Positions 1-64,000 of a stretch of DNA of 64,000 nucleotides are shown here, piece after piece. The stretch is from an uncultured Verrucomicrobiae bacterium (GTDB taxonomy: Bacteria; Verrucomicrobiota; Verrucomicrobiia; Chthoniobacterales; JAATET01). Made by a program: the position numbers and the translations under genes. The stretch is from NCBI GenBank assembly GCA_963761705.1, contig CAVXHK010000004.1, positions 80,632-144,631 on the forward strand, in the 5' to 3' direction. The notes beneath the pieces are model-generated. The model did no database searches. It saw only the letters and a list, made by a program, of their open reading frames with translations, and was not told the DNA's origin. Positions within the stretch are counted from its first letter, which is position 1. Each line of letters starts with the position of its first letter.

Positions 1-493
1 TATTCCGATCAATTTCGAGACCGGCATCGGCAGCCGGCAGGTCCCCGTTGAACCCGGCCCAGTTCAGTTCGTTAAAAAGTTGGAGGGTTGTGATTTTGAG
101 ATTTCGATTAGTAAAGGGTTTCAGAATGCGGCTGAGTTCTGCTTCGAAAAGCTTCGGATCGATCTCGCTGAGCCGGGGCATGTCGTAGAGGAGATCGGTG
201 CCTGCTCGAATAGTTCGGTCGGGCGGAAACCAAGCGGGATTCTCGATGGCGAGCATGAGAAACGCTTCGAGTCCGATCTCGTTGCAATGCGCTACGTGGT
301 CGACCACACGATCGAATGGACGATTGAGCGAGAGACGAACGGAGCGGGCACCGAGTGCCTGAATTTCATCGAGAATGGCGAGCTCTCTCGAAGGGTTCTT
401 CAGCCATCCCAGGTTGGTGCGGTGAATGCCAACGGGCTGGGCGAAAAGTGAAGTGGTAAGGAGAGAAGCTGCCAGAATTGTGAGCTTCGTCAT
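1..493 (-). CDS. Secreted putative clan GH-A glycoside hydrolase (partial, runs off the left edge)
   Basis: Not in the ORF track. Manual translation from ATG at 493 is open to the window edge: MTKLTILAASLLTTSLFAQPVGIH...LGARSVRLSL...TLQLFNELNWAGFNGD. It has a signal peptide and an N-E motif after a hydrophobic strand, as at the GH-A acid/base position. Confidence 0.7.
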   Translation of the reverse strand, partial: MTKLTILAASLLTTSLFAQPVGIHRTNLGWLKNPSRELAILDEIQALGARSVRLSLNRPFDRVVDHVAHCNEIGLEAFLMLAIENPAWFPPDRTIRAGTDLLYDMPRLSEIDPKLFEAELSRILKPFTNRNLKITTLQLFNELNWAGFNGDLPAADAGLEIDRN

Positions 494-606
494 TTTTTCG
501 GGGACTTAGGGGTGCGGTGTGTTCGGGGGGATCAATTGGTCAGGAGGAGTCGGCCACGAGGAACTGTCGAGAGAAATTTACGGAGAAATTCGAGCTATCG
601 ACAAAA

Positions 607-620
607 GTAGACGGTTTCCT
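607..620. promoter_or_regulatory. Possible LacI-type operator (weak copy, GTAGACGGTTTCCT)
   Basis: The right half matches the recurrent A[AG]GAAAnnTTTCCT motif. It lies 11 bp upstream of the LacI start, between divergent genes. Confidence 0.35.
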
Positions 621-631
621 AGAATATCTGT

Positions 632-1663
632 TTGAAGATTCGATTGAAGGATGTCGCCGAGCGGGCGGGAGTGGCGGTCAATACGGCCTCGACTATTTTG
701 AACCGTCGACCGAATTCCTGGTCCTCGGCGGCGACCGTGGCGCGTGTTTTCGATGCGGCCAAAGAACTGGGTTATCGGCCGAATCGCGCTGCGCTGGGTC
801 TTCGGCTAGGGCAGTTCAATTCGTTCGGACTCCTGATTCCAGATCTGCAGAATCAATATTTCACTCTCGGTGCCGAACTCATGGAGGACCATCTGCGTCG
901 GCACAACGCCGATCTAATTATCGAAAGTTCGCGCAATAGCACGGATCTTGAGGAGTCGATTCTTTCGACGTTGTTCGATCGACAGATCGACGGACTGGTG
1001 GTCTGCCTGATCGACGTCGAGCGCAACCGGGAGTTGCTGCACCGCTTAGCGAAAAGTCATCCCATCGTCCTGATGACGGAAAAAATGGACGCCGCTTTCG
1101 ATCTCGACTTGGTGCTGGCGGATTACACCGAGGGCATGCGGGAGAGCGTGAGAGCACTTTCGGAATATGGTCATCGGAGGTTTCTCTACGTGCAGGCGAC
1201 GGTGCCGGGGCAAGCAGCGGGACACAGGCCGGAAGTGTTTTTCCGCAGTTTGACCGAGTTCGGATTGTCATCCGACTCCGACTTGTTGATTCAGAGTGGG
1301 ATCAGTCACGACGAGGTGATAGCGCGGATGGCGAGCGTCTTTGCTGAGGCTAAGGTAAAAAGGCCGACTGCGATTTTTGCGCACAATGACGTGACGGCCA
1401 TCAGCATCATGCGAGCGGCTTACCAAGCCGGATTGCGGGTGCCGGAGGACGTGTCGATTGTCGGCGTGGATGACAGCCCGATCTGTTCGAAGCTGCCGGT
1501 GACGCTGTCGTCGATTCAGGTGCCGATGAACGAGATCACCGAAGAAGTGGTGTCGTTGCTCATTCGCGGTCGGGATCGGTCGATTGCGCACTCGCCGCGG
1601 TCGGTGGTCTTTCAGACCCGGTTCGTGGCGCGGGAGAGTGTCGGACCAGTGCCTGGATCGTAG
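632..1663 (+). CDS. LacI-family transcriptional regulator
   Basis: N-terminal HTH (LKDVAERAGVAVNTASTILN), YRPN hinge, and a sugar-binding domain with PTAIFAHND and VPEDVSIVGVDD motifs. Confidence 0.95.
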   Translation: MKIRLKDVAERAGVAVNTASTILNRRPNSWSSAATVARVFDAAKELGYRPNRAALGLRLGQFNSFGLLIPDLQNQYFTLGAELMEDHLRRHNADLIIESSRNSTDLEESILSTLFDRQIDGLVVCLIDVERNRELLHRLAKSHPIVLMTEKMDAAFDLDLVLADYTEGMRESVRALSEYGHRRFLYVQATVPGQAAGHRPEVFFRSLTEFGLSSDSDLLIQSGISHDEVIARMASVFAEAKVKRPTAIFAHNDVTAISIMRAAYQAGLRVPEDVSIVGVDDSPICSKLPVTLSSIQVPMNEITEEVVSLLIRGRDRSIAHSPRSVVFQTRFVARESVGPVPGS

Positions 1664-1691
1664 CAGCCTCTCCGGTGGAGGGTAGCGGAGG

Positions 1692-3947
1692 TCACCGCCG
1701 CGCCGCTGCAAATTTGAACGAATGCACACCGCCTTTCAGGCGGACTGCTGGTTCCACCAAACCTGCAATCGACGCGTCGGCGGTGACGCCGGCGGGAAGT
1801 TCGATTTCCCAGCGTATCTCGTCGCCGTCTCGTTGCCACTCGCTGCGGATGATGCCGTGCGGGGAGCGGTGCGTGCAGCGGACGTAGTCAAGCTGGCGGA
1901 CAAGTTGCGGGCGCATGTTGAGATGCCGGAATCCGGGATGGTCTGGGTCGGGTCGGATGCCGCCGATGCCTTCGGTGAACCAAGCGGCAAAGGCACCCTG
2001 CATGGGATGATTGCGGGAGCGCTCGATCATCTCGGGGTGTTGGGCTAGGTCGAAGAAGGTCTCCCAAAAGGTCGTGCCGCCCTGCGCGAAGTGATGGCGG
2101 AAACTGGGTTGGCCGTCGGATTGGAGAAGGCGCCAACAGACGTCGTCGTAGCCGTGGGATGCGAGGGCGTCGAAGAGATGGCGGAGGCCGTGGATGCCGG
2201 TGTCGAAGCGGTAGTCGTTGGCGCGGACGCGGGCGGCGAGGGCGGCGGCGACTTGGGCGTCTGCGCCGTCGGGACAGAGGCCGAAGGTGAGCGCCAGGGT
2301 GTCTGCCGCCTGGGAACCGAAGGCGTCGTCGGTATGAAACTCGGCGATGAAGCGGGACCGAATGTTTGCTGCCCGGCGGTTGAGGGCGCTGGCTTCCTTG
2401 GCGCGATCGAGCGCGCGCGCGAGTCGCGCGAGGCAGTCGGTTGCCTGGAAATAAAGCGCGGTCGACGTGAGGGCGACTGGGGTGGCGATGGGCTCGACGC
2501 GGCCCGGGGGGCACCAGTCGCCGAATCCTTCGTGGATGATGCCGTCCCTCGCGATCCCGTCGAGATAGCGGAGGAGGGCGGCAAGTTTGTCGAAGTGTCG
2601 GTCGGCGGAGCCGATCTCGCCCTTGTAGAAGTGGAGGTAGTAGGGAATGAGGACGAGGGCGACGGCCCAGTCGGGGTTCGCCTGGCCGCAGCGGCGTTTG
2701 CCGGGGGCGATGTTGGCGGGCACATCGGGGTGGCCGTTTTCCGCGCCGCGTCCGAGTGAGTTGACGATGTCGTCGACGTATTTCTCGAGGAGAGTGGTGG
2801 CGTCCCAGTTCAGCAGGATGAACGGAGCGCAGACGTGCGCGTCGCCGAGCCAACCGCAGCGTTCGCGTCCGGGGCAATCGGTCGGGAGGCCGTGAAGGTT
2901 GGTCCGCTGGGTCCAACGGGCCGTCGAGTGGATGCGCTCGAGCAGGGGGTCCGAGCACTCGAACGAGCCGGCGACGGACAGATCGGAATGAACGACGATG
3001 CCGGTGAGCGCCTCGGCGGGGGCCTCGCCGGGAAACCCGGTGACCTCGACGTAGCGGAAACTGTGGCAGGTAAATTGGGGTTCCCAGACTTCCTCGCCGC
3101 CACCGCGACAGATGTAGCGGTCGGTCTGGATGGTGCGGGTGTGCCAGACGCCGGTCGTGAGGGGGTTGATGGTGCCGTCGGGGTCGAGGACCTCGGCGAA
3201 GCGCAGGCAAATTTCGGTGCCCGCCGGCGCGGTGACGCGGAGCCGGCACCAGCCGGAGAAATTTTGACCAAAATCGAAAACGCTTATGCCTGGCAGCGGT
3301 CGATTCACGCTGACGGTCGCAATCTCCTCGACCCGGCGGCTGGGAGGGAGGAGTTGGGGGCGCAACTCGGGAGTCAGTGGGGCGACTTCGGCGGCGGGTT
3401 GCCAATCGGTGATTTCCTCGCGGCGGGCGTCGTGGACGTTGCCGCCGTAGACACTATTTTCGAGGAGCGGGCCGGAGGTCGAGACCTCCCATGACGAGTC
3501 GGTGCCAAGGGTCTCAACGTTGCCGTCCGCGTATTCGAGTCGGAGGAGCGCGATCAGTCCCGGATCGCCGTAGGGTGCGATTTCCCACACGCGGTCCTGC
3601 GAAAACCAGCCGTTGCCGAGGAGGGCAGTGAGGGCATTTTCGCCTTCGTCGACCAGAGCGGTCACGTCGAAGGTCCGGTAGAAGGCGAAGATGTCGTAGT
3701 CGGTCTGGACCGGATCGAGGACGGCGTCTTCGACCGGGTGGTCATTGAGAAAAAGCTGACCGTATCCGGGGGCGGCAAAGTGGAGTCGCGCGGAAATCAG
3801 ACCGGGCGAGGCGATGAATTTCCGCCGAAGCAGGGGGGCGCTGCCGTCCGGGGTGGGCGCGCCGATCCATTGGGCGTCGACCCAATCGGGTTCGTCGGCA
3901 CCGAGTGGGTTCGAAAGCGATTCGCAGAGGGGCTTGGTGGTGCTCAC
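1692..3947 (-). CDS. GH78 alpha-L-rhamnosidase-family glycoside hydrolase (no signal peptide)
   Basis: Motifs FDFGQNFSGW, FRYVEVTG, PTDCPGRERCGWLGD, FGDWCPPG, TTFWE and SRNH. Confidence 0.92.
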   Translation of the reverse strand: MSTTKPLCESLSNPLGADEPDWVDAQWIGAPTPDGSAPLLRRKFIASPGLISARLHFAAPGYGQLFLNDHPVEDAVLDPVQTDYDIFAFYRTFDVTALVDEGENALTALLGNGWFSQDRVWEIAPYGDPGLIALLRLEYADGNVETLGTDSSWEVSTSGPLLENSVYGGNVHDARREEITDWQPAAEVAPLTPELRPQLLPPSRRVEEIATVSVNRPLPGISVFDFGQNFSGWCRLRVTAPAGTEICLRFAEVLDPDGTINPLTTGVWHTRTIQTDRYICRGGGEEVWEPQFTCHSFRYVEVTGFPGEAPAEALTGIVVHSDLSVAGSFECSDPLLERIHSTARWTQRTNLHGLPTDCPGRERCGWLGDAHVCAPFILLNWDATTLLEKYVDDIVNSLGRGAENGHPDVPANIAPGKRRCGQANPDWAVALVLIPYYLHFYKGEIGSADRHFDKLAALLRYLDGIARDGIIHEGFGDWCPPGRVEPIATPVALTSTALYFQATDCLARLARALDRAKEASALNRRAANIRSRFIAEFHTDDAFGSQAADTLALTFGLCPDGADAQVAAALAARVRANDYRFDTGIHGLRHLFDALASHGYDDVCWRLLQSDGQPSFRHHFAQGGTTFWETFFDLAQHPEMIERSRNHPMQGAFAAWFTEGIGGIRPDPDHPGFRHLNMRPQLVRQLDYVRCTHRSPHGIIRSEWQRDGDEIRWEIELPAGVTADASIAGLVEPAVRLKGGVHSFKFAAARR

Positions 3948-5020
3948 GGGTGATTGGGCTCGAAGAGGGTCAGAATAAGGTCGCGATAAACGCGCATGAG
4001 GTAGTCGTTGGGGTGGTTGAAGACGTTGCCGCTGATGTCGGCGAATTTTTTGCGGGCGACGATTCGCTCCGAGACGATGCCTATGTCGACGAATGCGGTG
4101 TTGGGATGGGAATCCGCGAGTTCGCGGAGTGCGCTGGCGTAGCCTTTCCGGAGCTCGTAATTGGCTTGAATCGACTCCGGGTTGGGCAGGAACGAAGCAA
4201 CCAGAATGATGCTGAGGTCAGGGTTGGGCGCGCGGAGCTTTTTGACGATCAGCTCGACGTTCGACCGGTAGCGCTCGAGCGGATTATCTTGACTTCCGTC
4301 GTTCATCCCGAAAGCGATCACGGCGAGATCGGGCGATTTCGCAGCCAGGGCGTCGCTCTGCCCAGCCCCCCAACCCGATACGGTGCCGCCCACCGACGGA
4401 TTCTCGAGGGTGACGTTGGCTTTGGGAAATTGCTCGCCCAACGAGTCGGCGAACTGTTGGGCGTAGCCGGGGCGCTCGGGGGGCGCGGCGGGGGCGAGGC
4501 CCGAAGCTTGCGCTCCGACCGAGATGCTGTCGCCGAGGACGGCGAGCGTGAAGGGACCACCTGCCTGGAGTTTGGCGATGGCCGCCGGGACATTGCCGCT
4601 GGTCGCTCCTTCGAAGATTTGGGTCCAGCGGTATGGGCCTTCAGTGGGCTCGTAGCGAATCTCGACGTCGTAGCCGAGGTGCTTGGTGTTGCCGCCGGGA
4701 TTATAGAAGACTCGGCCCTGAGTGTCGGCGAACCGGTAGAGGGGCGGGGCGGGCTTGTCGGAATAGAACGGGAGGAGCGGGATGCGGGAGTCTTCAGTTC
4801 GGGTGAGCGTGCGACCCGCGAGCGTGAAGTCACGGCCTTCCTCATAGGTCTCGGAATGATCGGCTTTGAGCACTTCGACCTCGCCGGCGGGCTCGAAGAG
4901 CAGATGAACGGTCGGTGGTGTCTGTGCGTCGGTGAAGACGCCGGTTTCCCATTCCAGCTCGGTGGCAGAGAGCGAGAGGACGCTGGTCAGGAGAAAGAGG
5001 ATAGAAAGATGGGCGGTCAT
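3944..5020 (-). CDS. Secreted SGNH/GDSL-family hydrolase (probable carbohydrate esterase)
   Basis: Signal peptide, LGDSIS block I, FGMND block III and NHPND block V. Overlaps the GH78 gene by 4 bp. Confidence 0.88.
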   Translation of the reverse strand: MTAHLSILFLLTSVLSLSATELEWETGVFTDAQTPPTVHLLFEPAGEVEVLKADHSETYEEGRDFTLAGRTLTRTEDSRIPLLPFYSDKPAPPLYRFADTQGRVFYNPGGNTKHLGYDVEIRYEPTEGPYRWTQIFEGATSGNVPAAIAKLQAGGPFTLAVLGDSISVGAQASGLAPAAPPERPGYAQQFADSLGEQFPKANVTLENPSVGGTVSGWGAGQSDALAAKSPDLAVIAFGMNDGSQDNPLERYRSNVELIVKKLRAPNPDLSIILVASFLPNPESIQANYELRKGYASALRELADSHPNTAFVDIGIVSERIVARKKFADISGNVFNHPNDYLMRVYRDLILTLFEPNHP

Positions 5021-5029
5021 AGGGTTGGT

Positions 5030-6538
5030 CTAAATCGGTTCTGGAATGGTTTCGCCGCGGCGGGCTTCGAGTTGGCGACGGGTCTCGGCGGATCGCTCGC
5101 GTGAGATTGGGTAAAACCAGAAGGCGGCGATCGCGATAATAAATCCGACGACCTGAAATCCGACGACCATGTCCTTCATGGCGAGGCCGGTTTCCAGCGA
5201 GACGCCCGAAATTTTGGCCTCGGTTGCATCGAAGCCGGAGACTTTGAGCAGGATGCCGCCGATGACGAAGGTGAGAGCCTGGGAAGCCTTGAGCGCGAAG
5301 CTGATGGCGGCGCTGAACATGCCTTCGCGGCGACGACCGGTGACGAGTTCATCCTCGTCGCAGATGTCGGCGACCATCGAGCTGACCATGAGCCAGCACC
5401 CCTGCATCCCGAGGGAGGAGATGATCGTGGGTAGGAAAATCATCATCGGCCAGCGCGGATCGAGCGCCCAGTAGGAGGAGGCCGCTCCGACGAGGCCGAG
5501 GCTGAGGCCGATGATCATGGCTTTGCGCTTGGTCGTGTGGGCGGAGACGGCGATGACCAGGAACATGCTGACGTAGGAAATAACGGCCCCGAGCGTGCCG
5601 GCCTGGCCGGTGAGGTTGCCGGTGGCGAGTTCGTTGCCGCCGAACACGTAGTAGAGGAAGACGAAGGGCAGCAGGCTGGCGGCGCTGAAGATGGCGACGA
5701 TGACGACGACGTAGGCGACGAGCAGGATGGCGAAGGCGCGGTTGGCGAGCGTGCAACGAAGGGCCTCGAACAGGCGGATGGGGGGCTGCGTCTGCGCGTC
5801 CGGTCGCTCGGGGCAGGCGACGACCGGGGCGAGGCCGGTCACGAGGACAATGAGAGCGACCGCGATGCTGACCCATACCGCGCCCTCGAATGCGTCGGCA
5901 AACTCGAGCGTGAAGGGGCCGAAGTCGCCGCCGAGGCAGAATCGGTAGAGCCACGGAATGGTCATGCTGCCGAAGAGGCCGATATACATTTGCCAGGCCA
6001 GCACGCGGGTGCGCTCGTCGTAGTCGGGCGTGAGTTCGTAGCCCATGGCAGTCCACGGGATCATGAAAAGGGTATAGGCCAGCGAGTAGAGGCAGCCGAG
6101 TGCGGCCAGATACCAGAAGGGGCCGTTGGCATACCACGGAGCGTGGATGGTGTCGGGGAACGGCGGCGTCCAGAAGAACGGCATCATGATCGCGCAACCG
6201 ATGACGCCCGGGATGATGAATGGCTTCCGGCGGCCCCAGCGGCTTTTGAAATTGTCCGAGAGGTTGCCGATGATGGGGTCGGTGATCGCGTCGAAGAGGC
6301 GCGGGATGAGCAGCGCCATCCCGGCGAGGATGGGATCCATCCCGAGGTAGTTGGAATACAGCAGCAGCCCCAGCGAGTTGAGCAGATTGTAAATGTAGTT
6401 CGACGCGAGGCCGCCCATACCCCAGGCGACGCGAGTGGGGAGGGGGACGCAGGGTTGGGGAGTGGTCGTGGTGACGGAGGGAATCTCGGCGGCGGGGGGC
6501 ACGCGGGGAGCGTGGCAGGGATGGATCAAGGAAACCAT
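5030..6538 (-). CDS. GPH-family (MelB-like, MFS) sugar:cation symporter; start uncertain (GTG at 6502 possible)
   Basis: Motifs RLFDAITDPIIGNLSD, SRWGRRKPF, ELTPDYDERT and DICDEDEL..G.RREG, plus multiple TM helices. Confidence 0.92.
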   Translation of the reverse strand: MVSLIHPCHAPRVPPAAEIPSVTTTTPQPCVPLPTRVAWGMGGLASNYIYNLLNSLGLLLYSNYLGMDPILAGMALLIPRLFDAITDPIIGNLSDNFKSRWGRRKPFIIPGVIGCAIMMPFFWTPPFPDTIHAPWYANGPFWYLAALGCLYSLAYTLFMIPWTAMGYELTPDYDERTRVLAWQMYIGLFGSMTIPWLYRFCLGGDFGPFTLEFADAFEGAVWVSIAVALIVLVTGLAPVVACPERPDAQTQPPIRLFEALRCTLANRAFAILLVAYVVVIVAIFSAASLLPFVFLYYVFGGNELATGNLTGQAGTLGAVISYVSMFLVIAVSAHTTKRKAMIIGLSLGLVGAASSYWALDPRWPMMIFLPTIISSLGMQGCWLMVSSMVADICDEDELVTGRRREGMFSAAISFALKASQALTFVIGGILLKVSGFDATEAKISGVSLETGLAMKDMVVGFQVVGFIIAIAAFWFYPISRERSAETRRQLEARRGETIPEPI

Positions 6539-6542
6539 TCCT
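6529..6542. promoter_or_regulatory. Candidate LacI-type operator AGGAAACCATTCCT
   Basis: Near-perfect pseudo-palindrome in the divergent transporter/sulfatase region; the motif recurs upstream of other genes. Confidence 0.6.
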
Positions 6543-6629
6543 ATTTTGGCGAGTCCTCACGTCTGGTTCGTTCACGAGCCCGCTAGATTTGCTTGCCCGA
6601 GCGGGAGAAGATCGGTTGGATAAGAAACG

Positions 6630-8084
6630 ATGCATTTCCGTGAATTCGCGATCTCTGCTGCCATTGCGGTCTGCGCGGCGTTTTCCTTGCGGGTCGGGGA
6701 GGCGGCACCAACGGTGAAGAACGTGGTGATCATTTTCGCGGACGACCAGGGGGCGCATCTGTCGGCGCTGGGGACTCCGGGGATCGAGACTCCGAACGTC
6801 GACGCGCTGGCGGCGCGGGGGATTTTTTTTACGAAAGCGTATTCGGTGTCGGCGTCGTGCTCGCCGAGCCGGAGTTCGCTTCTCACCGGGATGGTGCCGC
6901 ACTCGCACGGGCATTGGCGGAATACGGTGACGCCGACATTGGACGAGCCGGAAGTCGAGTTCACGCGGGCGGGGCGAACGATCGACACGGTGGGGATTCA
7001 CGAGGACATCACGACGCTGAACGAGGTGTTGGGTGAGGCGGGGTTCTTTCGTGCGATCACGCAGAAGCTGCACCTGAGTCCGCCGTGGAAATACCCGTTC
7101 GACGCGCGGGACCCGGTGGGGACTAAGCCGGCGGAGTTTCGACGGGTCATCGGGCGGTTCATCGAGGAAGCGGGTGAACGGCCGTTTTTCATTCAGGCAA
7201 ACATCGCGGCAACGCACCGACCGTTTCCGGATCATCTGCGGGATTTCGATGGGGATCTGCCCGCGCTGGCCGAGATTCCAGTTCCCTCTTACCTGCCGGA
7301 TACGCCGTTGATGCGGAAGGATCTGCGGGAGTATTTCGGCACGGTCGAGTTGGCGGACCGGTGCGCGGGGGCGATCCTGGAAGCGCTCGATGACGCGGGC
7401 GTGCGGGGGGAGACGCTGGTGATTTACACTTCGGATCAGGGGGAGGGCTACCACCGGGCGAAGGCGTCGGCTTACGAGGGCGGGGTGCACGTGCCGCTGG
7501 TAATCAGCGGGCCGGGGGTGCGCGAGGGAGTGGTGACGAATCAGTTGGTGTCCGGGATCGATCTGATGCCGACGATCCTCGCTTTTTTGAAGCTTCCGAT
7601 TCCCGCGACGGTGCAGGGAATTTCGCTCCGGCCCTACCTCACGGGGGCGGGAGGTGAGTGGGACGAGCGGGACTACGTTTTCGCCGAGCACAATTCGCAC
7701 GGGCCGAATCCGGCGGAGATCTATCCGAGTCGGGCGGTGACGGACGGGCGGTTCTATTACATCGAGAACCTGATGCCGGCGAAGACCTACGAGTTGCCTG
7801 CAGACCTGCGGCAGTCGGGGCCACCGTGGTTCAACGGCAGCTACGACGCGGCGGTGGCGGCGCGGGAAAGTGATCCCGAGCAATACGAAAAGCTCCGGGA
7901 GCTGCTCGATGGGCGCGCGCCGGAGGAGCTTTACGATTTGGAGAGCGATCCCGGGCAGTTGGCGAATCTCGCTGACGACCCGGCGTCGACGCAGAAGCTA
8001 AAGGAACTGCGGGGAGCCGTCGCGGAGTGGCGGCGGGAGACCGGCGATATCGAAAGGGACCCGCGCGAGATCGAGCGGCGGTGA
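6630..8084 (+). CDS. Secreted Cys-type sulfatase (sulfamidase-like)
   Basis: Signal peptide, FADD, CSPSRSSLLTG (CxPxR), TSDQG and EELYDLESDP. Confidence 0.93.
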   Translation: MHFREFAISAAIAVCAAFSLRVGEAAPTVKNVVIIFADDQGAHLSALGTPGIETPNVDALAARGIFFTKAYSVSASCSPSRSSLLTGMVPHSHGHWRNTVTPTLDEPEVEFTRAGRTIDTVGIHEDITTLNEVLGEAGFFRAITQKLHLSPPWKYPFDARDPVGTKPAEFRRVIGRFIEEAGERPFFIQANIAATHRPFPDHLRDFDGDLPALAEIPVPSYLPDTPLMRKDLREYFGTVELADRCAGAILEALDDAGVRGETLVIYTSDQGEGYHRAKASAYEGGVHVPLVISGPGVREGVVTNQLVSGIDLMPTILAFLKLPIPATVQGISLRPYLTGAGGEWDERDYVFAEHNSHGPNPAEIYPSRAVTDGRFYYIENLMPAKTYELPADLRQSGPPWFNGSYDAAVAARESDPEQYEKLRELLDGRAPEELYDLESDPGQLANLADDPASTQKLKELRGAVAEWRRETGDIERDPREIERR

Positions 8085-9358
8085 GGACGGTCGCGGGAAA
8101 AAGGTTGCGGGAGGTGGCGGGGATCCGCGGGGAGATCGAGCGATACGTCGCGAAGCGGTGGGATCGGACGTGGCCGGGGCCGGGGGCGGAGCATTTGATT
8201 CCGATCGCGGCGCGCTACGTCACCCCCGCCGTCGGCGGGCATTTGCAGCACCTCTTCTATTGGGACTCGTATTTTGCGGCCCTCGGACTCGTGCGGCAGG
8301 GGCGGCTGGATCTGGCGCGGTCGACGCTGGAGGCGTTGGTCGAGCTGTTCGAGCGGTTCGGGTTCGTGCCGAACGTGAACGTCGAATCGGAGGCGAACAG
8401 ATCGCAGCCGCCGATGCTCTCGGCTTACGTGCGATTGATTTACGAGGCGACGGGCGACCGGGATTTTTTGGCGGGCAAGATCGACGTCCTGCGGCGGGAA
8501 TACGATTTCTGGATGCGGGAACGGTGGGTGGGCGAGTGTGGGGTCAATCGGTTTGGGCACGGGGCGACGGAGGATTATTTGCTGCGGTTTTACGATCATT
8601 GCCTGGTGCCGCGGCTGCAATTTCCGGTGGATGCTCCACCGTCGGAGAAGCGGCGGTTGGCGTCTCATTACCTGACCGAGGCCGAGTCGGGGGCGGACTT
8701 TTGCTCGCGATTTCTGGGTCGGGCGGGGGATTTCGCGGCGGTCGAGGTGAACGCGTTGCTCTTCGGGTATGAGCGAAACTTGGCTTGGTTCGCGGGCGAG
8801 CTTGGCTCGTTGGGCGAGGCCGAGACGTGGAAGGCGCGGGCTCGGGAGAGGCGACGGCGTTTTTCCGACGTGTTCTGGAACGAGACGCGGGGGGCGTTTC
8901 TGGATTGGGACTTCGTCGGTGGTGTGCACTCACCCGTGTTGACGCCTGCGGCGTTCTTTGCACTGTGGACGGGTGTGGCGACGGCTCGGCAGGCGGAAGG
9001 GATGGCGGAGAATCTTGCGAGCTTGGAAACGGATCATGGTGTGAAAGCCAGTGATTGGACGCTGCCGGGCCTGGAGTTGCAATGGGATGCCCCGTTCGGG
9101 TGGCCGCCGTATCAGTTCGTCGTGGCGCGGGGGCTTCTGAATTACGGGTTCCGCGAAGCGGCGGAGCGGATCGCTGTCAAGTATTGCGGACTGGTCGAGC
9201 GGGTTTTCGCGGAAACGGGTGAGTTGTGGGAGAAATACGACGTGGTCGCGGGCGGGCTGCGGAGCGCGGAATACGAGGTGCAGACGCAGGTCGGGTGGAC
9301 GGCTGGGGTGTATCTCGATTTTTCTTCCCCGGACTATACGTGCTCGGGAAGGACGTAA
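8081..9358 (+). CDS. GH37 trehalase-family glycoside hydrolase (no signal peptide)
   Basis: Motifs FYWDSYF, NRSQPP, AESGADF, QWDAPFGWPP, LWEKY and EYEVQ..GWT. GTG at 8081 overlaps the sulfatase stop (GTGA). Confidence 0.88.
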   Translation: MRTVAGKRLREVAGIRGEIERYVAKRWDRTWPGPGAEHLIPIAARYVTPAVGGHLQHLFYWDSYFAALGLVRQGRLDLARSTLEALVELFERFGFVPNVNVESEANRSQPPMLSAYVRLIYEATGDRDFLAGKIDVLRREYDFWMRERWVGECGVNRFGHGATEDYLLRFYDHCLVPRLQFPVDAPPSEKRRLASHYLTEAESGADFCSRFLGRAGDFAAVEVNALLFGYERNLAWFAGELGSLGEAETWKARARERRRRFSDVFWNETRGAFLDWDFVGGVHSPVLTPAAFFALWTGVATARQAEGMAENLASLETDHGVKASDWTLPGLELQWDAPFGWPPYQFVVARGLLNYGFREAAERIAVKYCGLVERVFAETGELWEKYDVVAGGLRSAEYEVQTQVGWTAGVYLDFSSPDYTCSGRT

Positions 9359-9579
9359 CTTTCAGTCCCCGCTTCGAGAAGCCGCGCGTCTAGATTGAAT
9401 CGCTCCGATTAGTGTGATCGCTGCAAACTCGGACAGGTGGACCGTGCTCGTTCGGGTTGCCTCGGCAACGGCGCAATCAGTTGCTGGCGGGGAGATCGTC
9501 GCTGAACTTCAAATGATCAATTTGCCCATAGCTGGATAAGCGCGGGAGCGGCAAATTGGGTGTTTTTCCAGGCTCGTCC

Positions 9580-12500
9580 TCACCAAGTTATGTTCAGCGT
9601 CGTTCGTTCGTTTGACATAGTGGCGAGCGAAACGATCTTGATCCACAGGTGTCCGGCGGGAGCTTTGTAAAACCCCGAGGTCGGCGAAGTGCGGAGCGCG
9701 GTCAGGGAGCTTTTTTCCGTTGCGTCCGATACCGTGCAGCTCGGAAGGGACGCCAGATCGTTGAAGCGCAAGACCGTCTCATCACCCAAGGCGGTATCGC
9801 CGAAGACCAGATGAATTCGATTTCCCGGAGCGGGGTTCGCGTGAGCAATCGTGTAGAAAAAGTCAGCGTCGTTGACGATGACGGGGAAAAGGTGTCCGGG
9901 GAACTGAGTTTGATTGGTAAACACCAGGGGGCTGCCCGGACTGGAGAAGCGTTCACGACGAATGGTCGCAACGGGCGGTGAAAGTCGGGTCGCTGCATTG
10001 TAATATTCCCAGTAAAGCCGGGCAAATTCCTGATTGGAGACAACGACGTTCTGCCAGCTTGGTGGTGCCGGAAATTCGTTACCGGTCGTCAACATCGGAT
10101 GGTTGGTGACCATGCTGGCGAGGGGATGCCCGGTGAGGGAGCCATCCTCGTCGATCAGGATCTTCGCCCAGATGCGGGCTTCCGTGGCACTGCCGGCACC
10201 TTGATAGTTGTTGAAGGCAAAGCGAGGAAATAAGTCGTAGGTCGTTCCGCTGAGGATCCAGTTCATGCTCGGAACAGCTCCTCCCGCAGTGCGCGCGAGA
10301 TTGGCGGGTGCCGCGCCAAAGCCGACCAAGTGGCAATCGCGGAATCGAGCCGGGCCGTCGTAGAGGGCAATGGCGTAACGCGCGGTGGCGGCAGGCCAGA
10401 TGGCGTTACCACTGTCGGCGACGAGTAGACTGTTACGAAGTTCGAGGTAGGCGGCGAAGACAGTGGCTTCGCGGTTATCCACTAGCATGCAGTCGACGAA
10501 CTCGACGTTGTCCCGGCTGTCGCCGAGTCCGGAGTAGAGTGCGATGTCGTTGCCCCACGCGGTGAAGCGCTCGAGGGTCTGGACGGATGTGATGTTCCAG
10601 GAAAGATTCTTGATGAGCTCGAGCGTGTTCACGTCGACGCGGTCGAATATGTCGAGAGCGAGTCGGCAACTGTGAGCAACGTTGTTGCGGAAAGAGCCGA
10701 GAGGTTCCTCGAAGGGCTTTAGTCCGGCAAAGCGGGGATCCGTTGCGGAATGACCGGTTGGGGAAGTCGGAAAGGCAAACCAGTAGGCCGATCCCGCCGT
10801 CCCCGCGACGACGTTGCCGATGAATTCGTTATTGGGATTGGTGATCCAGAAGCTGGACGGTGATCGATTTTGGAACTGGTCGTGGGAATTGTCGGTTGGG
10901 ATGATTTCCTCGCCGACGATGGGGCGGCGGGTGTTCAAAACCAGATTGGATTCAAAACGATTGAATCGCTCGGACCCATCTTCGAGAAAAATTCCATGGC
11001 CGACGTGATCGAACGCGACGTTTCGGGACACGTCGACGGAATTGGTCCCGTGGATCGTGACGGCACGATTGAACGAACGGTGAATGCTGGAATCTCGCAC
11101 GAACTGCCCGAGGCCCTCCTCGGCGAGCATGTGCCAATGGATGGGATAACGACCGACGCGTTGTTTCTGGCCGAGGTGGTCGAACTCCACGTGGGAAAAT
11201 CGACCCACTCCCGGTGCGGTGCACGCTGGACAGTGCACGCCCATGATCGCAACGTGTCCACCGTAGGACGATCCCGGCGATAATGCGGAGGTGATGCGCA
11301 CATTTCGGGTGAGGAGGCCGACTTCAGCGCTGAGGGGGACGGTCCAGGTCGTCGTCTCGCCATTTTTGGTCCGAGAATACGTTTCGGTGACACCGAGATG
11401 CCGGTGCGCGAGGGGAGCCGCGAAAACGACGCGGGTCCGGTTGTTGGGCTCCGCAGAGAGGCTGGAGATCATCCGAGTCTCGGCCTCGTTCCAGGCCCCG
11501 TCGTTGGCGGAGCCGACCGCGCTCGTGGGGGCGATCACGATCTGGTCGCCCACTCCCCACTGAAGCTGGGAACCCTCGACGATGAGGAAATTCTGGCCAG
11601 CCGGGGCGGTCGCCGCCAGCCGGGTCCAACTCGTCTGAGGAGCGCCGTGGAAATCGATGATGCCGCCATCACGAGCGCCGAGAAATTTCGAGCCGAATCC
11701 GAGGATGTTTTCCGTATTGCCGAGATCGCCAGTGAGCTGGAGCGTGAATTCCCCGGAGATGGGCAGGGTTTCCGTCCCGGCGGTGAAGGCCGCATATCCG
11801 CCGTGGACGAGCGCCCAACGGGTCTGGAGGGAACTGGTCGCAGCGGGCATCACATCCAGCGAGCCTTCGATCTGGAGGGTGGCTGCAGCGCAGGCTCCGT
11901 CGAGGGCCGTGGGGACCTGCGGGGGGATGCGAACGTTCTGGCCAGACGTCGGGATGCCGGATGGTGACCAGGAACTGGCCGACTGCCAATCCGCCATGGG
12001 CTCGACTCGCACCAAGTCGACCAAAGCGGAATCCGTTCCCGTGCTCAGGCCACTGAAGCGGACCAGAGCGGGCCCGCTCGTCACTCGGAACGGGGCCGTC
12101 GAGAGTGTTTGCCCCGTCAGGTCAGACTCGAGTTGCTTCTGAAAAACGCGTAGGCCGTCGACCTCGACGGCGATGGATTGCGCGTTGGCCGTCCCGTTTT
12201 GAATTCGCTGGCTGGCCCAGAAGACGAGTCGGTACACGCCGGGGGTGAGTGTGATCGAAGATTCAAAGTAGCCTTCGCGCTGAATGAACGCGGCGTATTC
12301 GCCTGCCGGGAGGTTCGGGTGCCCGTCCGCATAGGCCTGACCTTCTTTCACGATCCCGGAATTGCCGATGAAGGTCCAGCCTGCCCAAGCGGGACGATGG
12401 ACGAAGGTCGCAATGCTGGTGTCCTCGAAGTTTGCGTTCGGGGCGGGCATCATTGCTCCGGCGAAGAGCGCCGTCTTGTTCGGGGTCGGCGGTGAGGTGT

Positions 12501-12591
12501 AAACCGGCTCGGCAAGCGGCGCGGAAAAGAGCTGGAAAGAGACGATTAGGGATGCCGAGAGGGTCATCCACGGGAGGGAGAGTCTGTTCAT
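9580..12591 (-). CDS. Secreted G8-domain / parallel beta-helix protein of the TMEM2/CEMIP/fibrocystin-like family, with an N-terminal beta-sandwich module
   Basis: Signal peptide from ATG at 12591. G8 start (WQSASSWSPSGIP), SWTRLAATA, AEVGLLTRNV, GRYPIHWH, SIHRSFNRAVTIHGT, GHGIFLEDGSE and FWITNPNN. Confidence 0.85.
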   Translation of the reverse strand: MNRLSLPWMTLSASLIVSFQLFSAPLAEPVYTSPPTPNKTALFAGAMMPAPNANFEDTSIATFVHRPAWAGWTFIGNSGIVKEGQAYADGHPNLPAGEYAAFIQREGYFESSITLTPGVYRLVFWASQRIQNGTANAQSIAVEVDGLRVFQKQLESDLTGQTLSTAPFRVTSGPALVRFSGLSTGTDSALVDLVRVEPMADWQSASSWSPSGIPTSGQNVRIPPQVPTALDGACAAATLQIEGSLDVMPAATSSLQTRWALVHGGYAAFTAGTETLPISGEFTLQLTGDLGNTENILGFGSKFLGARDGGIIDFHGAPQTSWTRLAATAPAGQNFLIVEGSQLQWGVGDQIVIAPTSAVGSANDGAWNEAETRMISSLSAEPNNRTRVVFAAPLAHRHLGVTETYSRTKNGETTTWTVPLSAEVGLLTRNVRITSALSPGSSYGGHVAIMGVHCPACTAPGVGRFSHVEFDHLGQKQRVGRYPIHWHMLAEEGLGQFVRDSSIHRSFNRAVTIHGTNSVDVSRNVAFDHVGHGIFLEDGSERFNRFESNLVLNTRRPIVGEEIIPTDNSHDQFQNRSPSSFWITNPNNEFIGNVVAGTAGSAYWFAFPTSPTGHSATDPRFAGLKPFEEPLGSFRNNVAHSCRLALDIFDRVDVNTLELIKNLSWNITSVQTLERFTAWGNDIALYSGLGDSRDNVEFVDCMLVDNREATVFAAYLELRNSLLVADSGNAIWPAATARYAIALYDGPARFRDCHLVGFGAAPANLARTAGGAVPSMNWILSGTTYDLFPRFAFNNYQGAGSATEARIWAKILIDEDGSLTGHPLASMVTNHPMLTTGNEFPAPPSWQNVVVSNQEFARLYWEYYNAATRLSPPVATIRRERFSSPGSPLVFTNQTQFPGHLFPVIVNDADFFYTIAHANPAPGNRIHLVFGDTALGDETVLRFNDLASLPSCTVSDATEKSSLTALRTSPTSGFYKAPAGHLWIKIVSLATMSNERTTLNITW

Positions 12592-12661
12592 AATGGGGGG
12601 AGAAAGCGCCAAGTTGGATGCCTTCGTTCCGGCGAAGCTAATGGCGAATAATGAACCGTCA

Positions 12662-12675
12662 AGGAAAGGTTTCTT
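12662..12675. promoter_or_regulatory. Candidate LacI-type operator AGGAAAGGTTTCTT
   Basis: In the divergent G8/sulfatase intergenic region; matches the recurrent motif. Confidence 0.6.
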
Positions 12676-12775
12676 ATGCGGGAAGCAACCTCGCGGAATT
12701 TCGATCTCGGACAACCGGGGCCGAGGACCTCGGGCGACAATCTTTTTAAGGAGGTTTCGCTGGCTTTCAGCCCAT

Positions 12776-12789
12776 AAGAAAGCTTGCCT
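12776..12789. promoter_or_regulatory. Candidate LacI-type operator AAGAAAGCTTGCCT
   Basis: Second copy in the same divergent intergenic region; shares the CATAAGAAAGC context with the 15014 copy. Confidence 0.5.
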
Positions 12790-12907
12790 ATTCGAAAGAT
12801 GTCAGTTTTCAAGGAAAGACGAGACCTTCCCGCGGGCACCGAAACCTCATGGTCCGGTCAGAATTTTTCGCTCTCCAAAGTTCAACCATCACCTTCCCCC
12901 GATCATT

Positions 12908-14911
12908 ATGAAATTATCAGCCGCTTTTCCGCTTCACTCGACCCTTGCCGCCGTCTTTCTGGGGATGGTCTGCTCATTGCCGGCCCAGGAGTTCAGTGCA
13001 TCCTGGGAGTTCGACGACGGGCTGGTGGTGACCAACGCGACGCCAATCGATGGTGTCGAGGTCTCGGATCTCACGGATTTGGGGCCCACGATCAACGGAG
13101 CGATGGCATTGCGAGACGGTGGCCTGGCTCTGGAGCGGAGCGCGGACCTTGGAGACGGGTCAACGGCGTGGGGAGGTCGTCGGGAGGGAGCGGAGCAGCC
13201 TAATTTTCTGTCGTTCACCGTCAGGAACACCGGGCAGAAGGCGGTGGAGATTCACTCATTGGGAATGACCTTGAAGGGCGGGGCCTTGCTGGCGTTCCAG
13301 CTTCTGGATGCCGATGGTCGAGAGTTGACGGCGATGACTGGGGTGCCCGGGAGCGGAGCTGAGTTGGTGGTATCTGCCGATGAGCTGACGACGATCGCTC
13401 CGGGTGAATCTGCGGACTTTTTGATCGATTTCAATTCGAGTGCGACAACGAGTCGGCACAGCATTGATGCCATCCGGATTTATGGATTCGTGGGTAGCGG
13501 GGTCGAGCCCGTCAGTGACAAGCCGAACGTGATTGTCATCTTCACCGACGATCAGGGATACGCGGATCTGGGTGCGCAGGGCATCCTGGACGACATCAAG
13601 ACGCCGAACCTTGACCGGCTTGCCGCGCGGGGCGTGCGGTTCACCAACGGCTACATCACCGCGCCTCAATGCAGTCCGTCACGCGCAGGACTGCTGACGG
13701 GCCGATACCAGCAGAGGTTTGGCTTCGACTCGATCTCTGATGGGCCGCTCCCTACGGAGGAAGTGACGATTGCCGAGCGACTTCGGGACGCTGGCTACGC
13801 GACGGGTATGGTGGGGAAGTGGCATCTGGAGGCGAATCCGGCGACGGTGAGGTGGATGCAGAAGCGTCTGCCGGGTGCGAAAATGGAGGCGAACGGAATG
13901 ATCGGAGTTCCGCTCGCGGTGCAGAAGGAGGGCTTCCCGGTGCACCACGGGTTCGACCAATTTTACAAGGGAGAGATGGCCAGATATTGGGCGAACTACG
14001 GGATTGATGGAGAGAAACGCAATCGCCGGGGAGAGTGGGTCAACCATACGGAATTCCGGATCGATACGCAGACGTCGGCGGCGACGGCGTTCATCGATCA
14101 GAATCGGGATCAGTCCTTTTTCCTCTACGTGGCCTACTTCGCGCCGCACGTCCCGCTCGAGGCAACGCAGAAATATCTGGATCGATTTCCAGGCGAAATG
14201 CCCGAGCGTCGACGCTACGCTCTGGCAATGATCTCGGCGGTGGATGATGGCGTGGGTGCGATCATGGACCGGCTCGAGGAGAATGGCTTGAGCGACAAAA
14301 CGTTGATCGTGTTTATGAGCGACAACGGAGCACCATTGAAAATCGACAAGGAAGACCTGCCGATTTCGTTCCCGGGTGGAGCGTGGGATGGGTCGCTGAA
14401 CGATCCGCTCACTGGTGAGAAGGGCATGCTGGCGGAGGGGGGAATTCGCGTGCCGTTCCTCATGTCGTGGCCGGGGACGATCCCGGAAGGTGAGGTTTTC
14501 GACGATCCGGTTTCGTCGCTCGACGTGGCGGCCACGGCGAACGCGATGGCCGGGTTGACGGCCGATCCGGTCTTTGACGGAGTCGATCTCATTCCATTTT
14601 TGGCGGGAAATGTGACTGGTCCGCCGCACGAGGACTTGTATTGGAAGTTTTGGAATCAGGCGGCGATCCGGTCCGGCGATTGGAAATATCTTCAGGCGGG
14701 GGGAGGGATTCGGATGCTCTTTAATCTCGCGGACGATCCGGAAGAACGAGTGAACGTCATCGAAGACCACGCGGACGTCGCGGGAGAATTGGAGGCGTCG
14801 TTGACGGCCTGGGCATCCGAAGTGCGTCCGACGGGATTGCCGAAGGGTGGGCTGAACGATCAGGAGCAAGGTTGGTATCGGCACTATTTTGGCGAACCAA
14901 CTGAGCCGTGA
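12908..14911 (+). CDS. Secreted Cys-type sulfatase with an extra ~170-aa N-terminal domain
   Basis: Signal peptide from ATG at 12908. Catalytic domain from KPNVIVIFTDDQG, with QCSPSRAGLLTG, VGKWHL and MSDNG. Confidence 0.93.
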   Translation: MKLSAAFPLHSTLAAVFLGMVCSLPAQEFSASWEFDDGLVVTNATPIDGVEVSDLTDLGPTINGAMALRDGGLALERSADLGDGSTAWGGRREGAEQPNFLSFTVRNTGQKAVEIHSLGMTLKGGALLAFQLLDADGRELTAMTGVPGSGAELVVSADELTTIAPGESADFLIDFNSSATTSRHSIDAIRIYGFVGSGVEPVSDKPNVIVIFTDDQGYADLGAQGILDDIKTPNLDRLAARGVRFTNGYITAPQCSPSRAGLLTGRYQQRFGFDSISDGPLPTEEVTIAERLRDAGYATGMVGKWHLEANPATVRWMQKRLPGAKMEANGMIGVPLAVQKEGFPVHHGFDQFYKGEMARYWANYGIDGEKRNRRGEWVNHTEFRIDTQTSAATAFIDQNRDQSFFLYVAYFAPHVPLEATQKYLDRFPGEMPERRRYALAMISAVDDGVGAIMDRLEENGLSDKTLIVFMSDNGAPLKIDKEDLPISFPGGAWDGSLNDPLTGEKGMLAEGGIRVPFLMSWPGTIPEGEVFDDPVSSLDVAATANAMAGLTADPVFDGVDLIPFLAGNVTGPPHEDLYWKFWNQAAIRSGDWKYLQAGGGIRMLFNLADDPEERVNVIEDHADVAGELEASLTAWASEVRPTGLPKGGLNDQEQGWYRHYFGEPTEP

Positions 14912-15013
14912 CGGGGCCGCTTGCGGGTGACCGCAACTTGGCCTGGTGGCGGGTAGCGATCGCCGATGAATCCGGATTTTTTGCAAAAGATAGCGGCTTT
15001 CAGAGCTTGCCAT

Positions 15014-15027
15014 AAGAAAGCATTCCT
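15014..15027. promoter_or_regulatory. Candidate LacI-type operator AAGAAAGCATTCCT
   Basis: 14 bp upstream of the isomerase start, followed by an AGGAAAGG half-site. Confidence 0.6.
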
Positions 15028-15041
15028 TTAGGAAAGGTCGG

Positions 15042-16481
15042 GTGTCCTCCTTTTCCTCGTTTCCGCTGCGTGTTGGTCTGTTTGGCATTGGCCTCGATGC
15101 CTATTGGCCGCAATTCGAGGGGCTGAAGGAGCGATTGGAGGGGTATCTGGGCGTGACGGCGGGGATGCTGGAGCGTGAAAGAGTGGAGATTGTGAATGTT
15201 GGACTGGTGGATAATCCGGTTCGGGCGGTGGAGGCAGGGCACGAGCTGCGGCGGGCGGACGTCGACATCATTTTTCTGCACGTGACGACTTACGCGTTGT
15301 CGTCGACTGTGCTGCCGGTGGTGCGACGGGCGAAGGTGCCGGTGATCGTGCTAAATCTCCAGCCGGCGGCGGCGATCGATTACGCGAAGTTCAACGCGAT
15401 GGGAGACCGGACGAAGATGACCGGGGACTGGTTGGCACATTGCGCGGCGTGCCCGGTGCCGGAGATCGCGAACGTTTTCCGGCGGGCGGGAATCGAGTTC
15501 TTTCAGGTGACGGGGACGTTGGAGGACGACCCGGTCTGCGCGCGGGAGATTGACGAATGGGTCGAAGCGGCGAGGGTCGCGAACGTGATGGAGCACAATC
15601 GGCTGGGGCTGATGGGGCACTACTACAACGGGATGCTGGACATTTATTCCGACCTCACGGCCCAGTGTGCGTCTTTCGGCGGGCACATGGAGATCGTGGA
15701 GGTCGAGGAATTGGCGGCGCTGCGGCGGGACGTGACGGCGGGCGAGATCGCGGGGCGGGTGGCGGATTTTCGCGAGAAATTTGAGATCACCGACGGGTGT
15801 TCGGACGAGGAGCTGGAGCGGGCGGCTCGGACTTCGGTGGCGCTCGACCGGATGGTGGCGGAGCACGGTCTGGGATCGCTCGCGTATTACCACATGGGGA
15901 CGGGGAGCGCGGAGAACGAGGACGCGATCAGCTCGATCATTCTCGGGAATTCGTTGCTGACGGCGCGGGGGATCCCGGTTGCGGGAGAATACGAGGTGAA
16001 GAATGTGCAGGCGATGAAGATCATAGATGCCTTCGGGGCGGGCGGGTCGTTCACGGAGTATTACGCGATGGATTTCGCCGACGACGTGGTGCTGATGGGT
16101 CACGACGGGCCGGGGCATCTGGCGATCGCGGAAGGGAAAACGAAGGTGCGCCCGCTGGAGGTTTATCACGGGAAAGTCGGGAGAGGGCTTTCCGTCGAGA
16201 TGTCGGTGAAACATGGGCCGGTGACGTTGCTTTCAGTCGTCGAGGATGGGGCGGGTGGGATCAAGTTGTTGGTGGCGGAGGGGGAGTCGGTGCCGGGGCC
16301 GATCCTGGAGATTGGGAATACGAACAGTCGGTATAAATTTCCGATTGGTGCGCGGGCGTTCGTCGAAAACTGGAACTCGCACGGGCCGGCGCACCATTGC
16401 GCCATTGGCGTCGGGAGCGTATCGGCGAAAATCGAGAAGCTCGGGAAGCTGCTTGGGCTTGAGGTGGCGCAAGTCTGCTGA
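15042..16481 (+). CDS. L-fucose/L-arabinose isomerase-family protein
   Basis: Motifs GLFGIGLDAYWPQF, AGEYE, FTEYY, MGHDGPGH and C-terminal GPAHHCAIG. Confidence 0.85.
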   Translation: MSSFSSFPLRVGLFGIGLDAYWPQFEGLKERLEGYLGVTAGMLERERVEIVNVGLVDNPVRAVEAGHELRRADVDIIFLHVTTYALSSTVLPVVRRAKVPVIVLNLQPAAAIDYAKFNAMGDRTKMTGDWLAHCAACPVPEIANVFRRAGIEFFQVTGTLEDDPVCAREIDEWVEAARVANVMEHNRLGLMGHYYNGMLDIYSDLTAQCASFGGHMEIVEVEELAALRRDVTAGEIAGRVADFREKFEITDGCSDEELERAARTSVALDRMVAEHGLGSLAYYHMGTGSAENEDAISSIILGNSLLTARGIPVAGEYEVKNVQAMKIIDAFGAGGSFTEYYAMDFADDVVLMGHDGPGHLAIAEGKTKVRPLEVYHGKVGRGLSVEMSVKHGPVTLLSVVEDGAGGIKLLVAEGESVPGPILEIGNTNSRYKFPIGARAFVENWNSHGPAHHCAIGVGSVSAKIEKLGKLLGLEVAQVC

Positions 16482-16491
16482 TTTATTTTTT

Positions 16492-19400
16492 ATGAGCGAA
16501 TTCGAAAGTCTGTGGCTAAGCCCAACGGCGGCTTTCCGCGGGAAGCCGCTTTGGGTCTGGAACAGCAAGCTTGATCTGGACGAGCTGATCCGGCAGATGC
16601 ACATCCTCAAGAACATGGGGATGGGCGGATTCTTCATGCACTCGCGGACCGGACTCGAAACCGAGTATCTTGGCGATGAGTGGTTTGAGCTGATCAACGC
16701 TTGCGCGGACGAGGCGGAGCGGATCGGGATGGAGGCGTGGCTCTACGACGAGGATCGGTGGCCGAGCGGATCGGCGGGCGGGATCGCGACGAGGGATCCA
16801 CAATACCGGATGCGCTACCTGCGGATGGAGCGGGTTCCGTCGGAGGAGTTTGTTTGGTCGGAGGATTACGTGGCGGCGTTTCTGTGTGATATCGCGACCT
16901 TCCATGGCGAGGGATTTCAGTTCAGTGAAGGAAGGCGAATCGGGCGGGCGGAGGCGGATCTTCCGCCGGGTCACGTGGCGCTGACGTTTCACGTGGAGCT
17001 GATGGATGAGGATGGGATCTACAACGACGCGTCATACCTCGACACGATGAATCCAGCGGCGACGGCGGAGTTTCTGCGCGTGACGCACGAGCGTTACAAG
17101 GCGAAGTGCGGCGACCGGTTGGGACGCTCGATCAAGGGGATCTTCACGGACGAGCCGCACCGCGGGATGGTGATGAGTAGCTTTGCGGACCATCACCATT
17201 CCTCCTGGGTTATTCCGTGGACGGGTGAGCTCGCTGCTGAATTTGAGCGAGCGTTCGGCTATGACATCGTCGAACGGCTTCCCGAGATCTTTCTCCAACC
17301 CTACGGACAGCCGCTCTCGCAGGTGAAGTGGCACTACATGGAGCTGATCCAGCGGCTGTTCCTAGAGAATTTCATGCGGCCGATGCACACGTGGTGCCGC
17401 GCGAACAATCTGACGCTGACCGGTCACGTGCTGCACGAGGATAGTCTCGTCTGTCAGGCGGTGCCGAACGGATCGGTGATTCGGAACTACGAACATATGG
17501 ACGTTCCCGGGGTGGACGTGCTCATGGAGGGGAATCAGAAATACTGGCTTGCGAAGCAGTGCCAGTCGGCGGCGAGGCAGCTCGGGAAACCGTGGGTGCT
17601 GTCGGAGCTTTACGGCTGCACGGGCTGGCAGTTCACGTTCCAAGGGCACAAGGAGGTTGGCGATTGGCAGGCGCTCTTCGGGGTCAACGTGCGGAGTCAC
17701 CACCTCTCTTGGTATACGATGGCGGGGGAGTCGAAACGGGACTACCCGGCGAGCATCCTGCACCAGTCGGCGTGGTGGCCGCACTACGCGTTCGTGGAGG
17801 ATTATTTCAGCCGGATCGGCGTGTTTCTTCAGCGGGGCACGCCGGTGTGCGAGCTGCTGGTGGTGAGTCCGGTCGAGTCGGTGTGGGCGCAGATCCGGCA
17901 CGGATGGGTGAATCATCTCGTCGCTGCGATCGAGCCGGTCCAAGAATTAGAGCGGGCCTACGCCGATGTGTTTCATTGGCTAGCGGGAACGCAGATGGAC
18001 TTCGACTACGGCGACGAGGATTTTCTGGCGCGAATGGGACGGGTCGAGAACGCCGACGGAGCGCCGGTCTTGGTGCTGGGAGAGATGCAATATCGGACGG
18101 TTCTGGTCGCGGGCGTGCAGACGTTGCGCGCGACCACGCTGGATTTGCTGGAGGAGTTCGTGGCGGCGGGAGGTAGCGTCGTCGTGTCGGGCGACGCGCC
18201 GACCTACGTGGACGCGCTTCCGTCGGAGCGCGGGCGGGAGTTCTACGAGCGCCAGGGGCCAATTCCGTTCTACCAGAGTTCACTGACGCGGGCGTGCCGG
18301 GCGAAGGTCGCGATCTTCGCCGAGGCGTTGGACACGGAGTTCGGGTACCGGGTACCGACGATCTACGCGCACGCCCGCGACTCCGACGAGGGGCGGCTGG
18401 TGATGCTGCTGCGAGTAGAGCGGGTGGGGTGGAAACGAAACGTGCTCGTTCGGCTGAAGGGCGCGGGAGGCGTGGAGGAGTGGAATGCGCGCACGGGCGA
18501 GCGGCGGGCGATCGCGGCGGAGCAGGTGGGGGAATGGCTGGAATTTCGCGCGGATTTCGGGCCGTCGGGCGAGCATTTGTATCGGATCGTCGAGACGGCG
18601 GCCGAGTCGACCGCAGGATCCCGGATTGCGGGTGAGGTCGTCTCGACCCCGGGACCTTTCCGTTACCGGCTCAATGAACCCAACGTGAGTGTGCTCGACC
18701 GGGCGTCCTGGCGACTGGATGGCGGAGACTGGCGAGTGGCGACCGAGATTCTCAAGGTTGATCGCGCGATCCGCTCGGCGCTCGGCGCTCGGCTGCGCGG
18801 ATGGCGGATGCCGCAACCTTGGTACAGCCAGAACGACGAGCGACCGGTGTTGGCTCGGGTCGGGCTGAGGTTCGAATTCTCAGTCGAAGTGCTGCCCGAG
18901 GGTGAGGTGGCGGTGGCGCTGGAGTCGCCGGGGCAATACGCGGGGATTCGAGTGAACCATACGGAGCTGGACGCGACAGCGACGGATGGCTGGTGGATTG
19001 ACCGCTGTTTCGAGCGGTTGCCGATCCCGGCGGAAGCGTTGCGGGAGGGCTTAAATGTGATCGAACTGGGAGTCGACTTCAACGCTGGTACCGACCTGGA
19101 GGCGCTGTATTTGCTGGGCGACTTTGGGGTGCGGCTGGATGGGTGCGTGCAGACGCTCGTCGCGCTGCCCGGGACGCTTGACGTCGGGTGCGTGACGACG
19201 CAGGGACTACCGTTCTACGGGGGAAAAATGACTTACGAGCTGCCAGAGGAGGCGGTTGCCGGGGCGGGGAGTGTGCGGCTGCCGGGATTGGAGGCGGCTT
19301 GCGTGGTCGTCAAGAGTGATGGAGGGGAGGCGAAGTTGATCGCGTTTGCTCCGCACGAGGCGGACGTGACGGAAGTTCTAAGTGGGGGCGGGGGGTTGGA

Positions 19401-19572
19401 GCTTGAGGTGGTGCTGACGCGGCGGAACACCTTCGGGCCTCTGCACCAGGTGCCGCGCCGGACGCCGTTTTACGGCCCTGAAAATTGGATCACGGAGGGT
19501 GCGGCTTTTTCCGAGGCGTGGGTGCTTTGGCCGGCGGGATTGTTGGCCGCGCCGGAGTTCGTGCGTGCTTAA
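16492..19572 (+). CDS. GH106-like (alpha-L-rhamnosidase-related) glycoside hydrolase
   Basis: ATG at 16492. Motifs PLWVWN, GMGGFFMHSRTGL, WLYDEDRWPSG, IFTDEP, LTGH, VPGVD, LSELYG and KRDYP. Confidence 0.85.
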   Translation: MSEFESLWLSPTAAFRGKPLWVWNSKLDLDELIRQMHILKNMGMGGFFMHSRTGLETEYLGDEWFELINACADEAERIGMEAWLYDEDRWPSGSAGGIATRDPQYRMRYLRMERVPSEEFVWSEDYVAAFLCDIATFHGEGFQFSEGRRIGRAEADLPPGHVALTFHVELMDEDGIYNDASYLDTMNPAATAEFLRVTHERYKAKCGDRLGRSIKGIFTDEPHRGMVMSSFADHHHSSWVIPWTGELAAEFERAFGYDIVERLPEIFLQPYGQPLSQVKWHYMELIQRLFLENFMRPMHTWCRANNLTLTGHVLHEDSLVCQAVPNGSVIRNYEHMDVPGVDVLMEGNQKYWLAKQCQSAARQLGKPWVLSELYGCTGWQFTFQGHKEVGDWQALFGVNVRSHHLSWYTMAGESKRDYPASILHQSAWWPHYAFVEDYFSRIGVFLQRGTPVCELLVVSPVESVWAQIRHGWVNHLVAAIEPVQELERAYADVFHWLAGTQMDFDYGDEDFLARMGRVENADGAPVLVLGEMQYRTVLVAGVQTLRATTLDLLEEFVAAGGSVVVSGDAPTYVDALPSERGREFYERQGPIPFYQSSLTRACRAKVAIFAEALDTEFGYRVPTIYAHARDSDEGRLVMLLRVERVGWKRNVLVRLKGAGGVEEWNARTGERRAIAAEQVGEWLEFRADFGPSGEHLYRIVETAAESTAGSRIAGEVVSTPGPFRYRLNEPNVSVLDRASWRLDGGDWRVATEILKVDRAIRSALGARLRGWRMPQPWYSQNDERPVLARVGLRFEFSVEVLPEGEVAVALESPGQYAGIRVNHTELDATATDGWWIDRCFERLPIPAEALREGLNVIELGVDFNAGTDLEALYLLGDFGVRLDGCVQTLVALPGTLDVGCVTTQGLPFYGGKMTYELPEEAVAGAGSVRLPGLEAACVVVKSDGGEAKLIAFAPHEADVTEVLSGGGGLELEVVLTRRNTFGPLHQVPRRTPFYGPENWITEGAAFSEAWVLWPAGLLAAPEFVRA

Positions 19573-19585
19573 AGAAAGGTTTCCT
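19572..19585. promoter_or_regulatory. Candidate LacI-type operator AAGAAAGGTTTCCT
   Basis: Near-perfect pseudo-palindrome in the ~30-bp gap upstream of the 19603 gene. Confidence 0.6.
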
Positions 19586-19602
19586 TTAGTTTGTCAAACA
19601 TC

Positions 19603-20196
19603 ATGAAAATCCCCCTAATCTCCACCGTATCTCTTCTCGCAATTCTCGTGGGCTCCGCAGTCTCGGCCCGCGGCGAAACCTTTGTGACGACTTGGAAACT
19701 CGATGGCGACCTGACGGTCTTCAATGGGTCACCGGTCGACGGTGTGACGGTGTCCGACCTTACCGACTTGGAGCCTGACCTTGCGGGCGGATCGATTGAA
19801 CCGGGAGCGACGACGCTGGAAATGAATCGGGGCGGTGCAGCGGGCGACGGCCTGAACGCGTGGTCTTTTCGGAACGAGGCCGGAACGGACGGGGCGTTCT
19901 TTCTGGGGTTCACGGTAACGAACGAGACTGGAAAACCCCTGGCTGTGGAGAGTCTTTCTCTGGATCAGGCGAAGGGGAACTTGTTGGCGTTTCAACTTTA
20001 CGACGAGAACGGGGGCGCATTGACCGAGACGATCAATTCGATTCCGGCGAACGGTGAGGTCGAGAATCAACTCATCACGCCTTACGTGATTCCGAGCGGG
20101 GAGAGCGCGACGTTCCGCGTCGACTTCAATTCCGGCACGGTCGATTCGGTTCATTTAATCGACCTGATCCGGGTGCGCGGGACGGTTGGAGAATAA
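19603..20196 (+). CDS. Secreted hypothetical protein, stand-alone homolog of the N-terminal domain of the 12908 sulfatase
   Basis: Signal peptide. Shares collinear blocks with the 12908 protein: DGV.VSDLTDL, GDG..AW, FL.FTV.N, LLAFQL.D..G, GESA.F..DFNS, H.ID.IR..G. Confidence 0.85.
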   Translation: MKIPLISTVSLLAILVGSAVSARGETFVTTWKLDGDLTVFNGSPVDGVTVSDLTDLEPDLAGGSIEPGATTLEMNRGGAAGDGLNAWSFRNEAGTDGAFFLGFTVTNETGKPLAVESLSLDQAKGNLLAFQLYDENGGALTETINSIPANGEVENQLITPYVIPSGESATFRVDFNSGTVDSVHLIDLIRVRGTVGE

Positions 20197-22062
20197 ATGC
20201 AAAACTCTGCTGTTATGTTGACTTCTTTTCGCCTCACGGTTGCCCTCACCATTTCGGTCCTCGCTAGTGCGCTTCCCGGGCGCGCGGCGGACCCGAAGCC
20301 GAACATTATTCTCATCGTCGCGGATGATCTTGGTTGGAGCGATACTGCGGTTTACGGGAGCGAATTTTACCGCACGCCGGCGGTCGATGCGCTGGCGGCA
20401 ACGGGGATGCGGTTCACCAACGCCTACGCTTCGAATCCGCTGTGTTCGCCAACGCGAGCAGCGTTACTGACGGGGCTGTATCCCGGGCGGATCGGGCTGA
20501 CGACGCCGAACGGACATATCGCGGACGTGGTTTTGGAGGCGTCGCTGCCGACGCAGGCGGGGCCGGAAGCGAAGACGGTAACGCCGACGCCGGTGTCGCG
20601 GCTTTCGAACGATTACGTGACGATTGCGGAGCGGTTGAAGGTGGCGGGCTACGCAACCGCTTTCATGGGGAAGTGGCATTTGGGTAGCGATCCCTACATT
20701 CCAGAGAATCAGGGCTTCGACGTGGTGGTCGGCGGACGGGAGAATCCGGGCCCGCCGCCGCCGGGATTTTTCTTCGCGCCCTGGAATATCGATACCCTGC
20801 CGAAGTCGCCGGAAGGCACGCACATCGCTGACGTGCTGGGTGATGCGGCGGTCGAGTTCATCGACGAAAACCGGGACCGGCCATTTTTCCTGAATCTTTG
20901 GTTTTACGATGTCCACGCCCCGTTCCAGGCAAAGGAGGACCTCGTCGATGAGTTCACGGAGCTGGCGGACCAGAGCGCGCCGCAGCATTCGCCCACGATG
21001 GCGGCGATGATCAGTACGATGGACACGAACATTGAGCGGGTGATGGAGAAGTTGAAGGAGCTGGGGCTGGCCGAAAACACGCTCGTCATTTTCACCTCGG
21101 ACAACGGTGGGAATATGTATGACGAGGTGGACGGGACGACGCCGACGAACAACGCGCCGCTGAGGAACGGGAAAGGGAACAGTTACGAGGGAGGCGTGCG
21201 GGTGCCGTTCGTCGCGGTGTGGCCGGGGAAGATCGAGGCGGGTGTGGTAGACGAGACGATCACGTCGAGCATCGACATGTTTCCGACGTTTCTGGAGGTA
21301 GCGGGGCTCGAGCGGGATCCGGCGCACCCGCTCGATGGCGAGAGCATCCTGCCGGTGCTAGAGGGCGGGGAGATCTCGTCGCGACCGTATTTCGATTATT
21401 TTCCGCACAACGTCGTAGCTACGAAAAACGTGGCGGCGACGAGCGTGCGGGATGGGGATTGGAAGTTGCTGCGCTATTTCAACGACGGCCCAAATCAGGA
21501 GGATCGATTCGAACTCTACAACTTGGCGGACGACATCGGGGAGACGAAGAATCTCGCCGAGCAGGAGCCGGAGCGAGTGAAGGCGATGGACGCGTTGATC
21601 GACGGGCACCACGCGGACATCGGGGCTCTGGTGCCCTTTGCGAATCCGAATTACGGGAAGGACCTCTCGGCGGGTTGGTTGCCCACGGTGGACGCAGACG
21701 TGGCTGTTGGGGATGGCGTGTGGGCGATGACGGCGACCGGTGACGATCCGGGAATGGAAACGGCGGACGTGCCGGATGTGACGGGCGAGGTGCGGCTGGA
21801 ATTTGAAATGAAGTCGGACTCGACCGGACCGCTGCAGGTTTTTTATCGGAGCACGGGGAAACCGGCATTCAAAGGGGAACTGACGACTCTGCCGGTCGGG
21901 CACTCAGGAGAGTGGCAGCTGGTCGTCGCGGCGTTCAATGTGAATGGGCAACTGCGCGGGTTGCGCATCGACCCTTCGAGGGCACCGGGCGAGATCGAAA
22001 TTCGCGATCTGCGATTGGTGGCGGCGGATGGTTCGGTGATCAAAGAGTGGCCGGCGAATTAA
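20197..22062 (+). CDS. Secreted Cys-type sulfatase with a C-terminal beta-sandwich module
   Basis: Own signal peptide, KPNIILIVADDLG, LCSPTRAALLTG, MGKWHLG, TSDNGG, and a C-terminal TGDDP...LRIDP module. Confidence 0.93.
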   Translation: MQNSAVMLTSFRLTVALTISVLASALPGRAADPKPNIILIVADDLGWSDTAVYGSEFYRTPAVDALAATGMRFTNAYASNPLCSPTRAALLTGLYPGRIGLTTPNGHIADVVLEASLPTQAGPEAKTVTPTPVSRLSNDYVTIAERLKVAGYATAFMGKWHLGSDPYIPENQGFDVVVGGRENPGPPPPGFFFAPWNIDTLPKSPEGTHIADVLGDAAVEFIDENRDRPFFLNLWFYDVHAPFQAKEDLVDEFTELADQSAPQHSPTMAAMISTMDTNIERVMEKLKELGLAENTLVIFTSDNGGNMYDEVDGTTPTNNAPLRNGKGNSYEGGVRVPFVAVWPGKIEAGVVDETITSSIDMFPTFLEVAGLERDPAHPLDGESILPVLEGGEISSRPYFDYFPHNVVATKNVAATSVRDGDWKLLRYFNDGPNQEDRFELYNLADDIGETKNLAEQEPERVKAMDALIDGHHADIGALVPFANPNYGKDLSAGWLPTVDADVAVGDGVWAMTATGDDPGMETADVPDVTGEVRLEFEMKSDSTGPLQVFYRSTGKPAFKGELTTLPVGHSGEWQLVVAAFNVNGQLRGLRIDPSRAPGEIEIRDLRLVAADGSVIKEWPAN

Positions 22063-22063
22063 C

Positions 22064-22117
22064 GGAGCGGGGACGTCTCGCCTCCGTGAATTCGTGAGGT
22101 CGAGTCGTCTTCACTCC
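22064..22117. repeat. REP-like inverted doublet
   Basis: GGAGCGGGGACGTCTCGCCTCCG followed by an inverted variant (reverse complement GGAGTGAAGACGACTCGACCTCAC); a related copy is at 31755-31777. Confidence 0.45.
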
Positions 22118-22128
22118 CTTTGAAATTG

Positions 22129-25100
22129 ATGACTATCATAACGCACCTCCGCACCGATCTCCTCGTCGAGCCTCGAGGAATCGGAAATCCGACACCGACT
22201 TTCACTTGGGAGCTCAGTGATCCCGACGCCGGGGCGTGGCGGCAGAGTGCGTGGCGGATCGTCGTCGCAGAGACGCTCAAGGATGCCGCGGCGGGGCGCG
22301 GGACGTTGTGGGACAGCGGGCGGGTCGCGGACACCGAGACCGCGTTGATCGACTACTTGGGGTCGCCGCTGACGAGTCGGATGCGGTGCTGGTGGCGGGT
22401 GACGTGCTGGGGCGCGGCGGGTGACGAGATCACGAGTGAGGTGGCGTCGTTCACGATCGGATTGCTGGAGGAGGCGGAATGGAGCGGCTATTGGATTGGG
22501 CTGGATTCCGCGCCGGAGACTCCGCCGGATCCACTGGTCGGGGCGCGGTGGATATGGACCGAGGCCAGGGCTGTTCCAGGGACGGTAATTTTTGAAAAAC
22601 GCTTCACGCTGGCCGAGCCGTTCGCGGGGGAACTCTGGGGCCTCGCGGACGACGAGGGCGAGGTGGAGATCAACGGATTGCCGCTTTGTCAACTCGCGCG
22701 GGCGCAGGGCAATACCGACCTTTATCCGCTGCCGCTTGCGGTGCCGGTGCCTAGTTTGCCAGCGGGGGAGAACGTGATCCGAGTGACGGTGAGGAAGCGG
22801 CATGCGCGGGACCCGGATGCGGGCGCGATCGCACGGTTGCTGCTGGGCGGGCGCGAGGTGATTGACTCTGGCAAAGGCCAGGAGACGGCGCTCTTCGCGA
22901 CCAAACACCGGCGGATTGAGGGTGGGGTCGAGGTGGCGACGGATGGGACTTGGCGGCAGATTGCGGAGGATGGGGAGACCGCCGTCCGGGAGTTGGGCAG
23001 TTACGGGATCGCGCCGTGGCATCTGGTGACGGCGATGGAGTATCCGAATCTGTCGGCGCGTTATTTGCGGCGGGAGTTTCGGGTGCGCGGGATGGTCGAT
23101 CGGGCGGTGTTGTATCTGAGCGGGCAGGGGCTGTCGGAGCCTTGGATCAACGGCACCCGGATTGGCGGCGAGGAAGTGCTATCGCCGCATTTGTCGGACC
23201 CGGGCGTGCGGGTGCATTACCGAACGCACGACGTGACAGAGCTGCTCTGCGAAGGGGCGAACGCGCTGGGCTGCGTTCTCGGGAATGGTCGGTATTTTGC
23301 GCCGCGGAAACGGGTGCCGTTTCCGATGGAGACCTACGGGTGCCCGAAGTTGCTGCTGCAGCTGGAAGTCAGCTACTCTGATGGCACGACGGAGCGGATC
23401 GTGTCCGACCCGAGTTGGCGGCTGAACACGGAGGGTGCGATCGGTTGGAACAACGAGTTCGACGGGGAGCATTACGACGCGCGGCGCGACGATCCGGCGT
23501 GGTGCCGCCCCGGCTTCGACGACGCGGACTGGGGTGAAGCCCGCCTTGTTGCCGCGCCGATGGGTAAGCTGGCGGCGCAGGTGTGCGCCCCGATCCGGCG
23601 GCACGAGACGGTGCCGGTGCGGGAAAGCTGGACGACGAAATACGGGACGACGATTTACGACTTTGGCGAGAATCTCGTCGGATGGTGTCGGGGGACGTTG
23701 CGCGGAAAATTGGGGACGCGCTTGGTGCTGCGGCACGCGGAGACGCTGGAGTCGCGGGACGCGCTGTCGGTGGAGAATTTGCGGTCCGCGCAGGCGACGG
23801 ATTTCATCACGCTGGGCGAGGGCGAGACGCGGTTCGAGCCGAAGTTTGTCTTCCACGGATTTCGCTACGCCGAACTGCGGGGCGAGGCGGAGGTGGTCGA
23901 GCTGGAGGCCATCTACGTGCATGACGACGTGCCGGCGACGGGGTCGTTCGAGTGCGAAAGCGAAGTGCTCAACAAGATCGTTGAGGCGACGGCGCGGGGG
24001 ATTCGCACGAACTGCCGGAGTATGCCGACCGATTGTCCCCAGCGGGACGAACGGATGGGCTGGTTGGGCGACCGGGCGGGGGGAGCACCTAGCGAGATGT
24101 TTCTCTTCGATTTGGCGAATTTTTACCGGAAATGGCTCGACGATATTCGCGACGCGCAGGCACCCAACGGCTGCATTCCGGACATCGCCCCGGCTTTTTG
24201 GCGGATGTATCAAGACAACGTGACGTGGCCGAGCGTGGCGGTGTTCATCCCGCATTGGCTGCACCGCCACTACGGTGACGACGGCGTGGTCGCGCAAAAT
24301 TTCGATGCACTCGCACGGTGGCTCGACCACATGTCGCGCTACCTGCTCGACGGCTTGATCGACCGTGATCTTTACGGCGATTGGTGCGTGCCGCCGGAGG
24401 AAGCGCATTTGATCTTCACGCTGCAGGAGGGGCGCAAGACCCACTCCGTGATCCTGGCTTCAACGTATTTCGCACGGGATCTCGAGATTGCCGCGGCGTT
24501 CGCGGACCGGCTTGGACGCGACGATCTGGCGGCGAAATGGCGGGCGCGTCGCGCGGAGATCACGACCGCGCTGAACGCGCGGTTTTACGACGAAGCGACC
24601 GGGAGCTACGACAATGGCGCGCAGACGGCGTCGGTGCTGCCGCTGGCCTTCGACCTCGCGCCGGAGGGTGAGGAGCGCAAAGTCTTCAACGCGCTCGTCA
24701 CCAAGATGACGGCGACGGGTGCTGCCGAGCTCGGAACGGGGCTGGTTGGGACACGGTCGTTGCTGCGCACGCTCACGGCTTACGGGCGGGCGGACGTCGC
24801 GCGGGATCTCGCGACGCGCGAGGAGTATCCCGGCTGGGGATACATGATCGGACAGGGGGCGACGACGATTTGGGAACTCTGGAACGGCGACACGGCGGCT
24901 CCGTTCATGAATTCGGGGAACCACGTGATGCTAACGGGGGACCTGATTGCCTGGTTGTTTGAGGACGTGGCTGGGATCCAGGCGGCGGAGCCGGGGTTTC
25001 GGCGCGTGCGGTTTCGCCCGCACTTCGTTTTCGAGTCGGTGGATTGTCGGCACCGTTCGATTCGCGGGGAAATCGGGAGTCGTTGGATGAAGAGGGATGG

Positions 25101-25314
25101 TCGGATCAAGTGGACGGTCACACTCCCGCCGAACGTGGACGGCTGGGCGGAGGTGCCGGTCGAGTGGGCGCGAGATCTGACGTTGGACGGCGACCAACCG
25201 GAGACGGCGGCGGCACCGAGCGGACGGAGCGAACGCCATTGGGTGCGCGTCGAGCTGGAGCCGGGCCGACACGAATTCGTTCTCAGACAGGATGCACAGG
25301 ATGGACAGGATTGA
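22129..25314 (+). CDS. GH78 alpha-L-rhamnosidase-family glycoside hydrolase with an inserted WIW beta-sandwich (CBM67-like)
   Basis: N-terminal FN3-like WDSGRV domain, ARWIW insert, YDFGENLVGW, FHGFRY, PTDCPQRDERMGWLGD, YGDWC, GATTIWELW and MNSGNH. Confidence 0.92.
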   Translation: MTIITHLRTDLLVEPRGIGNPTPTFTWELSDPDAGAWRQSAWRIVVAETLKDAAAGRGTLWDSGRVADTETALIDYLGSPLTSRMRCWWRVTCWGAAGDEITSEVASFTIGLLEEAEWSGYWIGLDSAPETPPDPLVGARWIWTEARAVPGTVIFEKRFTLAEPFAGELWGLADDEGEVEINGLPLCQLARAQGNTDLYPLPLAVPVPSLPAGENVIRVTVRKRHARDPDAGAIARLLLGGREVIDSGKGQETALFATKHRRIEGGVEVATDGTWRQIAEDGETAVRELGSYGIAPWHLVTAMEYPNLSARYLRREFRVRGMVDRAVLYLSGQGLSEPWINGTRIGGEEVLSPHLSDPGVRVHYRTHDVTELLCEGANALGCVLGNGRYFAPRKRVPFPMETYGCPKLLLQLEVSYSDGTTERIVSDPSWRLNTEGAIGWNNEFDGEHYDARRDDPAWCRPGFDDADWGEARLVAAPMGKLAAQVCAPIRRHETVPVRESWTTKYGTTIYDFGENLVGWCRGTLRGKLGTRLVLRHAETLESRDALSVENLRSAQATDFITLGEGETRFEPKFVFHGFRYAELRGEAEVVELEAIYVHDDVPATGSFECESEVLNKIVEATARGIRTNCRSMPTDCPQRDERMGWLGDRAGGAPSEMFLFDLANFYRKWLDDIRDAQAPNGCIPDIAPAFWRMYQDNVTWPSVAVFIPHWLHRHYGDDGVVAQNFDALARWLDHMSRYLLDGLIDRDLYGDWCVPPEEAHLIFTLQEGRKTHSVILASTYFARDLEIAAAFADRLGRDDLAAKWRARRAEITTALNARFYDEATGSYDNGAQTASVLPLAFDLAPEGEERKVFNALVTKMTATGAAELGTGLVGTRSLLRTLTAYGRADVARDLATREEYPGWGYMIGQGATTIWELWNGDTAAPFMNSGNHVMLTGDLIAWLFEDVAGIQAAEPGFRRVRFRPHFVFESVDCRHRSIRGEIGSRWMKRDGRIKWTVTLPPNVDGWAEVPVEWARDLTLDGDQPETAAAPSGRSERHWVRVELEPGRHEFVLRQDAQDGQD

Positions 25315-25383
25315 TGAAGTGGAATCTTCGATGGCGAAGCCGTCGCTTGTCTCTCAATCCTGAGAATCTTGTAAATCCTGTCT
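25285..25383. repeat. Inverted repeat built from 9-bp ACAGGAT-containing units
   Basis: Left arm AGACAGGATGCACAGGATGGACAGGATTGA; right arm TCAATCCTGAGAATCTTGTAAATCCTGTCT. Confidence 0.7.
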
Positions 25384-25391
25384 AAACCATC

Positions 25392-26786
25392 ATGTCCTCC
25401 CCCATTGCCCCCCCGGACACCCCGCCGCGCAAGAAGGTGCCATTGCGCGCCAAGGCTGCCTTCGGCGCGGGCGGCGCGGCGGACAACATCCTCTACAACG
25501 GGATGAACACGCTCGTGTTGCCGATCTTCAACGTCGGCTTGGGCGTCGATGCGGTGAAGCTCGGTTACGCGATGGGTCTGCCGCGCATCCTGGACGCGAT
25601 CACCGACCCGCTTATCGGCAATCTCTCCGACAATACGCGCAGCCGCTGGGGCCGGCGGCGACCCTACATTTTCTTCGGAGCCATCTTTGCCGCGCTGCTG
25701 CTTGGACTGCTCTTTTGCCCGCCGCGGTCGCTCGGCGAGTCGGGTCTCTTCTGGTGGTTCCTCGTGGTGTGCTCGCTCTTTTACGTGGCCTACACGTTTT
25801 TCATGATCCCGTATTCCGCGTTGGGACTCGAGATCACGGACGATTACGACGAGCGAACGCGCGTGTTGGCGTGGCGGCCTTACGCGGGTCTTGCGGCGGG
25901 CTTGGCGATCCCGTGGCTCTACAAATTGTGCTTCATCATCGGCCCGACCGAGGCCGAGGGCGCGCGGACGGTGAGTTGGATCATGGCTGCGGGCGCAATC
26001 GCGCTCGGCGTGATCCCGGCGATTTTCCTGAGGGAAAGATCCCGACCCGACGGTGAAAAGTCGATGCCGCTGTTGCGTTCGCTCAAGACGACGTTTCGCA
26101 ACCGCGCGTTTCTGACACTGACCGGGTCGGTGCTCTGCATTTTGCTTGGGCTGTTTCTAGCGAGTCCGCTCGGGCTCTACGTGAACCTCTTCTACATCTA
26201 CGACGGCGACAAATCCGCCGGCGCGACGCTCGCTGGCGCGGCCGGGATGCTCACCCTCGCTGCGGGCTTCCTCGGACTGCCCTTCGTGACGTGGCTCTCG
26301 GTGCAAATCGGAAAGCGCCACGCGATGCTGGTGATGCTCGGTGTTTGCTGGGTGGCCGTTGCGGCTACGTGGTGGCTATTTACTCCGGCGGCTCCGTGGC
26401 TGTCGTTGATCCCGAATTTCGTGATCGGCTTCGCGTTGAACGGTTGCTTTCTCATCGGCGTGTCGATGCTGGGCGACGTCTGCGACGCGGACGAACTTGC
26501 GACCGGGCTGAGGCGGGAGGGGATTTATTCGGCGTCGATGGAGTTCGGGAAAAAGATGGCCATTGCGCTCTCGACGTTGCTGAGCGGTTACGTGCTGCTG
26601 GCGACGGGGTTCGATCAAAAGGCGGCCACGCAGGCACCGGAGACGCTGCTTTGGCTGCGGATCGGGTTCATTGTCGTGGTCGGCGTGGCTCTGATTATCT
26701 CGGCCGCAGCGATCTGGTTTTACCCGATCTCGCACGAGCGGGCTCGGGAGACGCGCGGGTTGCTGGATGCGCGGGCTGGCGGGTAG
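25392..26786 (+). CDS. GPH-family (MelB-like, MFS) sugar:cation symporter
   Basis: Motifs RILDAITDPLIGNLSD, SRWGRRRPY, EITDDYDERT and DVCDADEL..G.RREG; paralog of the 5030 gene. Confidence 0.92.
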   Translation: MSSPIAPPDTPPRKKVPLRAKAAFGAGGAADNILYNGMNTLVLPIFNVGLGVDAVKLGYAMGLPRILDAITDPLIGNLSDNTRSRWGRRRPYIFFGAIFAALLLGLLFCPPRSLGESGLFWWFLVVCSLFYVAYTFFMIPYSALGLEITDDYDERTRVLAWRPYAGLAAGLAIPWLYKLCFIIGPTEAEGARTVSWIMAAGAIALGVIPAIFLRERSRPDGEKSMPLLRSLKTTFRNRAFLTLTGSVLCILLGLFLASPLGLYVNLFYIYDGDKSAGATLAGAAGMLTLAAGFLGLPFVTWLSVQIGKRHAMLVMLGVCWVAVAATWWLFTPAAPWLSLIPNFVIGFALNGCFLIGVSMLGDVCDADELATGLRREGIYSASMEFGKKMAIALSTLLSGYVLLATGFDQKAATQAPETLLWLRIGFIVVVGVALIISAAAIWFYPISHERARETRGLLDARAGG

Positions 26787-26816
26787 TCCTGGACCAGGTT
26801 CTTCGCGGAGTGAGGG

Positions 26817-27866
26817 CTATTGCCCGCCGACCGTTGTCCGCCGGATGATGAGTTCGTCGGTGGCGACCTCGCGGCGGACGGGAGTCGTGGTTTTTTTCTC
26901 AATGTGATCAAGGAGAACCCGAGCCGCGAGGGCACCCATTTGCTCGACCGGTTCGGGGAGAGTCGTGATGCTGATGGCAGGATGGTGGGTCAGGGGCAGG
27001 TTACCCATGCCGATCAAGGCGATGTCTTCCGGAACGCGGTAGCCGCGTTTCTCCAATTCTTCCAGAGCGGGGATGGCGAGACCATCGTTGAGCGCGAGGA
27101 CCGCGTCGGGGCGCGGACCGGGTGAGTCGAAAAATTGATCGAGGGCAGCGCGGATGATCGCGTCGGGGACGTTCGAGGCCGGGGGCCGGGCGATCCAACG
27201 CGCGGGTAGGTCGAGGCTGCGGGCGGCGATGGCGGATTGGAAACAATCGAACCGGTGGCGGGTCGACTCGCCCGGAAGGTCAATGCCGAGGAAGGCAATG
27301 CGTCGCCGACCGAGGTCGCAGAGGTGCGCGACGGCCCTTTCGATGGCGGCGCTGGCGTTCCACGTCACGGAGCTGACCTCGTCAGCGAGTTCGGTCAGTT
27401 CGTCGGCGATCAGGACGATGGGAGTCCCGGTGGATCGGATAAGGCGGTAGAGGTCTTCGCAGCCGCCGGTTGGAAAGGTGATGAGGCCGTCGTCGCGCCG
27501 CCGCAGGGAGGAGAGTAGTTCCTTCCGGTTGCGCTCGATGTCGAACCGGTGCGTGGCCACGAACGGAACGTAGGGCGTGGGGTCGAGGACGGATTGAAGG
27601 CCTTCCATCACGGCCTCGGCCCAATCGAGTTTGAAGTTGCCGACGATGACGCCGATCATCTCGCTGCGCTGGCTCTTCAGGCGGCGGGCGGATTGGTTGG
27701 GGATGCAATTGAAGCGGCGGGCGGCGTCCTGGACCCGCTCGATGGTGGCGCGCGAGATGCCGCGCTGCTCGGCGATGCCATTGAGCACGAATGAAATGGT
27801 TGCGTGAGAGATGCCCAGTTTGCGAGCAAGCTCGACGCCGGAGATGGGTCGTGGAGCTGCTTTCAA
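26817..27866 (-). CDS. LacI-family transcriptional regulator
   Basis: HTH (ELARKLGISHATISFVLN), IPNQSAR hinge, PDAVLALND and VPEDIALIG. Confidence 0.93.
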   Translation of the reverse strand: MKAAPRPISGVELARKLGISHATISFVLNGIAEQRGISRATIERVQDAARRFNCIPNQSARRLKSQRSEMIGVIVGNFKLDWAEAVMEGLQSVLDPTPYVPFVATHRFDIERNRKELLSSLRRRDDGLITFPTGGCEDLYRLIRSTGTPIVLIADELTELADEVSSVTWNASAAIERAVAHLCDLGRRRIAFLGIDLPGESTRHRFDCFQSAIAARSLDLPARWIARPPASNVPDAIIRAALDQFFDSPGPRPDAVLALNDGLAIPALEELEKRGYRVPEDIALIGMGNLPLTHHPAISITTLPEPVEQMGALAARVLLDHIEKKTTTPVRREVATDELIIRRTTVGGQ

Positions 27867-27944
27867 GATTCCAAAGCACTAATCCAGCCGTCGAGCGTGT
27901 GGAAATCCATCCGGGCGAGATTTACCGCTAATTCGTTGGATGCA

Positions 27945-27958
27945 AGGAGAACTCTCCA
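27945..27958. promoter_or_regulatory. Palindrome AGGAGAACTCTCCA, a possible operator variant
   Basis: GGAGA-AC-TCTCC dyad in the AT-rich divergent region between the second LacI gene and the PEP-CTERM gene. Confidence 0.35.
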
Positions 27959-28022
27959 AAAAAATATTAAAAATTTTCGTTGCCGCAGCAAAGAATATAC
28001 GTGTAAGTAAATGCTAGATCTT

Positions 28023-29210
28023 ATGAAAAATACCCTACTCCTCCCAGCAATATGTTTTGGAATCCTCGGCATCTCCACATCAGCGCACGCTGTCAACCGC
28101 ACATTCCTGCCGGTAACGCCGAGCGACTATCTGGTTGGCGGAAACTGGTCAGGTAGCGCTATCCCGAGGTCGGGGGACGTCGGAATTATTGCGAGCGGAA
28201 GGACTGCCAATCTGTTTGGCGACTCTGGACTGACCAGCGTCGTGATTGTGGGTAACAGCAACACGACTGCAAGCGATGGAACGCTGAATTACACAGGGGG
28301 CGCCTACACCATCGGTCAGGTTTTGCTTGGTCGCAATGGTGGCAGCGCGTCGGAAGGGTCGACGGGGACGCTCGAAATGTCTGGCGGAAATCTCCGCGCC
28401 ACCGGCTTCTTCCGGGTAGGCAATGATCAGGCCACTCTCAAGCTTTCGGAGGGAGTTTTTAATCTTTCTGGCGGGAATCTTTCGGTCAGTGGATTGGACG
28501 GAATGAAGGTCGGAGAAGAAAGCAGGGGAACGATGACCCAGACCGCAGGAACCGTTTTGGAGACCGGAGGAGGCGTTCAGATTGGCCTTGCGGCTGGTGC
28601 CACCGGATCATCGGTTTCCGTGTCCGGCGGTAGCTTCGACACTACCCGTTTCATCAACGTTGGCAACGCTAGCAATCCGACGAACCGCACATTGAATGTA
28701 TCGGGTTCAGGGTCTGTGACCTGGGGTTCTAATGCCACTTCGGGATCCATTCTTTCCGTATACGGAAACATGAACGTGACCGGTTCCGGCGCGACTCTTT
28801 CCAGTATCAACACCAATGCGGGTGCGTTCAACGTGCGCTCCAGTGGAACGCTCCAGTTTAATCTAGCCGCAGACGGAAACGTTTCGCTGATCGACATCGC
28901 GGGTGCGGAAGTTGGTTTCCAGTCCGGCGGTTCTCTGGTTATTGATGGAAGCCTGCTTACGCTGGGTGCGGGGAGCTACGACTTCACGCTCATTGACCAC
29001 GCGGGTTATGCCTCGACGGGTGGGTTCAATGCCTCGACTTTGGCAACCAGCTTCACAAACTTCGGTCCGGACTACACGCCGAGCGTGAGCTTCAATGCGG
29101 GTGACGTGACGCTCAGCATTGTTGCGGTGCCGGAGCCTTCGACCTACGCGCTGATCGGTGCCGGGCTGCTGCTCGTCTGTGTTCTTCGTCGGCGGCGGCA
29201 GCTCGCGTAA
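28023..29210 (+). CDS. PEP-CTERM surface protein with Gly/Ser/Thr/Asn-rich beta-strand repeats
   Basis: Signal peptide; C-terminus VPEPSTYALIGAGLLLVCVLRRRRQLA. Confidence 0.95.
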   Translation: MKNTLLLPAICFGILGISTSAHAVNRTFLPVTPSDYLVGGNWSGSAIPRSGDVGIIASGRTANLFGDSGLTSVVIVGNSNTTASDGTLNYTGGAYTIGQVLLGRNGGSASEGSTGTLEMSGGNLRATGFFRVGNDQATLKLSEGVFNLSGGNLSVSGLDGMKVGEESRGTMTQTAGTVLETGGGVQIGLAAGATGSSVSVSGGSFDTTRFINVGNASNPTNRTLNVSGSGSVTWGSNATSGSILSVYGNMNVTGSGATLSSINTNAGAFNVRSSGTLQFNLAADGNVSLIDIAGAEVGFQSGGSLVIDGSLLTLGAGSYDFTLIDHAGYASTGGFNASTLATSFTNFGPDYTPSVSFNAGDVTLSIVAVPEPSTYALIGAGLLLVCVLRRRRQLA

Positions 29211-29239
29211 GCGAACGAACCCGGATTCGCACGATTTCG

Positions 29240-29280
29240 GCGGGCTGGGGTGGAGACGCCTCAGCCCGCTTTCCTTTATT
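29240..29280 (+). terminator. Intrinsic terminator-like hairpin after the PEP-CTERM gene
   Basis: GCGGGCTGGGG-loop-CCTCAGCCCGC followed by TTTCCTTTATT. Confidence 0.6.
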
Positions 29281-29284
29281 GGTC

Positions 29285-31852
29285 ATGCAATACTCCCGAA
29301 TGGTGACAGTTGTGCGTTGTCGCAGCGTGAGAATGCTGGCGCTGGTTGGAGCGGTAACTGCCGGGGTGTTCGGAAGTCCTTCGGCGATCGCTGACGGTGC
29401 TTTGGAGCGCCCCGCTTGGATTTGGGCGGGGGACACGCCGACGGCGGCGAGTTCGGCTCCGGCTGGGGAGGTCCGGTTCGAGCGAACGTTCGAGCTGCCC
29501 GCCGATGCGACCGTCGCGGAGGCGGCGTTTTTGATCGGCGTCGATAACCGGGCGACGGTGACGCTGAACGGCAGCGAAATCGGTCGCTTCACTGGCGGGT
29601 GGAGTCCGCTGGGCGAGGGGCGGCTCGGGGACGCGCTCGAGTCGGGACGGAACGAATTGGTCATCGAGGCGAGCAATGCGTCGGAGGGCCCGGCGGGTTT
29701 GTATTTCGATCTCACGATCCGGTTTGCGAACGGGAGGGGGCCGGTGCGGATCGTGTCGGACCGGACGTGGACGACGGGAAGCGGCCCGGCGGCGGCGGTC
29801 GCGCGCAACGGGGACGCGCCGTGGGGGTTGGTGATGCCGGCGCGGGAGGGTGCGGCGGCGTTTCCGGAGTATCGAGCGGAGGGGGGCGACCTGACCGCGA
29901 CGAACGCGATGCTGGCGCGCTTCCATCCGGCGGCGAACATCGATGTGGCGGGAACCTACGCGCTCGCGTGGCTTCCGCGGGCGATGCTGTGGGCCGGGGA
30001 CGTGGCGGCGGGCGGTCTGACCTCGACCCAGTTGCGAACCGCGAATCGGCTGCGGCGGATGAAGGTGGATGCGGACGGTTACGTGTCGTGTCACCAGCAC
30101 GAGGGACTGGCGCATTCGGAGGGCTGGCCGTTTCCGCTGCCGACGCAATCCGGTGGATTTGGGTTCTATTTCACCCTGGCGGGGGTGCCCTTCGGTGAGG
30201 AATTTCGGGTGCGTCAGACGGGTGACGTGGGCGGGTGGGAACTGTCAGGGGCAACGAGTGCCGGGGTGGACGCGGAGCGGGGATGGACGGTCGAATTGAC
30301 CGAGCCGAACGCGACGGTGACGTCGCCGGAGTTCTCGGTCGATGCGTTGGTCACGCCGTTCGTGCGGGTAAAGTGGGACGCGGCGGAGCTGCCGGCGGGC
30401 GGTGAGCCGTGGCTGGAGTGGACGACGGCTGCGGAGCCGGAATTCTCGGCGGAGCGGCGGGTCGCGTTTCCCGAGCCGGCGCCATCGAGCGCGGGGACGG
30501 TGGAAGATTTCAACGTGCCCATCGCGGAGGTCACGCGCGGCGAGGGAGCGATCACGCGGTTGCGGATCGGGTTCGGGAACGCCGGGCCGGGGCGGGTGAC
30601 GATCCAGCGGGTGTTTTCGGCGGTGGACTCGCGGCACTCGGTGAATAACGCGAATTATCTCATTGCCGTGGCGAACTACTTCGCCTGGACGGGGGACCAG
30701 GCGTTTCTGGAGGAAAACGGACCGAAGCTGCGGCGGGCTTTGGACTTCCTGCTCGATGAATTCGCGGTGCGGGAGGCGAAGCTGGTGCGAACGCCGTGGA
30801 TCGGTCACGACGGGCGCAGTGGCGTCGAGCGGACGCCGGAAGGGAAGAAAATCGTGAAACCCGGCGTGGGCGTGGGCGGGAATTACTGGGATCTGCTGCC
30901 CTTCGGCGGGGACGACGTGCTGGCGACGATCTACCTGCATCACGCGCTGGAGCGGGCGGCGGAGCTGCCGACCTTTGCCGAAGACGTGGCAAAACTGCGG
31001 GAGCTGGCGGCCGAGGTGCGTGGCAAATTTCAAGCGACGTTCTGGAATCCGGCGACCGGGCGGTTTGCGCCCATCGACGACACGGGGGCGTTTCGCGACT
31101 ACGGCTTCACGTTTCTGAACAACGAGGCGATCTTCTACGGCTTGGCGACCGAAGAGCAGGCGCGGGAGATCCTGGCGTGGCAGGACGGGAAGCGCGTGGT
31201 GGAAGGCGATACGTCGACGGGCGCGGACATTTACCGGTGGCGGTTCGCGCCGCGGGCGACAACGCGGCGCAACCTCGACTACTACGCCTACGTGTGGTCG
31301 AACCCGGAGGCCCTGCCATTTGGCGGTCAGGTGCAGGACGGCGGGGCGGTGCTCGGATTTTCGTATCACGACATCATGGCGCGGCTGCGGACGCTGGGAG
31401 CGGACGACGCGTGGCGGCGGCTGCTGGAGATTCAGGATTGGTCTGCGGAAGTCGAGGCTGCGGGCGGCGCGCGCGCCTACTACGCGGAGCCGGGGCGGGG
31501 AACCCTGCAAGGCGGGGGCACGGCGGGCGGTCTCGGGATCGACGAAGAGTTTTACGAAAGCGTGATGCTGCCATCGGTGGTGCTCGACGGATTCATTGGG
31601 TTCGAGCCGACGGCGGAGGGGTTTCGGATCGAGCCGCGGCTGCCGGACGGGGTGGATCGGCTGGGCGTCTCGAACGTGGCGTTTCGCGGCAGACTGCTCG
31701 ACGTGGAGGTCACGCGGGACGCCGTCGAAGTCAACGTTATCGCGGCTTTGGAAGGGAGTGAGGACGTCTCGTCTTCGCGTCTGGATTCTGCCGGTCGGGA
31801 CGGGGAGGCATTTCTATTCTCCATCGAGTCGCCCAAACCGGAAACATTATGA
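29285..31852 (+). CDS. Secreted multidomain putative glycoside hydrolase, (alpha/alpha)6-barrel-like, family unassigned; start uncertain
   Basis: N-terminal PAWIW beta-sandwich, an internal beta module, and a helical C-terminal part with YFAWTGD..FL, NYWDLLPFGG, FWN..TGRF and VQDGG. Confidence 0.65.
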   Translation: MQYSRMVTVVRCRSVRMLALVGAVTAGVFGSPSAIADGALERPAWIWAGDTPTAASSAPAGEVRFERTFELPADATVAEAAFLIGVDNRATVTLNGSEIGRFTGGWSPLGEGRLGDALESGRNELVIEASNASEGPAGLYFDLTIRFANGRGPVRIVSDRTWTTGSGPAAAVARNGDAPWGLVMPAREGAAAFPEYRAEGGDLTATNAMLARFHPAANIDVAGTYALAWLPRAMLWAGDVAAGGLTSTQLRTANRLRRMKVDADGYVSCHQHEGLAHSEGWPFPLPTQSGGFGFYFTLAGVPFGEEFRVRQTGDVGGWELSGATSAGVDAERGWTVELTEPNATVTSPEFSVDALVTPFVRVKWDAAELPAGGEPWLEWTTAAEPEFSAERRVAFPEPAPSSAGTVEDFNVPIAEVTRGEGAITRLRIGFGNAGPGRVTIQRVFSAVDSRHSVNNANYLIAVANYFAWTGDQAFLEENGPKLRRALDFLLDEFAVREAKLVRTPWIGHDGRSGVERTPEGKKIVKPGVGVGGNYWDLLPFGGDDVLATIYLHHALERAAELPTFAEDVAKLRELAAEVRGKFQATFWNPATGRFAPIDDTGAFRDYGFTFLNNEAIFYGLATEEQAREILAWQDGKRVVEGDTSTGADIYRWRFAPRATTRRNLDYYAYVWSNPEALPFGGQVQDGGAVLGFSYHDIMARLRTLGADDAWRRLLEIQDWSAEVEAAGGARAYYAEPGRGTLQGGGTAGGLGIDEEFYESVMLPSVVLDGFIGFEPTAEGFRIEPRLPDGVDRLGVSNVAFRGRLLDVEVTRDAVEVNVIAALEGSEDVSSSRLDSAGRDGEAFLFSIESPKPETL

Positions 31853-32520
31853 AAACACCCTCACCCCACACGCTTTGGCGTCTGCTGAACGGGCAAGCCA
31901 GAGGCTTGCGTTATTTTATTCTACTGCCGCTGGCGTTGCACGCGGCGGACGGGCCGACGCTCCCGAACCCGAGTTTCGAGGAACCGTCGATCCTGGAGCG
32001 ACCAGCCTACCTGACGCCATCGATGCCGACGTTTGCCGAGCATCGGTCGGAGCTGGGGTGGAGTTTTGGATTTTTTACCGGGATATGCCGGGAGGGCGTA
32101 TCGTTCGCCGAGGGAATCGACGCGGCGGAGGGGAGTCAGGTCGCGTTCCTGCAGGGCGATCCGGATACGAGCGGGCGCGACTTGAAGCTGCAGAGCGTCT
32201 TCGGCGTGGACGTCATTGGGTTGGAGGTAGGCCGGAAATACGCGGTGTCGTGGCAGCAGACGGCGCGGGTGTCGGACGCTGGTCAGGGGGCGCTGACGGT
32301 CTCGGTCAGCCCGGCCGACGGGAAAACGCCGCCGACCGTGCTGGAGGATCGCAAGGACGTGATCGCGCAGGGCGAGTGGGAGACGCGCCGCTACGAATTC
32401 GTCGCGAAGGCGGAATCGATGCGGCTCAACTTTCGCCACCACATCCCGCACCCGGAAAACGCGAATCCGAACAGCGAGACGACGCTCATCGACGACGTGC
32501 GGATTGAGAAGGCACGATGA
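31849..32520 (+). CDS. Secreted hypothetical carbohydrate-binding-like (DUF642-like) protein
   Basis: Signal peptide, LPNPSFEEP, EGSQVAFLQG and C-terminal LIDDVRI; ATGA overlaps on both sides. Confidence 0.75.
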   Translation: MKTPSPHTLWRLLNGQARGLRYFILLPLALHAADGPTLPNPSFEEPSILERPAYLTPSMPTFAEHRSELGWSFGFFTGICREGVSFAEGIDAAEGSQVAFLQGDPDTSGRDLKLQSVFGVDVIGLEVGRKYAVSWQQTARVSDAGQGALTVSVSPADGKTPPTVLEDRKDVIAQGEWETRRYEFVAKAESMRLNFRHHIPHPENANPNSETTLIDDVRIEKAR

Positions 32521-33995
32521 GCGCGGCGTTGATCGTGCGGCGTCGCGCGCTGGAATTCGTGGTCGCGGTGAGCGTGGCCGTGGTGAATTTCGCGGTTCAG
32601 GCCGGGGAGCCGCACCGCAATGTCGTTGTCATCTTCGCGGACGACATGGGCTTCGACCTGTCGTGCATGGGCACGCCGGGGATCGAGACGCCGAATCTCG
32701 ACCGGATGGTCGCGGCGGGAACGCTTTTCACCCGCGCCTACGCGGCTGACAGCGTCTGCTCGCCCAGCCGCGGGGCGTTGCTCACGGGAACGTTCTCGAA
32801 TTGGAATGGGTTGGATCGGCTGACTGCGAATGGGGGCCTGAAATTCCCGTCCATTGCCGTGAAGCCGTCGAAGCCGGAGACCTTCCGATCGGCGTTGCGC
32901 GAGGATGTGCCGACCTTGGTGGAGGTCCTGTCGATGCACGGCTTTTATCAGGCCATCACGCAGAAGACGCACGTCCAGCCGATGTGGAAATTCCCGTTCT
33001 CGCGGGGATTCGATTACCACAACAAGCCGGAGCAATACGATCGGCTGATCGACCAGGTGAAAACCGGTGCCGAAGGACGACCGTTCTTCCTGCTGGCCAA
33101 CGTGAGTCCGCCGCACCTTCCCTTCGACGCCCACCTCGAGCCGAACGGCCTCGTCGACGAGGCGGGGCGGCCAAAGAACGTCGATCCCGACGAGATCGGC
33201 GTTCCGGCCTACCTGCCGGACACGCCGGCGATCCGGGCGGACCTGGCGCGATATTTCGCCTGCGTCGAGTTGGCGGATTCGTGCGTCGGAGCGGTGATGG
33301 ACGGTCTGGAACGAAACGGGCTTCTGGAATCGACGCTGGTGGTCTTCAGTTCAGATCACGGCATCGCCTACCACCGCGGGAAGGTGTCGGCCTACCCGGC
33401 GGGTCTGCACGTGCCTCTGATCTTCCAAGGTCCGGGCGTGGCGGCGGGAAAGCGGTCAGCCGCGCCGGTCAGTCTGGTGGACGTGATGCCGACGGTCCTG
33501 AGTTATCTCGACATCCAAACCCCGGAGACGGTCCAGGGCACTTCGCTCTGGCCGATCCTGGACGGAAGCGCGGGGAAACTCGCGGGCCGACCTACCATTT
33601 TTGGAATGACGAACGAGCATTTCCTTGGGCGGATGGTCACGGACGGGCAATTTTATTACGTCCGGAATCTCACGCAGCCGCGCGGGAGCTGGGACAATCC
33701 GCCGATGAACGCGGACCTCTGGCAAGAGAAACCGTGGGGAAACAAGTCCTTCGCAGCGACCGTTGCGGCGAAGAACGAATCTCCGCTCGCCTATGAATTG
33801 TTGCGGCAGCTCGTCGAGGGCGATCTTCCCGAGGAGGAACTCTACGACCTCGAAGCCGATCCGTGGGCCACGGAAAATTTGGCCGCCGATCCCGAGCAAG
33901 CGGAAATCCTACAGAGGCTGCGTGATGAGATGAGCAAATGGCGCGAGATCACCGACGACGAAACTTATCTTCAAACGCGGACTTCGCCGAAATGA
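32517..33995 (+). CDS. Secreted Cys-type sulfatase (paralog of the 6630 gene)
   Basis: NVVVIFADD, GTPGIETPN, VCSPSRGALLTG, AITQK.H..P.WK.PF (shared with 6630) and SSDHG. Confidence 0.93.
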   Translation: MSAALIVRRRALEFVVAVSVAVVNFAVQAGEPHRNVVVIFADDMGFDLSCMGTPGIETPNLDRMVAAGTLFTRAYAADSVCSPSRGALLTGTFSNWNGLDRLTANGGLKFPSIAVKPSKPETFRSALREDVPTLVEVLSMHGFYQAITQKTHVQPMWKFPFSRGFDYHNKPEQYDRLIDQVKTGAEGRPFFLLANVSPPHLPFDAHLEPNGLVDEAGRPKNVDPDEIGVPAYLPDTPAIRADLARYFACVELADSCVGAVMDGLERNGLLESTLVVFSSDHGIAYHRGKVSAYPAGLHVPLIFQGPGVAAGKRSAAPVSLVDVMPTVLSYLDIQTPETVQGTSLWPILDGSAGKLAGRPTIFGMTNEHFLGRMVTDGQFYYVRNLTQPRGSWDNPPMNADLWQEKPWGNKSFAATVAAKNESPLAYELLRQLVEGDLPEEELYDLEADPWATENLAADPEQAEILQRLRDEMSKWREITDDETYLQTRTSPK

Positions 33996-34029
33996 AGTCT
34001 TTCCGTGAAACACCGAATACCCGCCTCGT

Positions 34030-34073
34030 AAGAAACCTTTCCCATTGACGCGGGGCGCGCCCGGCCCGACGGT
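34030..34073 (+). promoter_or_regulatory. Candidate operator AAGAAACCTTTCCC next to a putative sigma70 promoter for the Verru_Chthon cassette
   Basis: Motif copy at 34030-34043, TTGACG (-35-like) at 34045-34050, and a weak -10-like GACGGT after a 17-bp spacer. Confidence 0.55.
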
Positions 34074-34112
34074 GCCTTGCAATTCCCTTCACTTTCAGTC
34101 TCTCCCCCCAAG

Positions 34113-34826
34113 ATGCTCAAACCTCCTCTCCCTGCTGGCTCGTTCACTCGCTCGCATCGCGCCTCGGGTGGATTCAGTCTGGTCGAACTCCTCGTCGTGA
34201 TCGCGGTGCTTGGGCTGGTCGCCGCATTCACGGTCCCCGCGATCCCGGGGATGCTGCGGGCGAAGGGGGTCGCGCAGGCGGCGGCGGAGACGGATGGGCT
34301 GCTTTCTCTCGCGCGGGCGGAGGCCATGGCGCGGCGGACTTACGCCTACGTGAGCTTCGCGGAGGTGACCAACACCGACGGCAACCGGGAAGTGCGGATG
34401 GGGGCGGCGGCGGCGCTGGACGGCACGACTGACGTGTCGACGGCAAACCTCGAGCCGATCTCGCGGCTCGTGTCGGTGGAAAACGTGGCGCTCGGCTCGG
34501 AGGGGGAGATTCCCGCGGCGCTCTCGACCCGCGTGACCGATCTGTCGGCGGACGCGGACGACTACTTTGTGCCGGGCACGGCGGGGGGAAAATTCCCGAA
34601 TCGAGCCGCGTTCACCGTGGGTCGGCAGAGTTTCGTCGGCGGTCCGACGCTCGTGATTTCACCGCAGGGCGAATTGCTGTCCGCTCCCGGAGACGTCGAA
34701 TTTCTGCCGGTGGCGGTCGTGGGCCTCGTGCCGACGCGGGGCACCGTGAAAGAGACGAACGCGAAGAACGCGGCGGTCGTCGTTTACCTCGGCGGCTCCG
34801 GCGCGGTGGAGGTCTTGCAGCCATGA
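34113..34826 (+). CDS. Verru_Chthon cassette protein D-like (prepilin-type N-terminus)
   Basis: GGFSLVELLVVIAVLGLV cleavage/methylation motif and LSLARAEA segment. Confidence 0.8.
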   Translation: MLKPPLPAGSFTRSHRASGGFSLVELLVVIAVLGLVAAFTVPAIPGMLRAKGVAQAAAETDGLLSLARAEAMARRTYAYVSFAEVTNTDGNREVRMGAAAALDGTTDVSTANLEPISRLVSVENVALGSEGEIPAALSTRVTDLSADADDYFVPGTAGGKFPNRAAFTVGRQSFVGGPTLVISPQGELLSAPGDVEFLPVAVVGLVPTRGTVKETNAKNAAVVVYLGGSGAVEVLQP

Positions 34827-35329
34827 GACGCTCGGTGTCTCGGATCGCTCTCGTCTGCCGAGGGCGGGCGGCGTTTTCGCTCGTCGAGGTGACGCTGGCG
34901 GTGGGTTTGATTTCCTTCGTGCTCGTCGCGCTGCTCGGTCTGCTTCCGGCGGGTTTGAACGTGCAACGCAACGCGGTGCTGGAAGCGCGCTCCACGCAGG
35001 TGTTGAGCGATCTCGCGCAGGCCGTGCGGGGTGTCCGGTTGGACGGAGCGGTCCACCGATTCCCGGCTACGCTGGCGGAGGTCGCCGTGGGCGGCGGCTC
35101 GACGACGCTGCCGGTCGGCGTCGACGGGCTCGTCGACAACCCGGCGGATCGACGCGGCTCGGTGGTGATCGAGCAGCTCGCGGCTCCGGCGGGGAATCCG
35201 GACCTCCTGCCGGTGCGAATTTCGGTGGCCTGGCCGGCGGCGGCGACCTGGGTGGCTTCGGGCGGCGGCAAGTGGAACAAGGCGGACGGACACGTGGAAA
35301 CTTTTGTGTATGCGGAAATTCCTCGATAG
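34823..35329 (+). CDS. Verru_Chthon cassette protein B-like (prepilin-type)
   Basis: AAFSLVEVTLAVGLISFVLVALLGLLPAGL, the typical protein B N-terminus; ATGA overlap with D. Confidence 0.85.
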   Translation: MRRSVSRIALVCRGRAAFSLVEVTLAVGLISFVLVALLGLLPAGLNVQRNAVLEARSTQVLSDLAQAVRGVRLDGAVHRFPATLAEVAVGGGSTTLPVGVDGLVDNPADRRGSVVIEQLAAPAGNPDLLPVRISVAWPAAATWVASGGGKWNKADGHVETFVYAEIPR

Positions 35330-36236
35330 CGACCGACGAGCCTTCACGCTCATCGAGGTGCTCGCGGCGATGGCGGTGCTGTCGTTGCTGCTGGTGATGA
35401 CGTTTCAGATGGTCTCGCAGACGAATCTGGCCGTCGGTGCCGCCGGGGACGAGCGCGCCGCTCTGGCCACCGGGAGCGCGGCCCTGGACCGGATCGAGGC
35501 GGACCTCTCGACCGCGATGCGGGACCGCGGTCTCGCCCTGGTCGCTCGCGACGCCTCGGCGGGCGGGGGCACCGACAGCGCCATCGGGTTCTTGTCGCTC
35601 TCGCGACCGGAAGCCGAAGCGGCGTCGACGACTCAGCCGCGGGGTGCCCTGATCGCCTACGGGATGCGCGCGATCTCCGCGACGAGTGGCGGCACGGCTT
35701 TTTCCTACACCGGTCTCGAGCGGTGGCTCGGGCGGTTCGATTACGCCGACCAGCCGGGACCGGCCTTCGAGGAACTCACCGCCCAGGACGCCGCGGCGGG
35801 GGAATGGACCGCACTGGGGTCGGGAATCGTGAGATTCTGGGTCAGCTACGTGCTGGACGACGGGACGATCGTGCAGCAGCCGCCGATTTATCGGGTGGAG
35901 TCCTCGACGACGGGCAACCCAACGCCGTTCCTCGACGGGCGGGCAATGGCGACGAACTGGAACGCCGTCGCGACCTCGCCGGAGACCGCGGCGACGGCTG
36001 GCCCGCAGCCGGGTCCCTTCGTCCGGTCCCTGCTCGTCGCGGTTGCGGTGGTGAATCCCGGCACGCTGGCTCAGGCCGCCGATGCCAACCGACTGAATGA
36101 AGTCCGCTCCGACCTCGGGAATCCGGACGCCGGTGAGACGCCGCTGGAAGTGTGGGAGGCGGGCGTCGGCGACGTGGGTTTTGCGCCACTTCGCCAGAAT
36201 CTGCGGTTCTTTCAACGAAGCGTTTCCCTGGACTGA
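35310..36236 (+). CDS. Verru_Chthon cassette protein C-like (prepilin-type)
   Basis: RAFTLIEVLAAMAVLSLLLV, ALDRIEADL and C-terminal RFFQRSVSL. Confidence 0.82.
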   Translation: MRKFLDSDRRAFTLIEVLAAMAVLSLLLVMTFQMVSQTNLAVGAAGDERAALATGSAALDRIEADLSTAMRDRGLALVARDASAGGGTDSAIGFLSLSRPEAEAASTTQPRGALIAYGMRAISATSGGTAFSYTGLERWLGRFDYADQPGPAFEELTAQDAAAGEWTALGSGIVRFWVSYVLDDGTIVQQPPIYRVESSTTGNPTPFLDGRAMATNWNAVATSPETAATAGPQPGPFVRSLLVAVAVVNPGTLAQAADANRLNEVRSDLGNPDAGETPLEVWEAGVGDVGFAPLRQNLRFFQRSVSLD

Positions 36237-36240
36237 TCCT

Positions 36241-39200
36241 ATGACGACGACTTGCTCCCTGCGCCCGCCTTCTCTCCGTCGCGCCTCCGACGGCGTGGCG
36301 CTCGTCATCACTCTGGCGATGATCGTTCTCCTGACGGCGTTATTGATTTCGTTCTTCAGTGCGGTGACGGCGACTCGCAAGACACAGGTCGCGCGTAGCG
36401 GGGGGACGAGCGCGACCCTGCTCGCGCAGGGCGCGCTGGCCGCGATCTCGGGCGATCTGCGTGCAGAGATCCGGGAGAATTCGACCCCGGTCACCGTCGG
36501 CTCGCCGGCGTTGACGTTCCATCGTCCGAAGACGACCGCCGACATGCGACCGGTGCGGGCCCTGCCCTCCGCGGTCGGCTTGGCGGACGAGGATTTTTTG
36601 AATCTCGTCAAACAAAGCGGCGAGCCGTTCTCCAGCGCCGCCGCGATCTTCGATTTTGCGGCGACCAACAACTCGTCGACGGCGGCGCCCAACAAGCGCG
36701 TGGTGAGCCCGGCGCGGTGGACCGCGCCGATGCTCACGGGTGCGCCCTTTGCCGCCAGCCAGACGCCGCGCTGGATCTACGTGAACAGCGACGGCTACAG
36801 CGCGACGGCGGGCGCGACGACCATCGGGCGGGTCGCGTTCAACGTGTATGATGTCGGCGGTCTGCTGGACGCGAACGTCGCCGGCTTCGGCGCAATCAAC
36901 GGTGGCCAGACCGAGCCAACGGAGGTCCGCACGAAGGGCGACGCGGTGTGGGCCGACCTGCGCGTGCTTCCGGGGATCGCCGCGACCGCCTTTTCCTCCG
37001 CCGGAGTGGCGGCGCGGACGGCGTGGCCGCCAGGGTGGCGGCTGACGGGGGACTGGGGCGATTTCGACGTGAACTCGGCGGCGCGGCTCCATTACGAGCG
37101 ATCCGGTTGGCGGCGGCCCTTCGTGACGGCGGGCGGGGCGGCGTCCGACCGGATGTTTGCCTCGCGGCAGGATCTCGTCCGCTACGCCCGCGCGTTTCCA
37201 GGCACCTTCGTCGCGAATGCCGACGGCACTCTGCCCGCGCTTCAGTATCTCACGACGTTCAGCCGCGACCTCGACCGACCGAGCCACGAGCCCGATCCGG
37301 ATCGTCCGAAGGTCGGCGCGGACAGCCCGAGCGGTGGCAACGATGCGAACGGACTGGACAACGATCTCAACCCGTCGCTGCTGACGGAGGTCAAGGGTGA
37401 CGGAACGCTCGCCATCAAACGCCGCTTCCCGCTGTCGCGACTCGAGTTGGTCGCGACGCCGATCCCACCGGCGAACCCGGTCGCGTCCGGGACGGACATT
37501 CGGGAGTTTTTTGGTCTGGAATGGAACCCGGCGGCGAACCGCTGGATCTACGACCACGGAGATGCCGCCGACATCCTTCCGCTGGTCGATGTGCCCGCGG
37601 ATCGCGATCCCGATTTCTTCGAGTTGCTGAAGGCGGCGATCACGGTCGGCAGCCTTGGCAAACAGTTGGGAGTGACCTTCCCGGGTGCCCACGTTGGGCT
37701 GGCCGATCTGCCCGCCCGGCTGGGAGGCGTCGACGGATCGGTGAACTACCAGATCGTGCAGATCGCGGCGAACATCATCGACCAGGCCGACGCCGACAGC
37801 TACCCGACGCGCATCAATTTCGACGGTCGTGACTTCTACGGGCAGGAGGATTTGCCGGGGCTCTACCGGGTTCGCGAGCGCAATTTTCTGATCGGCACCA
37901 TCCCCGGCTTCGGGCCGCGACCGAACGACGCCAGCCCCCCGTATGCGCAATCCCTCCTCCAGGTGCTCATGCTCCAGCCCACGGTCTGGAATCCGCATTC
38001 GCCCTCGACGGGAATCGGTGGCGATGCGCCCACGGAGTTTCGAATCGTCGCGGATACCGTTACGCCCGTTCGCTACGAGGCGCAGTATTTCTGGCCGGCG
38101 GTGGTTCCTCCCGGGTCGCGTCCGCCGGTTGCCTGGACGTCGGATTTTTCAGCGCGTCCGAATGGTCCGAATTGTGATCGACCGATCTCCTACAGCGGCG
38201 GAGAGGGCGGGCTGAGCGGATTGGCCAGTGCCTCGATCACCTTCCAGGCGGACTCGAGCGCCTTTCGGCAACCCGTGGCGCTGGCGTCGCCGGGCCACCC
38301 GTCCGGCAGCAACGCGGTAGGATTTCCCAATTCGCCGGACATGGGAGTCAGCGACGCGGCGGCACCGGGTGTCCCTGACACAACGGTGAGCGTTCAGACG
38401 ATTGTCAACCGGCAGACTCCGGTGCCCGCCAACGTGGCTCACGACGCCCCGGCTCCTTCGCCCCGAGCCGAGGCGTTGGGATTCGTGGCCGGTTACCTGC
38501 CCGCGGGTCCGCAATATGGCATGCCCCCAAGCCTTGCGTATTACCTCAATCTGCGGAGGCCGCAGGGTGGACCGGTCTCCTTCAGCCTCCAATATCGGCA
38601 GGGTAGCTCGGATACTTGGTGGACCTTCGACAGACTCAGCCAGAGTCTCGCCGCGAACGAGCAATCCGCCGCGCAGATCCAGGCGTGGATGACGGATCGA
38701 ATCGATCCGCGCACCGACCGCTGGGGAAGCTGGTATTCCCTCGTCGCGGCCAACGTGCCGCAATACGAAAACTACGTATACAATTTCGAGCTGACTGCGA
38801 ACCCGGTCCCCGGTGCGTTCCCCGCTTTTCTCGCCAGGGATCCCGCGGGTGCCGCCGCGACGGGCTGGAGCGGGCTGGCGACGGGCGCGCAGTTTGGATC
38901 GCTCCAGCGAAATGGTCCGAGTGATTCTCTCCGCTACGCCGATCCCGATGGAGTGCGCCGGGGCGGGACTGCGAAGTTTGCCGTCGATGGGTCCAGCCCC
39001 GGCTGGCCGATGCACGAGGGCAACACCATGAGTCGTCCGACGATCCTCGACCGGCCCTTCCGCTCGGTCGCGGAGCTGGGCAATGCCTTTCGCGGAACGC
39101 CGTGGCGGAATCTCGATTTCATGACACCGGCGAGCGGCGACCGCGCGTTACTGGACGTCTTCCGGGTCGGGGAAGGCCCCGACGACGCGTTGGTCGCCGG

Positions 39201-39687
39201 GCGCGTGAATCTGAATACCCGGCAGGCGCCCGTGATCGCCGCGCTGGTGGCGGGTGCCGGACTGGTCGGCGGTGCGCAGATCGATGAATCCACCGCACTC
39301 GACATGGCGGCGGTGCTCACGGAATTCACCGCCAGCACGGACGCGGGGAAGGGGCCGCTGCGCGACCGATCCGAGTTGGTGGGGCGCTTCGTGAGTGGGA
39401 CAAATTTCGTCGGGGTTGTCAGTGATGACGACGATTTGATGGCCGATCTGCTTGATGGCTCCGACCAACCCATCGAGCGGAATCGCGACGTCGTCATGGC
39501 CGCGCTGGCGGACGCCGGCACGGTGCGGGCGTGGAATTTCCTCGTCGACATCATCGCACAATCCGGGCGCGTGTCGGACTCCGGCGACTTCATCCCGACC
39601 GGCGAGAGCCGACTCTGGCACTCCTTCGCCATCGATCGGTTCACGAATCAGACGCTCGATCAAACCACCGAAATCTCCCTCGAATGA
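36241..39687 (+). CDS. Verru_Chthon cassette protein A-like (large, PilX-like N-terminus)
   Basis: DGVALVITLAMIVLLTALLISF, PRWIYV, GRVAFNVYD, QIAANIID, RPFRSVAELG, GRVNLNT and GESR. Confidence 0.85.
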   Translation: MTTTCSLRPPSLRRASDGVALVITLAMIVLLTALLISFFSAVTATRKTQVARSGGTSATLLAQGALAAISGDLRAEIRENSTPVTVGSPALTFHRPKTTADMRPVRALPSAVGLADEDFLNLVKQSGEPFSSAAAIFDFAATNNSSTAAPNKRVVSPARWTAPMLTGAPFAASQTPRWIYVNSDGYSATAGATTIGRVAFNVYDVGGLLDANVAGFGAINGGQTEPTEVRTKGDAVWADLRVLPGIAATAFSSAGVAARTAWPPGWRLTGDWGDFDVNSAARLHYERSGWRRPFVTAGGAASDRMFASRQDLVRYARAFPGTFVANADGTLPALQYLTTFSRDLDRPSHEPDPDRPKVGADSPSGGNDANGLDNDLNPSLLTEVKGDGTLAIKRRFPLSRLELVATPIPPANPVASGTDIREFFGLEWNPAANRWIYDHGDAADILPLVDVPADRDPDFFELLKAAITVGSLGKQLGVTFPGAHVGLADLPARLGGVDGSVNYQIVQIAANIIDQADADSYPTRINFDGRDFYGQEDLPGLYRVRERNFLIGTIPGFGPRPNDASPPYAQSLLQVLMLQPTVWNPHSPSTGIGGDAPTEFRIVADTVTPVRYEAQYFWPAVVPPGSRPPVAWTSDFSARPNGPNCDRPISYSGGEGGLSGLASASITFQADSSAFRQPVALASPGHPSGSNAVGFPNSPDMGVSDAAAPGVPDTTVSVQTIVNRQTPVPANVAHDAPAPSPRAEALGFVAGYLPAGPQYGMPPSLAYYLNLRRPQGGPVSFSLQYRQGSSDTWWTFDRLSQSLAANEQSAAQIQAWMTDRIDPRTDRWGSWYSLVAANVPQYENYVYNFELTANPVPGAFPAFLARDPAGAAATGWSGLATGAQFGSLQRNGPSDSLRYADPDGVRRGGTAKFAVDGSSPGWPMHEGNTMSRPTILDRPFRSVAELGNAFRGTPWRNLDFMTPASGDRALLDVFRVGEGPDDALVAGRVNLNTRQAPVIAALVAGAGLVGGAQIDESTALDMAAVLTEFTASTDAGKGPLRDRSELVGRFVSGTNFVGVVSDDDDLMADLLDGSDQPIERNRDVVMAALADAGTVRAWNFLVDIIAQSGRVSDSGDFIPTGESRLWHSFAIDRFTNQTLDQTTEISLE

Positions 39688-40511
39688 ACCAGCTGCTTCC
39701 ATCTCGAATCCTTGCTCTGTCCCCACTGCTTTCCTTGGTGCTTCTTTTCACCCCGGAGGCTCGGAGCCAGTCGGACGCCGCAGCCGCCACCCTCGAAGAG
39801 CTTCGTGCTCCCGACAAAATGAAGTGGGAAGTCGTGGTCGAGCGTGAGGAGAAACGGGACAAACCAAAACGCTCCGCCGACGGCGCGCCGACCCCGCCGC
39901 GACCACCCGAGCTGACCGCGTGGTCCGGCGAGAAGGACGGCGACATCTACCGTGGCCAACGCGCCTACGACGACGGGACGACCGAGGAATTCTGGATGCT
40001 CCCGCGCATGCAGTTTTACCGTGCGCCTGGTGAGACGGAAGTCATCCGGCTGCTGCCCGGCGACACCAAGGCGGCGGATTTTTCCGAGAGCGATTTCCCC
40101 GAGCTTTATTGGGCGCTGGGACAAGCGCTCCGCGCCGAAGAGATCGACGAAGTGAAATTTCTCGTCGTCGAGATCGAAGGAAGCGCGATGCCGCTGACCA
40201 AGCGGGAACTCGCCGATCAGGAGCAGACGATGGCTCTGCTGCTCAGTGTCGGTGAGAAGCCCGACGACCTGATCCAGCCGGCCCGCCCGACGGGAAGGTA
40301 TCGTCTACTGCTCGATCCACGGACGCGTCTGCCGGTGCGGTTCGAGTCGCCCGATGCCGTTCATACCTACCGGTTTTCGCCCTCGCCTGGTCTGCGCGGC
40401 GTGATCCCGGAGGCATTCCGCGGTGCCATCCAATCGTGGGTGCAGGAATTCAACACCGCCGCCCGCGCACCGTCCGCGCCGAGGGTGCGACGCTCTCGCT
40501 CCACCCCTTGA
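39684..40511 (+). CDS. Secreted hypothetical protein translationally coupled to cassette protein A
   Basis: ATGA overlap at 39684-39687; signal peptide MNQLLPSRILALSPLLSLVLLFTPEARS. Confidence 0.75.
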   Translation: MNQLLPSRILALSPLLSLVLLFTPEARSQSDAAAATLEELRAPDKMKWEVVVEREEKRDKPKRSADGAPTPPRPPELTAWSGEKDGDIYRGQRAYDDGTTEEFWMLPRMQFYRAPGETEVIRLLPGDTKAADFSESDFPELYWALGQALRAEEIDEVKFLVVEIEGSAMPLTKRELADQEQTMALLLSVGEKPDDLIQPARPTGRYRLLLDPRTRLPVRFESPDAVHTYRFSPSPGLRGVIPEAFRGAIQSWVQEFNTAARAPSAPRVRRSRSTP

Positions 40512-40524
40512 CCCATTTCCAATC

Positions 40525-42024
40525 ATGACCATGAAAACTCAAAGTCTCTTTGCCATCGGCTTCATCGCCATCCTGCCATTCGTCGCGCCATCCCGCGCTT
40601 CCGCCGCCGAGCCCAGCGGGAAAAAGCCGAACATCATTGTCATCTTCACCGACGATCAAGGTTGGGCCGACCTCGGTGTGCAGGGACAGGTCGACGACAT
40701 CAAGACGCCGAATCTCGACCGGATGGCCGCCGAAGGTGTCAACGCCACCGCGGGCTACATCAGCGCGCCGCAGTGCAGTCCGTCGCGGGCGGGACTGATC
40801 ACGGGGCGATATCAGCAGGAGTTCGACTTCGAGCACATCCCCGACGGACCGCTTCCGCTCGACCAGGTGACGCTGGCGGACCGCTTGAAGGAGGCGGGAT
40901 ACGTGAGCGGAATGGTCGGGAAATGGCACCTCGAACCGAACGGCGTGAGCTACCGGTGGGCGAAGAAAAACCTGCCGGGTGTCGAGGCGAAGCCGGGCGA
41001 GCATCTGGCCATCCCGATGAAAGAGCGGTTGCGCTACGGGCCGGGTCAAAGGGGCTTCGACGAATACTTCTGGGGCGAGTTGGTGAATTACTACGCGAAC
41101 TACGACTTGAAGGGCGAGTCGCTGCGACCGGAGGGGCAGGGGGTAAAGGACACCCGCTTCCGGGTGGACGTGCAGACTGACGCGGCCCTGGCATTCATCG
41201 ACCGAAATCACGAAAAACCCTTCTTCCTCTACCTGTGCTACTTCGCGCCCCACGTGCCGCTCGAAGCGACGGCGAAATATTTGAGCCGTTTCCCCGGGGA
41301 GATGGCCGAGCGGCGGCGTTACGGTCTGGCGATGATGTCGGCGATGGACGACGGTGTGGGCCGCATCCTCGATCAACTCGATCAATACGGGATCGAGGAG
41401 GACACGCTGGTCGTCTACCTCAGCGACAACGGTGCCCCGTTGAATCAGTCGATGCCGGACACGAAGCCGATCGACACGAATGGCTGGGATGGCTCGCTCA
41501 ACACACCGTGGGTCGGTGAAAAAGGCATGCTGGCCGAGGGCGGCATCCGCGTCCCGTTCCTGCTGCGGTGGAAAGGCACGCTGCCGGCGGGGACGACCTA
41601 CGACGAGCCAATCATCTCGCTCGACCTGGCGGCCACGGCGCTGGCAATGGCCGGTCTCGAGCAGCCCGCGGAGATGGACGGCATCGACCTGTTGCCCTAC
41701 CTCACGGAGGCCGACGCGGCGGCGCCGGAGCGGGCGTTGTTCTGGCGGTTTTGGAGTCAGTCGGCCGTGCGCGAAGGGAAGTGGAAATTGCTCAAGGCCG
41801 ACGGCGAGGCGACGTTCCTCTTCGATCTGGAAAGCGACGCGCAGGAGACGAAAAACCTCCTCGCCGAGGAGCCCGAGATCGCGAAGGACCTGGAGGACAA
41901 GCTGGCCGCGTGGGCGGGCGGGCTGACGCCCCCCGGTCTCCCGAAGACTCCGCTCAACGTGCAGGAGGTGGGGTGGTATGAATACTTCTTCGGCGTGGGC
42001 GGCGAGCAGGGGTTTGGCAAATGA
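40525..42024 (+). CDS. Secreted Cys-type sulfatase (paralog of the 12908 catalytic domain)
   Basis: KPNIIVIFTDDQG and QCSPSRAGLITG; YFAPHVPLEAT and GEKGMLAEGGIRVPFL are identical to the 12908 protein. Confidence 0.93.
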   Translation: MTMKTQSLFAIGFIAILPFVAPSRASAAEPSGKKPNIIVIFTDDQGWADLGVQGQVDDIKTPNLDRMAAEGVNATAGYISAPQCSPSRAGLITGRYQQEFDFEHIPDGPLPLDQVTLADRLKEAGYVSGMVGKWHLEPNGVSYRWAKKNLPGVEAKPGEHLAIPMKERLRYGPGQRGFDEYFWGELVNYYANYDLKGESLRPEGQGVKDTRFRVDVQTDAALAFIDRNHEKPFFLYLCYFAPHVPLEATAKYLSRFPGEMAERRRYGLAMMSAMDDGVGRILDQLDQYGIEEDTLVVYLSDNGAPLNQSMPDTKPIDTNGWDGSLNTPWVGEKGMLAEGGIRVPFLLRWKGTLPAGTTYDEPIISLDLAATALAMAGLEQPAEMDGIDLLPYLTEADAAAPERALFWRFWSQSAVREGKWKLLKADGEATFLFDLESDAQETKNLLAEEPEIAKDLEDKLAAWAGGLTPPGLPKTPLNVQEVGWYEYFFGVGGEQGFGK

Positions 42025-44096
42025 AGAGTTTGGCGATTTTCGCGGTCGGGCTGTTGCTTGCTGGATCGGGCCGGGCGGAAATCGGTCTTGATCCGACGAA
42101 CTCGAACGATGTCGAGATCACCGAGGAGGCGAGTGGGATCTATTCCATTGTCACGACCGGCCACGATCCGTGGGTCGTGACGACACCCCTCCCCGCGGGC
42201 ACCGACGTCGTCGCGGAGCCGGTGCTGAGTTTTGAATACTTCTGCGCGGCGGGAGTGACTGATCTCACGGTGTATTTCGGTCCGCCTTGGCGCGAAGCGG
42301 CCAGCCTCTCGGGTGGCGCGATGGCCCGCGCGGAGACGTGGCAGCCCTTCGCCGTGGATCTGAGCAAGAACGAGTTGGCGGCAGAGGGGTTTCGGCAACT
42401 GCGACTCGACACCGGCGGCCAGCCCGGCGTGAAGCTGCAGGTGCGCGGCCTGCACCTGCGGGCACCGACAGCGGAGGAGCGGCAGGGAGCCGAGGCGCGG
42501 CTCGCGGCGTTGGAGGCCAAACGCGACGCGGCAAGGCGGATGCGGGGGTATCTCGACGCGAAGCTCCCCGGTGAGATCGAAGGTGTGCAGGTCGACGCCG
42601 ACACGGTGGAAATCACGGGTAAGGCGCCGCCGGACTCGTGGCTGGCAGAGATCGAACTGCACGAACAACCGTGGGCACTGGAAGAGTTCTCTCGCGTGAA
42701 GGAGTTGGCCGGAGGGGAATTTCGAATCGAACTGCCGCGGAAAGCCGGAGCGACGGATCGGATCTTTTCCCGCTGGGCCGTCGTGCGCCGGGTCGGCGAT
42801 GGGTTCCGTCTCGCCTCGCACGCCAAGGCCGCGACCGACGTCACGGGTGCGCTGCGTCGCGAACCGCCGACCCCGATGACGCCAGCCTCGAAGAAAGGCA
42901 TGGCCGGCGTCGATCTCGACGACGATCTGCCCGAACTGCTGGAGCTCGGCGTCCACAACATCAGCGTGAACTTCGTCCTCTCCGCGCTCCTGCTGAGGCC
43001 GGACGCCCGGGGCGGCATCGATTACGAATACGAAGGCGAACGGTTTCGGATCAACGAGCGGGCGTTGGCACGGCAGGATCGTATCGTCGAGTGGGCCACG
43101 AGTCACGGCGTTGTTGTCACCGGGGTCGTCCTCGTGCGGCTGCCAGTCGATCCGGAGCTGGCTGAGTTGCTCGCTTACCCCGGCGGCGGGGCACCCGGAC
43201 TCTACGTGATGCCGAACCTCGCCACGCCCGACGGCTCGCGCGCCTACCGGGCGTTGCTGGAATTTGTGGTGGAGCGGTATTCGCGAGCCGACCGGGAGTT
43301 CGGCTCGGTTGAACGCTGGGTGATGCATAACGAGATCGATCAGGCCTGGGTCTGGACGAACATGGGTGAGCAGCCGATGGAACTCGTGATGGACGTCTAC
43401 GTCCGGTCGATGCGGGCGATGCATAACACGCTGCGGCAATATGATCCGACCGCTCGGACGTTCATCTCGCTCACGCATTTTTGGACCGATCCCGCCGAGC
43501 CGGACTTCCGCCAATACCGACCGAGGGAGATGCTTGACCTGCTGGCTCAGATTGGCGAGGCCGAGGGCGATTTCGAATGGGGCGTTGCCTATCACCCGTA
43601 TCCCGAGAGTCTGTTCGAACCCGCGACGTGGAACGACACGGCGGCGACGTTCGACTTCGATACCAAAATGATCACCCCGAAAAATATCGAAGTGCTGCCC
43701 GCTTACCTCGCCCAGCCGCGGTTTCTCTTCAGAGGACAAACCCCGCGCACGATTTTGTTGACCGAGCAGGGCTACCACACGAAAGACGACTCGCCGGAGA
43801 CTCAGGACATCCAAGCGGCTGCCTTCGTTTACACGTGGCACAAGATCAGGCCCCTTCCGACAATCGAATCGTTTTTGAACCACCGTTGGAAAGACCACCC
43901 CGGCGAGGGCGGACTGCGACTCGGGATCCGCGGGTTTCCAGCGCCACCGGAGAAACCGATGGGCGACAAGAAGCGTTCGTGGGAAGTCTATCGCGCGCTC
44001 GACACGCCCGACGAGATGGATGAAACCGACTTCGCAAAGGACATCATCGGAACCAACAGATTCGAGGAAATTCCGCACGACGGCAAAATCGAGTGA
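42021..44096 (+). CDS. Secreted DUF5722-like protein, probable clan GH-A hydrolase with an N-terminal beta module
   Basis: Signal peptide, SKKG, WVMHNEID, VAYHPYP and ILLTEQG. Confidence 0.75.
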   Translation: MKSLAIFAVGLLLAGSGRAEIGLDPTNSNDVEITEEASGIYSIVTTGHDPWVVTTPLPAGTDVVAEPVLSFEYFCAAGVTDLTVYFGPPWREAASLSGGAMARAETWQPFAVDLSKNELAAEGFRQLRLDTGGQPGVKLQVRGLHLRAPTAEERQGAEARLAALEAKRDAARRMRGYLDAKLPGEIEGVQVDADTVEITGKAPPDSWLAEIELHEQPWALEEFSRVKELAGGEFRIELPRKAGATDRIFSRWAVVRRVGDGFRLASHAKAATDVTGALRREPPTPMTPASKKGMAGVDLDDDLPELLELGVHNISVNFVLSALLLRPDARGGIDYEYEGERFRINERALARQDRIVEWATSHGVVVTGVVLVRLPVDPELAELLAYPGGGAPGLYVMPNLATPDGSRAYRALLEFVVERYSRADREFGSVERWVMHNEIDQAWVWTNMGEQPMELVMDVYVRSMRAMHNTLRQYDPTARTFISLTHFWTDPAEPDFRQYRPREMLDLLAQIGEAEGDFEWGVAYHPYPESLFEPATWNDTAATFDFDTKMITPKNIEVLPAYLAQPRFLFRGQTPRTILLTEQGYHTKDDSPETQDIQAAAFVYTWHKIRPLPTIESFLNHRWKDHPGEGGLRLGIRGFPAPPEKPMGDKKRSWEVYRALDTPDEMDETDFAKDIIGTNRFEEIPHDGKIE

Positions 44097-44165
44097 GCTG
44101 ATTACGTAGAGGAATGACGAACCTCTTATTTACGTTTTGAGGATGAATTGGATGCCAAAAATCTA

Positions 44166-44354
44166 GGTTCTTCGGCGTTTTGAGTGGGTAGCGGTGCCAA
44201 TGTTGCTCTGCCCCCTTATGGGGCGACAGGCGATCCCCAACGCAACGCCCTCAATTTCAGCAGTTAAGGGGTTGCGCCGGAGATCTCCTGTCGCCGGGAA
44301 GGGGTCAGCGCTTCGCGGACAGGTTGGATTACCTACTCCAAACAGCGAAGAACC
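44166..44354. mobile_element. MITE-like non-autonomous element (189 bp, 25-bp TIRs, 8-bp target duplication)
   Basis: Left TIR GGTTCTTCGGCGTTTTGAGTGGGTA vs reverse complement of right TIR GGTTCTTCGCTGTTTGGAGTAGGTA (21/25). AAAATCTA flanks both ends directly (44158-44165, 44355-44362). Confidence 0.8.
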
Positions 44355-44620
44355 AAAATCTATCGAGTTCGTCGCTTGAATCTCGTCCCCGTCCGGTTCG
44401 GCGAGATCAATTGGGAAGGCGGTATTCAATGACGGTTCGACATTGGACGATAGTTGCGTCGGGGATTCAGTCGTCGCGGGATACGACCCGGGAGTGCTCT
44501 GATCAGTCAAGTCCGATAGTTGGCAGGAGTATTTTATAGTCAGAGAGTTACATCAACTTTAAGATTCGAATAAAATCAGAATGTTGAAAAATCAAGAAAT
44601 TCTGGATACCTTCAATCACC

Positions 44621-44845
44621 GTGTTGGTCGGCCAATTCATCGACGAATTTCAGAAGCTCCCCGCTTACCCCTGGCTCGAAGAAGAGCAGACGAAAGTGGC
44701 GGACAGGGCGTTCCGTCGTGTCTATGCCGTGCAGGTTCGTCCGCAATACAAAGATGATCCTTTCTTGGCTGTTGTGCATTGGCTTCTGCGCCCCCGGACG
44801 CGCTGGCAAATTATGTTCTTGGAGACACTGATCAGAGTGAAGTAG
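44621..44845 (+). CDS. Short ORF, possibly the frameshifted N-terminus of the large recombinase
   Basis: Protein-like composition; overlaps the 44779 ORF across a C5 run (44791-44795). Confidence 0.35.
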   Translation: MLVGQFIDEFQKLPAYPWLEEEQTKVADRAFRRVYAVQVRPQYKDDPFLAVVHWLLRPRTRWQIMFLETLIRVK

Positions 44846-47800
44846 CGCGGGGAATTCTTTACGTCCTCGGCTACCAAACTGAGGCACATGGCTACACGAT
44901 TCCGCAGAGATCGGCGGTTGCGCTTATTGCTCGGAGACTCATGTGGATCTCGGGGACCGGCGTGAACGTTGCTAGCCGAAACAGCATCACCTCCCTCCTT
45001 TCGGGCCATGGAGTTTGGCGTGTTCCTCGTCCCGGTGTCTCTGCGCCAATTGCTGACAATACTCGTCAAGCCAGCACGGTTTTCAGGAATTGCCACAGGG
45101 CCACCGCGATGGATTTGATCGAAAAGTCCGTTCATTTTCTGGCCGGGCACGATGTTTTCAGCGGTGCTTTTGATGAAGAACAGATGGACGTCGCCAAAGA
45201 TCGGGACCTCGAATTCTCACTCAGCTTCTACGGAGATCGCGTAGGCTTTGGCGTCGATCAAGTTCGAGGCGCTGATGATTCTCCCGGAAAAAAGTCGCCG
45301 CTGGCACGCGTTCATGCAGTCAACGCAGCGGTGACAAGCTTTCTGGCGCCGGATCCCCGCGGCTTGCTGGCAGCAAAGCATCTCCTTGAAGCTGCTCGAA
45401 ATTCGACTCGTCAATTGCAGGCAAAATTCCCGATTCGGGACGGACGGATGCGCTATCGCTCGGCGAGGCTGCTTGCAGGCGCAGTCTCGGCTTTGACCGG
45501 CGTCCCGCTTGAGCAAGTAGTCAATATTGCGTTGTTTCCCCCAGAATCGATTGAGGCCGGATTTCGAGCATTTCAAGCGTCCGGAAATGAAGAGTCGCGA
45601 AGGATCATTGGATTTTTAGCATCTTGGGCCGAGCTAGGATCGCTACGAATGCCGTGTTTTCAGAACGGATTGGACACTAAGTTCGAGCCATTCTTCTTGG
45701 TGCTCTTCATCGGACCATCCGGAAATCCTGGTTTCAAAAGCCGTATAGCAGATCAATATATTGTCGCTCCGCTACCATTTCTTTCTCAGTTGATCCATCA
45801 GGTCCGGGATTTGGTTGGTCAGGGAGCAACCGAGACATTCGCGACCACTATCAGTGGGGATTCTCTTGGGAAGATCAATGGGGATTCTCTAGGGAAGATT
45901 CGCTACGGTTTGGTCAAAAGTGTTCCAAATCCCTACGGCGAAGCGTCTCCGCACTGGCGGCACCAAATTTTCCAACGGTTCATCACCTTGCCCCACTCGG
46001 GATTTGTCTACGCGGCTGCTGTCGAGTGTGGGATCCCCCCGCCAGTCTTGTCATTGATGATCGGACGACCATACGGCCCTTGGCGCGCAAGCCTCAACTA
46101 CGCCTGTGTTTCTGCCGAGACGATTGCAGCAGCATTCGTGGCGGTGCAAAGCGTTCTATTCGGCGAGACGGGTATCTCCCGTTCGACGCGCATAACCGTT
46201 GCGAAAAATATGCCAGTCGGCGCAGGTTTGCTTCGGGATCGGCAGATTGGCCCTCCGGGTCTACCGACGCTCGAAGAGCTAGGTCCGGTCGGCCAAATGG
46301 CAGCAAAAACTTGCGATTGGCTTCCAATCAAAGCGGCGCAGACGGATCGTTTGATCCGGATCTTTGGGCGCAGATACTCATCAGAAATTCCCAATCCAGC
46401 GAACCACTTGATTGATGAGCAAAAGGTTTTTCGTTTCGAAGACAAGAATCTGGGTGGACGCGCATTTCCCCGGCTGCTCCCAGTCCCAGAAGACCTGAGG
46501 CGGTTTCTCGCTGAAGGCGATTGGTCATTCGGTCCAAGTAGGATTGGAGTTCCGAAATCTGCTAAACAAGAGGTCGAACGAATCCGGGCGTTCAGAGGAG
46601 ATCGGAACGGCGGACGTAAGGCATTCTATTCGGAGTGTCTAGCTCGCGGCCTTGGGGATGAAATGATTTCATTCCTGTTCGGCCACGGGTTCGCTTTGAC
46701 CAAAGCCTTGGGGCCGATCTCTCCGTTGCCGTGGTGTTGGTTTCTTTTCGAGGCACAAGGCGTGGTCGATCAGGTCGCTCAGCAGGCAGGTTTGAAAGCT
46801 TCGATTGATCGCTTGAAACCCCCGTCTGTTCACCAACTCAAGCGAGCGAAACTCGCTGAAGCGGGAAGTAAATCGAAAGAACGGAAGATTTTGAGTTGGG
46901 CCGAATTACCCGGCACAATCCAACACTTGCCGATTCCTAAGGCAGACGAGCTTGAGTTTCTCAAGTCGTTGTTGAATGTAATCGAAACGTCGTGGAACGA
47001 ATTCCGCAGACATCCTGAGCAACTCAAAAAAGTTCTCTATCTACTTCTAATTCTCGGAGGAGTTCCGCTGAACCATGTCCAAGCCTACGTTCGATATCTT
47101 CGCGGGAATTCAGTCGTGCGAAGTAAGATAAGCGGAAAGGCGGCTTATTTCGTGATTTTTCCAATCCCCCAACAAGACCAAGGACTGGGTCTGGTGCCTC
47201 TACGATTGTCAGACCGAATCGGCCGACTGCTGTTTCTGACTCTGCGATGCATCTACGTCGGAGAAAGAAAGAATAGGGCTATTGCTGCGGACAAGTGTCG
47301 CTTCGAGCATCGAATTGTTTTGCGGGGGTTCAATCGTCACGGAGACGATGAAATGATTCGCTTCGCAAGATCGCTGGTCCGTCGATGTTCAGATGTTCGC
47401 ACCGAGGTGTGGGTGCGTAATGTGCTGACCACAGGATCCAAGTTCTTAGCGCGATCCCGTTTTGGAGGATTAATCTTCGGATCATTGAGCGGTCGAGGAA
47501 TCAAGCCCTGCAACTTTTTCGATATCCAAGATCTGTTTTTTCAAGTTTTTGGGGCGGGAGTATTGCTCACAACGGTCACCGGAGGCATTTGGAAGAATGT
47601 TTTTCTTCCGGGACCGCGAGATATTTCGAAATATCGGAGCTATCAAAGAATGGTGAACTCCAGTGGACGCGGACGCCCATCCACCGCGCAGTTTCCGGCA
47701 ATGGGGCTGTGTTCAATTGAAGGATTGACAGAGTATTTCCGGGGCGCTCATCGCTTTCCAGATTCGGGCCAAATCTGCAAGCAAATCGAATACTTTGGCT

Positions 47801-48618
47801 GCTACACGTCCAAGGCAGCCAGCAATAACGGGTCTCCCGAATATCGAAGAAGCTCGCTGTCAACAGCTCGTCTGATCATGAAATCCCTCCGAAACCAGGG
47901 AAAGCTGTTCACCGGTCGTGCAGAACACCTGTTGTGGCCTCGACACACTCTGCTGTTCCTCGAAAAATTCGAAGAAATTTTGGCGAAATCTGCGAAGCCG
48001 GACCAGAAGCGTTCTGCGCTTTGGTGGGCAACTTTAGCTTTATTAGTTGGGTGTCGGGCAAATGAGGCTGCATTGATTCTAGAGCAGCATATCGATAGTC
48101 TGGCGAATCCGAGGATTGTCCGCATCAACGGAAATAAAACCGATGCAGCGTCCCGCACCGTCCATCTTGGATTGTTCAGCTCGGATCCGGTCGGGGAGGC
48201 GCTGCTCGAAAGATTCTTGATTCAAGGTAATGGGCGTTGGATTCCCGCTGATCGCAACTTCCCGATCAGAGGAGAGGCATTCCAGCGGAGCGTAAACGAA
48301 TGGGTCCATGAAGCCTACAATGTTGTCCGGGCGGACCTCGGTATGTCAGAGACATCGTTCACGTTCACGCTTCAGAGCCTGCGCCACGCGTGCGCGTTTC
48401 GGGCCGTTCAACAAGCGATCTATCGCGCACTATGGACAGGCACGTTGTGGATTCAGCTCGCTTCCGTCAGTCAGGCGCTTGGGCATCAGTCGATGGTCAC
48501 CACCCTCTCAAGCTATCTCGGGACTTCCATGCTTTGCCTAAAATGGCCCTCACTGAGAGGCGACTCGGAAGGATACACGCCGTTAGGGAGTCCTCTGCCA
48601 GATCTTCTGGAGCGTTGA
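44779..48618 (+). CDS. Very large tyrosine-recombinase-family protein (intact catalytic domain at the C-terminus)
   Basis: 1279-aa ORF with C-terminal LLVGCRANE, NKT..A.RTV, QSLRH and LGHQSMVTTLSSY. Confidence 0.8.
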   Translation: MASAPPDALANYVLGDTDQSEVARGILYVLGYQTEAHGYTIPQRSAVALIARRLMWISGTGVNVASRNSITSLLSGHGVWRVPRPGVSAPIADNTRQASTVFRNCHRATAMDLIEKSVHFLAGHDVFSGAFDEEQMDVAKDRDLEFSLSFYGDRVGFGVDQVRGADDSPGKKSPLARVHAVNAAVTSFLAPDPRGLLAAKHLLEAARNSTRQLQAKFPIRDGRMRYRSARLLAGAVSALTGVPLEQVVNIALFPPESIEAGFRAFQASGNEESRRIIGFLASWAELGSLRMPCFQNGLDTKFEPFFLVLFIGPSGNPGFKSRIADQYIVAPLPFLSQLIHQVRDLVGQGATETFATTISGDSLGKINGDSLGKIRYGLVKSVPNPYGEASPHWRHQIFQRFITLPHSGFVYAAAVECGIPPPVLSLMIGRPYGPWRASLNYACVSAETIAAAFVAVQSVLFGETGISRSTRITVAKNMPVGAGLLRDRQIGPPGLPTLEELGPVGQMAAKTCDWLPIKAAQTDRLIRIFGRRYSSEIPNPANHLIDEQKVFRFEDKNLGGRAFPRLLPVPEDLRRFLAEGDWSFGPSRIGVPKSAKQEVERIRAFRGDRNGGRKAFYSECLARGLGDEMISFLFGHGFALTKALGPISPLPWCWFLFEAQGVVDQVAQQAGLKASIDRLKPPSVHQLKRAKLAEAGSKSKERKILSWAELPGTIQHLPIPKADELEFLKSLLNVIETSWNEFRRHPEQLKKVLYLLLILGGVPLNHVQAYVRYLRGNSVVRSKISGKAAYFVIFPIPQQDQGLGLVPLRLSDRIGRLLFLTLRCIYVGERKNRAIAADKCRFEHRIVLRGFNRHGDDEMIRFARSLVRRCSDVRTEVWVRNVLTTGSKFLARSRFGGLIFGSLSGRGIKPCNFFDIQDLFFQVFGAGVLLTTVTGGIWKNVFLPGPRDISKYRSYQRMVNSSGRGRPSTAQFPAMGLCSIEGLTEYFRGAHRFPDSGQICKQIEYFGCYTSKAASNNGSPEYRRSSLSTARLIMKSLRNQGKLFTGRAEHLLWPRHTLLFLEKFEEILAKSAKPDQKRSALWWATLALLVGCRANEAALILEQHIDSLANPRIVRINGNKTDAASRTVHLGLFSSDPVGEALLERFLIQGNGRWIPADRNFPIRGEAFQRSVNEWVHEAYNVVRADLGMSETSFTFTLQSLRHACAFRAVQQAIYRALWTGTLWIQLASVSQALGHQSMVTTLSSYLGTSMLCLKWPSLRGDSEGYTPLGSPLPDLLER

Positions 48619-49061
48619 TGACAGTTTTCAGAGTAACCAAATCACCGCTTTGATCGGTTCTCTCCCGATCTAGTCAGCGTTTGCAACTCGCCCTCGATCT
48701 GAAAGCGTCAACGGCGCCCGCTATTTGTTTCGGTTGAACCGTCAGATGAACAATCCATTGGGTTGAAAGTCAAATCCGGAGAACACCGGATTGCCTCCAG
48801 CGGGGAATCGATCGCTACCTTCGCGCACCGCGAAACGGTTGCGCGAGAGGTTTGAACCCATTCTGAGTTGCGCGTTTGCCGTAGAACACGAAAGTCGCTT
48901 CGGGTATTCCGCGAAGCGGGGAGGAGGCTGTGGTTACGTTCCGGCGAGGCTTCGCTCAAAGTGCAGGAAAAGTATTCAAAAAAAGGCTCTGCTGAAGGTC
49001 CGCTGAGTTTCCGTGCACGCAAGCGCGAAAGCTCCGAGGAGCGTCTCAGTATCTTGGTGAT

Positions 49062-49661
49062 ATGTATTGCGGAGCACGCCCCTTTGAAAGCCAGGACGAA
49101 ACGATCCGATTTTTGGCGGCCATCGAAGGCACATTTCGTCGGCGGGATCGCGCCCTCGTAACTCTGGGCCTCTACTCCGGATTGAGAGTCGCGTCGGCGC
49201 TCAGTCTTCAAGTGGGGGATGTCTATGACGGTCGTCGATTCCGAAAAACGATCCGAGTCGCACGTAAAGCCATGAAAGGGAAGCGGGCCAGCTTCGTAAT
49301 TCCTCTGCATCCACGCGCTGCGATTGCGATCGGTCGGTGGATGGTCGAGTTGCGTCGCCGTGGGATCAACCTCGACCCTCACCTTCCCATCTTTCTCAGT
49401 CGCCAGCGCGGCCACGCAATGACGGTGCGCATGGCTCAGACGATGATTGCCAAAGCCGTCAAGAAAGCAGGATTAGCGTCAGGGCTTTCCTCTCACTCGT
49501 GGCGAAAAACCTTTGCCATTCGGATCTACGAGGGAAGCGGGCATTGCCTAATGACGGTGGCGGAAGCGTTGGCGCATGGATCGTCCGATTTGAGGACCAC
49601 CGCGAGATATCTCCGGTTCAGGCTCACTGAAAAGGCGGACCAGGCAATTTTGAATCTATGA
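49062..49661 (+). CDS. Small tyrosine recombinase (catalytic domain only)
   Basis: RDRAL, SGLRVA, MKGK, SHSWRKTFA, LAH and TTARYL, giving the R-K-H-R-H-Y set. Confidence 0.92.
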   Translation: MYCGARPFESQDETIRFLAAIEGTFRRRDRALVTLGLYSGLRVASALSLQVGDVYDGRRFRKTIRVARKAMKGKRASFVIPLHPRAAIAIGRWMVELRRRGINLDPHLPIFLSRQRGHAMTVRMAQTMIAKAVKKAGLASGLSSHSWRKTFAIRIYEGSGHCLMTVAEALAHGSSDLRTTARYLRFRLTEKADQAILNL

Positions 49662-50026
49662 ACACAAACCCAACCCCGCGAAAGCACATCACTCAGGCCC
49701 ATCGGTATCACACTTTGTCGCCCGGGCACCCGCAAAGACCTCAACCCCTGCGTCGTGATCAACTGGGCCGATGGATTTTCTCCGACGGCTCGCACGTTGC
49801 TTACGATGCGACTGGCCAGCCCATTTTTGGCCGTTACCACGAGGGAGAATGGGCGGCTCAGGAAATTTCCGCGCGAGATCTCGGTCGGGCGGATCGCCTC
49901 GAGCGTCGGAAAATGCGTCCGGAGTTTCTTCGCGCTACGGCGAAGTATCCATGGCGGATTCGCGAAGCCTACCGCAACGGCTTTTTTTCTATCGCGCCTT
50001 GGCAACCAGGTGCATGCCCGGGGTGA
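49658..50026 (+). CDS. Hypothetical protein
   Basis: ATGA overlap with the recombinase stop; no recognisable motif. Confidence 0.45.
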   Translation: MNTNPTPRKHITQAHRYHTLSPGHPQRPQPLRRDQLGRWIFSDGSHVAYDATGQPIFGRYHEGEWAAQEISARDLGRADRLERRKMRPEFLRATAKYPWRIREAYRNGFFSIAPWQPGACPG

Positions 50027-50066
50027 GGGAGGGCAACTGGTAAGAATGAGTCCGGTATCTTCCACT

Positions 50067-50773
50067 ATGAACGAAAATACCAATTATGACCTCAAAGCAT
50101 TATACCGAAAGTTGCTGCGGAAATTCCATCCCGACATGACGACGGATCCAGAGCGTAAAATCGAGTATGGCGAGCTGACGAAAGGAATTATCGATGCGTA
50201 TAAGAACAGCGACTTCGATGCGCTGAAGCTGATTGAAATTATGGGCCTAGCGTATCACTCGCCCAATCCGCCAGATACGTCTGCTGACGTGGATTATAGC
50301 CCGCCGCACTCTGTTTGGCGCCGCGTTCGGGAAAGCGTTTGGTGGGCGTTGCTCAATCCATATGGGCTGTCCGGCGCTCTACGCGAGTGGAATCACAATG
50401 GCCGTTTCTACAATTCTGTCGCCTTGGCGGGCGGTGTGGCTTGGACGTGGCTGGTTATCGAAATTTGGATCGGAATTGGCGATCTGTCGCGGTGGTTGCA
50501 GCAGGCTGGGTTCAGTCATGAGGGACCGGTAGGGTTTGCTTTGGTAGTCGTTCGCGGCGTCTTGATTTTGGGGGCATTTCGAGTGGTCGTCCCAGTTGCG
50601 ATCGTCGCATTTCAATGCGGTCTTGTGATGGCAGTGGGCGTGGTCGCGTGCTGGGTCGCCTCGGTGGTTCTTGGAGCGTTCACCCCTATCTCGCGGCGGT
50701 TGTGAAAGTCGTCTTCGCCGCTTTCGCCGTATTGCTTGCCTGGAAGTATCTCGCCGAAAGTGATGAGGACTGA
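50067..50773 (+). CDS. J-domain (HPD) protein with C-terminal TM helices; apparent frameshift near 50680
   Basis: LKALYRKLLRKFHPD...IIDAY followed by hydrophobic helices. The in-frame stop is at 50705, but the -1 frame continues HPYLAAVVKVVFAAFAVLLAWKYLAESDED to TGA at 50773. Confidence 0.7.
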
Positions 50774-50882
50774 TTAGAGGAGAGTCGTTCGATCACAATT
50801 GAGCATGTAGCCGAACCCGCAACTCGTTACACAGACAGACAAGTTGCGATTCCAAAATGAGGTTTTCGAGGCAAACGCCCGG

Positions 50883-51410
50883 TCATCTGCGAGTCCGCCG
50901 GAGCGAGATGTCGAAATCTGGATCGACGATGGCGAAGTGTGGCCCGGTGGCGGTGACTTTAAACCTGCCGCGGATGGTGATCCTGCGCTTTCTGACGATG
51001 AACTCGATCGTTCCAGCCGACTCGGTTCCGATCCAGTTTTTCCTTTCAACCTTGGCGACAATGCGACGTTTTCCTTGCCGCCACCATTTTCCGTTTCCTT
51101 GCGAATCGATATATTCGGTCGGATCTCCCTGATACACGACGATCTTTCGATTTGGCGACAAGGTCGTAGTGACTGTCCTATGTGCGCGGTCCGATTCGGG
51201 CCCCTCCGGCTGGTAACTGTATTTTTCTTCAAACTCGATAGCTCCTCCAGATTCGCGGACTGAGACCTTGGTTGCGTATGACTCAGGTCCGTCGAATCTG
51301 TAGTCAGTCCGAGTTCCGAACCAATTCCCCGTGGCAATTGATATGGGTTGTGCCGTCGCGATGGAGATTCCGCAGAGGATGGTCAAAAGTGCAGCAGTAG
51401 TGGTTTTCAT
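50883..51410 (-). CDS. Secreted hypothetical beta-rich protein
   Basis: Signal peptide MKTTTAALLTILCGISIATA from ATG at 51410. Confidence 0.7.
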   Translation of the reverse strand: MKTTTAALLTILCGISIATAQPISIATGNWFGTRTDYRFDGPESYATKVSVRESGGAIEFEEKYSYQPEGPESDRAHRTVTTTLSPNRKIVVYQGDPTEYIDSQGNGKWWRQGKRRIVAKVERKNWIGTESAGTIEFIVRKRRITIRGRFKVTATGPHFAIVDPDFDISLRRTRR

Positions 51411-51417
51411 AGATGTG

Positions 51418-51714
51418 TTAGGTTGCTGTGTTGGCAGGGCTGTTCTTGGAGGAGCGGTCTGGAAGGAGGCGGACAATGAGCCCTCCGACGAGGAAAATGA
51501 GTCCAGTCGCTCCCCAGAATGCGCTATGGCCCCTCGCGCGAGCGACGACCGCGAGGCCGCCGAGGTAGAGACCTAGTCCGATCAGCGCGAGGATTGCGAA
51601 GACTGTGCTGACTCCCGTTCCTCCTGAGAGACCGAGCGCGCCACCGATGAAATTGGGCACGATGAGAAGTAGCAAGCCGAGGACGATAAGGGTTTTTGAA
51701 GTGTTGTTTTTCAT
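51418..51714 (-). CDS. Small membrane protein (about 3 TM helices)
   Basis: Hydrophobic helices with ARARGHSAFWG...LLPD; 7 bp from the next gene. Confidence 0.7.
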   Translation of the reverse strand: MKNNTSKTLIVLGLLLLIVPNFIGGALGLSGGTGVSTVFAILALIGLGLYLGGLAVVARARGHSAFWGATGLIFLVGGLIVRLLPDRSSKNSPANTAT

Positions 51715-51728
51715 GGATATATCAGTTG

Positions 51729-52088
51729 TTAGTCGAGGTCCCACGTTATGCTGCCCCGGTCGGTATAGACCGTGACGGTTAGCGCCTTTACGCCGAGGGG
51801 GTTGTCGAGAGCGAACCCATCGCCGGGCTCGAGGGTGGTCGGCGTGAATTCTCGTTTTCGTGGGTCGTAGAGCACTCGGGTCAGCTCGAAATCGTCGTTC
51901 ACGACAACACGCTGGATCGTAATTGGGCGTTTCTCTCGATTCTGAAAGGAGAACGAAATCGGCGTCCCGAAGAGCGTGACACCGTTCAATTCAATGTCGG
52001 GTCCGGCAAGGTTGCAGCCGTTCGCGAGAGTTCCGATTACCAGAATTGCAGTCGCGGTCTTCAGCCTCCGGTAGACTTGCGCTGTCAT
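51729..52088 (-). CDS. Putative lipoprotein
   Basis: From ATG at 52088: basic n-region, hydrophobic stretch and lipobox-like LANGC. Confidence 0.6.
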   Translation of the reverse strand: MTAQVYRRLKTATAILVIGTLANGCNLAGPDIELNGVTLFGTPISFSFQNREKRPITIQRVVVNDDFELTRVLYDPRKREFTPTTLEPGDGFALDNPLGVKALTVTVYTDRGSITWDLD

Positions 52089-52129
52089 CTTTCCGTTGCT
52101 CCAGAGCGTAACTATCGTTCGTTTGATGG

Positions 52130-52213
52130 CATCCGACATATTGGATGGAAGATGCTTCGCACGATTTTAAATGCCGCGCAAGCCCAAACATCCAACATCT
52201 TGGATATTGGATG
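52130..52213. promoter_or_regulatory. Palindromic operator array ATCC[AG]A-N4-TTGGAT
   Basis: CATCCGACATATTGGATG (52130-52147) and CATCCAACATCTTGGATA (52189-52206), plus an extra TTGGATG half-site, between divergent genes. Confidence 0.65.
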
Positions 52214-52228
52214 TGATTGCCTTCTGGA

Positions 52229-52492
52229 ATGGAGAGTTTGCTCGAGCAGAAGTTCGCCGAGTTTCTGCGGCAGGCGCGAGGCGATATGTCCTACGTTGAA
52301 TTCGGTCGAAGGTTGGGCGTTTCGAAGAGCACACTACACTGGGCCGAGAACGTGCGGGGGCGGGTCTCGCTGAAGTTGGTCGAAGAGGTCGCGAGAAAAC
52401 TGAAGGTCAGCTTGGTTGACGTGTTCGGCGATGCCGCCACGGTCAAATTTTCGACGGTTCGTTCAAAAAGAAGATCTACTGGCGGGTCTTGA
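52229..52492 (+). CDS. XRE-family HTH transcriptional regulator
   Basis: LRQARGDMSYVEFGRRLGVSKSTLHWAEN..VSL...VARKLKVS. Confidence 0.85.
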   Translation: MESLLEQKFAEFLRQARGDMSYVEFGRRLGVSKSTLHWAENVRGRVSLKLVEEVARKLKVSLVDVFGDAATVKFSTVRSKRRSTGGS

Positions 52493-53262
52493 AGTTGCTG
52501 TTCGTGGGCGCTCGAAACTAGCAGCAGAGCCGGAAAGGTCGCGCTCACCGCTCGCTCTTGAGCCGGTTTTCGATTTCGCGTTGATGCCAATCGGCATAGC
52601 GGCTCTCAGCGTCGAGGATTCTTCGATAAAAGGAGGCGAGGGTGATGTTTCGTTCGCGGATCGCCACAGCTTCTTCCGCCGATGAGCGGCGATAGCGATA
52701 CGACTCCTTGAGTCGCATCGCTCGTGTGGCCTCTCTCTCGTAGACCGGCTTCGCGAAGGAGAGTCGTCGATACCCAATCGTAGGTGGACGGGCTGAGCGC
52801 ACCCGCAGATCGAAAGATGGCTTCAGAAAGGTCGGACTCGCGATGCCGTTGCGGGGGCCGATCAGTCGAGCGCTTGCGAGCAATCCATGGCTTGGTTTCG
52901 GTGAGCAGAGGCCCTCTAGGCAATCGGAGAACGTCGCGGATACCCCTGCAAGGCCGATGTGACGAGTGCGGGGTCCCCGCGATTTTCACGACCAATGGGA
53001 GGGGACGAGCGGCTGACCTTGGATCCTGATGGAGGTGCGGGTCGCGGGGGAACTTTGGATCTGTTTTTCCCAAGTTTTCGAGTTTCGCCCGAAAAACGCG
53101 GACTTCCGCGGGACAGGATGACCGGTTGCTCGCAAGGAGAAAGCGGCCCCACGGTTCTCCAGACGAGCCGCGCCAAAACCCATTGGCCCTTTCAAAAACG
53201 GATTTTAGCACAAGGCGTTTAGCACAGAGGGCTCCGGGTGGCCCGGAAACCCTGTATCCGCC

Positions 53263-53336
53263 TCGGGCTGGCGGGATTCGAACCCACGACCTCCTGAACC
53301 CCATTCAGGCGCTCTACCAAGCTGAGCCACAGCCCG
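53263..53336 (-). tRNA. tRNA-Pro (GGG)
   Basis: CGGGCTGTGGCTCAGCTTGGTAGAGCGCCTGAATGGGGTTCAGGAGGTCGTGGGTTCGAATCCCGCCAGCCCGA: acceptor stem CGGGCTG/CAGCCCG, anticodon loop AT-GGG-GT, TTCGAAT T-loop; CCA not encoded. Confidence 0.97.
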
Positions 53337-53431
53337 TTCTCTGACGGATGTCCCGGCGTCTCGGGACGAGCTTCAATAAACTCGCTGGGTCCAGACTGGT
53401 CAATGGATTTTGGATCGGCATACTCGTCTCG

Positions 53432-54466
53432 ATGGAAGTTGTGAAGGTGGCGGTTGTCGGTGCCAATGGTTACTCGGGCGAGGAGTTGTGCGCGATACTC
53501 GCACGGCATCCGGGCGTCGAGGTGGTCACGGTGACGTCTCGACAACACGAAGGAAAACGGGTCGGCGAGGTGATGCCACGGCTGGATGGCGTTGGGGAAC
53601 TGAGCAATCTTCAATTCATCGGTCCGAAAAGCGGGGGCTTGTTTGGAGGAGAGGCGAAGTTCGTTTTCTTGGCGCTACCGCACGGTTTGGCGAGCGAGTT
53701 CGCGTTGCCGCTGGTGGACGAGGGCAAGCGGGTCATTGATTTGAGCGCGGATTTTCGTTTGCGAGATCCAGCGGTTTTTGAGGAATTTTACGGTGAACAG
53801 CACCCAGCTCCCGACCGCCTAGCCGAGTCGGTCTATGGGTTGCCGGAATTGCACCGCGACGCGATCCGGGCAGCTGATTTGGTGGGCTCGGCTGGATGTT
53901 ACCCAACGAGCATCCTGCTTCCGCTCGTGCCGCTGTTGCGGGATGGTTTGTTGGACGTCCGCTCGATCGTGGTCTCGAGTGCAAGCGGGGTCTCTGGGGC
54001 TGGTCGGAAAGCGGACGTTGGATTGTTGTACGGGGAGTGCAACGAAAGCCTCCGGGCCTACGGCCTGCCGAAGCACCGACACTTGGCGGAGATCGAGCAG
54101 GAGTTGAGCGCGGCGGCGGGGGGGAGAGTGGTCATTACGTTCGTTCCACATCTGGCTCCAATGACGCGGGGTATCCACACGACGACGTTTGCCGGACTGG
54201 CGAGGGGAGTGAACTTCCCTGAGGTGGTTGCGGCATTGGAGGCAGCTTACGAGGAGGAGCCATTTGTGCGTTTCGGGGACCGGCTTCCTGACACAAAGTC
54301 AGTCATGGGCATGAATTTCTGCGACATCGCGGCCCGCTGGGACGAGCGGGCAGAGCGCCTAATCCTGCTCAGTGCCGAGGACAACCTTGTGAAGGGCGCT
54401 GCGGGTCAGGCGGTGCAGTGTTTCAATTTGATGGCGGGCTTTGATGAGACGTTGGGATTGAGCTGA
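53432..54466 (+). CDS. argC: N-acetyl-gamma-glutamyl-phosphate reductase
   Basis: VVGANGYSG, FLALPHG, IDLSADFR, GCYPT, SGVSGAGR and DNLVKGAAGQAVQ. Confidence 0.97.
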   Translation: MEVVKVAVVGANGYSGEELCAILARHPGVEVVTVTSRQHEGKRVGEVMPRLDGVGELSNLQFIGPKSGGLFGGEAKFVFLALPHGLASEFALPLVDEGKRVIDLSADFRLRDPAVFEEFYGEQHPAPDRLAESVYGLPELHRDAIRAADLVGSAGCYPTSILLPLVPLLRDGLLDVRSIVVSSASGVSGAGRKADVGLLYGECNESLRAYGLPKHRHLAEIEQELSAAAGGRVVITFVPHLAPMTRGIHTTTFAGLARGVNFPEVVAALEAAYEEEPFVRFGDRLPDTKSVMGMNFCDIAARWDERAERLILLSAEDNLVKGAAGQAVQCFNLMAGFDETLGLS

Positions 54467-54532
54467 TGCTTTGTCGGAAGCTCGAAGGTCGACGGGTCCG
54501 GGGTGAGCGGTTCGCGGCGCTGTTTTAGAATT

Positions 54533-55720
54533 ATGAAAATGCAGAGAATCAAAGGTGGTGTGTGTGCCGCGAAAGGGTTTGTTGCCGGGGCGGTTCACGT
54601 GGGTATCAAGTCGGTGAACAAGGACCGGGTGGATCTCGCGATCTTGGCGTCCATCGAGCCAGGCGTGGCGGCGGCGACCTTCACGACGAATCGGGTGCAG
54701 GCGGCACCGGTGTTAATCTCCAAGGAGCACGTCGCTCACAAGACGTGCCGGGCCGTTATTCTAAACAGCGGCAACGCCAACGCGTGCACGGGTGACGATG
54801 GACTGGCGGATGCCCGGGCGATGGCGACGGAGGCGGCGGTCGCTCTGGGCGCGCGTCCAGAGGAAGTTCTGGTTTGTTCGACGGGCCGGATCGGGGTGCC
54901 GATGCCGATTAAGAAAATCCGGGCCGCCATCCCAGCTTTGGCTGGATCGCTGGATGCAAAATCGTCAACGAAGTTGGCGACAGCGATCATGACAAGTGAC
55001 AGCGTTCCGAAGGAGGTGGCGGTGGAAGCTGCAGTTGGAAAGAAGACGTTCCGGGTGGGCGGTGTGGCGAAGGGGGCGGGGATGATCGATCCGAATATGG
55101 CGACGATGCTGAGTGTGATCACGACCGACGCGGCGCTGACGAAGCGGGAGGCGAAGCGGATGCTGAAGCTAGCGGTCGAGCGCTCGTTCAACCGGATCAC
55201 GGTCGACGGCGACATGAGCACGAATGACACGGTGATACTTATCTGTAGCGGGGCGGCGGGGCGAGTGGATCTCACCGCGGCGCAAGCGGCGCTGGACGCG
55301 GTGGCACTCGAGCTTGCGACGAAGATCGTGTTGGACGGTGAGGGGGTGAGTCGATTTGTCGAAGTGGTAGTGAACGGCGCGAAGTCGACGAAGGACGCCC
55401 GACGCGCGGCGGAGGCAGTAGCGAACTCGCAGCTCGTCAAGTGTGCCTGGGCCGGAGGAGATCCAAACTGGGGCCGCATCCTGGATGCGGTGGGCTATTC
55501 TGGTGCGAGGTTCGATCCCGGCTTGGCCGATATCGACTACGACAAAGTCGCCGCGGTGCGGGGAGGGATGCCAGCGAAGACTCCGGCGGGCCAGTTGAGG
55601 AAAGTTGCCGCTAAAAAATCCTTCGTCGTGACGGTGGATTTGCACGCGGGCGAGGGGACCTATTCCGTTCTCACGACCGATCTGACCGAAGAATACGTCC
55701 GGTTCAACCTGGGCGAATAG
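54533..55720 (+). CDS. argJ: Bifunctional ornithine acetyltransferase/N-acetylglutamate synthase
   Basis: NSGNANACTG, STGRIG, KGAGMIDPNMATML, DGDMSTND, DGEG and DPNWGRI. Confidence 0.97.
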   Translation: MKMQRIKGGVCAAKGFVAGAVHVGIKSVNKDRVDLAILASIEPGVAAATFTTNRVQAAPVLISKEHVAHKTCRAVILNSGNANACTGDDGLADARAMATEAAVALGARPEEVLVCSTGRIGVPMPIKKIRAAIPALAGSLDAKSSTKLATAIMTSDSVPKEVAVEAAVGKKTFRVGGVAKGAGMIDPNMATMLSVITTDAALTKREAKRMLKLAVERSFNRITVDGDMSTNDTVILICSGAAGRVDLTAAQAALDAVALELATKIVLDGEGVSRFVEVVVNGAKSTKDARRAAEAVANSQLVKCAWAGGDPNWGRILDAVGYSGARFDPGLADIDYDKVAAVRGGMPAKTPAGQLRKVAAKKSFVVTVDLHAGEGTYSVLTTDLTEEYVRFNLGE

Positions 55721-55723
55721 ACG

Positions 55724-56605
55724 ATGCGAAACGGACTCTCACCCTTGGCCCGGACGGAAAGCCTCATCGAGGCGCTGCCCTACATCCAGCGCTTTCGCGG
55801 CCAGACGTTCGTGATCAAATACGGCGGCAGCGCGATGGAAGACGAACAGCAGGTCGACCGATTATTGCGCGACGTTGTTTTCATGGAGGCGGTCGGGATC
55901 AACCCAGTCGTTGTGCACGGCGGCGGCAAGGCGATCTCGGCAAAGATGCGCGAAGCCGGGGTTGCGCCCGTGTTCGTAAACGGTCTGCGCGTGACGGACG
56001 AGGCGTCTGTTCGGATCGTCGAGGACATTCTCGACGGTGTGATTAATCCGGGCATCGTAGCGACCATCGTGCGTCACGGTGGGCACGCGACCGGGCTCTC
56101 CGGGAAAAATACGTTTACCGCCGCGAGGCTGAAACCGATCGAGGCCGACGGCGGGAAGGTGGTGGACATCGGGTTTGTCGGTTCAGCCACCACCGTTCGG
56201 GCTGACGACGTGCGGGCCGCCATTGCGGCCGAACGCGTGCCCGTCATTTCGCCGATTGGTGCCGACGCTTCGGGGCAGGTTCTCAACATCAACGCCGACG
56301 TCGCCGCTGCCGCCTTGGCGAGGGAACTGGGAGCGGAAAAGTTAATCTTCGTGAGTGATGTTCCGGGGATCATGCGCGATCCTGATCGGAAGGACTCCCT
56401 GATCCCGAGCGTGACCGTCGAACAGACTCGGGCGCTGATGAAAGAGAAGATCATCGCGGGCGGAATGATTCCAAAGGTCGAGTCGGCGGTCCGCGCCCTG
56501 GAGGCTGGTGTCGGTAAGGTCCACCTCGTCGGCGGAGCGGTGCATCACTGTCTTCTGCTCGAGATCTTCACCAACGCCGGTGTTGGGACGGAGATTGTCA
56601 GATAG
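55724..56605 (+). CDS. argB: Acetylglutamate kinase
   Basis: EALPYI, VIKYGGSAM, VHGGG, GLRVTD, NINAD and GGMIPKV. Confidence 0.97.
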   Translation: MRNGLSPLARTESLIEALPYIQRFRGQTFVIKYGGSAMEDEQQVDRLLRDVVFMEAVGINPVVVHGGGKAISAKMREAGVAPVFVNGLRVTDEASVRIVEDILDGVINPGIVATIVRHGGHATGLSGKNTFTAARLKPIEADGGKVVDIGFVGSATTVRADDVRAAIAAERVPVISPIGADASGQVLNINADVAAAALARELGAEKLIFVSDVPGIMRDPDRKDSLIPSVTVEQTRALMKEKIIAGGMIPKVESAVRALEAGVGKVHLVGGAVHHCLLLEIFTNAGVGTEIVR

Positions 56606-56617
56606 GTCGTGATAAAA

Positions 56618-57676
56618 TCACGCGACCCGATCCAGTAACCAGGCTGCTCCGGCGAGGGCAATCGCCGCAGAGGCGGCGGGAATGCCCCACTTCGTCCAGG
56701 TCGCAATATTTCGCATGCGAAGAAGGAGCGGGAGGGTGATTGCCGCGAGCGTGATTTGACCGAGCTCGACCCCGACGTTGAAACTAAGAAGGGGAAGGAT
56801 TGCGCCCGAGGTCGAGGCTCCAATTCCGAGGCTTTGCAAAACTGACGCGAAGCCCATCCCGTGGACGAGGCCAAACGCAACCGTGAGCAAGTATCGCCCG
56901 CGCGGTTCGCCCCTGCGGACGAGGTTCTCGACGGCAACGTAGATGATGGAACTGGCGATGACCGCTTCGACGGCGCGGTTGGGGAGAGTCACGATCTGGA
57001 AAGTCGCGAGAGCGAGCGTGATGGAGTGGGCGATCGTGAAGCAAGTGATGATGCGAAGTGCATCGCCGTAGCTCCGCACGACGATCAACAGCGCGATTAA
57101 AAACAGGATGTGATCGAAACCGATGAGGATGTGCTCGAAGCCAAGCACGACAAAGCCGCCGAACGAGGGCGTGCGCACAGCCTTGGCTGAATCGGTCGAG
57201 GTTCCCGCGGGCGATTCGGTTTCGATATCGACCGAGTCGGAGCCGGCTTTCAGGAGGATTACGCGGATCGGATTTCCTGCGGAATCGCGGACCGTCAGGA
57301 GCTGACGATGGCCGAAACTGAGTCGGTTGACGAGGGGCGACCGGATTGTCAGTTGAGTCGCGCCAGGCGCCGCGAACTCGAAGTCAAACTGGACGTTGTT
57401 CGCGGCATCGGACGTTGCTGACGAGCTGGCGGGCTCAAGGGTCTCATCGTTTGCAACGAATTGGATGGCTTCGACAAGCAACGCCTCGGGACTGGAGTCC
57501 GTTCCGGCAGTAAGAGCCTGGAGCTCAACGCTGGAGAACGTCGCAACCACTTGGATACTTGCTGACCCAAGCGTGACGCTCGTGCTGCTCAACCCAGGAT
57601 CGTGGGCTGAAGCGCACGGCAGGAGGGCGGAGAAGATCAGCGCAAGGGCCAGACATTGGGAGGTTCGCTTCCCCAT
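56618..57676 (-). CDS. HupE/UreJ-family membrane protein with an extracytoplasmic N-terminal domain
   Basis: Signal peptide ending ASA-HD, then GFEHILIGFDHILF, FTIAHSITL, FGLVHGMGFA and FNVGVELGQ. Confidence 0.9.
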   Translation of the reverse strand: MGKRTSQCLALALIFSALLPCASAHDPGLSSTSVTLGSASIQVVATFSSVELQALTAGTDSSPEALLVEAIQFVANDETLEPASSSATSDAANNVQFDFEFAAPGATQLTIRSPLVNRLSFGHRQLLTVRDSAGNPIRVILLKAGSDSVDIETESPAGTSTDSAKAVRTPSFGGFVVLGFEHILIGFDHILFLIALLIVVRSYGDALRIITCFTIAHSITLALATFQIVTLPNRAVEAVIASSIIYVAVENLVRRGEPRGRYLLTVAFGLVHGMGFASVLQSLGIGASTSGAILPLLSFNVGVELGQITLAAITLPLLLRMRNIATWTKWGIPAASAAIALAGAAWLLDRVA

Positions 57677-57704
57677 GACAAACGAGATTGCACACCAGCG
57701 CGTG

Positions 57705-57732
57705 CCGCGGCGACCAGACGTGGTCGCCGCGG
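57705..57732. other. Perfect 12-bp intercistronic hairpin
   Basis: CCGCGGCGACCA-GACG-TGGTCGCCGCGG between the DUF4331 and HupE/UreJ genes; no U-tract. Confidence 0.6.
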
Positions 57733-57749
57733 AGTCGCGATGGTTTGCG

Positions 57750-59345
57750 TTACGGTGCTGGGTTGGACGCTGAAGGGTGCGTGTGGTTGCGCCCATTCTG
57801 CGGCGTTGCCTCGTAAGGGAAGACCTTGCTGTAGGTCGCGTCGTTCCGATTCACCCCATCGATTCCGGCGGCGGAGTTGATGATGAGGTTGTTCGGATCG
57901 CGCAGATCGCTGATCAACGCGGTCACGGCTATGTCGACGACGTCATCGCCGAAGCGACGACCGTTGGGCCAACCGCCGGGGATGTTGCCGCCATTGGCGA
58001 AGGGGTCTTGGATTGCGCTCGGCAGCGTATCACCTCCGAAGATGCTCTGGTTGGAGAAACCAGCGTCATCCGGATTGGTGTCACCTGGGACAGCTCCGAT
58101 TGCGTTACCGCTACCGGCGAGCCGGGCGGGTGGCGTCGAGAGATCGACTTTAATCGTGTCTGGGATGTAGATCCCAGCGATGTCGGTCCGGTTGGTCTCG
58201 ACTGCCGGCCCACTGCCACCAAAGACGATTGCGTTGATCAGCGCCGCTAGCTCGGGGTTGAGGGCGTAATCGCGGAACGTCGTGGCGTCGACCTGCGGCG
58301 TGGTGCGCGAGTAGAGATCCTTGTCCGCGATAGCGACGAGCGCTTCGTTGAACAGGGGATTACCCTGGCGGGCAACCTGAACGAACGTTGGGACGACCGT
58401 CTGCGTCGTGGTGTTGGTGCGCACGACGTTGATGCGGGTCCGGCGGCCATTCGGCGACTTCGAGACTTTACGGTCACGATCGGAGGTCGTGTTGGTGACA
58501 ATGTTAAACGTCGGACGGCTGGTTGTGCCCCAGACGCCGACAATCTGTTGATCGCCGCCGAGCTGGTTCACGGGTATTGCGATGGCCATCATGTGAATGT
58601 TGAAACCGCCCTGGGAATCGACTCCGGTGTTCGGGTCGGTGCCATTCGCGGTGGAACGCAGCGAGAGGAGATCGAAGATCGAGTTGATGTCGCCGTAGAA
58701 GCCGTCATCCCGCTGGCCGGCGAAGACGATCGTCCCATCGGGAAACGTGGTGACGGCTTGAGCGGTGTAGTCATCAAGCATTCCGCCGAGGATGACACCT
58801 GGCTTGGCGGGGTTGTTGCCGTCGTTACCTTGGTTGTAGAGCGGGGTGGCGACGCCTTGGTTATTTGGCGGGACCGTTCCAGTTCCGAGGAGAACGTTGG
58901 AGTTGTCGTTGAAATCGAACTTCCGGACCGAGTAGGTCTGGATGAGGTTCTGATTTGCATCGCCGACCGAATTGATCACTCCAAGGTAGGACTGGAGGAT
59001 GGTGTTCTGGTTCCGGTAGGTCGTATTGAAGCGGAACTCGTACGTGAGCGTGCGCGTGCCGGCGGCGACGTTTGGTCCGGTGGCAATGTTGATGCCGTAA
59101 ACGACGTTGTCGTCGAAGTTGTATTTGTTCGGGCCGACGCCGGGTTCTTGGTGCGGATAGACGCCGAGCGCGGTGACGAGATACTTCTGGCCGCCGATGC
59201 TGGAGACAAACGCGTAGACGTCGGTCGTGTTTGCGGCTGGATCGAGGGTGATGAGCGGGGCATCCATGTGACTGGATGCAAATGCTCCCCCGGTTAGTGA
59301 GACAACCCCAGCGATGGCGAGGTTGCGGATGAGTGATTTCTTCAT
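57750..59345 (-). CDS. Secreted DUF4331-family protein
   Basis: Signal peptide then SSHMDAP, TDVYAF, FAGQRDDGF, RQGNPLFNE, GWPNGRRFGDDVVD and FPY. Confidence 0.9.
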   Translation of the reverse strand: MKKSLIRNLAIAGVVSLTGGAFASSHMDAPLITLDPAANTTDVYAFVSSIGGQKYLVTALGVYPHQEPGVGPNKYNFDDNVVYGINIATGPNVAAGTRTLTYEFRFNTTYRNQNTILQSYLGVINSVGDANQNLIQTYSVRKFDFNDNSNVLLGTGTVPPNNQGVATPLYNQGNDGNNPAKPGVILGGMLDDYTAQAVTTFPDGTIVFAGQRDDGFYGDINSIFDLLSLRSTANGTDPNTGVDSQGGFNIHMMAIAIPVNQLGGDQQIVGVWGTTSRPTFNIVTNTTSDRDRKVSKSPNGRRTRINVVRTNTTTQTVVPTFVQVARQGNPLFNEALVAIADKDLYSRTTPQVDATTFRDYALNPELAALINAIVFGGSGPAVETNRTDIAGIYIPDTIKVDLSTPPARLAGSGNAIGAVPGDTNPDDAGFSNQSIFGGDTLPSAIQDPFANGGNIPGGWPNGRRFGDDVVDIAVTALISDLRDPNNLIINSAAGIDGVNRNDATYSKVFPYEATPQNGRNHTHPSASNPAP

Positions 59346-60745
59346 GACTTCGTTTTTTTGGTTTCTGTTTCTGGTTTGGGTGATCCGTTTTCGACGCGCT
59401 CCGGAGGCGGGAGAGTGGCAGTGAGCTCTTTTTCGAGCTCGGAGAGGCGAGCGCGTTCCGAAGGAAGAAGCGTATGACTGAGTTCCTTGGTGGCACCGAG
59501 CCACTCTCTCGAATCGGCGAGGCGACCCGCGTGAAAATTGATGACGCTGGCGTGCAGGTAAAGACGACCGTCCTCGGTTCCTTCTGCGAGTGCCCGCTCC
59601 AAATGGGGAAGCGCTTCCTCCGTCCTTCCGGCAGCATCCAGAGCCCAGGCGAAGGCGTCGTGGGTGAAAATGTCCTGCCGATTTTCCAGTTCTTCGCCGG
59701 CGAGCCGGACGGCGAGCATCGGTTCGAGCCGACGGGTTGCCAGGAACAGTGCCAACGTCCGGGGATCGTCGCGTTCGCCGCGGGAGCGAATGAGCGTTTC
59801 GACTTTCTCCGCTTCGGCTATCTCGCCCGATTCACGAAGAGCTTCCGCGAGGGTCCAGCGAGGCTCTGGGAGGGGGTTTGCGTCGGCTGCTTTTTTCAGA
59901 GGCTCGATCGCAGCAGTTGCGTTTCCCGCCGCGAGGAGCATTTTTCCTCTGAGCAGCAATGCGGGCGCGTAAGCGGGGAAGGCCGCGAGTCCGGCGTCGT
60001 TTGCCTTTTCCGCGAGAGCCGTCTGTCCGACCTGAAACTCGAAGGTCGCGAGGCGAGTGGTCGTCCACGCGAGGGACTCGGGATCGGCCATTGAACTCGC
60101 ACCGACGGAGAGTCTGGCGAGCTCGATCGCCCCATCGACGCTTCCGAGAAGCCAGCGAAGATTGGCTGCGCGGGCGTAGGTTTGGAGGTCGGGACGGAGA
60201 TCAAGCGCTTTCTGGTAGGCGGGAATGGCTTCCTCGAGGCGACCGAGTTCCAGCGATGAATCGCCCAATAACGAATAGTCGTAGGGATTGCCACGGAGCT
60301 CGACGAGTCGCTCTGCCCGGGCGTGTGCGGCAAAGAAGCGGTGCAGATTTTGGTCAATGTGACCTTGGAGAAGAAGGGCTTCCGGTGAGTCGGGATTGTC
60401 GACCGCAAGAAGAGCCGCGCAGCCTTCCCCGAGACGATAGTAGCCGGGGTCGAAGCTCTCGCGAGCTTTCGCGACGTAAGCCCAGCCAAGGCGCTCGAGG
60501 TTGGCATCGAGCATGAACCCCCGCCGGACAGCGGCTTGATATTTTTGGATCGTCTTGTCCGCTTGAGATTCTCCGACGTGTTCACTGAGAACGAGCGCAA
60601 GTGAGTCCACAGGATTGTCGAGGACCGTTGGGGAAGCGCTGGTCTGATCAGCCGGACCGCAACCGGCGGTTAGACAAGCCGCAAGGACGGCCCCCAGGAA
60701 AATGGCGAAACGCGCAGCGGCGAAGTGGAAGATCGTTCTCAGAAT
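59342..60745 (-). CDS. TPR-repeat lipoprotein (start uncertain; first canonical start GTG at 60610, in-frame lipobox further upstream)
   Basis: TPR helices (LGRLEEAIPAYQKALDLRP, AAGRTEEA); in-frame upstream FLGAVLAACLTAGC; ATGA overlap with the DUF4331 gene. Confidence 0.8.
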   Translation of the reverse strand: MLRTIFHFAAARFAIFLGAVLAACLTAGCGPADQTSASPTVLDNPVDSLALVLSEHVGESQADKTIQKYQAAVRRGFMLDANLERLGWAYVAKARESFDPGYYRLGEGCAALLAVDNPDSPEALLLQGHIDQNLHRFFAAHARAERLVELRGNPYDYSLLGDSSLELGRLEEAIPAYQKALDLRPDLQTYARAANLRWLLGSVDGAIELARLSVGASSMADPESLAWTTTRLATFEFQVGQTALAEKANDAGLAAFPAYAPALLLRGKMLLAAGNATAAIEPLKKAADANPLPEPRWTLAEALRESGEIAEAEKVETLIRSRGERDDPRTLALFLATRRLEPMLAVRLAGEELENRQDIFTHDAFAWALDAAGRTEEALPHLERALAEGTEDGRLYLHASVINFHAGRLADSREWLGATKELSHTLLPSERARLSELEKELTATLPPPERVENGSPKPETETKKTKS

Positions 60746-61479
60746 CGGGGATTACGCCGAAGCAAATTTCTTGGATCATTGTTTCGTGAATCCGCTGGAG
60801 GTGAGCTGCTCTTCGGAGCGTTGAGACGGATCTGGCGACGATGAAGGTTCGGTCGCGAGAGATGCGGCCGTCAGCCATTTTTGTCTGAGTCGGTTCAGGA
60901 CGACGGATTTCGATTCGGCCAACTGGCTCAGTCCGGTTTCCGATTCTGGGATCCGGCAAGGCATCGTTTTCGTTGGAGAACATTCACGGTCTCTCCGCGC
61001 GCTTCATCCGCCCGCCACCTCGTGGGAAAGCCGCAGAATGCAGATGTCGTTCTCGCCGGACCGAATCCATTGGGGACAAAGCAAACGCGTGGTGAGAAAT
61101 CGGAACGTCCTCTCGGCGTCGTCAGAAGTCTGAGGTGAGGCGACTCCCAATCAGGCGGATGCTTGTTGGCTCAATCCCTTTCACGGGCAGACCCCGCGCG
61201 TTGGTTACGGTAACTGAGAAGTCGGCGCGCCGACGCGGCCTAGTTCATTGGCTCGACGCCTCGCCGATCGGACGCCGGAACTCGGAGGTCTTCGAGGACA
61301 CCATCCCGATCCGCGACTTCGGTATTACCCTTATTTTCAGACTACTTCCGACCCGGGTGAACCGGGTGCCAGCCGGTGAGTAGTTAGACTTTTCCGCCGT
61401 CTGCAAAGGCTTTACGGTGCAAACTCTAAACCTAATCCTCACCGATTTTATCGTTCTCGAACAAACCCATCCAGATCTC

Positions 61480-63093
61480 ATGAAAACAATCTACCTGATC
61501 GCCAACGGCGACCTTCGCATCGCCGCCAACCAAACCTGTGAGGCCGCGCAGGCCGCAATGGAAACGCAAGTTGTTGCCGCGGTCGAAGCCGCCGGAGCCG
61601 AAGTCAAGCGGGCGCACGCCTTCGACGAAACCAAACAACACGGCTTCATCGACAGCCAGAAATACGGCATGGAGGTCTTCCGCGGCATCCCGCCCGACGC
61701 ACCGCTCATTGTCGCCGAGGCGGTCTGGCAATACAGTCACCACGTGCTGGCCGGACTGACGACGCACCGGGGGCCGATCCTGACCGTGGCAAATTGGAGC
61801 GGCACTTGGCCCGGCCTCGTTGGCATGCTCAACCTCAATGGCTCGCTGACGAAGGCGGAGGTGAAATACAGCACTCTCTGGAGCGAGGATTTCTCCGATG
61901 ACTTCTTCAAGAACGGTCTCGCCGAGTGGCTGGAGAGTGGCTCGGTCAAGCACGACACGTCCCACGTCGTCGCGCTTGGCGACGTGGAGATCCCGAGCGA
62001 AGCCGCGGAGTTGGGTGAGCGTTTTGCCGCCTCGCTTCAAAAGAACAAGGCCATCATGGGCGTTTTCGACGAGGGCTGCATGGGAATGTTCAATGCGATC
62101 ATTCCGGACGCTTTGTTGCACCCGACGGGTGTGTTCAAGGAGCGGCTCAGTCAATCCGCGCTCTATGCCCGCATGCTGACCGTTACGGAAGCCGAAGCGC
62201 GGGCCGTCTACGACTGGTATCTCGGACGGGGTTTGAATTTTCACCTCGGTTCCGCCGACGCGACCGAGCTGACCGAGGAGCAGGTGCTCGAACAGTGCAA
62301 GATGTACGTTGCCGCGGTGCGGATCGCCGACGACTTCGGCTGTGCGACGATCGGCATTCAGTATCAACAGGGCCTCAAGGATCTCTGTCCCGCGTCCGAT
62401 CTGGTCGAGGGGACGCTGAACAACGTCGACCGTCCGCCGGTCTTCCGCGAAGGAACCAGCGATGAAATTTTGCCCGGGCAGGCGTTGCCTCACTTCAATG
62501 AGGTCGACGAGTGCGCGGGTCTTGACGGCCTGATCACCGACGGGCTGTGGCGTGAGCTTGGCTTCGATCCGGAGAATACCCTGCACGACCTGCGATGGGG
62601 ACGGCACTTCAAGGGGGCGTGCGCCGGTCGTGAGCTCGACGACTACGTTTGGGTGTTCCTAATTTCAGGAGCCGCGCCGCCCGCGCATTACATCGGGGGA
62701 TGGAAGGGTTCACACAGCTACCGCCAGCCACCGATGTATTTCGGCAAGGGCGGGGGAACGCTGGCGGGCGTGAGCAAGCCGGGCTGGATCGTGTGGAGTC
62801 GGGTTTACGTCGCCGATGACAGGCTGAAATTCGACACCGGTCTCGGCGAAGTCGTCGAGCTGCCAGAAGCGGAAACCAAGGATCGGCTCGAGCTAACCAC
62901 GCCGCAGTGGCCAATCATGCACGCGATCCTGCAAGGGATTACGCGCGACCAGATGATGGGGCGGCACCAGGCAAACCACATCCAAGTCGTTTACGCGCCG
63001 GATCGTGACGGGGCGAAACGCGGGTTGTTCGCCAAGGCAGCGGCGATGCGGGCGCTCGGGTTGGAAGTCGCGATCTGCGGCGAGGTTGCCTGA
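61480..63093 (+). CDS. L-fucose isomerase-family protein
   Basis: [48 protein letters not shown] and ANHIQV. Confidence 0.8.
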
Positions 63094-63170
63094 TGGGATC
63101 TTAGCCGAATCGGGAAGCCCGTCGGAGCGGAGCGGCTGAGAAGCTCCGGATCATCGGAAAGATATCACGC

Positions 63171-63205
63171 CTTGTGACCGAGCTTCACGGAAGCTCGGTC
63201 ACAGG
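63171..63205. terminator. Strong hairpin between convergent genes
   Basis: TGTGACCGAGCTTC-ACG-GAAGCTCGGTCACA (14-bp perfect stem). Confidence 0.6.
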
Positions 63206-63224
63206 AATTCTCGGTTCGAACGGT

Positions 63225-64000
63225 TCAGGCGACGGTCTCCAGGGCTTTAACGCGTTTGTAGAGTTTTCCGAGCCGTGAGATCTGGGCGCAGTTTTCCCGG
63301 TATTCCTTGATTGGCCGGGCCGGGCCGCCGCCGACGATCTCACCGCCAGGGACACTCTTGTTGACGCCACTCTGGGCGGCGACGATCGCTTTGTCGCCGA
63401 TTTCGAGGTGGCCGACGATGCCAGCCTGCCCCGCTAGCGTTACGTATTTGCCGACTCGGGTGCTGCCCGAGACGCCGACTTGGGAACACAGCATTGAGTG
63501 CTCGCCAACACTCACGTTGTGCGCGATCTGAACGAGGTTGTCGATTTTTGTGCCGGTCCGGATCCAGGTTCGCCCGAAGCGGGCTCGGTCAATGGTCGCA
63601 TTCGCCCCGATTTCGACGTCGTCGTCGATTTGTACGATGCCGGTCTGTGGGATCTTCGCGTGTCGTCCGTCTTTGAGTTCGTATCCAAATCCGTCGGAGC
63701 CAATAACGGCACCACTCTGGATTTCCACCCTCTCTCCGAGCACGCAACGGTCTTCAACAACAACTCGTGGATGGAGACGACAACCCGAGCCCAAGATGGC
63801 ACCGTGACCAATTGTACAGTGGGATTGAATGATCGTATCGGCCCCGATTCGAGCCCCGGATTCGATCGCAGCGAACGGCCCAACGTGCGCGGTGGGATCG
63901 ACGGTGGCATCGGAAGCGACGACTGCCGATGGGTGGATCCCGTGCGGAAACTCGCGCGGTGTCGGGGCGAATTCGGCCAAAATTAACGCAAACGCGGCGG
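63225..64000 (-). CDS. lpxD: UDP-3-O-acylglucosamine N-acyltransferase (5' end beyond the window)
   Basis: GIHPSAVV, hexapeptide repeats, [27 protein letters not shown] and [12 protein letters not shown]. Confidence 0.96.

Follow-up and report, generated by a model that had tools for sequence, protein, structure and literature searches.

A LacI-family regulator and a palindromic motif predicted to act as its operator at a glycan-utilization cluster of an uncultured Verrucomicrobiota bacterium

Organization of the locus

The DNA analysed here (the window, a stretch of 64,000 nucleotides from an uncultured Verrucomicrobiae bacterium) carries a LacI-family gene at 632, followed by sugar symporters, sulfatases and three rhamnosidase-family genes, all three among the predicted targets of that regulator, while short palindromic words lie at the starts of several transcription units. 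The features are listed below with strands where one applies; operon limits are those that we infer.

598..625, plus: promoter of lacI, sigma-70-like, with a 10/12 match and a spacer of 16 bp, ending 6 bases before a TTG start
607..620: half-site in the lacI promoter spacer, 0.18 bits, non-significant by itself
632..1663, plus: LacI-family regulator, likely cognate factor (PF00356 44 bits against a cut-off of 27, PF13377 93 bits)
1692..6502, minus: predicted operon of three genes
1692-3947, minus: GH78 rhamnosidase-family gene of this operon
3944-5020, minus: GDSL esterase of this operon
5030-6502, minus: GPH-type sugar symporter of this operon
6529..6542: site 1, centre CC, in the gap between symporter operon and sulfatase; leave-one-out rank 2
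6622..6635: weaker extra site, centre CG, over the sulfatase start codon, 13.7 bits
6630..9358, plus: predicted operon of a sulfatase (nearest solved structures: sulfamidase and S1_8A) and a trehalase-like glycoside hydrolase
9580..12591, minus: G8 and CEMIP beta-helix protein, predicted to start at 12591
12662..12675: site 2, centre GG, directly against a -35-like hexamer of the minus strand and 70 bases upstream of the G8 gene
12776..12789: site 3, centre GC, about 120 bases upstream of the 12908 sulfatase
12908..14911, plus: sulfatase with an extra N-terminal domain
15014..15027: site 4, centre GC, 14 bases before the isomerase start
15042..19572, plus: predicted operon of an L-fucose/L-arabinose-isomerase-like gene and a GH106 gene
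16492-19572, plus: GH106 rhamnosidase-family gene of this operon
19572..19585: site 5, centre GG, overlapping the GH106 stop codon by one base; the ATG at 19603 follows 17 bases downstream
19603..26786, plus: predicted operon of a small no-family protein, a sulfatase, a GH78 rhamnosidase-family gene and a second GPH-type symporter
26817..27866, minus: second LacI-family gene, with no upstream site and a different recognition helix
34030..34043: site 6, centre CC, immediately preceding a -35-like hexamer; the inferred ATG at 34113 follows after 69 bases
34113..44096, plus: predicted operon of four Verru_Chthon-cassette-like genes, an unknown gene, a sulfatase and a DUF5722 gene

No solved relative was found for the isomerase or for the GH106 protein. 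The four adjacent cassette-like genes match the Verru_Chthon D, B, C and A models (TIGR02596, 02598, 02599 and 02600) at their N-termini, with scores (27, 38.6, 27.4 and 17.7 bits) that all lie below the cut-offs of 70, 51.4, 256.5 and 332.3, and two of the four carry a prepilin N-methyl motif; this pilin-like cassette is predicted to belong to the regulon. The block 26817-33995 holds no site, and the intergenic stretches scanned before 34 kb yielded no candidate palindrome for the block of the second LacI. Standard promoter scans found 4 and 1 sites where shuffled sequence gave 3.4 and 2.1, so that only 598-625 is taken as a strong promoter call; the other promoter positions are matches to a consensus, with neither a null nor mapped start sites behind them.

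Occurrence of the palindrome in the genome

Each of the six 14-mers from which a first-pass annotation had drawn its candidate regulon occurs once, at exactly the coordinates claimed, and the short intergenic or 5' placement described there agrees with our own gene calls, by which all six are intergenic or at a gene start. They are the sole positions in the 64 kb within two mismatches of their own consensus, and in a scan of the whole genome (3,505,368 bases) they account for six of the ten positions with at most one mismatch. The six sites are packed into 28 kb of the 3.5-Mb genome, each at the start of a gene. With a 16-bp symmetric matrix the six rank at the top of the genome, and in a leave-one-out analysis, run because the consensus had been drawn from the sites themselves, every held-out site came second or third genome-wide with the training sites excluded. 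The six named sites are real. A top-scoring site beyond the window lies at C1:1681030 of the source genome (G000). A separate match of 20.2 bits, at C1:201532, stands 355 bases upstream of a gene that looks unrelated.

The copy at 607, offered originally as a weaker site, did not withstand scoring, as 3331 genome positions score equally high and it ranks only 11725 or 8322 with matrices built from relatives of the 632 gene; it is rejected as a full site and retained as a half-site only. Because it drops out, the sites span 27.5 kb and not the 33 kb first given. The additional CG-centred site at 6622 ranks fifth with a relatives' matrix. As for the description of the words as LacI-type dyads, the even palindrome, which in LacI operators measures 16-22 bp, stands, whereas the canonical CG centre, typical of such operators but not strictly defining, does not, being present in none of the six named sites. 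In PMC4052901, 1173 of 1251 even-palindrome LacI motifs have a central CG, 49 have a different centre and 29 a degenerate one, so that the named sites differ from most of these; the cluster otherwise resembles the local LacI/GalR regulons described there, with an even 16-bp palindrome, a local sugar cluster and sites mostly within 140 bases of gene starts (here 14-120 bases).

The 632 protein and the motif beside its relatives

Like the LacI/GalR local sugar regulators PurR, CcpA and RbsR, the 632 protein combines a helix-turn-helix, a hinge helix and a core of the periplasmic-binding-protein type. Its helix-turn-helix domain and the scores of its effector core (PF13377 93 bits, PF00532 62 bits) place it in the LacI/GalR family, and its predicted structure (mean pLDDT 89.3) aligns with PurR at a TM score of 0.82, while its identity to the top solved structures is 21-27% and it falls far below the cut-off of each NCBIfam equivalog. 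In the model the head helices occupy residues 5-12, 16-24 and 33-46 and the hinge helix residues 52-59; within the LacI hinge region Y48, P50, A54 and L57 are invariant across 59 alignment rows. The hinge-helix Ala and Leu of LacI proteins have a role in the minor groove. In the head of the family the recognition helix reads VNTAST almost without exception, and RPNSW comes after it.

Relatives of the 632 gene were found at 39 loci, almost all in Verrucomicrobiota. De novo motif finding, which the first-pass annotation had recommended, independently recovered the same palindrome (16-20 bp) upstream of these 39 relatives, with a log-likelihood of 114 against 23-30 in three shuffles. A site of at least 12 bits lies upstream of about 18 of the 39, and 72% of LacI regulators have an autoregulatory site; the 632 gene has the half-site at 607, which is possibly a weak autoregulatory site. 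The lacI transcript is probably leaderless, because its promoter ends so close to the TTG start.

When the matrix built from the relatives (15 sites) was brought back to the source genome, 4 of its 31 hits fell in positions 1-45000 of the window (expected 0.4, P 6.5e-4), and with the two centre columns neutralised post hoc 7 of 78 did so (expected 1.0, P 6.8e-5); when those columns are retained, three named sites reach no better than ranks 145, 220 and 1984. In the reverse direction, with the window-trained matrix, the relatives' loci (569 kb) yielded 13 hits above 13 bits and the controls (1494 kb) 3, the relatives being kin and hence non-independent and the controls being 122 LacI loci mostly from other phyla, many of them actinobacterial; 20 shuffles gave 0-7 such hits. 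At 29 of the 39 relatives' loci no hit exceeded 13 bits, and in two genomes that carry a relative, exact matches were no more numerous than in the control (1 against 1 for G453, 0 against 0 for G455). Since the relatives' consensus centre, read by eye from the listed sites, is CG, against none in the six named sites, the operator group fits the "degenerate centre" minority of PMC4052901.

Homologous clusters in other genomes

A rearranged homologous cluster adjoins a relative of the 632 gene in a genome of a different taxonomic order (G347), where all seven motif hits are non-coding, although non-coding DNA makes up 22% of the 80 kb, and precede the regulator, a symporter, a GH106 gene, a pilin-led sulfatase operon and DUF5722. 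In three congeners of the source organism (G002, G004 and G005) GH106 (63-72%) and the symporter are retained, but the LacI next to them is another one (32-34%), whose recognition helix differs from that of the 632 protein; these genomes hold 0-1 exact motif matches and have a different palindrome at the cluster. The earlier suggestion that one LacI, that of 632, serves the transporter, the sulfatases, the G8 protein, the isomerase and the pilin-like cassette gains support from these comparative tests, namely the de novo motif beside relatives, the same targets in another order and the exchange of motif together with regulator. The palindrome most likely belongs to the 632 LacI.

Sugar specificity and alternative explanations

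Core rhamnose genes (rhaA, rhaI, rhaEW or rhaB) flank 14 of the 39 relatives and none of the 122 control LacI loci, and this, together with the three rhamnosidase-family genes of the window, makes a rhamnose-glycan regulon likely; no core rhamnose gene was found near the other 25 relatives. Sites of at least 12 bits lie upstream of rhaA in 4 of 9 cases with the regulator adjacent, in 1 of 6 with the regulator elsewhere and in 0 of 29 with none found, a class for which at most five candidates were scored per genome. We lean moderately towards a rhamnose-derived inducer. The same regulator and sites might instead answer to L-arabinose, to the substrate of the 15042 isomerase or to a sulfated fragment, which we regard as unlikely but worth keeping in mind: in Haloferula sargassicola (G452) it is araA and genes of GH43, GH51 and GH39 that have the CG-centred form in front, whereas rhaA and rhaEW-rhaB lack it there, so that either different members of the family respond to different sugars or a further factor uses the motif as well; the gene following site 4 resembles fucose/arabinose isomerases; and in the source genome rhaA lies beside an AraC gene and has no site, while rhaEW-rhaB lies beside a DeoR-like gene. 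Against a non-rhamnose inducer count, besides the flanking genes, held-out sites directly upstream of core rhamnose genes in several lineages and the source genome's araA (C1:1881883), which is not among the top matches listed.

The identity of the factor and its mode of action also have to be weighed. A chance origin of the words in AT-rich promoter DNA, or their being some general promoter element, is largely refuted and has a negligible probability: the sites themselves had supplied the initial consensus and intergenic DNA is more AT-rich (57% GC against 62%), but held-out ranks of 2-3 among 3.5 million positions argue otherwise, and such an element would be spread genome-wide, whereas five congeners hold 0, 0, 0, 1 and 1 exact matches. 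It is quite improbable that the sites belong to another factor, either the second LacI or a regulator encoded elsewhere, even though 26817 lies within the cluster, the source genome has six LacI-domain matches, the 632 gene's own upstream site is poor and such CG-centred dyads can be shared between LacI proteins. As a cognate factor the 26817 protein is unsupported, since it has no upstream site and, in a tree built by a quick method, falls outside the 632 clade; its sole close relative (45%, among 400 genomes) shows neither a hit in 15 kb nor upstream sequence in common with it, and the motif accompanies the 632 family from one order to another and gives way to a different palindrome where another LacI has taken that family's place. 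An activating or dual role at some promoters, with binding just upstream of -35, is improbable, if less so: sites 12662 and 34030 are centred at about -40 and -43 of the best promoter call, many relatives' sites at about -48 to -57, and some LacI-family proteins are dual regulators (FruR, PckR; PMC4052901), but the 607 half-site and site 19572 lie inside promoter spacers, site 15014 lies right before a start and 6622 over a start codon.

Predicted mechanism and relation to known systems

Regulation by the 632 LacI is accordingly preferred over these alternatives as a prediction from sequence: the protein would bind the palindrome as a dimer at seven predicted transcription units, and the cluster would stay silent until the LacI core takes up a sugar, probably rhamnose or an oligosaccharide containing it, and the protein is released from the DNA. 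That the 632 protein binds the sites is very likely; that it represses by blocking RNA polymerase is likely, because the sites occupy promoter spacers, adjoin -35-like hexamers or overlap start codons; and the overall reading, in which it operates the palindrome at all seven units of the glycan cluster, is on balance probable. For ppdK, whose first codons hold a site, membership of the regulon is evenly poised, its start being readable in two of five congeners, out of frame in one and without a hit in two. It is a rather doubtful proposition that an entire glycan programme is run by a LacI family specific to Verrucomicrobiota whose operator tolerates different centres. In that view the pilin-like cassette would be co-induced with the rhamnosidases and sulfatases and would be a sugar-inducible glycan-capture pilus, the gluconeogenic ppdK would have been captured in this genome through an operator newly written in its first codons, and congeners would have swapped the regulator and all operators at once on the homologous cluster.

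The kind of mechanism is textbook, an ordinary sugar switch; the regulator-operator pair itself was not found in the literature searched. LacI-family control of rhamnose or rhamnose-oligosaccharide genes, as predicted for 632, has parallels in RhaR (Actinomycetales), RhiR (Rhizobiales, Erwinia) and RhmR (Chloroflexus); these coexist, as the 632 gene does in the source genome, with regulators of AraC or DeoR type that govern the monomer pathway (PMC3870299), but their lineages lie outside Verrucomicrobiota, a name ("Verruco") that occurs nowhere in the main text of that work. Their motifs are described in PMC3870299 as 20-bp palindromes. With no core rhamnose genes at any of the 122 control loci, whose LacI proteins are more distant, none of these could stand in for RhaR, RhiR or RhmR. 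Verrucomicrobiota are reported to specialize in consuming sulfated glycans rich in rhamnose and fucose, and their sulfated methyl-pentose loci likewise hold GH78 and GH106 together with sulfatases around (PMC8857213); that paper names no LacI or operator ("laci" occurs 0 times, "regulat" once), and the literature searched gave no regulator or operator for such genes in this phylum. The MUL2 pilus locus of Akkermansiaceae (PMC13174399) is a precedent for a pilin-like locus tied to glycan use.

Gene regulation in Verrucomicrobiota has barely been studied, and a regulator-operator pair of this kind would allow co-induced genes to be listed by a motif scan. In this regard, the motif would tie the pilin-like cassette, DUF5722, the G8/CEMIP protein and the isomerase to one glycan programme, and the swap of regulator and motif on a homologous cluster among congeners offers a compact case of regulon rewiring.

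The candidate operator motif and its rank in the genome

The six 14-bp words quoted in the first-pass annotation as LacI-type pseudo-palindromes occur exactly at positions 6529, 12662, 12776, 15014, 19572 and 34030, and no other position in the window lies within 2 mismatches of their consensus. In the whole host genome (G000, 3.5 Mb), where the window occupies C4:80632-144631, 10 positions differ from this consensus by at most 1 mismatch, and 6 of the 10 are these sites. Scored with a symmetric 16-bp matrix, all six fall in the genome's top 7, alongside C1:1681030; C1:201532 is eighth, and scores below it are under 18 bits. Sites held out of training still ranked 2, 2, 3, 2, 2 and 3 genome-wide. 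The weaker copy proposed at 607 did not hold up as a full site, since it reaches only 0.18 bits and 3331 positions are equally good; it is a half-site. A weaker site of 13.7 bits lies at 6622, over a sulfatase start codon. The two LacI genes and the promoter context, in which the calls at full sites were made without a null, are as follows.

632-1663 (+), LacI-family regulator (the 632 gene)
26817-27866 (-), second LacI gene
607, half-site in the spacer of the promoter match 598-625, the best near the 632 gene (promoter scan)
12662 and 34030, sites abutting -35-like hexamers
19572, site inside a weak promoter-spacer call

Profile searches (Pfam and NCBIfam) describe a glycan cluster with two GH78 genes, one GH106 gene (a weak Pfam match, above cut-off), five sulfatases, two GPH-type symporters, a GDSL esterase, a trehalase-like hydrolase, a G8/CEMIP protein, a fucose/arabinose-isomerase-like gene, DUF5722, two LacI genes and four genes weakly resembling a Verru_Chthon cassette. 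Motif sites head seven predicted transcription units, according to our own gene calls from a simple hexamer model with some starts corrected by eye, and the block 26817-33995 contains no motif site. The motif-free genes at 28011-33995, divergent from the second LacI gene (a PEP-CTERM gene, a GH65-like/MGH1-like hydrolase, an unknown gene and a sulfatase), are possibly that regulator's own targets. A small protein at 19603-20196 resembles, by eye, the N-terminal extra domain of the 12908-14911 sulfatase, and neither has a Pfam family. Between 44100 and 53000 the GC content falls to 52-55%, and a 1279-aa ORF (44779-48618) and others lack a Pfam or NCBIfam match and are uncalled by the codon model; this stretch is therefore probably foreign DNA.

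The probable regulator and its relatives

At an E value of 1e-50 or lower, the 632 protein matches 326 relatives, mostly 43-48% identical among the matches listed, where the named ones come from Luteolibacter and Haloferula; one protein (P0001), on an 894-kb contig, is 86% identical. We compared 39 loci of close relatives with 122 control loci of distant LacI genes; among the relatives' titled records, 29/30 belong to Verrucomicrobiota and the other carries the label Blastochloridaceae. The proposal that the 632 gene encodes the regulator gained support when the regions upstream of the relatives were searched de novo, which recovered the same palindrome without window sequence, with a CG-leaning centre (log-likelihood 114 vs 23-30 in 3 shuffles). 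The resulting matrix, built from 15 of 18 upstream sites of at least 12 bits (loci L020, L028 and L040 excluded), ranks the window sites 11, 14, 29, 145, 220 and 1984 in the host genome and 6622 fifth, and places 4/31 of its genomic matches in window 1-45000 (P 6.5e-4). If both centre columns are neutralised, a post hoc choice, the ranks become 2, 4, 5, 8, 68 and 71, and the matches 7/78 (P 6.8e-5). Conversely, the window matrix gives 13 matches above 13 bits, in 10/39 relatives' loci; the 122 control loci yield 3 such matches, and 20 local shuffles yield 0-7.

Among the relatives the DNA-binding head hardly varies, which is in part an effect of how they were collected, since 38/39 loci were found by a head pattern. 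A quick tree places the 632 protein in a 47-row clade (SH-aLRT 95) and the second LacI outside it; in 400 genomes the latter has a single close relative, and the 15 kb around that relative hold no motif match. By eye, the same half-sites lie closer together, in dyads of 14 or 15 bp, upstream of loci L033, L040, L043 and L104; the family may tolerate variation in dyad spacing. Another LacI gene, at G000:C2:144854-145846, has one in-frame TGA within its alignment.

In three of five congeners the GH106 gene (63-72%) and symporter are kept, adjoining a different LacI that is 32-34% identical to the 632 protein and has a different recognition helix; the five genomes hold 0, 0, 0, 1 and 1 exact motif matches. 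Another palindrome emerges from the 43 upstream regions of these three clusters (at 16 bp, log-likelihood 129 vs 24 and 28 in 2 shuffles); it scores above 12 bits in 19/43 regions with divergent pairs counted twice. Judged from sequence, motif and regulator travel together. This second LacI operator candidate, a 16-20-bp palindrome with a CG centre (L010-L015, in G004, G002 and G005), precedes GH106, symporter and sulfatase genes beside the congeners' own LacI.

A rearranged homologous cluster occurs in another order (G347, G415 and G153, which count as one observation because they belong to one genus), on the regulator's contig in the first two. It includes a symporter (50%), GH106 (44%), sulfatases (49-53%), GH78, DUF5722 and a prepilin-motif gene. 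In G347 the degenerate pattern ADGAAWSSWTTCHT has 6 exact matches vs 3 for the whole-genome control, 3/6 of them within 36 kb of the regulator, and 7/7 matrix matches in 80 kb are non-coding, vs 22% of bases when the first 150 bases of every ORF are treated as non-coding.

Candidate inducers

Genes for rhaA, rhaI-like, rhaEW or rhaB-like functions lie near 14/39 relatives vs 0/122 controls (16/39 vs 1/122 when rhamnosidases are counted), and held-out sites precede rhaI-like genes, rhaA, glpX and GH106. Sites of at least 12 bits stand upstream of rhaA in 4/9 cases with the regulator adjacent, 1/6 with it elsewhere and 0/29 with none found, a class that rests on a shallow regulator search (Fisher P 0.0017 for 4/9 vs 0/29, kin not being independent); neutralising the centre gives 3/9, 1/6 and 3/29. 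In the host and the genus of G347, rhaA, next to an AraC gene, carries no site, so that the LacI there appears to govern polymer genes and not the monomer pathway. The host locus (G000:C1:1678347-1684417, L197) carries co-oriented rhaA-glpX-ppdK with the divergent AraC gene adjoining. The best site outside the window, C1:1681030, falls at about codons 12-16 of ppdK, the third gene, named by eye from its sequence; it is absent at the same place in 2/2 readable congeners and may be functional or due to chance.

Haloferula sargassicola (G452), a cultured strain to judge by its record title, has 11 exact motif matches vs 0 for controls. Several precede araA, GH43, GH51 and GH39 genes, further ones precede genes that are unrelated or unknown, and none precedes rhaA or rhaEW-rhaB. 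Such placement argues against rhamnose as inducer, and the CG-centred motif apparently marks an arabinose/arabinan regulon there (L301, L304, L305, L307). Exact matches show no excess over controls in G453 and G455 and a weak one in G454 (9 vs 5). In addition, mqo (malate:quinone oxidoreductase) clusters with rhaEW and rhaB-like genes in L026, L028, L030, L044 and G000:C2:7600-13640, and a cytosine-permease-like transporter, which may carry rhamnose or an oligosaccharide, flanks 9/39 relatives.

Proposed mechanism and relation to described systems

In the model of the 632 protein (pLDDT 89.3) the helix-turn-helix, the hinge helix and the core are all present, and the model matches PurR (TM 0.82), so that the protein is most likely a dimeric LacI-type repressor. 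At its sites the dimer would block RNA polymerase, and a glycan-derived sugar, freed and imported by basal enzyme and symporter activity, would bind the core and release it; binding, repression and inducer are all things that we infer. Activation or dual regulation at some promoters, through sites just upstream of -35, would suit the two sites abutting -35-like hexamers, and is improbable beside the repressor reading, with which a site within a promoter spacer is compatible.

In the portion of PMC4052901 available, even palindromes are given for 1251/1303 LacI regulators (1173 with a CG centre, 49 with another and 29 with a degenerate one), with <1% of sites in coding DNA. LacI-family rhamnose regulators with 20-bp motifs are described in Actinomycetales, Rhizobiales, Erwinia and Chloroflexus (PMC3870299, in part). 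The term 'Verruco' has 0 occurrences in the available text of either article, and the figure logos or supplements of the latter could hold a similar motif. Gene content like that of the cluster (PMC8857213) and a glycan-binding pilus (PMC13174399) are described without a LacI in the available text. The mostly open-access literature searched held no description of the 632 regulator or its motif. In conclusion, comparative sequence evidence supports well the view that the palindrome is a real operator of a Verrucomicrobiota LacI group, itself apparently undescribed; the mechanism would be an ordinary one, and the finding is useful.

Follow-up and report, generated by a model that had tools for sequence, protein, structure and literature searches.

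How does a member of the Verrucomicrobiota, major degraders of sulfated, rhamnose- and fucose-rich glycans, import polysaccharide without a SusC/SusD pair, and what is a run of prepilin-type genes doing in a locus for such degradation? The stretch of DNA analysed here (64,000 nucleotides, hereafter the window) carries a cassette of this kind, D-B-C-A followed by a fifth gene, E. In our estimate there is an even chance that the cassette provides a tip for a common retractile MUL2 pilus, dedicated to this locus and serving glycan acquisition. The genes concerned are the following:

34113-34826, + strand: D, divergent TIGR02596-like prepilin occupying the GspH/FimU position, with an N_methyl match (Pfam)
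34823-35329, + strand: B, divergent TIGR02598-like prepilin of small size, occupying the GspI/PilV position, class III signal
35310-36236, + strand: C, divergent TIGR02599-like prepilin occupying the GspJ/PilW position, weak GspJ match
36241-39687, + strand: A, giant tip pilin of 1148 aa, predicted GspK/XcpX fold with a variable beta-sandwich insert
39684-40511, + strand: E, the fifth gene, signal-like N-terminal segment, predicted LolA/LppX-like
40525-42024, + strand: sulfatase, 55% identity to the sulfatase at 12908-14911
42021-44096, + strand: DUF5722 protein, putative glycoside hydrolase (PF18989, E 9e-111; NE/TE motifs)

The sequence-only reading had taken these seven genes for a tight operon, and the intergenic distances agree, all lying between -20 and +13 bp (from D to the DUF5722 gene: -4, -20, +4, -4, +13 and -4 bp). 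A gap of 117 bp precedes D, and a search for a sigma-70 promoter upstream of D found none. D, B and C have class III signal peptides with E5, and A begins with a GspK/PilX-type hydrophobic helix that lacks E5. The description of the last gene as a DUF5722 hydrolase stands as far as its PF18989 assignment goes; the protein has no match in the PDB, and its hydrolase role is suggested by an NE motif at residue 437 and a TE motif at residue 581, which we take to be like those of clan GH-A.

The cassette belongs to a larger glycan locus with recurrent operator-like motifs, within a wider island:

34027-34046, + strand: operator-like motif ahead of the cassette, 22.2 bits with a leave-one-out matrix
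12659-12678, - strand: operator-like motif ahead of a G8/beta-helix gene, matrix training site
12773-12792, + strand: operator-like motif ahead of a sulfatase, matrix training site
15011-15030, + strand: operator-like motif ahead of sugar isomerase and GH106-like genes, matrix training site
19569-19588, + strand: operator-like motif ahead of a run of sulfatase, GH78 and MFS genes, matrix training site
632-1663, + strand: LacI-family regulator (Pfam), candidate motif binder
26817-27866, - strand: second LacI-family regulator (Pfam), candidate motif binder
1692-33995, strand not specified: remainder of the glycan locus, with enzymes, esterase and symporters (Pfam)
28011-29210, + strand: PEP-CTERM surface protein (PF07589), candidate partner of the cassette
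49062-49661, strand not given: tyrosine recombinase (Pfam)
53262-53308, strand not specified: 47-bp direct repeat at the 3' half of a tRNA-Pro, with its twin 16 kb left of the window

The remainder of the locus encodes two GH78 proteins, one GH106-like, one trehalase-like and one GH65/MGH1-like hydrolase, four sulfatases and a GDSL esterase (Pfam). It had been claimed that the cassette carries the same operator as the glycan-degrading genes. A matrix trained on the other four window sites was run over the 3.5 Mb genome on both strands, and just six sites reached at least 22.2 bits: the four training sites, the one at 34027-34046, and one upstream of ppdK, itself located behind rhaA-glpX. The shared motif was recovered at the cassette. 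A LacI repressor would bind this motif, and the cassette is likely switched on together with the rhamnosidase and sulfatase genes. In 72 related loci, the same matrix gave nothing convincing upstream of D.

A Pfam search of the 45 ORFs of the window found no TonB receptor, SusD or ABC transporter, as the first reading had reported for the part then visible, and found two GPH-type MFS symporters. A receptor just outside the window, which that reading had named as an outcome that would refute it, was considered and rejected as the importer: the sole TonB receptor of the genome is siderophore-like and lies on a different contig. No SusD match was found in this genome or across 13 genomes. The locus resembles a Bacteroidota SusC/SusD PUL in that hydrolases, sulfatases, regulators and inner-membrane symporters are clustered under a common motif, and differs from it in having no SusC-type receptor.

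The assignment of the four pilin genes to TIGR02596, TIGR02598, TIGR02599 and TIGR02600 was only partly sustained. These are the best NCBIfam matches of D, B, C and A, respectively. However, the matches are confined to the N-termini, and the scores stay under the curated cut-offs (27 bits against 70 for D, 38.6 against 51.4 for B, 27.4 against 256.5 for C and 17.7 against 332.3 for A), so that the set is best described as a divergent five-gene subfamily. Adjoining A, B, C and D genes with prepilin-type N-termini, a giant A and several paralogous cassettes per genome are what it shares with Verru_Chthon; this genome has five cassettes, two others of which exceed the cut-offs for A, C and D. In contrast to those two, which read B-C-A-D, the order here is D-B-C-A with a conserved fifth gene, phmmer does not match the A protein to any of its four paralogs in the genome, and the cassette is linked to a glycan regulon. 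The view that such cassettes are multi-copy and restricted to Verrucomicrobiota fits these five copies, the titles of the 72 related loci (71 verrucomicrobial, one Proteobacteria) and the lack of a cassette in 14 control genomes (0/14). Among the titles and passages covered by a literature search, none gave an account of the Verru_Chthon cassette; a part for such cassettes may already be indicated in Davey 2023, Hughes 2025 or the supplement of bioRxiv 10.64898/2025.12.30.696933.

ComZ, a pilin that carries a large insert, sits at the tip of a pilus-based uptake system whose cargo is DNA. ComZ of the Thermus thermophilus competence system (6QVI) ranks third among the structures matched by the predicted model of A (pLDDT 91.2, pTM 0.90), at Z 7.7 and an rmsd of 3.0 over 115 residues, with the alignment restricted to the pilin core. 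The two better matches are XcpX (Z 11.8, rmsd 4.6, 236 of 259 residues aligned) and GspK (Z 11.2, rmsd 4.7, 257 of 280 residues), so that A aligns with them along nearly their whole length. With its pilin fold, helical insertion and absence of E5, the modelled A looks like a K subunit, which upholds the proposed likeness of the cassette to minor pilin or pseudopilin tip sets. Gene order and sizes also resemble the GspH-I-J-K tip of the T2SS (ETEC GspIJK, 3CI0; P. aeruginosa XcpVWX, 5VTM). Unlike in that tip, A is about fourfold larger and has an extra beta-sandwich, and the cassette stands by itself, occurs in several copies and does not form part of the gsp operon. A is thus predicted to be a giant GspK/XcpX-type protein with a variable beta-sandwich insert.

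The insert (about residues 535-835) is far more variable than the core, with 24% identity against 46-50%. The suggestion that A is a lectin has so far found no support: no lectin or CBM match was found by fold or sequence, the best matches among known structures, none above Z 5.5, are Ig/C2 sandwiches of a generic kind, and a protein atlas returned only unnamed clusters. At an E threshold of 0.001, Foldseek gave nothing for either A or the insert, and its top rows, leukocidins among them, were discarded as noise (TM-score under 0.15). Profiles of D and C matched only pilin N-terminal helices in the PDB, and that of B matched nothing there. E is a single family, found immediately 3' of A in 46 of 66 loci and present in one copy in this genome; it has no meaningful match in Pfam or the PDB, and its protein-atlas neighbours make it look LolA/LppX-like.

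A retractile machine of the shared kind postulated earlier is encoded in the genome. It includes two Amuc_1098 secretin genes and three PilT genes over cut-off, relatives of Amuc_1100, Amuc_1102 and PilM, a prepilin peptidase, and PilB- and PilC-like genes, with the PilB-, PilC- and PilM-like genes falling below equivalog cut-offs. The MUL2 locus lies 6-15 kb right of the window, and a fifth cassette of the genome is coupled to two Amuc_1102-like genes. PilY1 (PF05567) gave no match here, and the controls for this profile were blank too. A Gsp T2SS operon with its own G-H-I-J-K run is located on contig C1. Among 30 relatives, 25 have a cassette match, and all 25 carry the Akkermansia MUL2-type secretin. 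G018 and G019 have GspG and neither MUL2 nor a cassette; G023 and G026 have MUL2 and no cassette match. In G014 and G029, which belong to a single genus and are 91% and 95% complete, cassettes occur with PilT and with MUL2 as the only secretins, and GspD and GspG were not detected. An apparent loss of the T2SS in G001, where GspG was missed, was ruled out by the presence of GspD. In a sample of the phylum both machines occur in 16 of 16 cassette-positive genomes, and with only four candidates scored per genome and both machines in the positives, this sample does not discriminate between them. In Akkermansia, MUL genes, pili genes among them, are required for glycan accumulation (PMC13174399, PMC12418764). 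The former study takes MUL1 as a Sus-like importer and MUL2 (Amuc_1098-1102) as an attachment pilus for fucose-rich particles; its description has no tip complex or substrate-specific part, whereas the cassette here is a separate regulated locus.

These observations suggest a retractable pilus with exchangeable tips that likely aids the uptake of large nutrients. D-B-C-A would form a GspH/I/J/K-like tip complex with the giant, variable A as its cap, probably mounted on a MUL2-type pilus and not on the Gsp T2SS. The tip would capture glycan, with specificity perhaps coming from A, E or the PEP-CTERM protein, and carry it to or through the secretin, and PilT retraction would bring the cargo into the periplasm. 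There, signal-peptide-bearing sulfatases and hydrolases may degrade it to products that the two MFS symporters would import.

A link to glycans is found beyond this locus. Four of the five cassettes of this genome sit in glycoside hydrolase/sulfatase loci of differing make-up, and one lies outside any glycan locus. Across 13 genomes, a sulfatase is found within 10 kb of 15 of the 48 A genes, against 2.5 expected (11 of 43 against 2.2 when this genome is left out). Of the genes flanking cassettes, 30 of 214 are glycan-degrading or glycan-binding, against 3 of 131 in random stretches. Thus, scoring the cassettes for CAZyme, sulfatase and LacI neighbours, as had been proposed, gave enrichment and not universality: in six genomes (G016, G017, G021, G025, G010 and G011) neither a sulfatase nor a LacI gene stands near any cassette, enzyme or CBM markers occur in 29 of the 72 related loci and sulfatases in only 4, and 10 of 38 long loci lack any glycan marker. 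The link in relatives is enriched yet partial. In a FastTree phylogeny of 63 A proteins (rows over 950 aa), one clade of five is supported; GH38 or GH125 adjoins four of its proteins, and GH5 the remaining one. The A of the window clusters with three others, two of them linked to rhamnosidases and one to GH42 and an esterase. Inheritance of entire loci fits this grouping equally well, so we do not take it as proof of specificity.

Haem-uptake operons of this order (hemS-hmuTUV) offer a parallel, as in 18 of 20 a dedicated pilin and a PEP-CTERM gene occupy the usual place of the TonB receptor. G176 has a TonB receptor and TonB/ExbB in place of the pilin and PEP-CTERM genes, and in G190 the haem pilin is accompanied by a TonB receptor at a distance of about 2.7 kb.

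The nearest folds of A are export pseudopilins of the T2SS, which speaks against a tip for glycan acquisition, and export of enzymes is the main rival of that reading. A pseudopilus tip would recognise enzymes of the locus or PEP-CTERM proteins and push them through a secretin, E would act as a periplasmic carrier, and porins would admit small products of digestion at the surface. GspK/XcpX complexes contact exported proteins. Moreover, a PEP-CTERM gene is found 0.4-6.4 kb from each of the five cassettes of this genome (28 of 989 genes in related loci against 21 of 2972 genome-wide), and in PMC13274419, T2SS export of alginases is proposed for a genome with 67 pulG-like paralogs. However, the Gsp T2SS already has its own minor pseudopilins, the cassettes of G014 and G029 occur where GspD and GspG were not detected, and export leaves unexplained how haem crosses the outer membrane in the 8 of 18 pilin-haem genomes where a TonB receptor match is lacking. 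We consider it rather unlikely.

The tip might instead only tether the cell to glycan particles or sense them, with transport by another route. This would accord with the attachment role given to the MUL2 pilus (PMC13174399), with PMC11596606, where the type IV pili encoded by a Chthoniobacteraceae genome are taken to serve attachment to insoluble substrate, and with the variable distal domain of A, compatible with an adhesin. Yet a search of the locus found no further outer-membrane importer, 4 of the 13 genomes have no TonB receptor match (one of them with 64 sulfatase matches), and the ligand of the haem operons is soluble; adhesion alone thus seems improbable. The cassettes could also be interchangeable surface-variation modules that collect alongside glycan genes in mobile islands and have no functional tie to them. 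The entire locus is indeed cargo of a 69.3 kb island flanked by the two tRNA-Pro repeats, so common inheritance inflates co-occurrence; many cassettes have no glycan neighbour, and rhamnose-linked A proteins are dispersed across several clades of the tree. Against this, a copy of the regulon motif belongs to the cassette itself, translational coupling ties the cassette to two enzymes, and four separate cassettes of the genome each lie among hydrolases, which makes a mere passenger very unlikely.

A tip for glycan acquisition, the reading that we prefer, would give the Verru_Chthon cassette a testable role, a likely machine (MUL2, tied to mucin use in Akkermansia) and a regulon motif. A wider proposal, which we put forward tentatively and rate as less likely than not, is that in Chthoniobacterales and their kin TonB receptors have been largely replaced by one MUL2-type retractile pilus and secretin, re-tooled for each nutrient by Verru_Chthon-type tips in the case of polysaccharides and by single dedicated pilins with PEP-CTERM partners in the case of haem. 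Each such tool would be encoded and controlled together with the genes for processing its nutrient. If true, this would be a general route of outer-membrane import independent of TonB, and the haem operon provides a defined small ligand with which import can be separated from export.

The window cassette is a real, regulated and divergent Verru_Chthon-like tip cassette. The seven genes from D to the DUF5722 gene lie where the sequence-only reading placed them and follow one another tightly, with intergenic distances of -4, -20, +4, -4, +13 and -4 bp. They form the end of a glycan gene cluster some 44 kb long which, according to Pfam, contains two LacI regulators, two GH78 enzymes, a GH106-like enzyme, five sulfatases, two GPH-type MFS symporters and a PEP-CTERM gene. 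The operator-like motif said to be common to D and the glycan genes was confirmed by scoring the whole source genome (G000; C1, C3 and C4 are its contigs) with a matrix trained on the four other window copies and not on the cassette site. Only six sites score at least as high as the cassette site, which is one of them; four others are those used for training, and the last is a strong copy upstream of ppdK (C1:1681027, stretch L119), directly behind rhaA and glpX and outside the island described below. A further, weaker copy lies at window 6526. This distribution fits a rhamnose-linked regulon, with a LacI protein as candidate binder. A matrix scan of 72 related loci gave no convincing copy upstream of D. 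One copy of the motif stands before the gene of a G8 and CEMIP-like beta-helix protein (window 9580-12591, minus strand). Motif copies also precede a small secreted protein gene (window 19603-20196) and a sulfatase gene (12908-14911), whose fused N-terminal domain is 41% identical to that small protein.

The four pilins do match the Verru_Chthon models, but only at their N-termini and always below cut-off, indicating a divergent subfamily. For A, 447 relatives reach E 0.001 or better. Its predicted model (pLDDT 91.2, pTM 0.90) aligns along almost the entire length of XcpX (Z 11.8) and of GspK (Z 11.2), followed by ComZ (Z 7.7), in agreement with the proposed likeness to minor pseudopilins. Its beta-sandwich (about residues 535-835) has a mean identity of 24% versus 46% and 50% in the flanking core (111 homologs) and is plausibly a specificity domain. 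Modelled alone, it showed resemblances confined to generic Ig/C2 domains, with Z no higher than 5.5, so the idea of A as a lectin found no support. The fifth gene, single-copy in the source genome, belongs to one family and immediately follows A in 46 of the 66 loci with room for it; the atlas neighbours of its protein are LolA/LppX/MucB-like.

The link between cassettes and glycan genes is strong but partial. Hydrolases surround four of the five cassettes in the source genome (GH2/GH39/GH115; GH38/GH125; GH38 with three sulfatases; the window locus). The fifth (D-B-C-A, L019:5828-12129, C3:458.8-465.1 kb) is outside any glycan locus, with two Amuc_1102-like genes behind it and a convergent PEP-CTERM gene. 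In 13 of 31 genomes, chosen chiefly for contiguity, a sulfatase is found no more than 10 kb away from 15 of 48 A genes among the matches listed (against 2.5 expected), and at the same distance a LacI-type gene is found for 9 of 48 (against 1.0); excluding the source genome, these counts become 11/43 and 6/43 among the matches listed. This set omits short weak matches, lengthens N-terminal-only matches by about 3.4 kb and includes non-independent kin. Around 72 subfamily loci, 30 of the 214 nearest flanking genes scanned (of 227, omitting locus L033 and the last 13 genes) are glycan-degrading or glycan-binding, versus 3 of 131 genes in 20 stretches drawn at random from seven further genomes, with classes judged from Pfam names (Fisher p 2e-4); adding sugar transport, catabolism and LacI gives 52/214 versus 3/131 (p 5e-9). 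An enzyme or CBM marker is present at 29 of the 72 loci and any marker at 40, but 10 of 38 long loci have none; the expected enrichment holds, though not at every locus. Four orphan pilins also directly adjoin glycan genes (L002:2735-3475, L002:19123-19854, L003:16839-17537 and L007:14248-14877), two with weak DUF1559 matches; the remaining ones are mostly distant from flagged glycan genes.

As claimed, no TonB receptor, SusD or ABC transporter occurs among the 45 window ORFs scanned. Nor does a TonB receptor just outside the window serve as importer: the sole copy in the genome (3.5 Mb, 97.9% complete) is siderophore-like and on a different contig. Across 13 genomes, SusD had no match, and each genome had 0 to 3 TonB receptor matches. 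The source genome encodes a Gsp type II secretion system, which has a G-H-I-J-K run to itself. A separate MUL2 locus (the Akkermansia-type pilus machine), 6-15 kb to the right of the window, holds two Amuc_1098 secretins over cut-off, PilM, and Amuc_1100 and Amuc_1102 relatives. Also present are genes resembling PilB and PilC, a prepilin peptidase and four PilT-family ATPases (three over cut-off). Among 30 relatives examined, the MUL2 secretin occurs in all 25 cassette-positive genomes. In G018 and G019, GspG is present but MUL2 and cassette are both missing; in G014 and G029, of one genus and 91% and 95% complete, cassettes and PilT occur with MUL2 as the sole secretin match. The cassette adjoins a PilB/GspE ATPase in three related loci, all of one clade. 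These few independent cases favour MUL2 as the cassette's machine; in 16 more distant genomes both machines are present.

A parallel is found in the hemS-hmuTUV operon of the source genome, whose opening genes encode a PEP-CTERM protein and a pilin where a TonB receptor would otherwise be expected:

L013:9346-14892 (C1:1261345-1266891): PEP-CTERM gene and dedicated pilin before hemS-hmuTUV; relatives in L151-L170

Of 151 Chthoniobacterales genomes, 31 have a HemS match. Among 20 loci with long flanks, 18 carry this pilin family and a PEP-CTERM gene, one (G176) has a TonB receptor, TonB and ExbB without the pilin, and one from G255 has neither pilin nor receptor within the stretch. A TonB receptor match is absent from 8 of the 18 pilin-haem genomes; G190 has both the pilin and a TonB receptor. 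The family is specific, its profile spanning the full length of just one source-genome pilin. This co-location makes import more likely than the glycan locus alone would suggest. Another pilin-linked uptake locus is possibly L015:3484-13208 (C1:2029-2039 kb), where genes for a PEP-CTERM protein and for an orphan pilin lie amid a peptide-binding protein, astA/astB, an M20 peptidase and ABC permeases.

We give about an even chance to the cassette being a locus-dedicated tip of the retractile MUL2 pilus, which would serve glycan acquisition. MUL genes, pili genes among them, are needed to accumulate mucin products, according to PMC12418764. That the cassette serves export instead is rather unlikely; on its side, PMC13274419 describes a pulG-like pseudopilin with 67 homologs within an alginate cluster and a pseudopilin raised by alginate, and proposes export. 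A role in adhesion only appears improbable; PMC13174399, whose main text and supplements do not mention the cassette, describes MUL2 as a conserved pilus that serves attachment to fucose-rich glycans. Further pili proteins needed for colonisation are listed in bioRxiv 10.64898/2025.12.30.696933. PMC12872454 and PMC11596606 had little further bearing, and a literature search by the cassette's name gave no paper.

That the cassette is a mere passenger seems very improbable in view of its motif; the marker-free loci and its mobile setting speak for it. Two identical 47-bp copies of the 3' half of tRNA-Pro flank 69.3 kb containing the entire glycan locus and a tyrosine recombinase, with the pilus machine genes outside:

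G000 C4:64544-64590: left repeat copy

Since the island spans the whole locus, tip and enzymes can travel together. Its low-GC end (54%, window 44100-53336) holds the tyrosine recombinase and an ORF of 1279 aa for which Pfam gave no match (44779-48618). At the start of C3 (L120:479-12267), anoxygenic photosynthesis genes (puhC, puhB, puhA, bchM, L, H, B, N, F) lie beside rplK at the contig end; reaction-centre L/M had no match in the source genome. A chimeric join is most likely, though the genes may be genuine and the organism a phototrophic verrucomicrobium. Frame breaks in a canonical A gene (C1:1785265-1785271) and a PilB-like gene (C4:424372-424375) may reflect either assembly error or pseudogenes.

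Follow-up and report, generated by a model that had tools for sequence, protein, structure and literature searches.

A giant gene on a tRNA-Pro island

The window is a stretch of DNA of 64,000 nucleotides, on whose forward strand a giant open reading frame (ORF) was analyzed together with its surroundings. The following features were located:

44621..44806, + strand: probable real N-terminus of the giant gene, read in another frame than the rest (tblastn with P0003; contig of run X2)
44779..48618, + strand: giant ORF as annotated, 1279 aa; all residue numbers refer to it
49062..49661, + strand: small tyrosine recombinase, 199 aa, catalytic domain only (PF00589, E 8e-19)
49658..50026, + strand: ORF of 122 aa that is coupled to the small recombinase and also found in related islands
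50067..50705, + strand: weak J-domain (HPD) protein (PF00226, E 0.002, below the family cut-off)
53206..53226, + strand: TAGCACA repeat pair; a second, matching pair stands next to the integrase gene at the other end of the island
53263..53336, - strand: tRNA-Pro(GGG), the integration site; 3'-half copy 69 kb away at G000:C4:64545-64590

The giant ORF is a real gene and more than a chance ORF; its frame is kept over the full length in relatives with 62%, 38%, 38% and 35% identity. The gene does not, however, begin at the TTG at 44779. The homolog P0003 matches 44627-44806 in a frame other than that of the ORF (tblastn; 46%, 81 aa), and an extra base behind 44807 was found in a single 151-nt contig of run X2 (depth 2). 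The one-base gap at about 44807 is likely an indel from an assembly error, and the true start likely lies near 44621, with a length of about 1,332 aa; read-through with an X at the frame break gives 1,332 aa. A comparison of the N-terminal 185 aa with PDB sequences gave nothing significant (best E 0.7), and the N-terminal alignment of the giant family contained no conserved Cys/His motif.

Next to the 3'-half copy of the tRNA, and outside the window, lies the gene (C4:64696-66102) of an arm-type integrase of 468 aa, for which the TAGCACA pair likely provides arm-type sites. Since this canonical integrase stands at the far end of the 69-kb island, beside the tRNA-derived repeat, the giant is probably not the island's integrase, contrary to the original prediction that it defines the integrative element. 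Giants in tRNA-Pro islands were found in three genomes (G000, G401 and G502), each of which has an integrase beside a tRNA 3' copy. A dedicated partnership of the giant with the small recombinase had also been proposed; it did not hold up, as a homolog was seen near the giant in 3 of 11 genome loci (several of them ended by contig ends), and the genome has four further copies of the small enzyme and no second giant. The small recombinase is an island module, not specific to the giant. The J-domain protein, whose C-terminal half is hydrophobic, also occurs near the giant in L006 and G502. Neighbours of giants are often toxin-antitoxin or defence-type genes.

Neither an att repeat nor a long palindrome was present in 43500-53600, the searches revealed no recombination sites or ends specific to the giant, Rfam returned nothing beyond the tRNA, and no excision joint or circle junction appeared in three low-coverage DNA runs with patchy cover. 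The giant family escapes annotation: the protein of the window has no match in Pfam, NCBIfam or PADLOC. PADLOC at E 0.05 matched 0 of 22 proteins (library of 2023), the NCBIfam Gmt models matched none of 22 family proteins, and the family has no Gmt Pfam match. A GTDB pattern scan gave 1 locus and a word-based search with a wide profile only 4 close members; plasmids gave no match, and none of 59 pattern matches in viral contigs was confirmed.

Four predicted recombinase folds in one chain

AlphaFold models were obtained for aa 165-1265 (pLDDT 84.3, pTM 0.89) and aa 174-685 (pLDDT 84.0, pTM 0.87). In these models, the giant consists of four tandem folds, each superposing on tyrosine-recombinase catalytic domains (Z 8.9-13):

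45334..46101, + strand: unit 1, predicted catalytic fold (aa 186-441), ending in the invariant Tyr441 (46099-46101)
46255..46797, + strand: unit 2, predicted catalytic fold (aa 493-673), with R532 (46372), K556 (46444), R613 (46615) and H636 (46684)
46930..47550, + strand: unit 3, predicted catalytic fold (aa 718-924), from its XerD match and conservation
47689..47913, + strand: helical segment aligning with part of the lambda Int core-binding domain
47914..48555, + strand: unit 4, predicted catalytic fold with a complete cis active site: R1093 (48055), K1120 (48136), R1202 (48382), H1236 (48484) and Y1246 (48514)

The best structural match of every unit was a recombinase: XerH for unit 1 (Z 9.4, rmsd 3.8, 167 residues aligned), XerA for unit 2 (Z 11.0, rmsd 3.4, 155 aligned), XerD for unit 3 (Z 8.9, rmsd 3.5, 150 aligned) and lambda Int for unit 4 (Z 13.0, rmsd 3.5, 220 aligned). 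Cre also matched unit 1 (Z 9.1, rmsd 4.1, 177 aligned), and Brujita Int unit 2 (Z 10.7, rmsd 3.8, 155 aligned). In an unbiased search of 48,161 chains, recombinases, topoisomerase IB, protelomerases and Ndc10 made up almost all of the best 33 rows. Foldseek found no match at E <= 0.001 for either model; nevertheless, its top rows were recombinases. With the catalytic-domain fold predicted in all four units, the giant probably belongs to the tyrosine recombinase superfamily. Family profiles matched unit 4 (IntI4, E 7e-6; XerH, E 8e-6; phrog_1, E 3e-5). A BLASTP self-comparison of the giant was empty, and profile-profile comparison of the units by hhalign was not significant (E 0.024-0.23); the repeat is not visible from sequence.

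Unit 4 and the helices before it (model range 807-1095) align with residues 109-356 of lambda Int, and the R-K-R-H-Y residues are present. Whereas lambda Int, Cre and XerC/D/H act as four separate two-domain subunits, the giant combines four predicted catalytic folds in a chain of about 1,300 aa and lacks a separate core-binding domain between units 1, 2 and 3.

The tandem recombinase folds of the original prediction are thus borne out by the models, with three integrase-like folds in residues 186-924 of the N-terminal ~1000 aa, whose lack of such a fold would have refuted it, and its notion of a single-chain pseudo-oligomer gains support from four predicted folds in one chain. Every motif that it had listed was confirmed at its position, all on the + strand:

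45490: ALTGVPLEQV
45982: ITLPHSGF
46048: LSLMIGR
46096-46101: NY
46363: FGRRYSSE
46435: FEDKN
46468: PRLLPVP
46606: NGGRKAF
46648-46686: GLGDEMISFLFGH
47047: LILGGVPL
48049: GCRANE
48130: GNKTD
48373: QSLRH
48478: LGH
48514: terminal Tyr

LILGGVPL, regarded before as a possible further box I, belongs to unit 3 and hence to a predicted recombinase catalytic fold.

Two sets of conserved catalytic residues

Conservation was assessed across 16 full-length members, whose identity in pairs ranges from 15 to 62% with a median of 19%. The copy in G616, which is in three pieces, and P0005, P0018 and P0036/P0041, which duplicate included rows, were left out. Fourteen columns are invariant: R52, R53, Y441, R532, K556, R613, R1093, E1096, K1120, R1126, R1202, G1235, Y1246 and G1248; the members share ancestry, so these columns do not stand for independent events. 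The quick family tree had long branches, and no order of events was drawn from it. R436 was invariant in a first set (15/15) and was dropped when more diverse members reduced it to 12/16. Among the 29 Tyr of the window's giant, only Y441 and Y1246 are invariant, and among its 49 Lys only K556 and K1120; only two of its 27 His (H636 and H1236) are kept in at least 14 of the 16 members.

In unit 4, the R, K, R and Y are present in all 16 members and the box-II His in 15. The full R-K-(H)-R-H/W-Y set within one domain was found here, and units 1-3 lack it in cis. The earlier view that only the last domain is catalytically intact therefore stands for sites in cis, but it does not cover the rest of the chain, where the R, K and R of unit 2 and the Tyr of unit 1 are found in 16 of 16 members. 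Unit 2 has R532, K556 and R613 throughout and H636 in 15/16, and no conserved Tyr: a Tyr 8-14 residues after the His occurs in 4 of the 16, and not in the window's giant. When split forms are counted, one such Tyr column is filled in 5/18, including the split pair modelled below; some members may therefore use a cis Tyr in unit 2. Unit 1 contributes the invariant Y441, while its box-I Arg position is not conserved (Pro in 8/16). Unit 3 has Pro763 at the Arg position in 14/16 and no conserved catalytic Arg; by its residues, it is catalytically dead. The leading His of the H-x-x-R motif is conserved in neither unit 4, where 4/19 have it, nor unit 2, where the residue is mostly Asn.

Taken together, a unit 2 pocket without a conserved Tyr and an invariant Tyr in unit 1 point to a second active site made of two folds. 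Such a site, likely built from two folds of one chain in the manner of Flp, would have Tyr441 as the trans nucleophile for the unit 2 pocket. In the cited descriptions of Flp and SSV1 integrase, active sites are shared, with the pocket coming from one fold and the Tyr from a neighbour (PMC4381057, PMC3646895). The fold matches include SSV1 Int for unit 2 (Z 8.3) and Flpe for unit 1 (Z 6.5). However, the subunits of Flp and SSV1 integrase are single-domain proteins that each hold a pocket and a Tyr and switch roles, whereas in the giant the donor and acceptor folds would lie in one chain, each missing the other half, with a second, cis site in the same chain.

It is improbable that only unit 4 cuts and that units 1-3 serve as DNA clamps or scaffold, or as a TnsF-like target selector for an adjacent DDE transposase and ATPase. 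Unit 4 alone is complete in cis and alone scores with family profiles, which would fit this idea. So would the genomic setting: in 4 of 11 genome loci the giant lies directly upstream of a Mu-like DDE transposase, an ATPase and an unknown gene, a trio that also occurs without a giant (G000 C1:54389-57596). TnsF/Tsy (Faure et al. 2023) is described as a multi-domain protein that derives from a recombinase and stands next to another recombinase or a DDE transposase system, a recombinase fold recruited as target selector; the cited account gives it zinc fingers at the N-terminus, core-binding domains in tandem, a single (partial) catalytic domain and comM as target (PMC10293859). The giant differs in its four predicted catalytic folds, an alignment with no zinc-finger motif and an island in tRNA-Pro. 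The idea leaves unexplained the invariant Tyr, Lys and Arg outside unit 4, which, R52 and R53 apart, form exactly one catalytic set at canonical motif positions in a family with a median identity of 19%.

Relatives also occur as two genes with a 4-nt overlap, cut inside unit 2 (L013 and L014). The break falls between K556 and R613, and the same break was found in four proteins of about 560 aa and five of about 680 aa. The split halves are predicted to bind each other with a score of 0.68, against 0.01 for the highest of 3 controls; 116/157 solved complexes and 2/215 mismatched pairs reach this mark, although likeness to solved recombinase domains may let halves of a split fold pass. At least 74% of the contacts are shared between runs, and partner pLDDT is at least 73. 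In split-pair numbering, the confident predicted interface includes the unit-1 Tyr (residue 445), R526 and K552 of one chain and R44 and H67 of the other. The unit-1 Tyr is thus predicted to lie where the unit-2 half docks, a result that names this residue but not its contact partner.

A possible one-molecule synapse and its relation to known elements

The analysis itself showed four folds in predicted models, the conservation pattern, fused and split genes and mobile-DNA settings. The explanation we favour, with about even confidence, is that of a four-fold chain with two likely active sites that, as a single molecule, likely serves mobile elements as a recombination synapse. One site would be complete within unit 4; the other would combine the Arg-Lys-Arg-His pocket of unit 2 with the tyrosine of unit 1, Tyr441 being handed over as between subunits of Flp or SSV1 integrase. 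If units 1-2-3-4 take the places that the subunits have in a synaptic tetramer, the live pockets 2 and 4 would lie on the diagonal with the dead pockets 1 and 3 between them, and the half-of-the-sites state would be fixed in the gene. One strand pair would be cut and swapped and the second would not, so that the enzyme would make or resolve a Holliday junction. Completion by replication, a host resolvase or a second recombinase could then give a copy-out circle, or the resolution of a cointegrate or multimer, in elements already equipped with an integrase or DDE transposase of their own.

More tentatively, and at somewhat less than even confidence, the giant may be a natural single-chain tetramer that wraps an entire synapse, with one cis site, one site whose Tyr comes from the preceding fold and two dead pockets, whose half-of-the-sites behaviour is gene-encoded. 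It may represent a class of recombinases not described before, one-way and limited to one strand pair, on which several kinds of mobile element draw. Its sites might be fully asymmetric, with each fold reading a different DNA arm. The open full-text literature searched contained no description of a four-fold single-chain recombinase.

Both active sites could instead act on one duplex, an unlikely course in our estimate, cutting it twice in a staggered fashion; the ends would then be resealed as hairpins (protelomerase-like linearisation of the element) or stay open (a nuclease or topoisomerase, possibly in defence). A protelomerase dimer uses two sites, as many as the giant would have; TelA and TelK are among the fold matches (Z 4.5-9.0), a ResT/TelK cluster is a 0.90 Atlas lead for units 1-3, and the toxin-antitoxin or defence-type genes nearby would suit a defence role. 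Against this, protelomerases rank below integrases for every unit, the region around the gene (43500-53600) lacks a telomere-type palindrome, PADLOC matched none of the 22 proteins, and the live pockets alternate with dead folds in chain order.

The one-molecule synapse also invites comparison with elements that encode several recombinases. The cited descriptions give strand-biased circularizing elements (SEs) as IntA-Tfp-IntB-Srap, the Gamma-Mobile-Trio (GMT) as GmtY/Z/X and GInts as GinABCD, and they report that SE and GMT move by a copy-out or replicative route (PMC10214605, PMC5385486, bioRxiv 2023.03.28.534373). According to these sources, all three have several recombinase-fold proteins, two of them with catalytic motifs, and SEs and GInts also have a dead one; SEs are given there as found only in Gammaproteobacteria. 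However, their genes are separate and each active enzyme is described with its own RHRY motif. Unlike these operons of 3-4 genes, the giant is a single gene, or two genes split inside a fold; it may still be a distant homolog of the Gmt, Tfp or Gin proteins. Such elements also have short imperfect repeats at their ends and a circular intermediate; around the giants no shared ends were found, and the three low-coverage runs showed no junction. In RIT elements, three recombinase genes adjoin and overlap one another and are bounded by terminal inverted repeats, an arrangement that differs from the gene order in the 11 genome loci.

It is rather unlikely that the giant is the full integrase/excisionase of its own nested element, acting with an upstream basic ORF as a dimer that supplies four active sites, comparable to a RIT, GInt or Gamma-Mobile-Trio operon fused into one gene. 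In 7 loci the giant's start is indeed abutted by an ORF of 247-372 aa, very divergent giants (G000 and G502, 18% identity) occupy the same tRNA-Pro slot, and the described elements, in the parts cited, need two active recombinases and helper proteins (PMC5385486, PMC10214605, bioRxiv 2023.03.28.534373). However, G000, G401 and G502 lack the upstream ORF, its copies are mostly not alignable (1/21 pairs at E < 1e-3), and no terminal repeats or shared ends were found around the giants among 24 flanking stretches or in G518.

In the four loci with a DDE transposase, ATPase and small gene adjoining the giant, the arrangement resembles Tn5053/Tn552-type transposons. The resolvase of those transposons is a small serine enzyme, and no transposon ends were detected around the giant in the 24 flanking stretches or G518.

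Tyrosine recombinases are tetramers whose subunits take turns. If the giant does fuse four folds and keep two fixed sites, each position could be mutated separately, half-of-the-sites control and cis versus trans cleavage could be tested in one molecule, and the protein could serve as a scaffold for asymmetric, one-direction recombinases. It may also explain the division of work in multi-integrase elements (SE, GMT, GInt and RIT).

The giant gene and its predicted folds

The original prediction described a giant recombinase ORF at 44779-48618 on the forward strand, and both this ORF (1,279 aa as annotated; residue numbers follow it) and every motif named in it were found at the positions given. 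The GC content of the surrounding block is 54%, versus 63% in the window upstream. Homologs carry about 60 extra N-terminal residues, which match window 44627-44806 in another frame, and one 151-nt contig of sequencing run X2 (depth 2) contains an extra base behind 44807. Because of these two observations, the true gene is likely to encode approximately 1,332 aa, starting at about 44621. Taken alone, the X2 contig argues weakly for the extra base, but it places it where the homologs predict. An in-frame 24-nt tandem duplication at 45850-45897, within unit 1, is not present in the homologs.

AlphaFold models built from a 28-row alignment were confident for aa 165-1265 (pLDDT 84.3, pTM 0.89) and for aa 174-685 (pLDDT 84.0, pTM 0.87). 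When the predicted models were structurally aligned, four tyrosine-recombinase catalytic folds (units 1-4) were observed in series.

Features of the block and of the giant protein, with structural matches
44100-53262: block containing the giant gene
53263-53336: tRNA-Pro(GGG), closing the block
aa 186-441: unit 1; XerH Z 9.4, rmsd 3.8, 167 aligned; Cre Z 9.1
aa 493-673: unit 2; XerA Z 11.0, rmsd 3.4, 155 aligned; Brujita Int Z 10.7; SSV1 Int Z 8.3
aa 718-924: unit 3; XerD Z 8.9, rmsd 3.5, 150 aligned (one row)
aa 971-1259: unit 4 and part of a core-binding domain; lambda Int Z 13.0, rmsd 3.5, 220 aligned

A repeat relation among the units was not visible by sequence comparison, their divergence being too great; on the models, the giant is almost certainly composed of four recombinase folds.

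Catalytic residues and the split form

Conservation was assessed across a non-redundant set of 16 full-length members with a median identity of 19%, in which just 14 columns are invariant. Eight of these lie in unit 4 (R1093, E1096, K1120, R1126, R1202, G1235, Y1246, G1248). Of the remaining six, R52 and R53 belong to the N-terminal domain, Y441 closes unit 1, and unit 2 contributes R532, K556 and R613. H636 of unit 2 is kept in 15 of the 16 members. Only two of 29 tyrosines (Y441, Y1246) and two of 49 lysines (K556, K1120) are invariant. At the position of the box-I Arg, Pro predominates in units 1 and 3. Unit 2 lacks a conserved Tyr; one occurs 8-14 residues past the His in four of the 16 members, and the window's giant has none there. 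Unit 2 therefore offers a pocket that lacks a nucleophile, and unit 1 a nucleophile that lacks a pocket. PMC4381057 and PMC3646895 describe the same division between Flp or SSV1 subunits. The unit-2 pocket and the unit-1 Tyr probably form a second, composite active site, which would be Flp-like.

In two loci (L013 and L014) the family is encoded by two genes with a 4-nt overlap, cut within unit 2, after the K556 hairpin and before the R613 helix, and nine further proteins are broken at this point too. The halves were predicted to bind with a score of 0.68 (best of three controls, 0.01), a mark attained by 116 of 157 solved pairs and by 2 of the 215 mismatched ones. Contacts agreed to at least 74%, and the partner pLDDT was 73 or higher. 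Such a pass is expected of a split fold and may stem from likeness to solved recombinases. More telling is that the confident predicted interface includes unit-1 Tyr 445 together with R526, K552, R44 and H67 (equivalents of Y441, R532, K556, R613 and H636), as interface membership and not residue pairing. In the modelled split member, a Tyr also occurs 11 residues past the His. The split gene B of L013 (1245-3348) contains a frame break (decay or assembly error).

At E 0.001 or better, 32 proteins were recovered from 1.84 billion representatives. They comprise close relatives of full length, more distant proteins of 1,200-1,450 aa, and two size classes, ~560 and ~680 aa, that correspond to the giant's two halves. 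Further full-length members came from searches of Verrucomicrobia genomes. Multi-unit matches were found in 7 of 401 order-level genomes, 4 of 401 at class level and 1 of 401 at phylum level (counts include the window's genome, G000; two candidates were scored per genome); the 11 other order-level matches were weak and confined to unit 4. None was found in the viral contigs and plasmids searched. Atlas neighbours, namely 845-1467-aa clusters with PF00589 (score 0.95-0.96) and, for units 1-3, unnamed 470-616-aa clusters (score 0.96), are possible leads to a wider distribution. One genome (G411; C97, C129, C15) has three giants, two sharing 58% identity, and in another (G616, L069 6912-9792) the giant lies in three overlapping pieces (decay or assembly error).

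Genomic setting and proposed mechanism

The window belongs to a 69-kb island, at whose far end a 468-aa arm-type integrase adjoins a tRNA 3'-half copy (G000 C4:64545-64590); paired TAGCACA repeats occur at each island end. In two other genomes (G401, locus L006, and G502) the giant lies 6-10 kb from the same tRNA-Pro, accompanied by the window's J-domain-like and 122-aa genes, and an integrase 70-88% identical adjoins a tRNA copy on a separate contig. Since a canonical integrase lies beside the tRNA copy, island integration is accounted for without the giant. Ends specific to the giant were sought around its loci, several of the 11 genome loci stopping at contig ends, and none were found; that it is the full integrase of a nested element, acting as a dimer, seems quite unlikely.

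A recombinase synapse is a ring of four subunits with one diagonal pair active at a time. If units 1-4 were arranged as such subunits, pockets 2 and 4 would be diagonal and pockets 1 and 3 dead, so that a single molecule would be limited to swapping one pair of strands, which ends in a Holliday junction, or to resolving such a junction. This would suit copy-out circles or cointegrate/multimer resolution in elements with their own integration enzyme. We give this whole one-molecule, two-site mechanism an even chance; hairpin or nuclease action on a single duplex is an unlikely use of the same pockets, and the reading in which unit 4 alone is active is improbable.

The giant resembles a fused version of the multi-recombinase elements SE, GMT and GInt, as described in PMC10214605, bioRxiv 2023.03.28.534373 and PMC5385486, but differs in gene organisation from these and RIT, and from TnsF/Tsy as presented in PMC10293859. 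In the classification paper PMC8138268, terms for duplicated, inactive or fused domains were found only in the reference list. No four-fold single-chain recombinase was described in the open literature searched; subscription papers and supplements, outside this scope, may bear on novelty. The giant belongs to a known superfamily, and its architecture is unusual and testable.

Neighbouring genes and repeats

Genes for a Mu-like DDE transposase and an AAA ATPase, with a third, unknown gene, come directly after the giant in 4 of 11 loci. The trio also occurs without it in G000 (C1:54389-57596, near tRNA-Gly; unknown gene ~260 aa). This copy and loci L067, L068, L071 and L073 share a GTATCT motif a little upstream of where the transposase gene starts. 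Ends of the trio were looked for and not found; it is possibly an undescribed Tn5053-like family.

The small catalytic-domain-only recombinase (49062..49661, forward strand) accompanies the giant at 3 of 11 loci, several of the 11 being truncated by contig ends, and four further copies of it occur in G000; the repeated regions are window 49062-50026, C4:2-696, C4:2941, C4:7074 and C1:1908064-1909039. Behind at least three copies lies an ORF of 110-120 aa that overlaps the recombinase gene and belongs to no known family; it could provide the missing DNA-binding or directionality function. Window 44367-44491 resembles part of this ORF (G000 C1:1457-1582, L006 16611-16732) and looks like a remnant minus-strand copy.

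Just upstream of the giant, a hairpin-rich 207-bp stretch (44155-44360), without significant Rfam match, is 89% identical to DNA right after the island integrase of G401 (C4:159280-159484). Related pieces occur in unrelated contexts in run X1, and this stretch is possibly a small repeated element. A host-like cargo cassette of pilin-like genes (prepilin motif) and sugar-use genes is present in both tRNA-Pro islands (window 34077-39687; G401 C4:171587-175054) and may correspond to the Verru_Chthon cassette. Just outside the far attachment copy, G000 C4:64500-64590 matches the tRNA-proximal island end at 88% over 91 bp, suggesting a scar of an earlier element.
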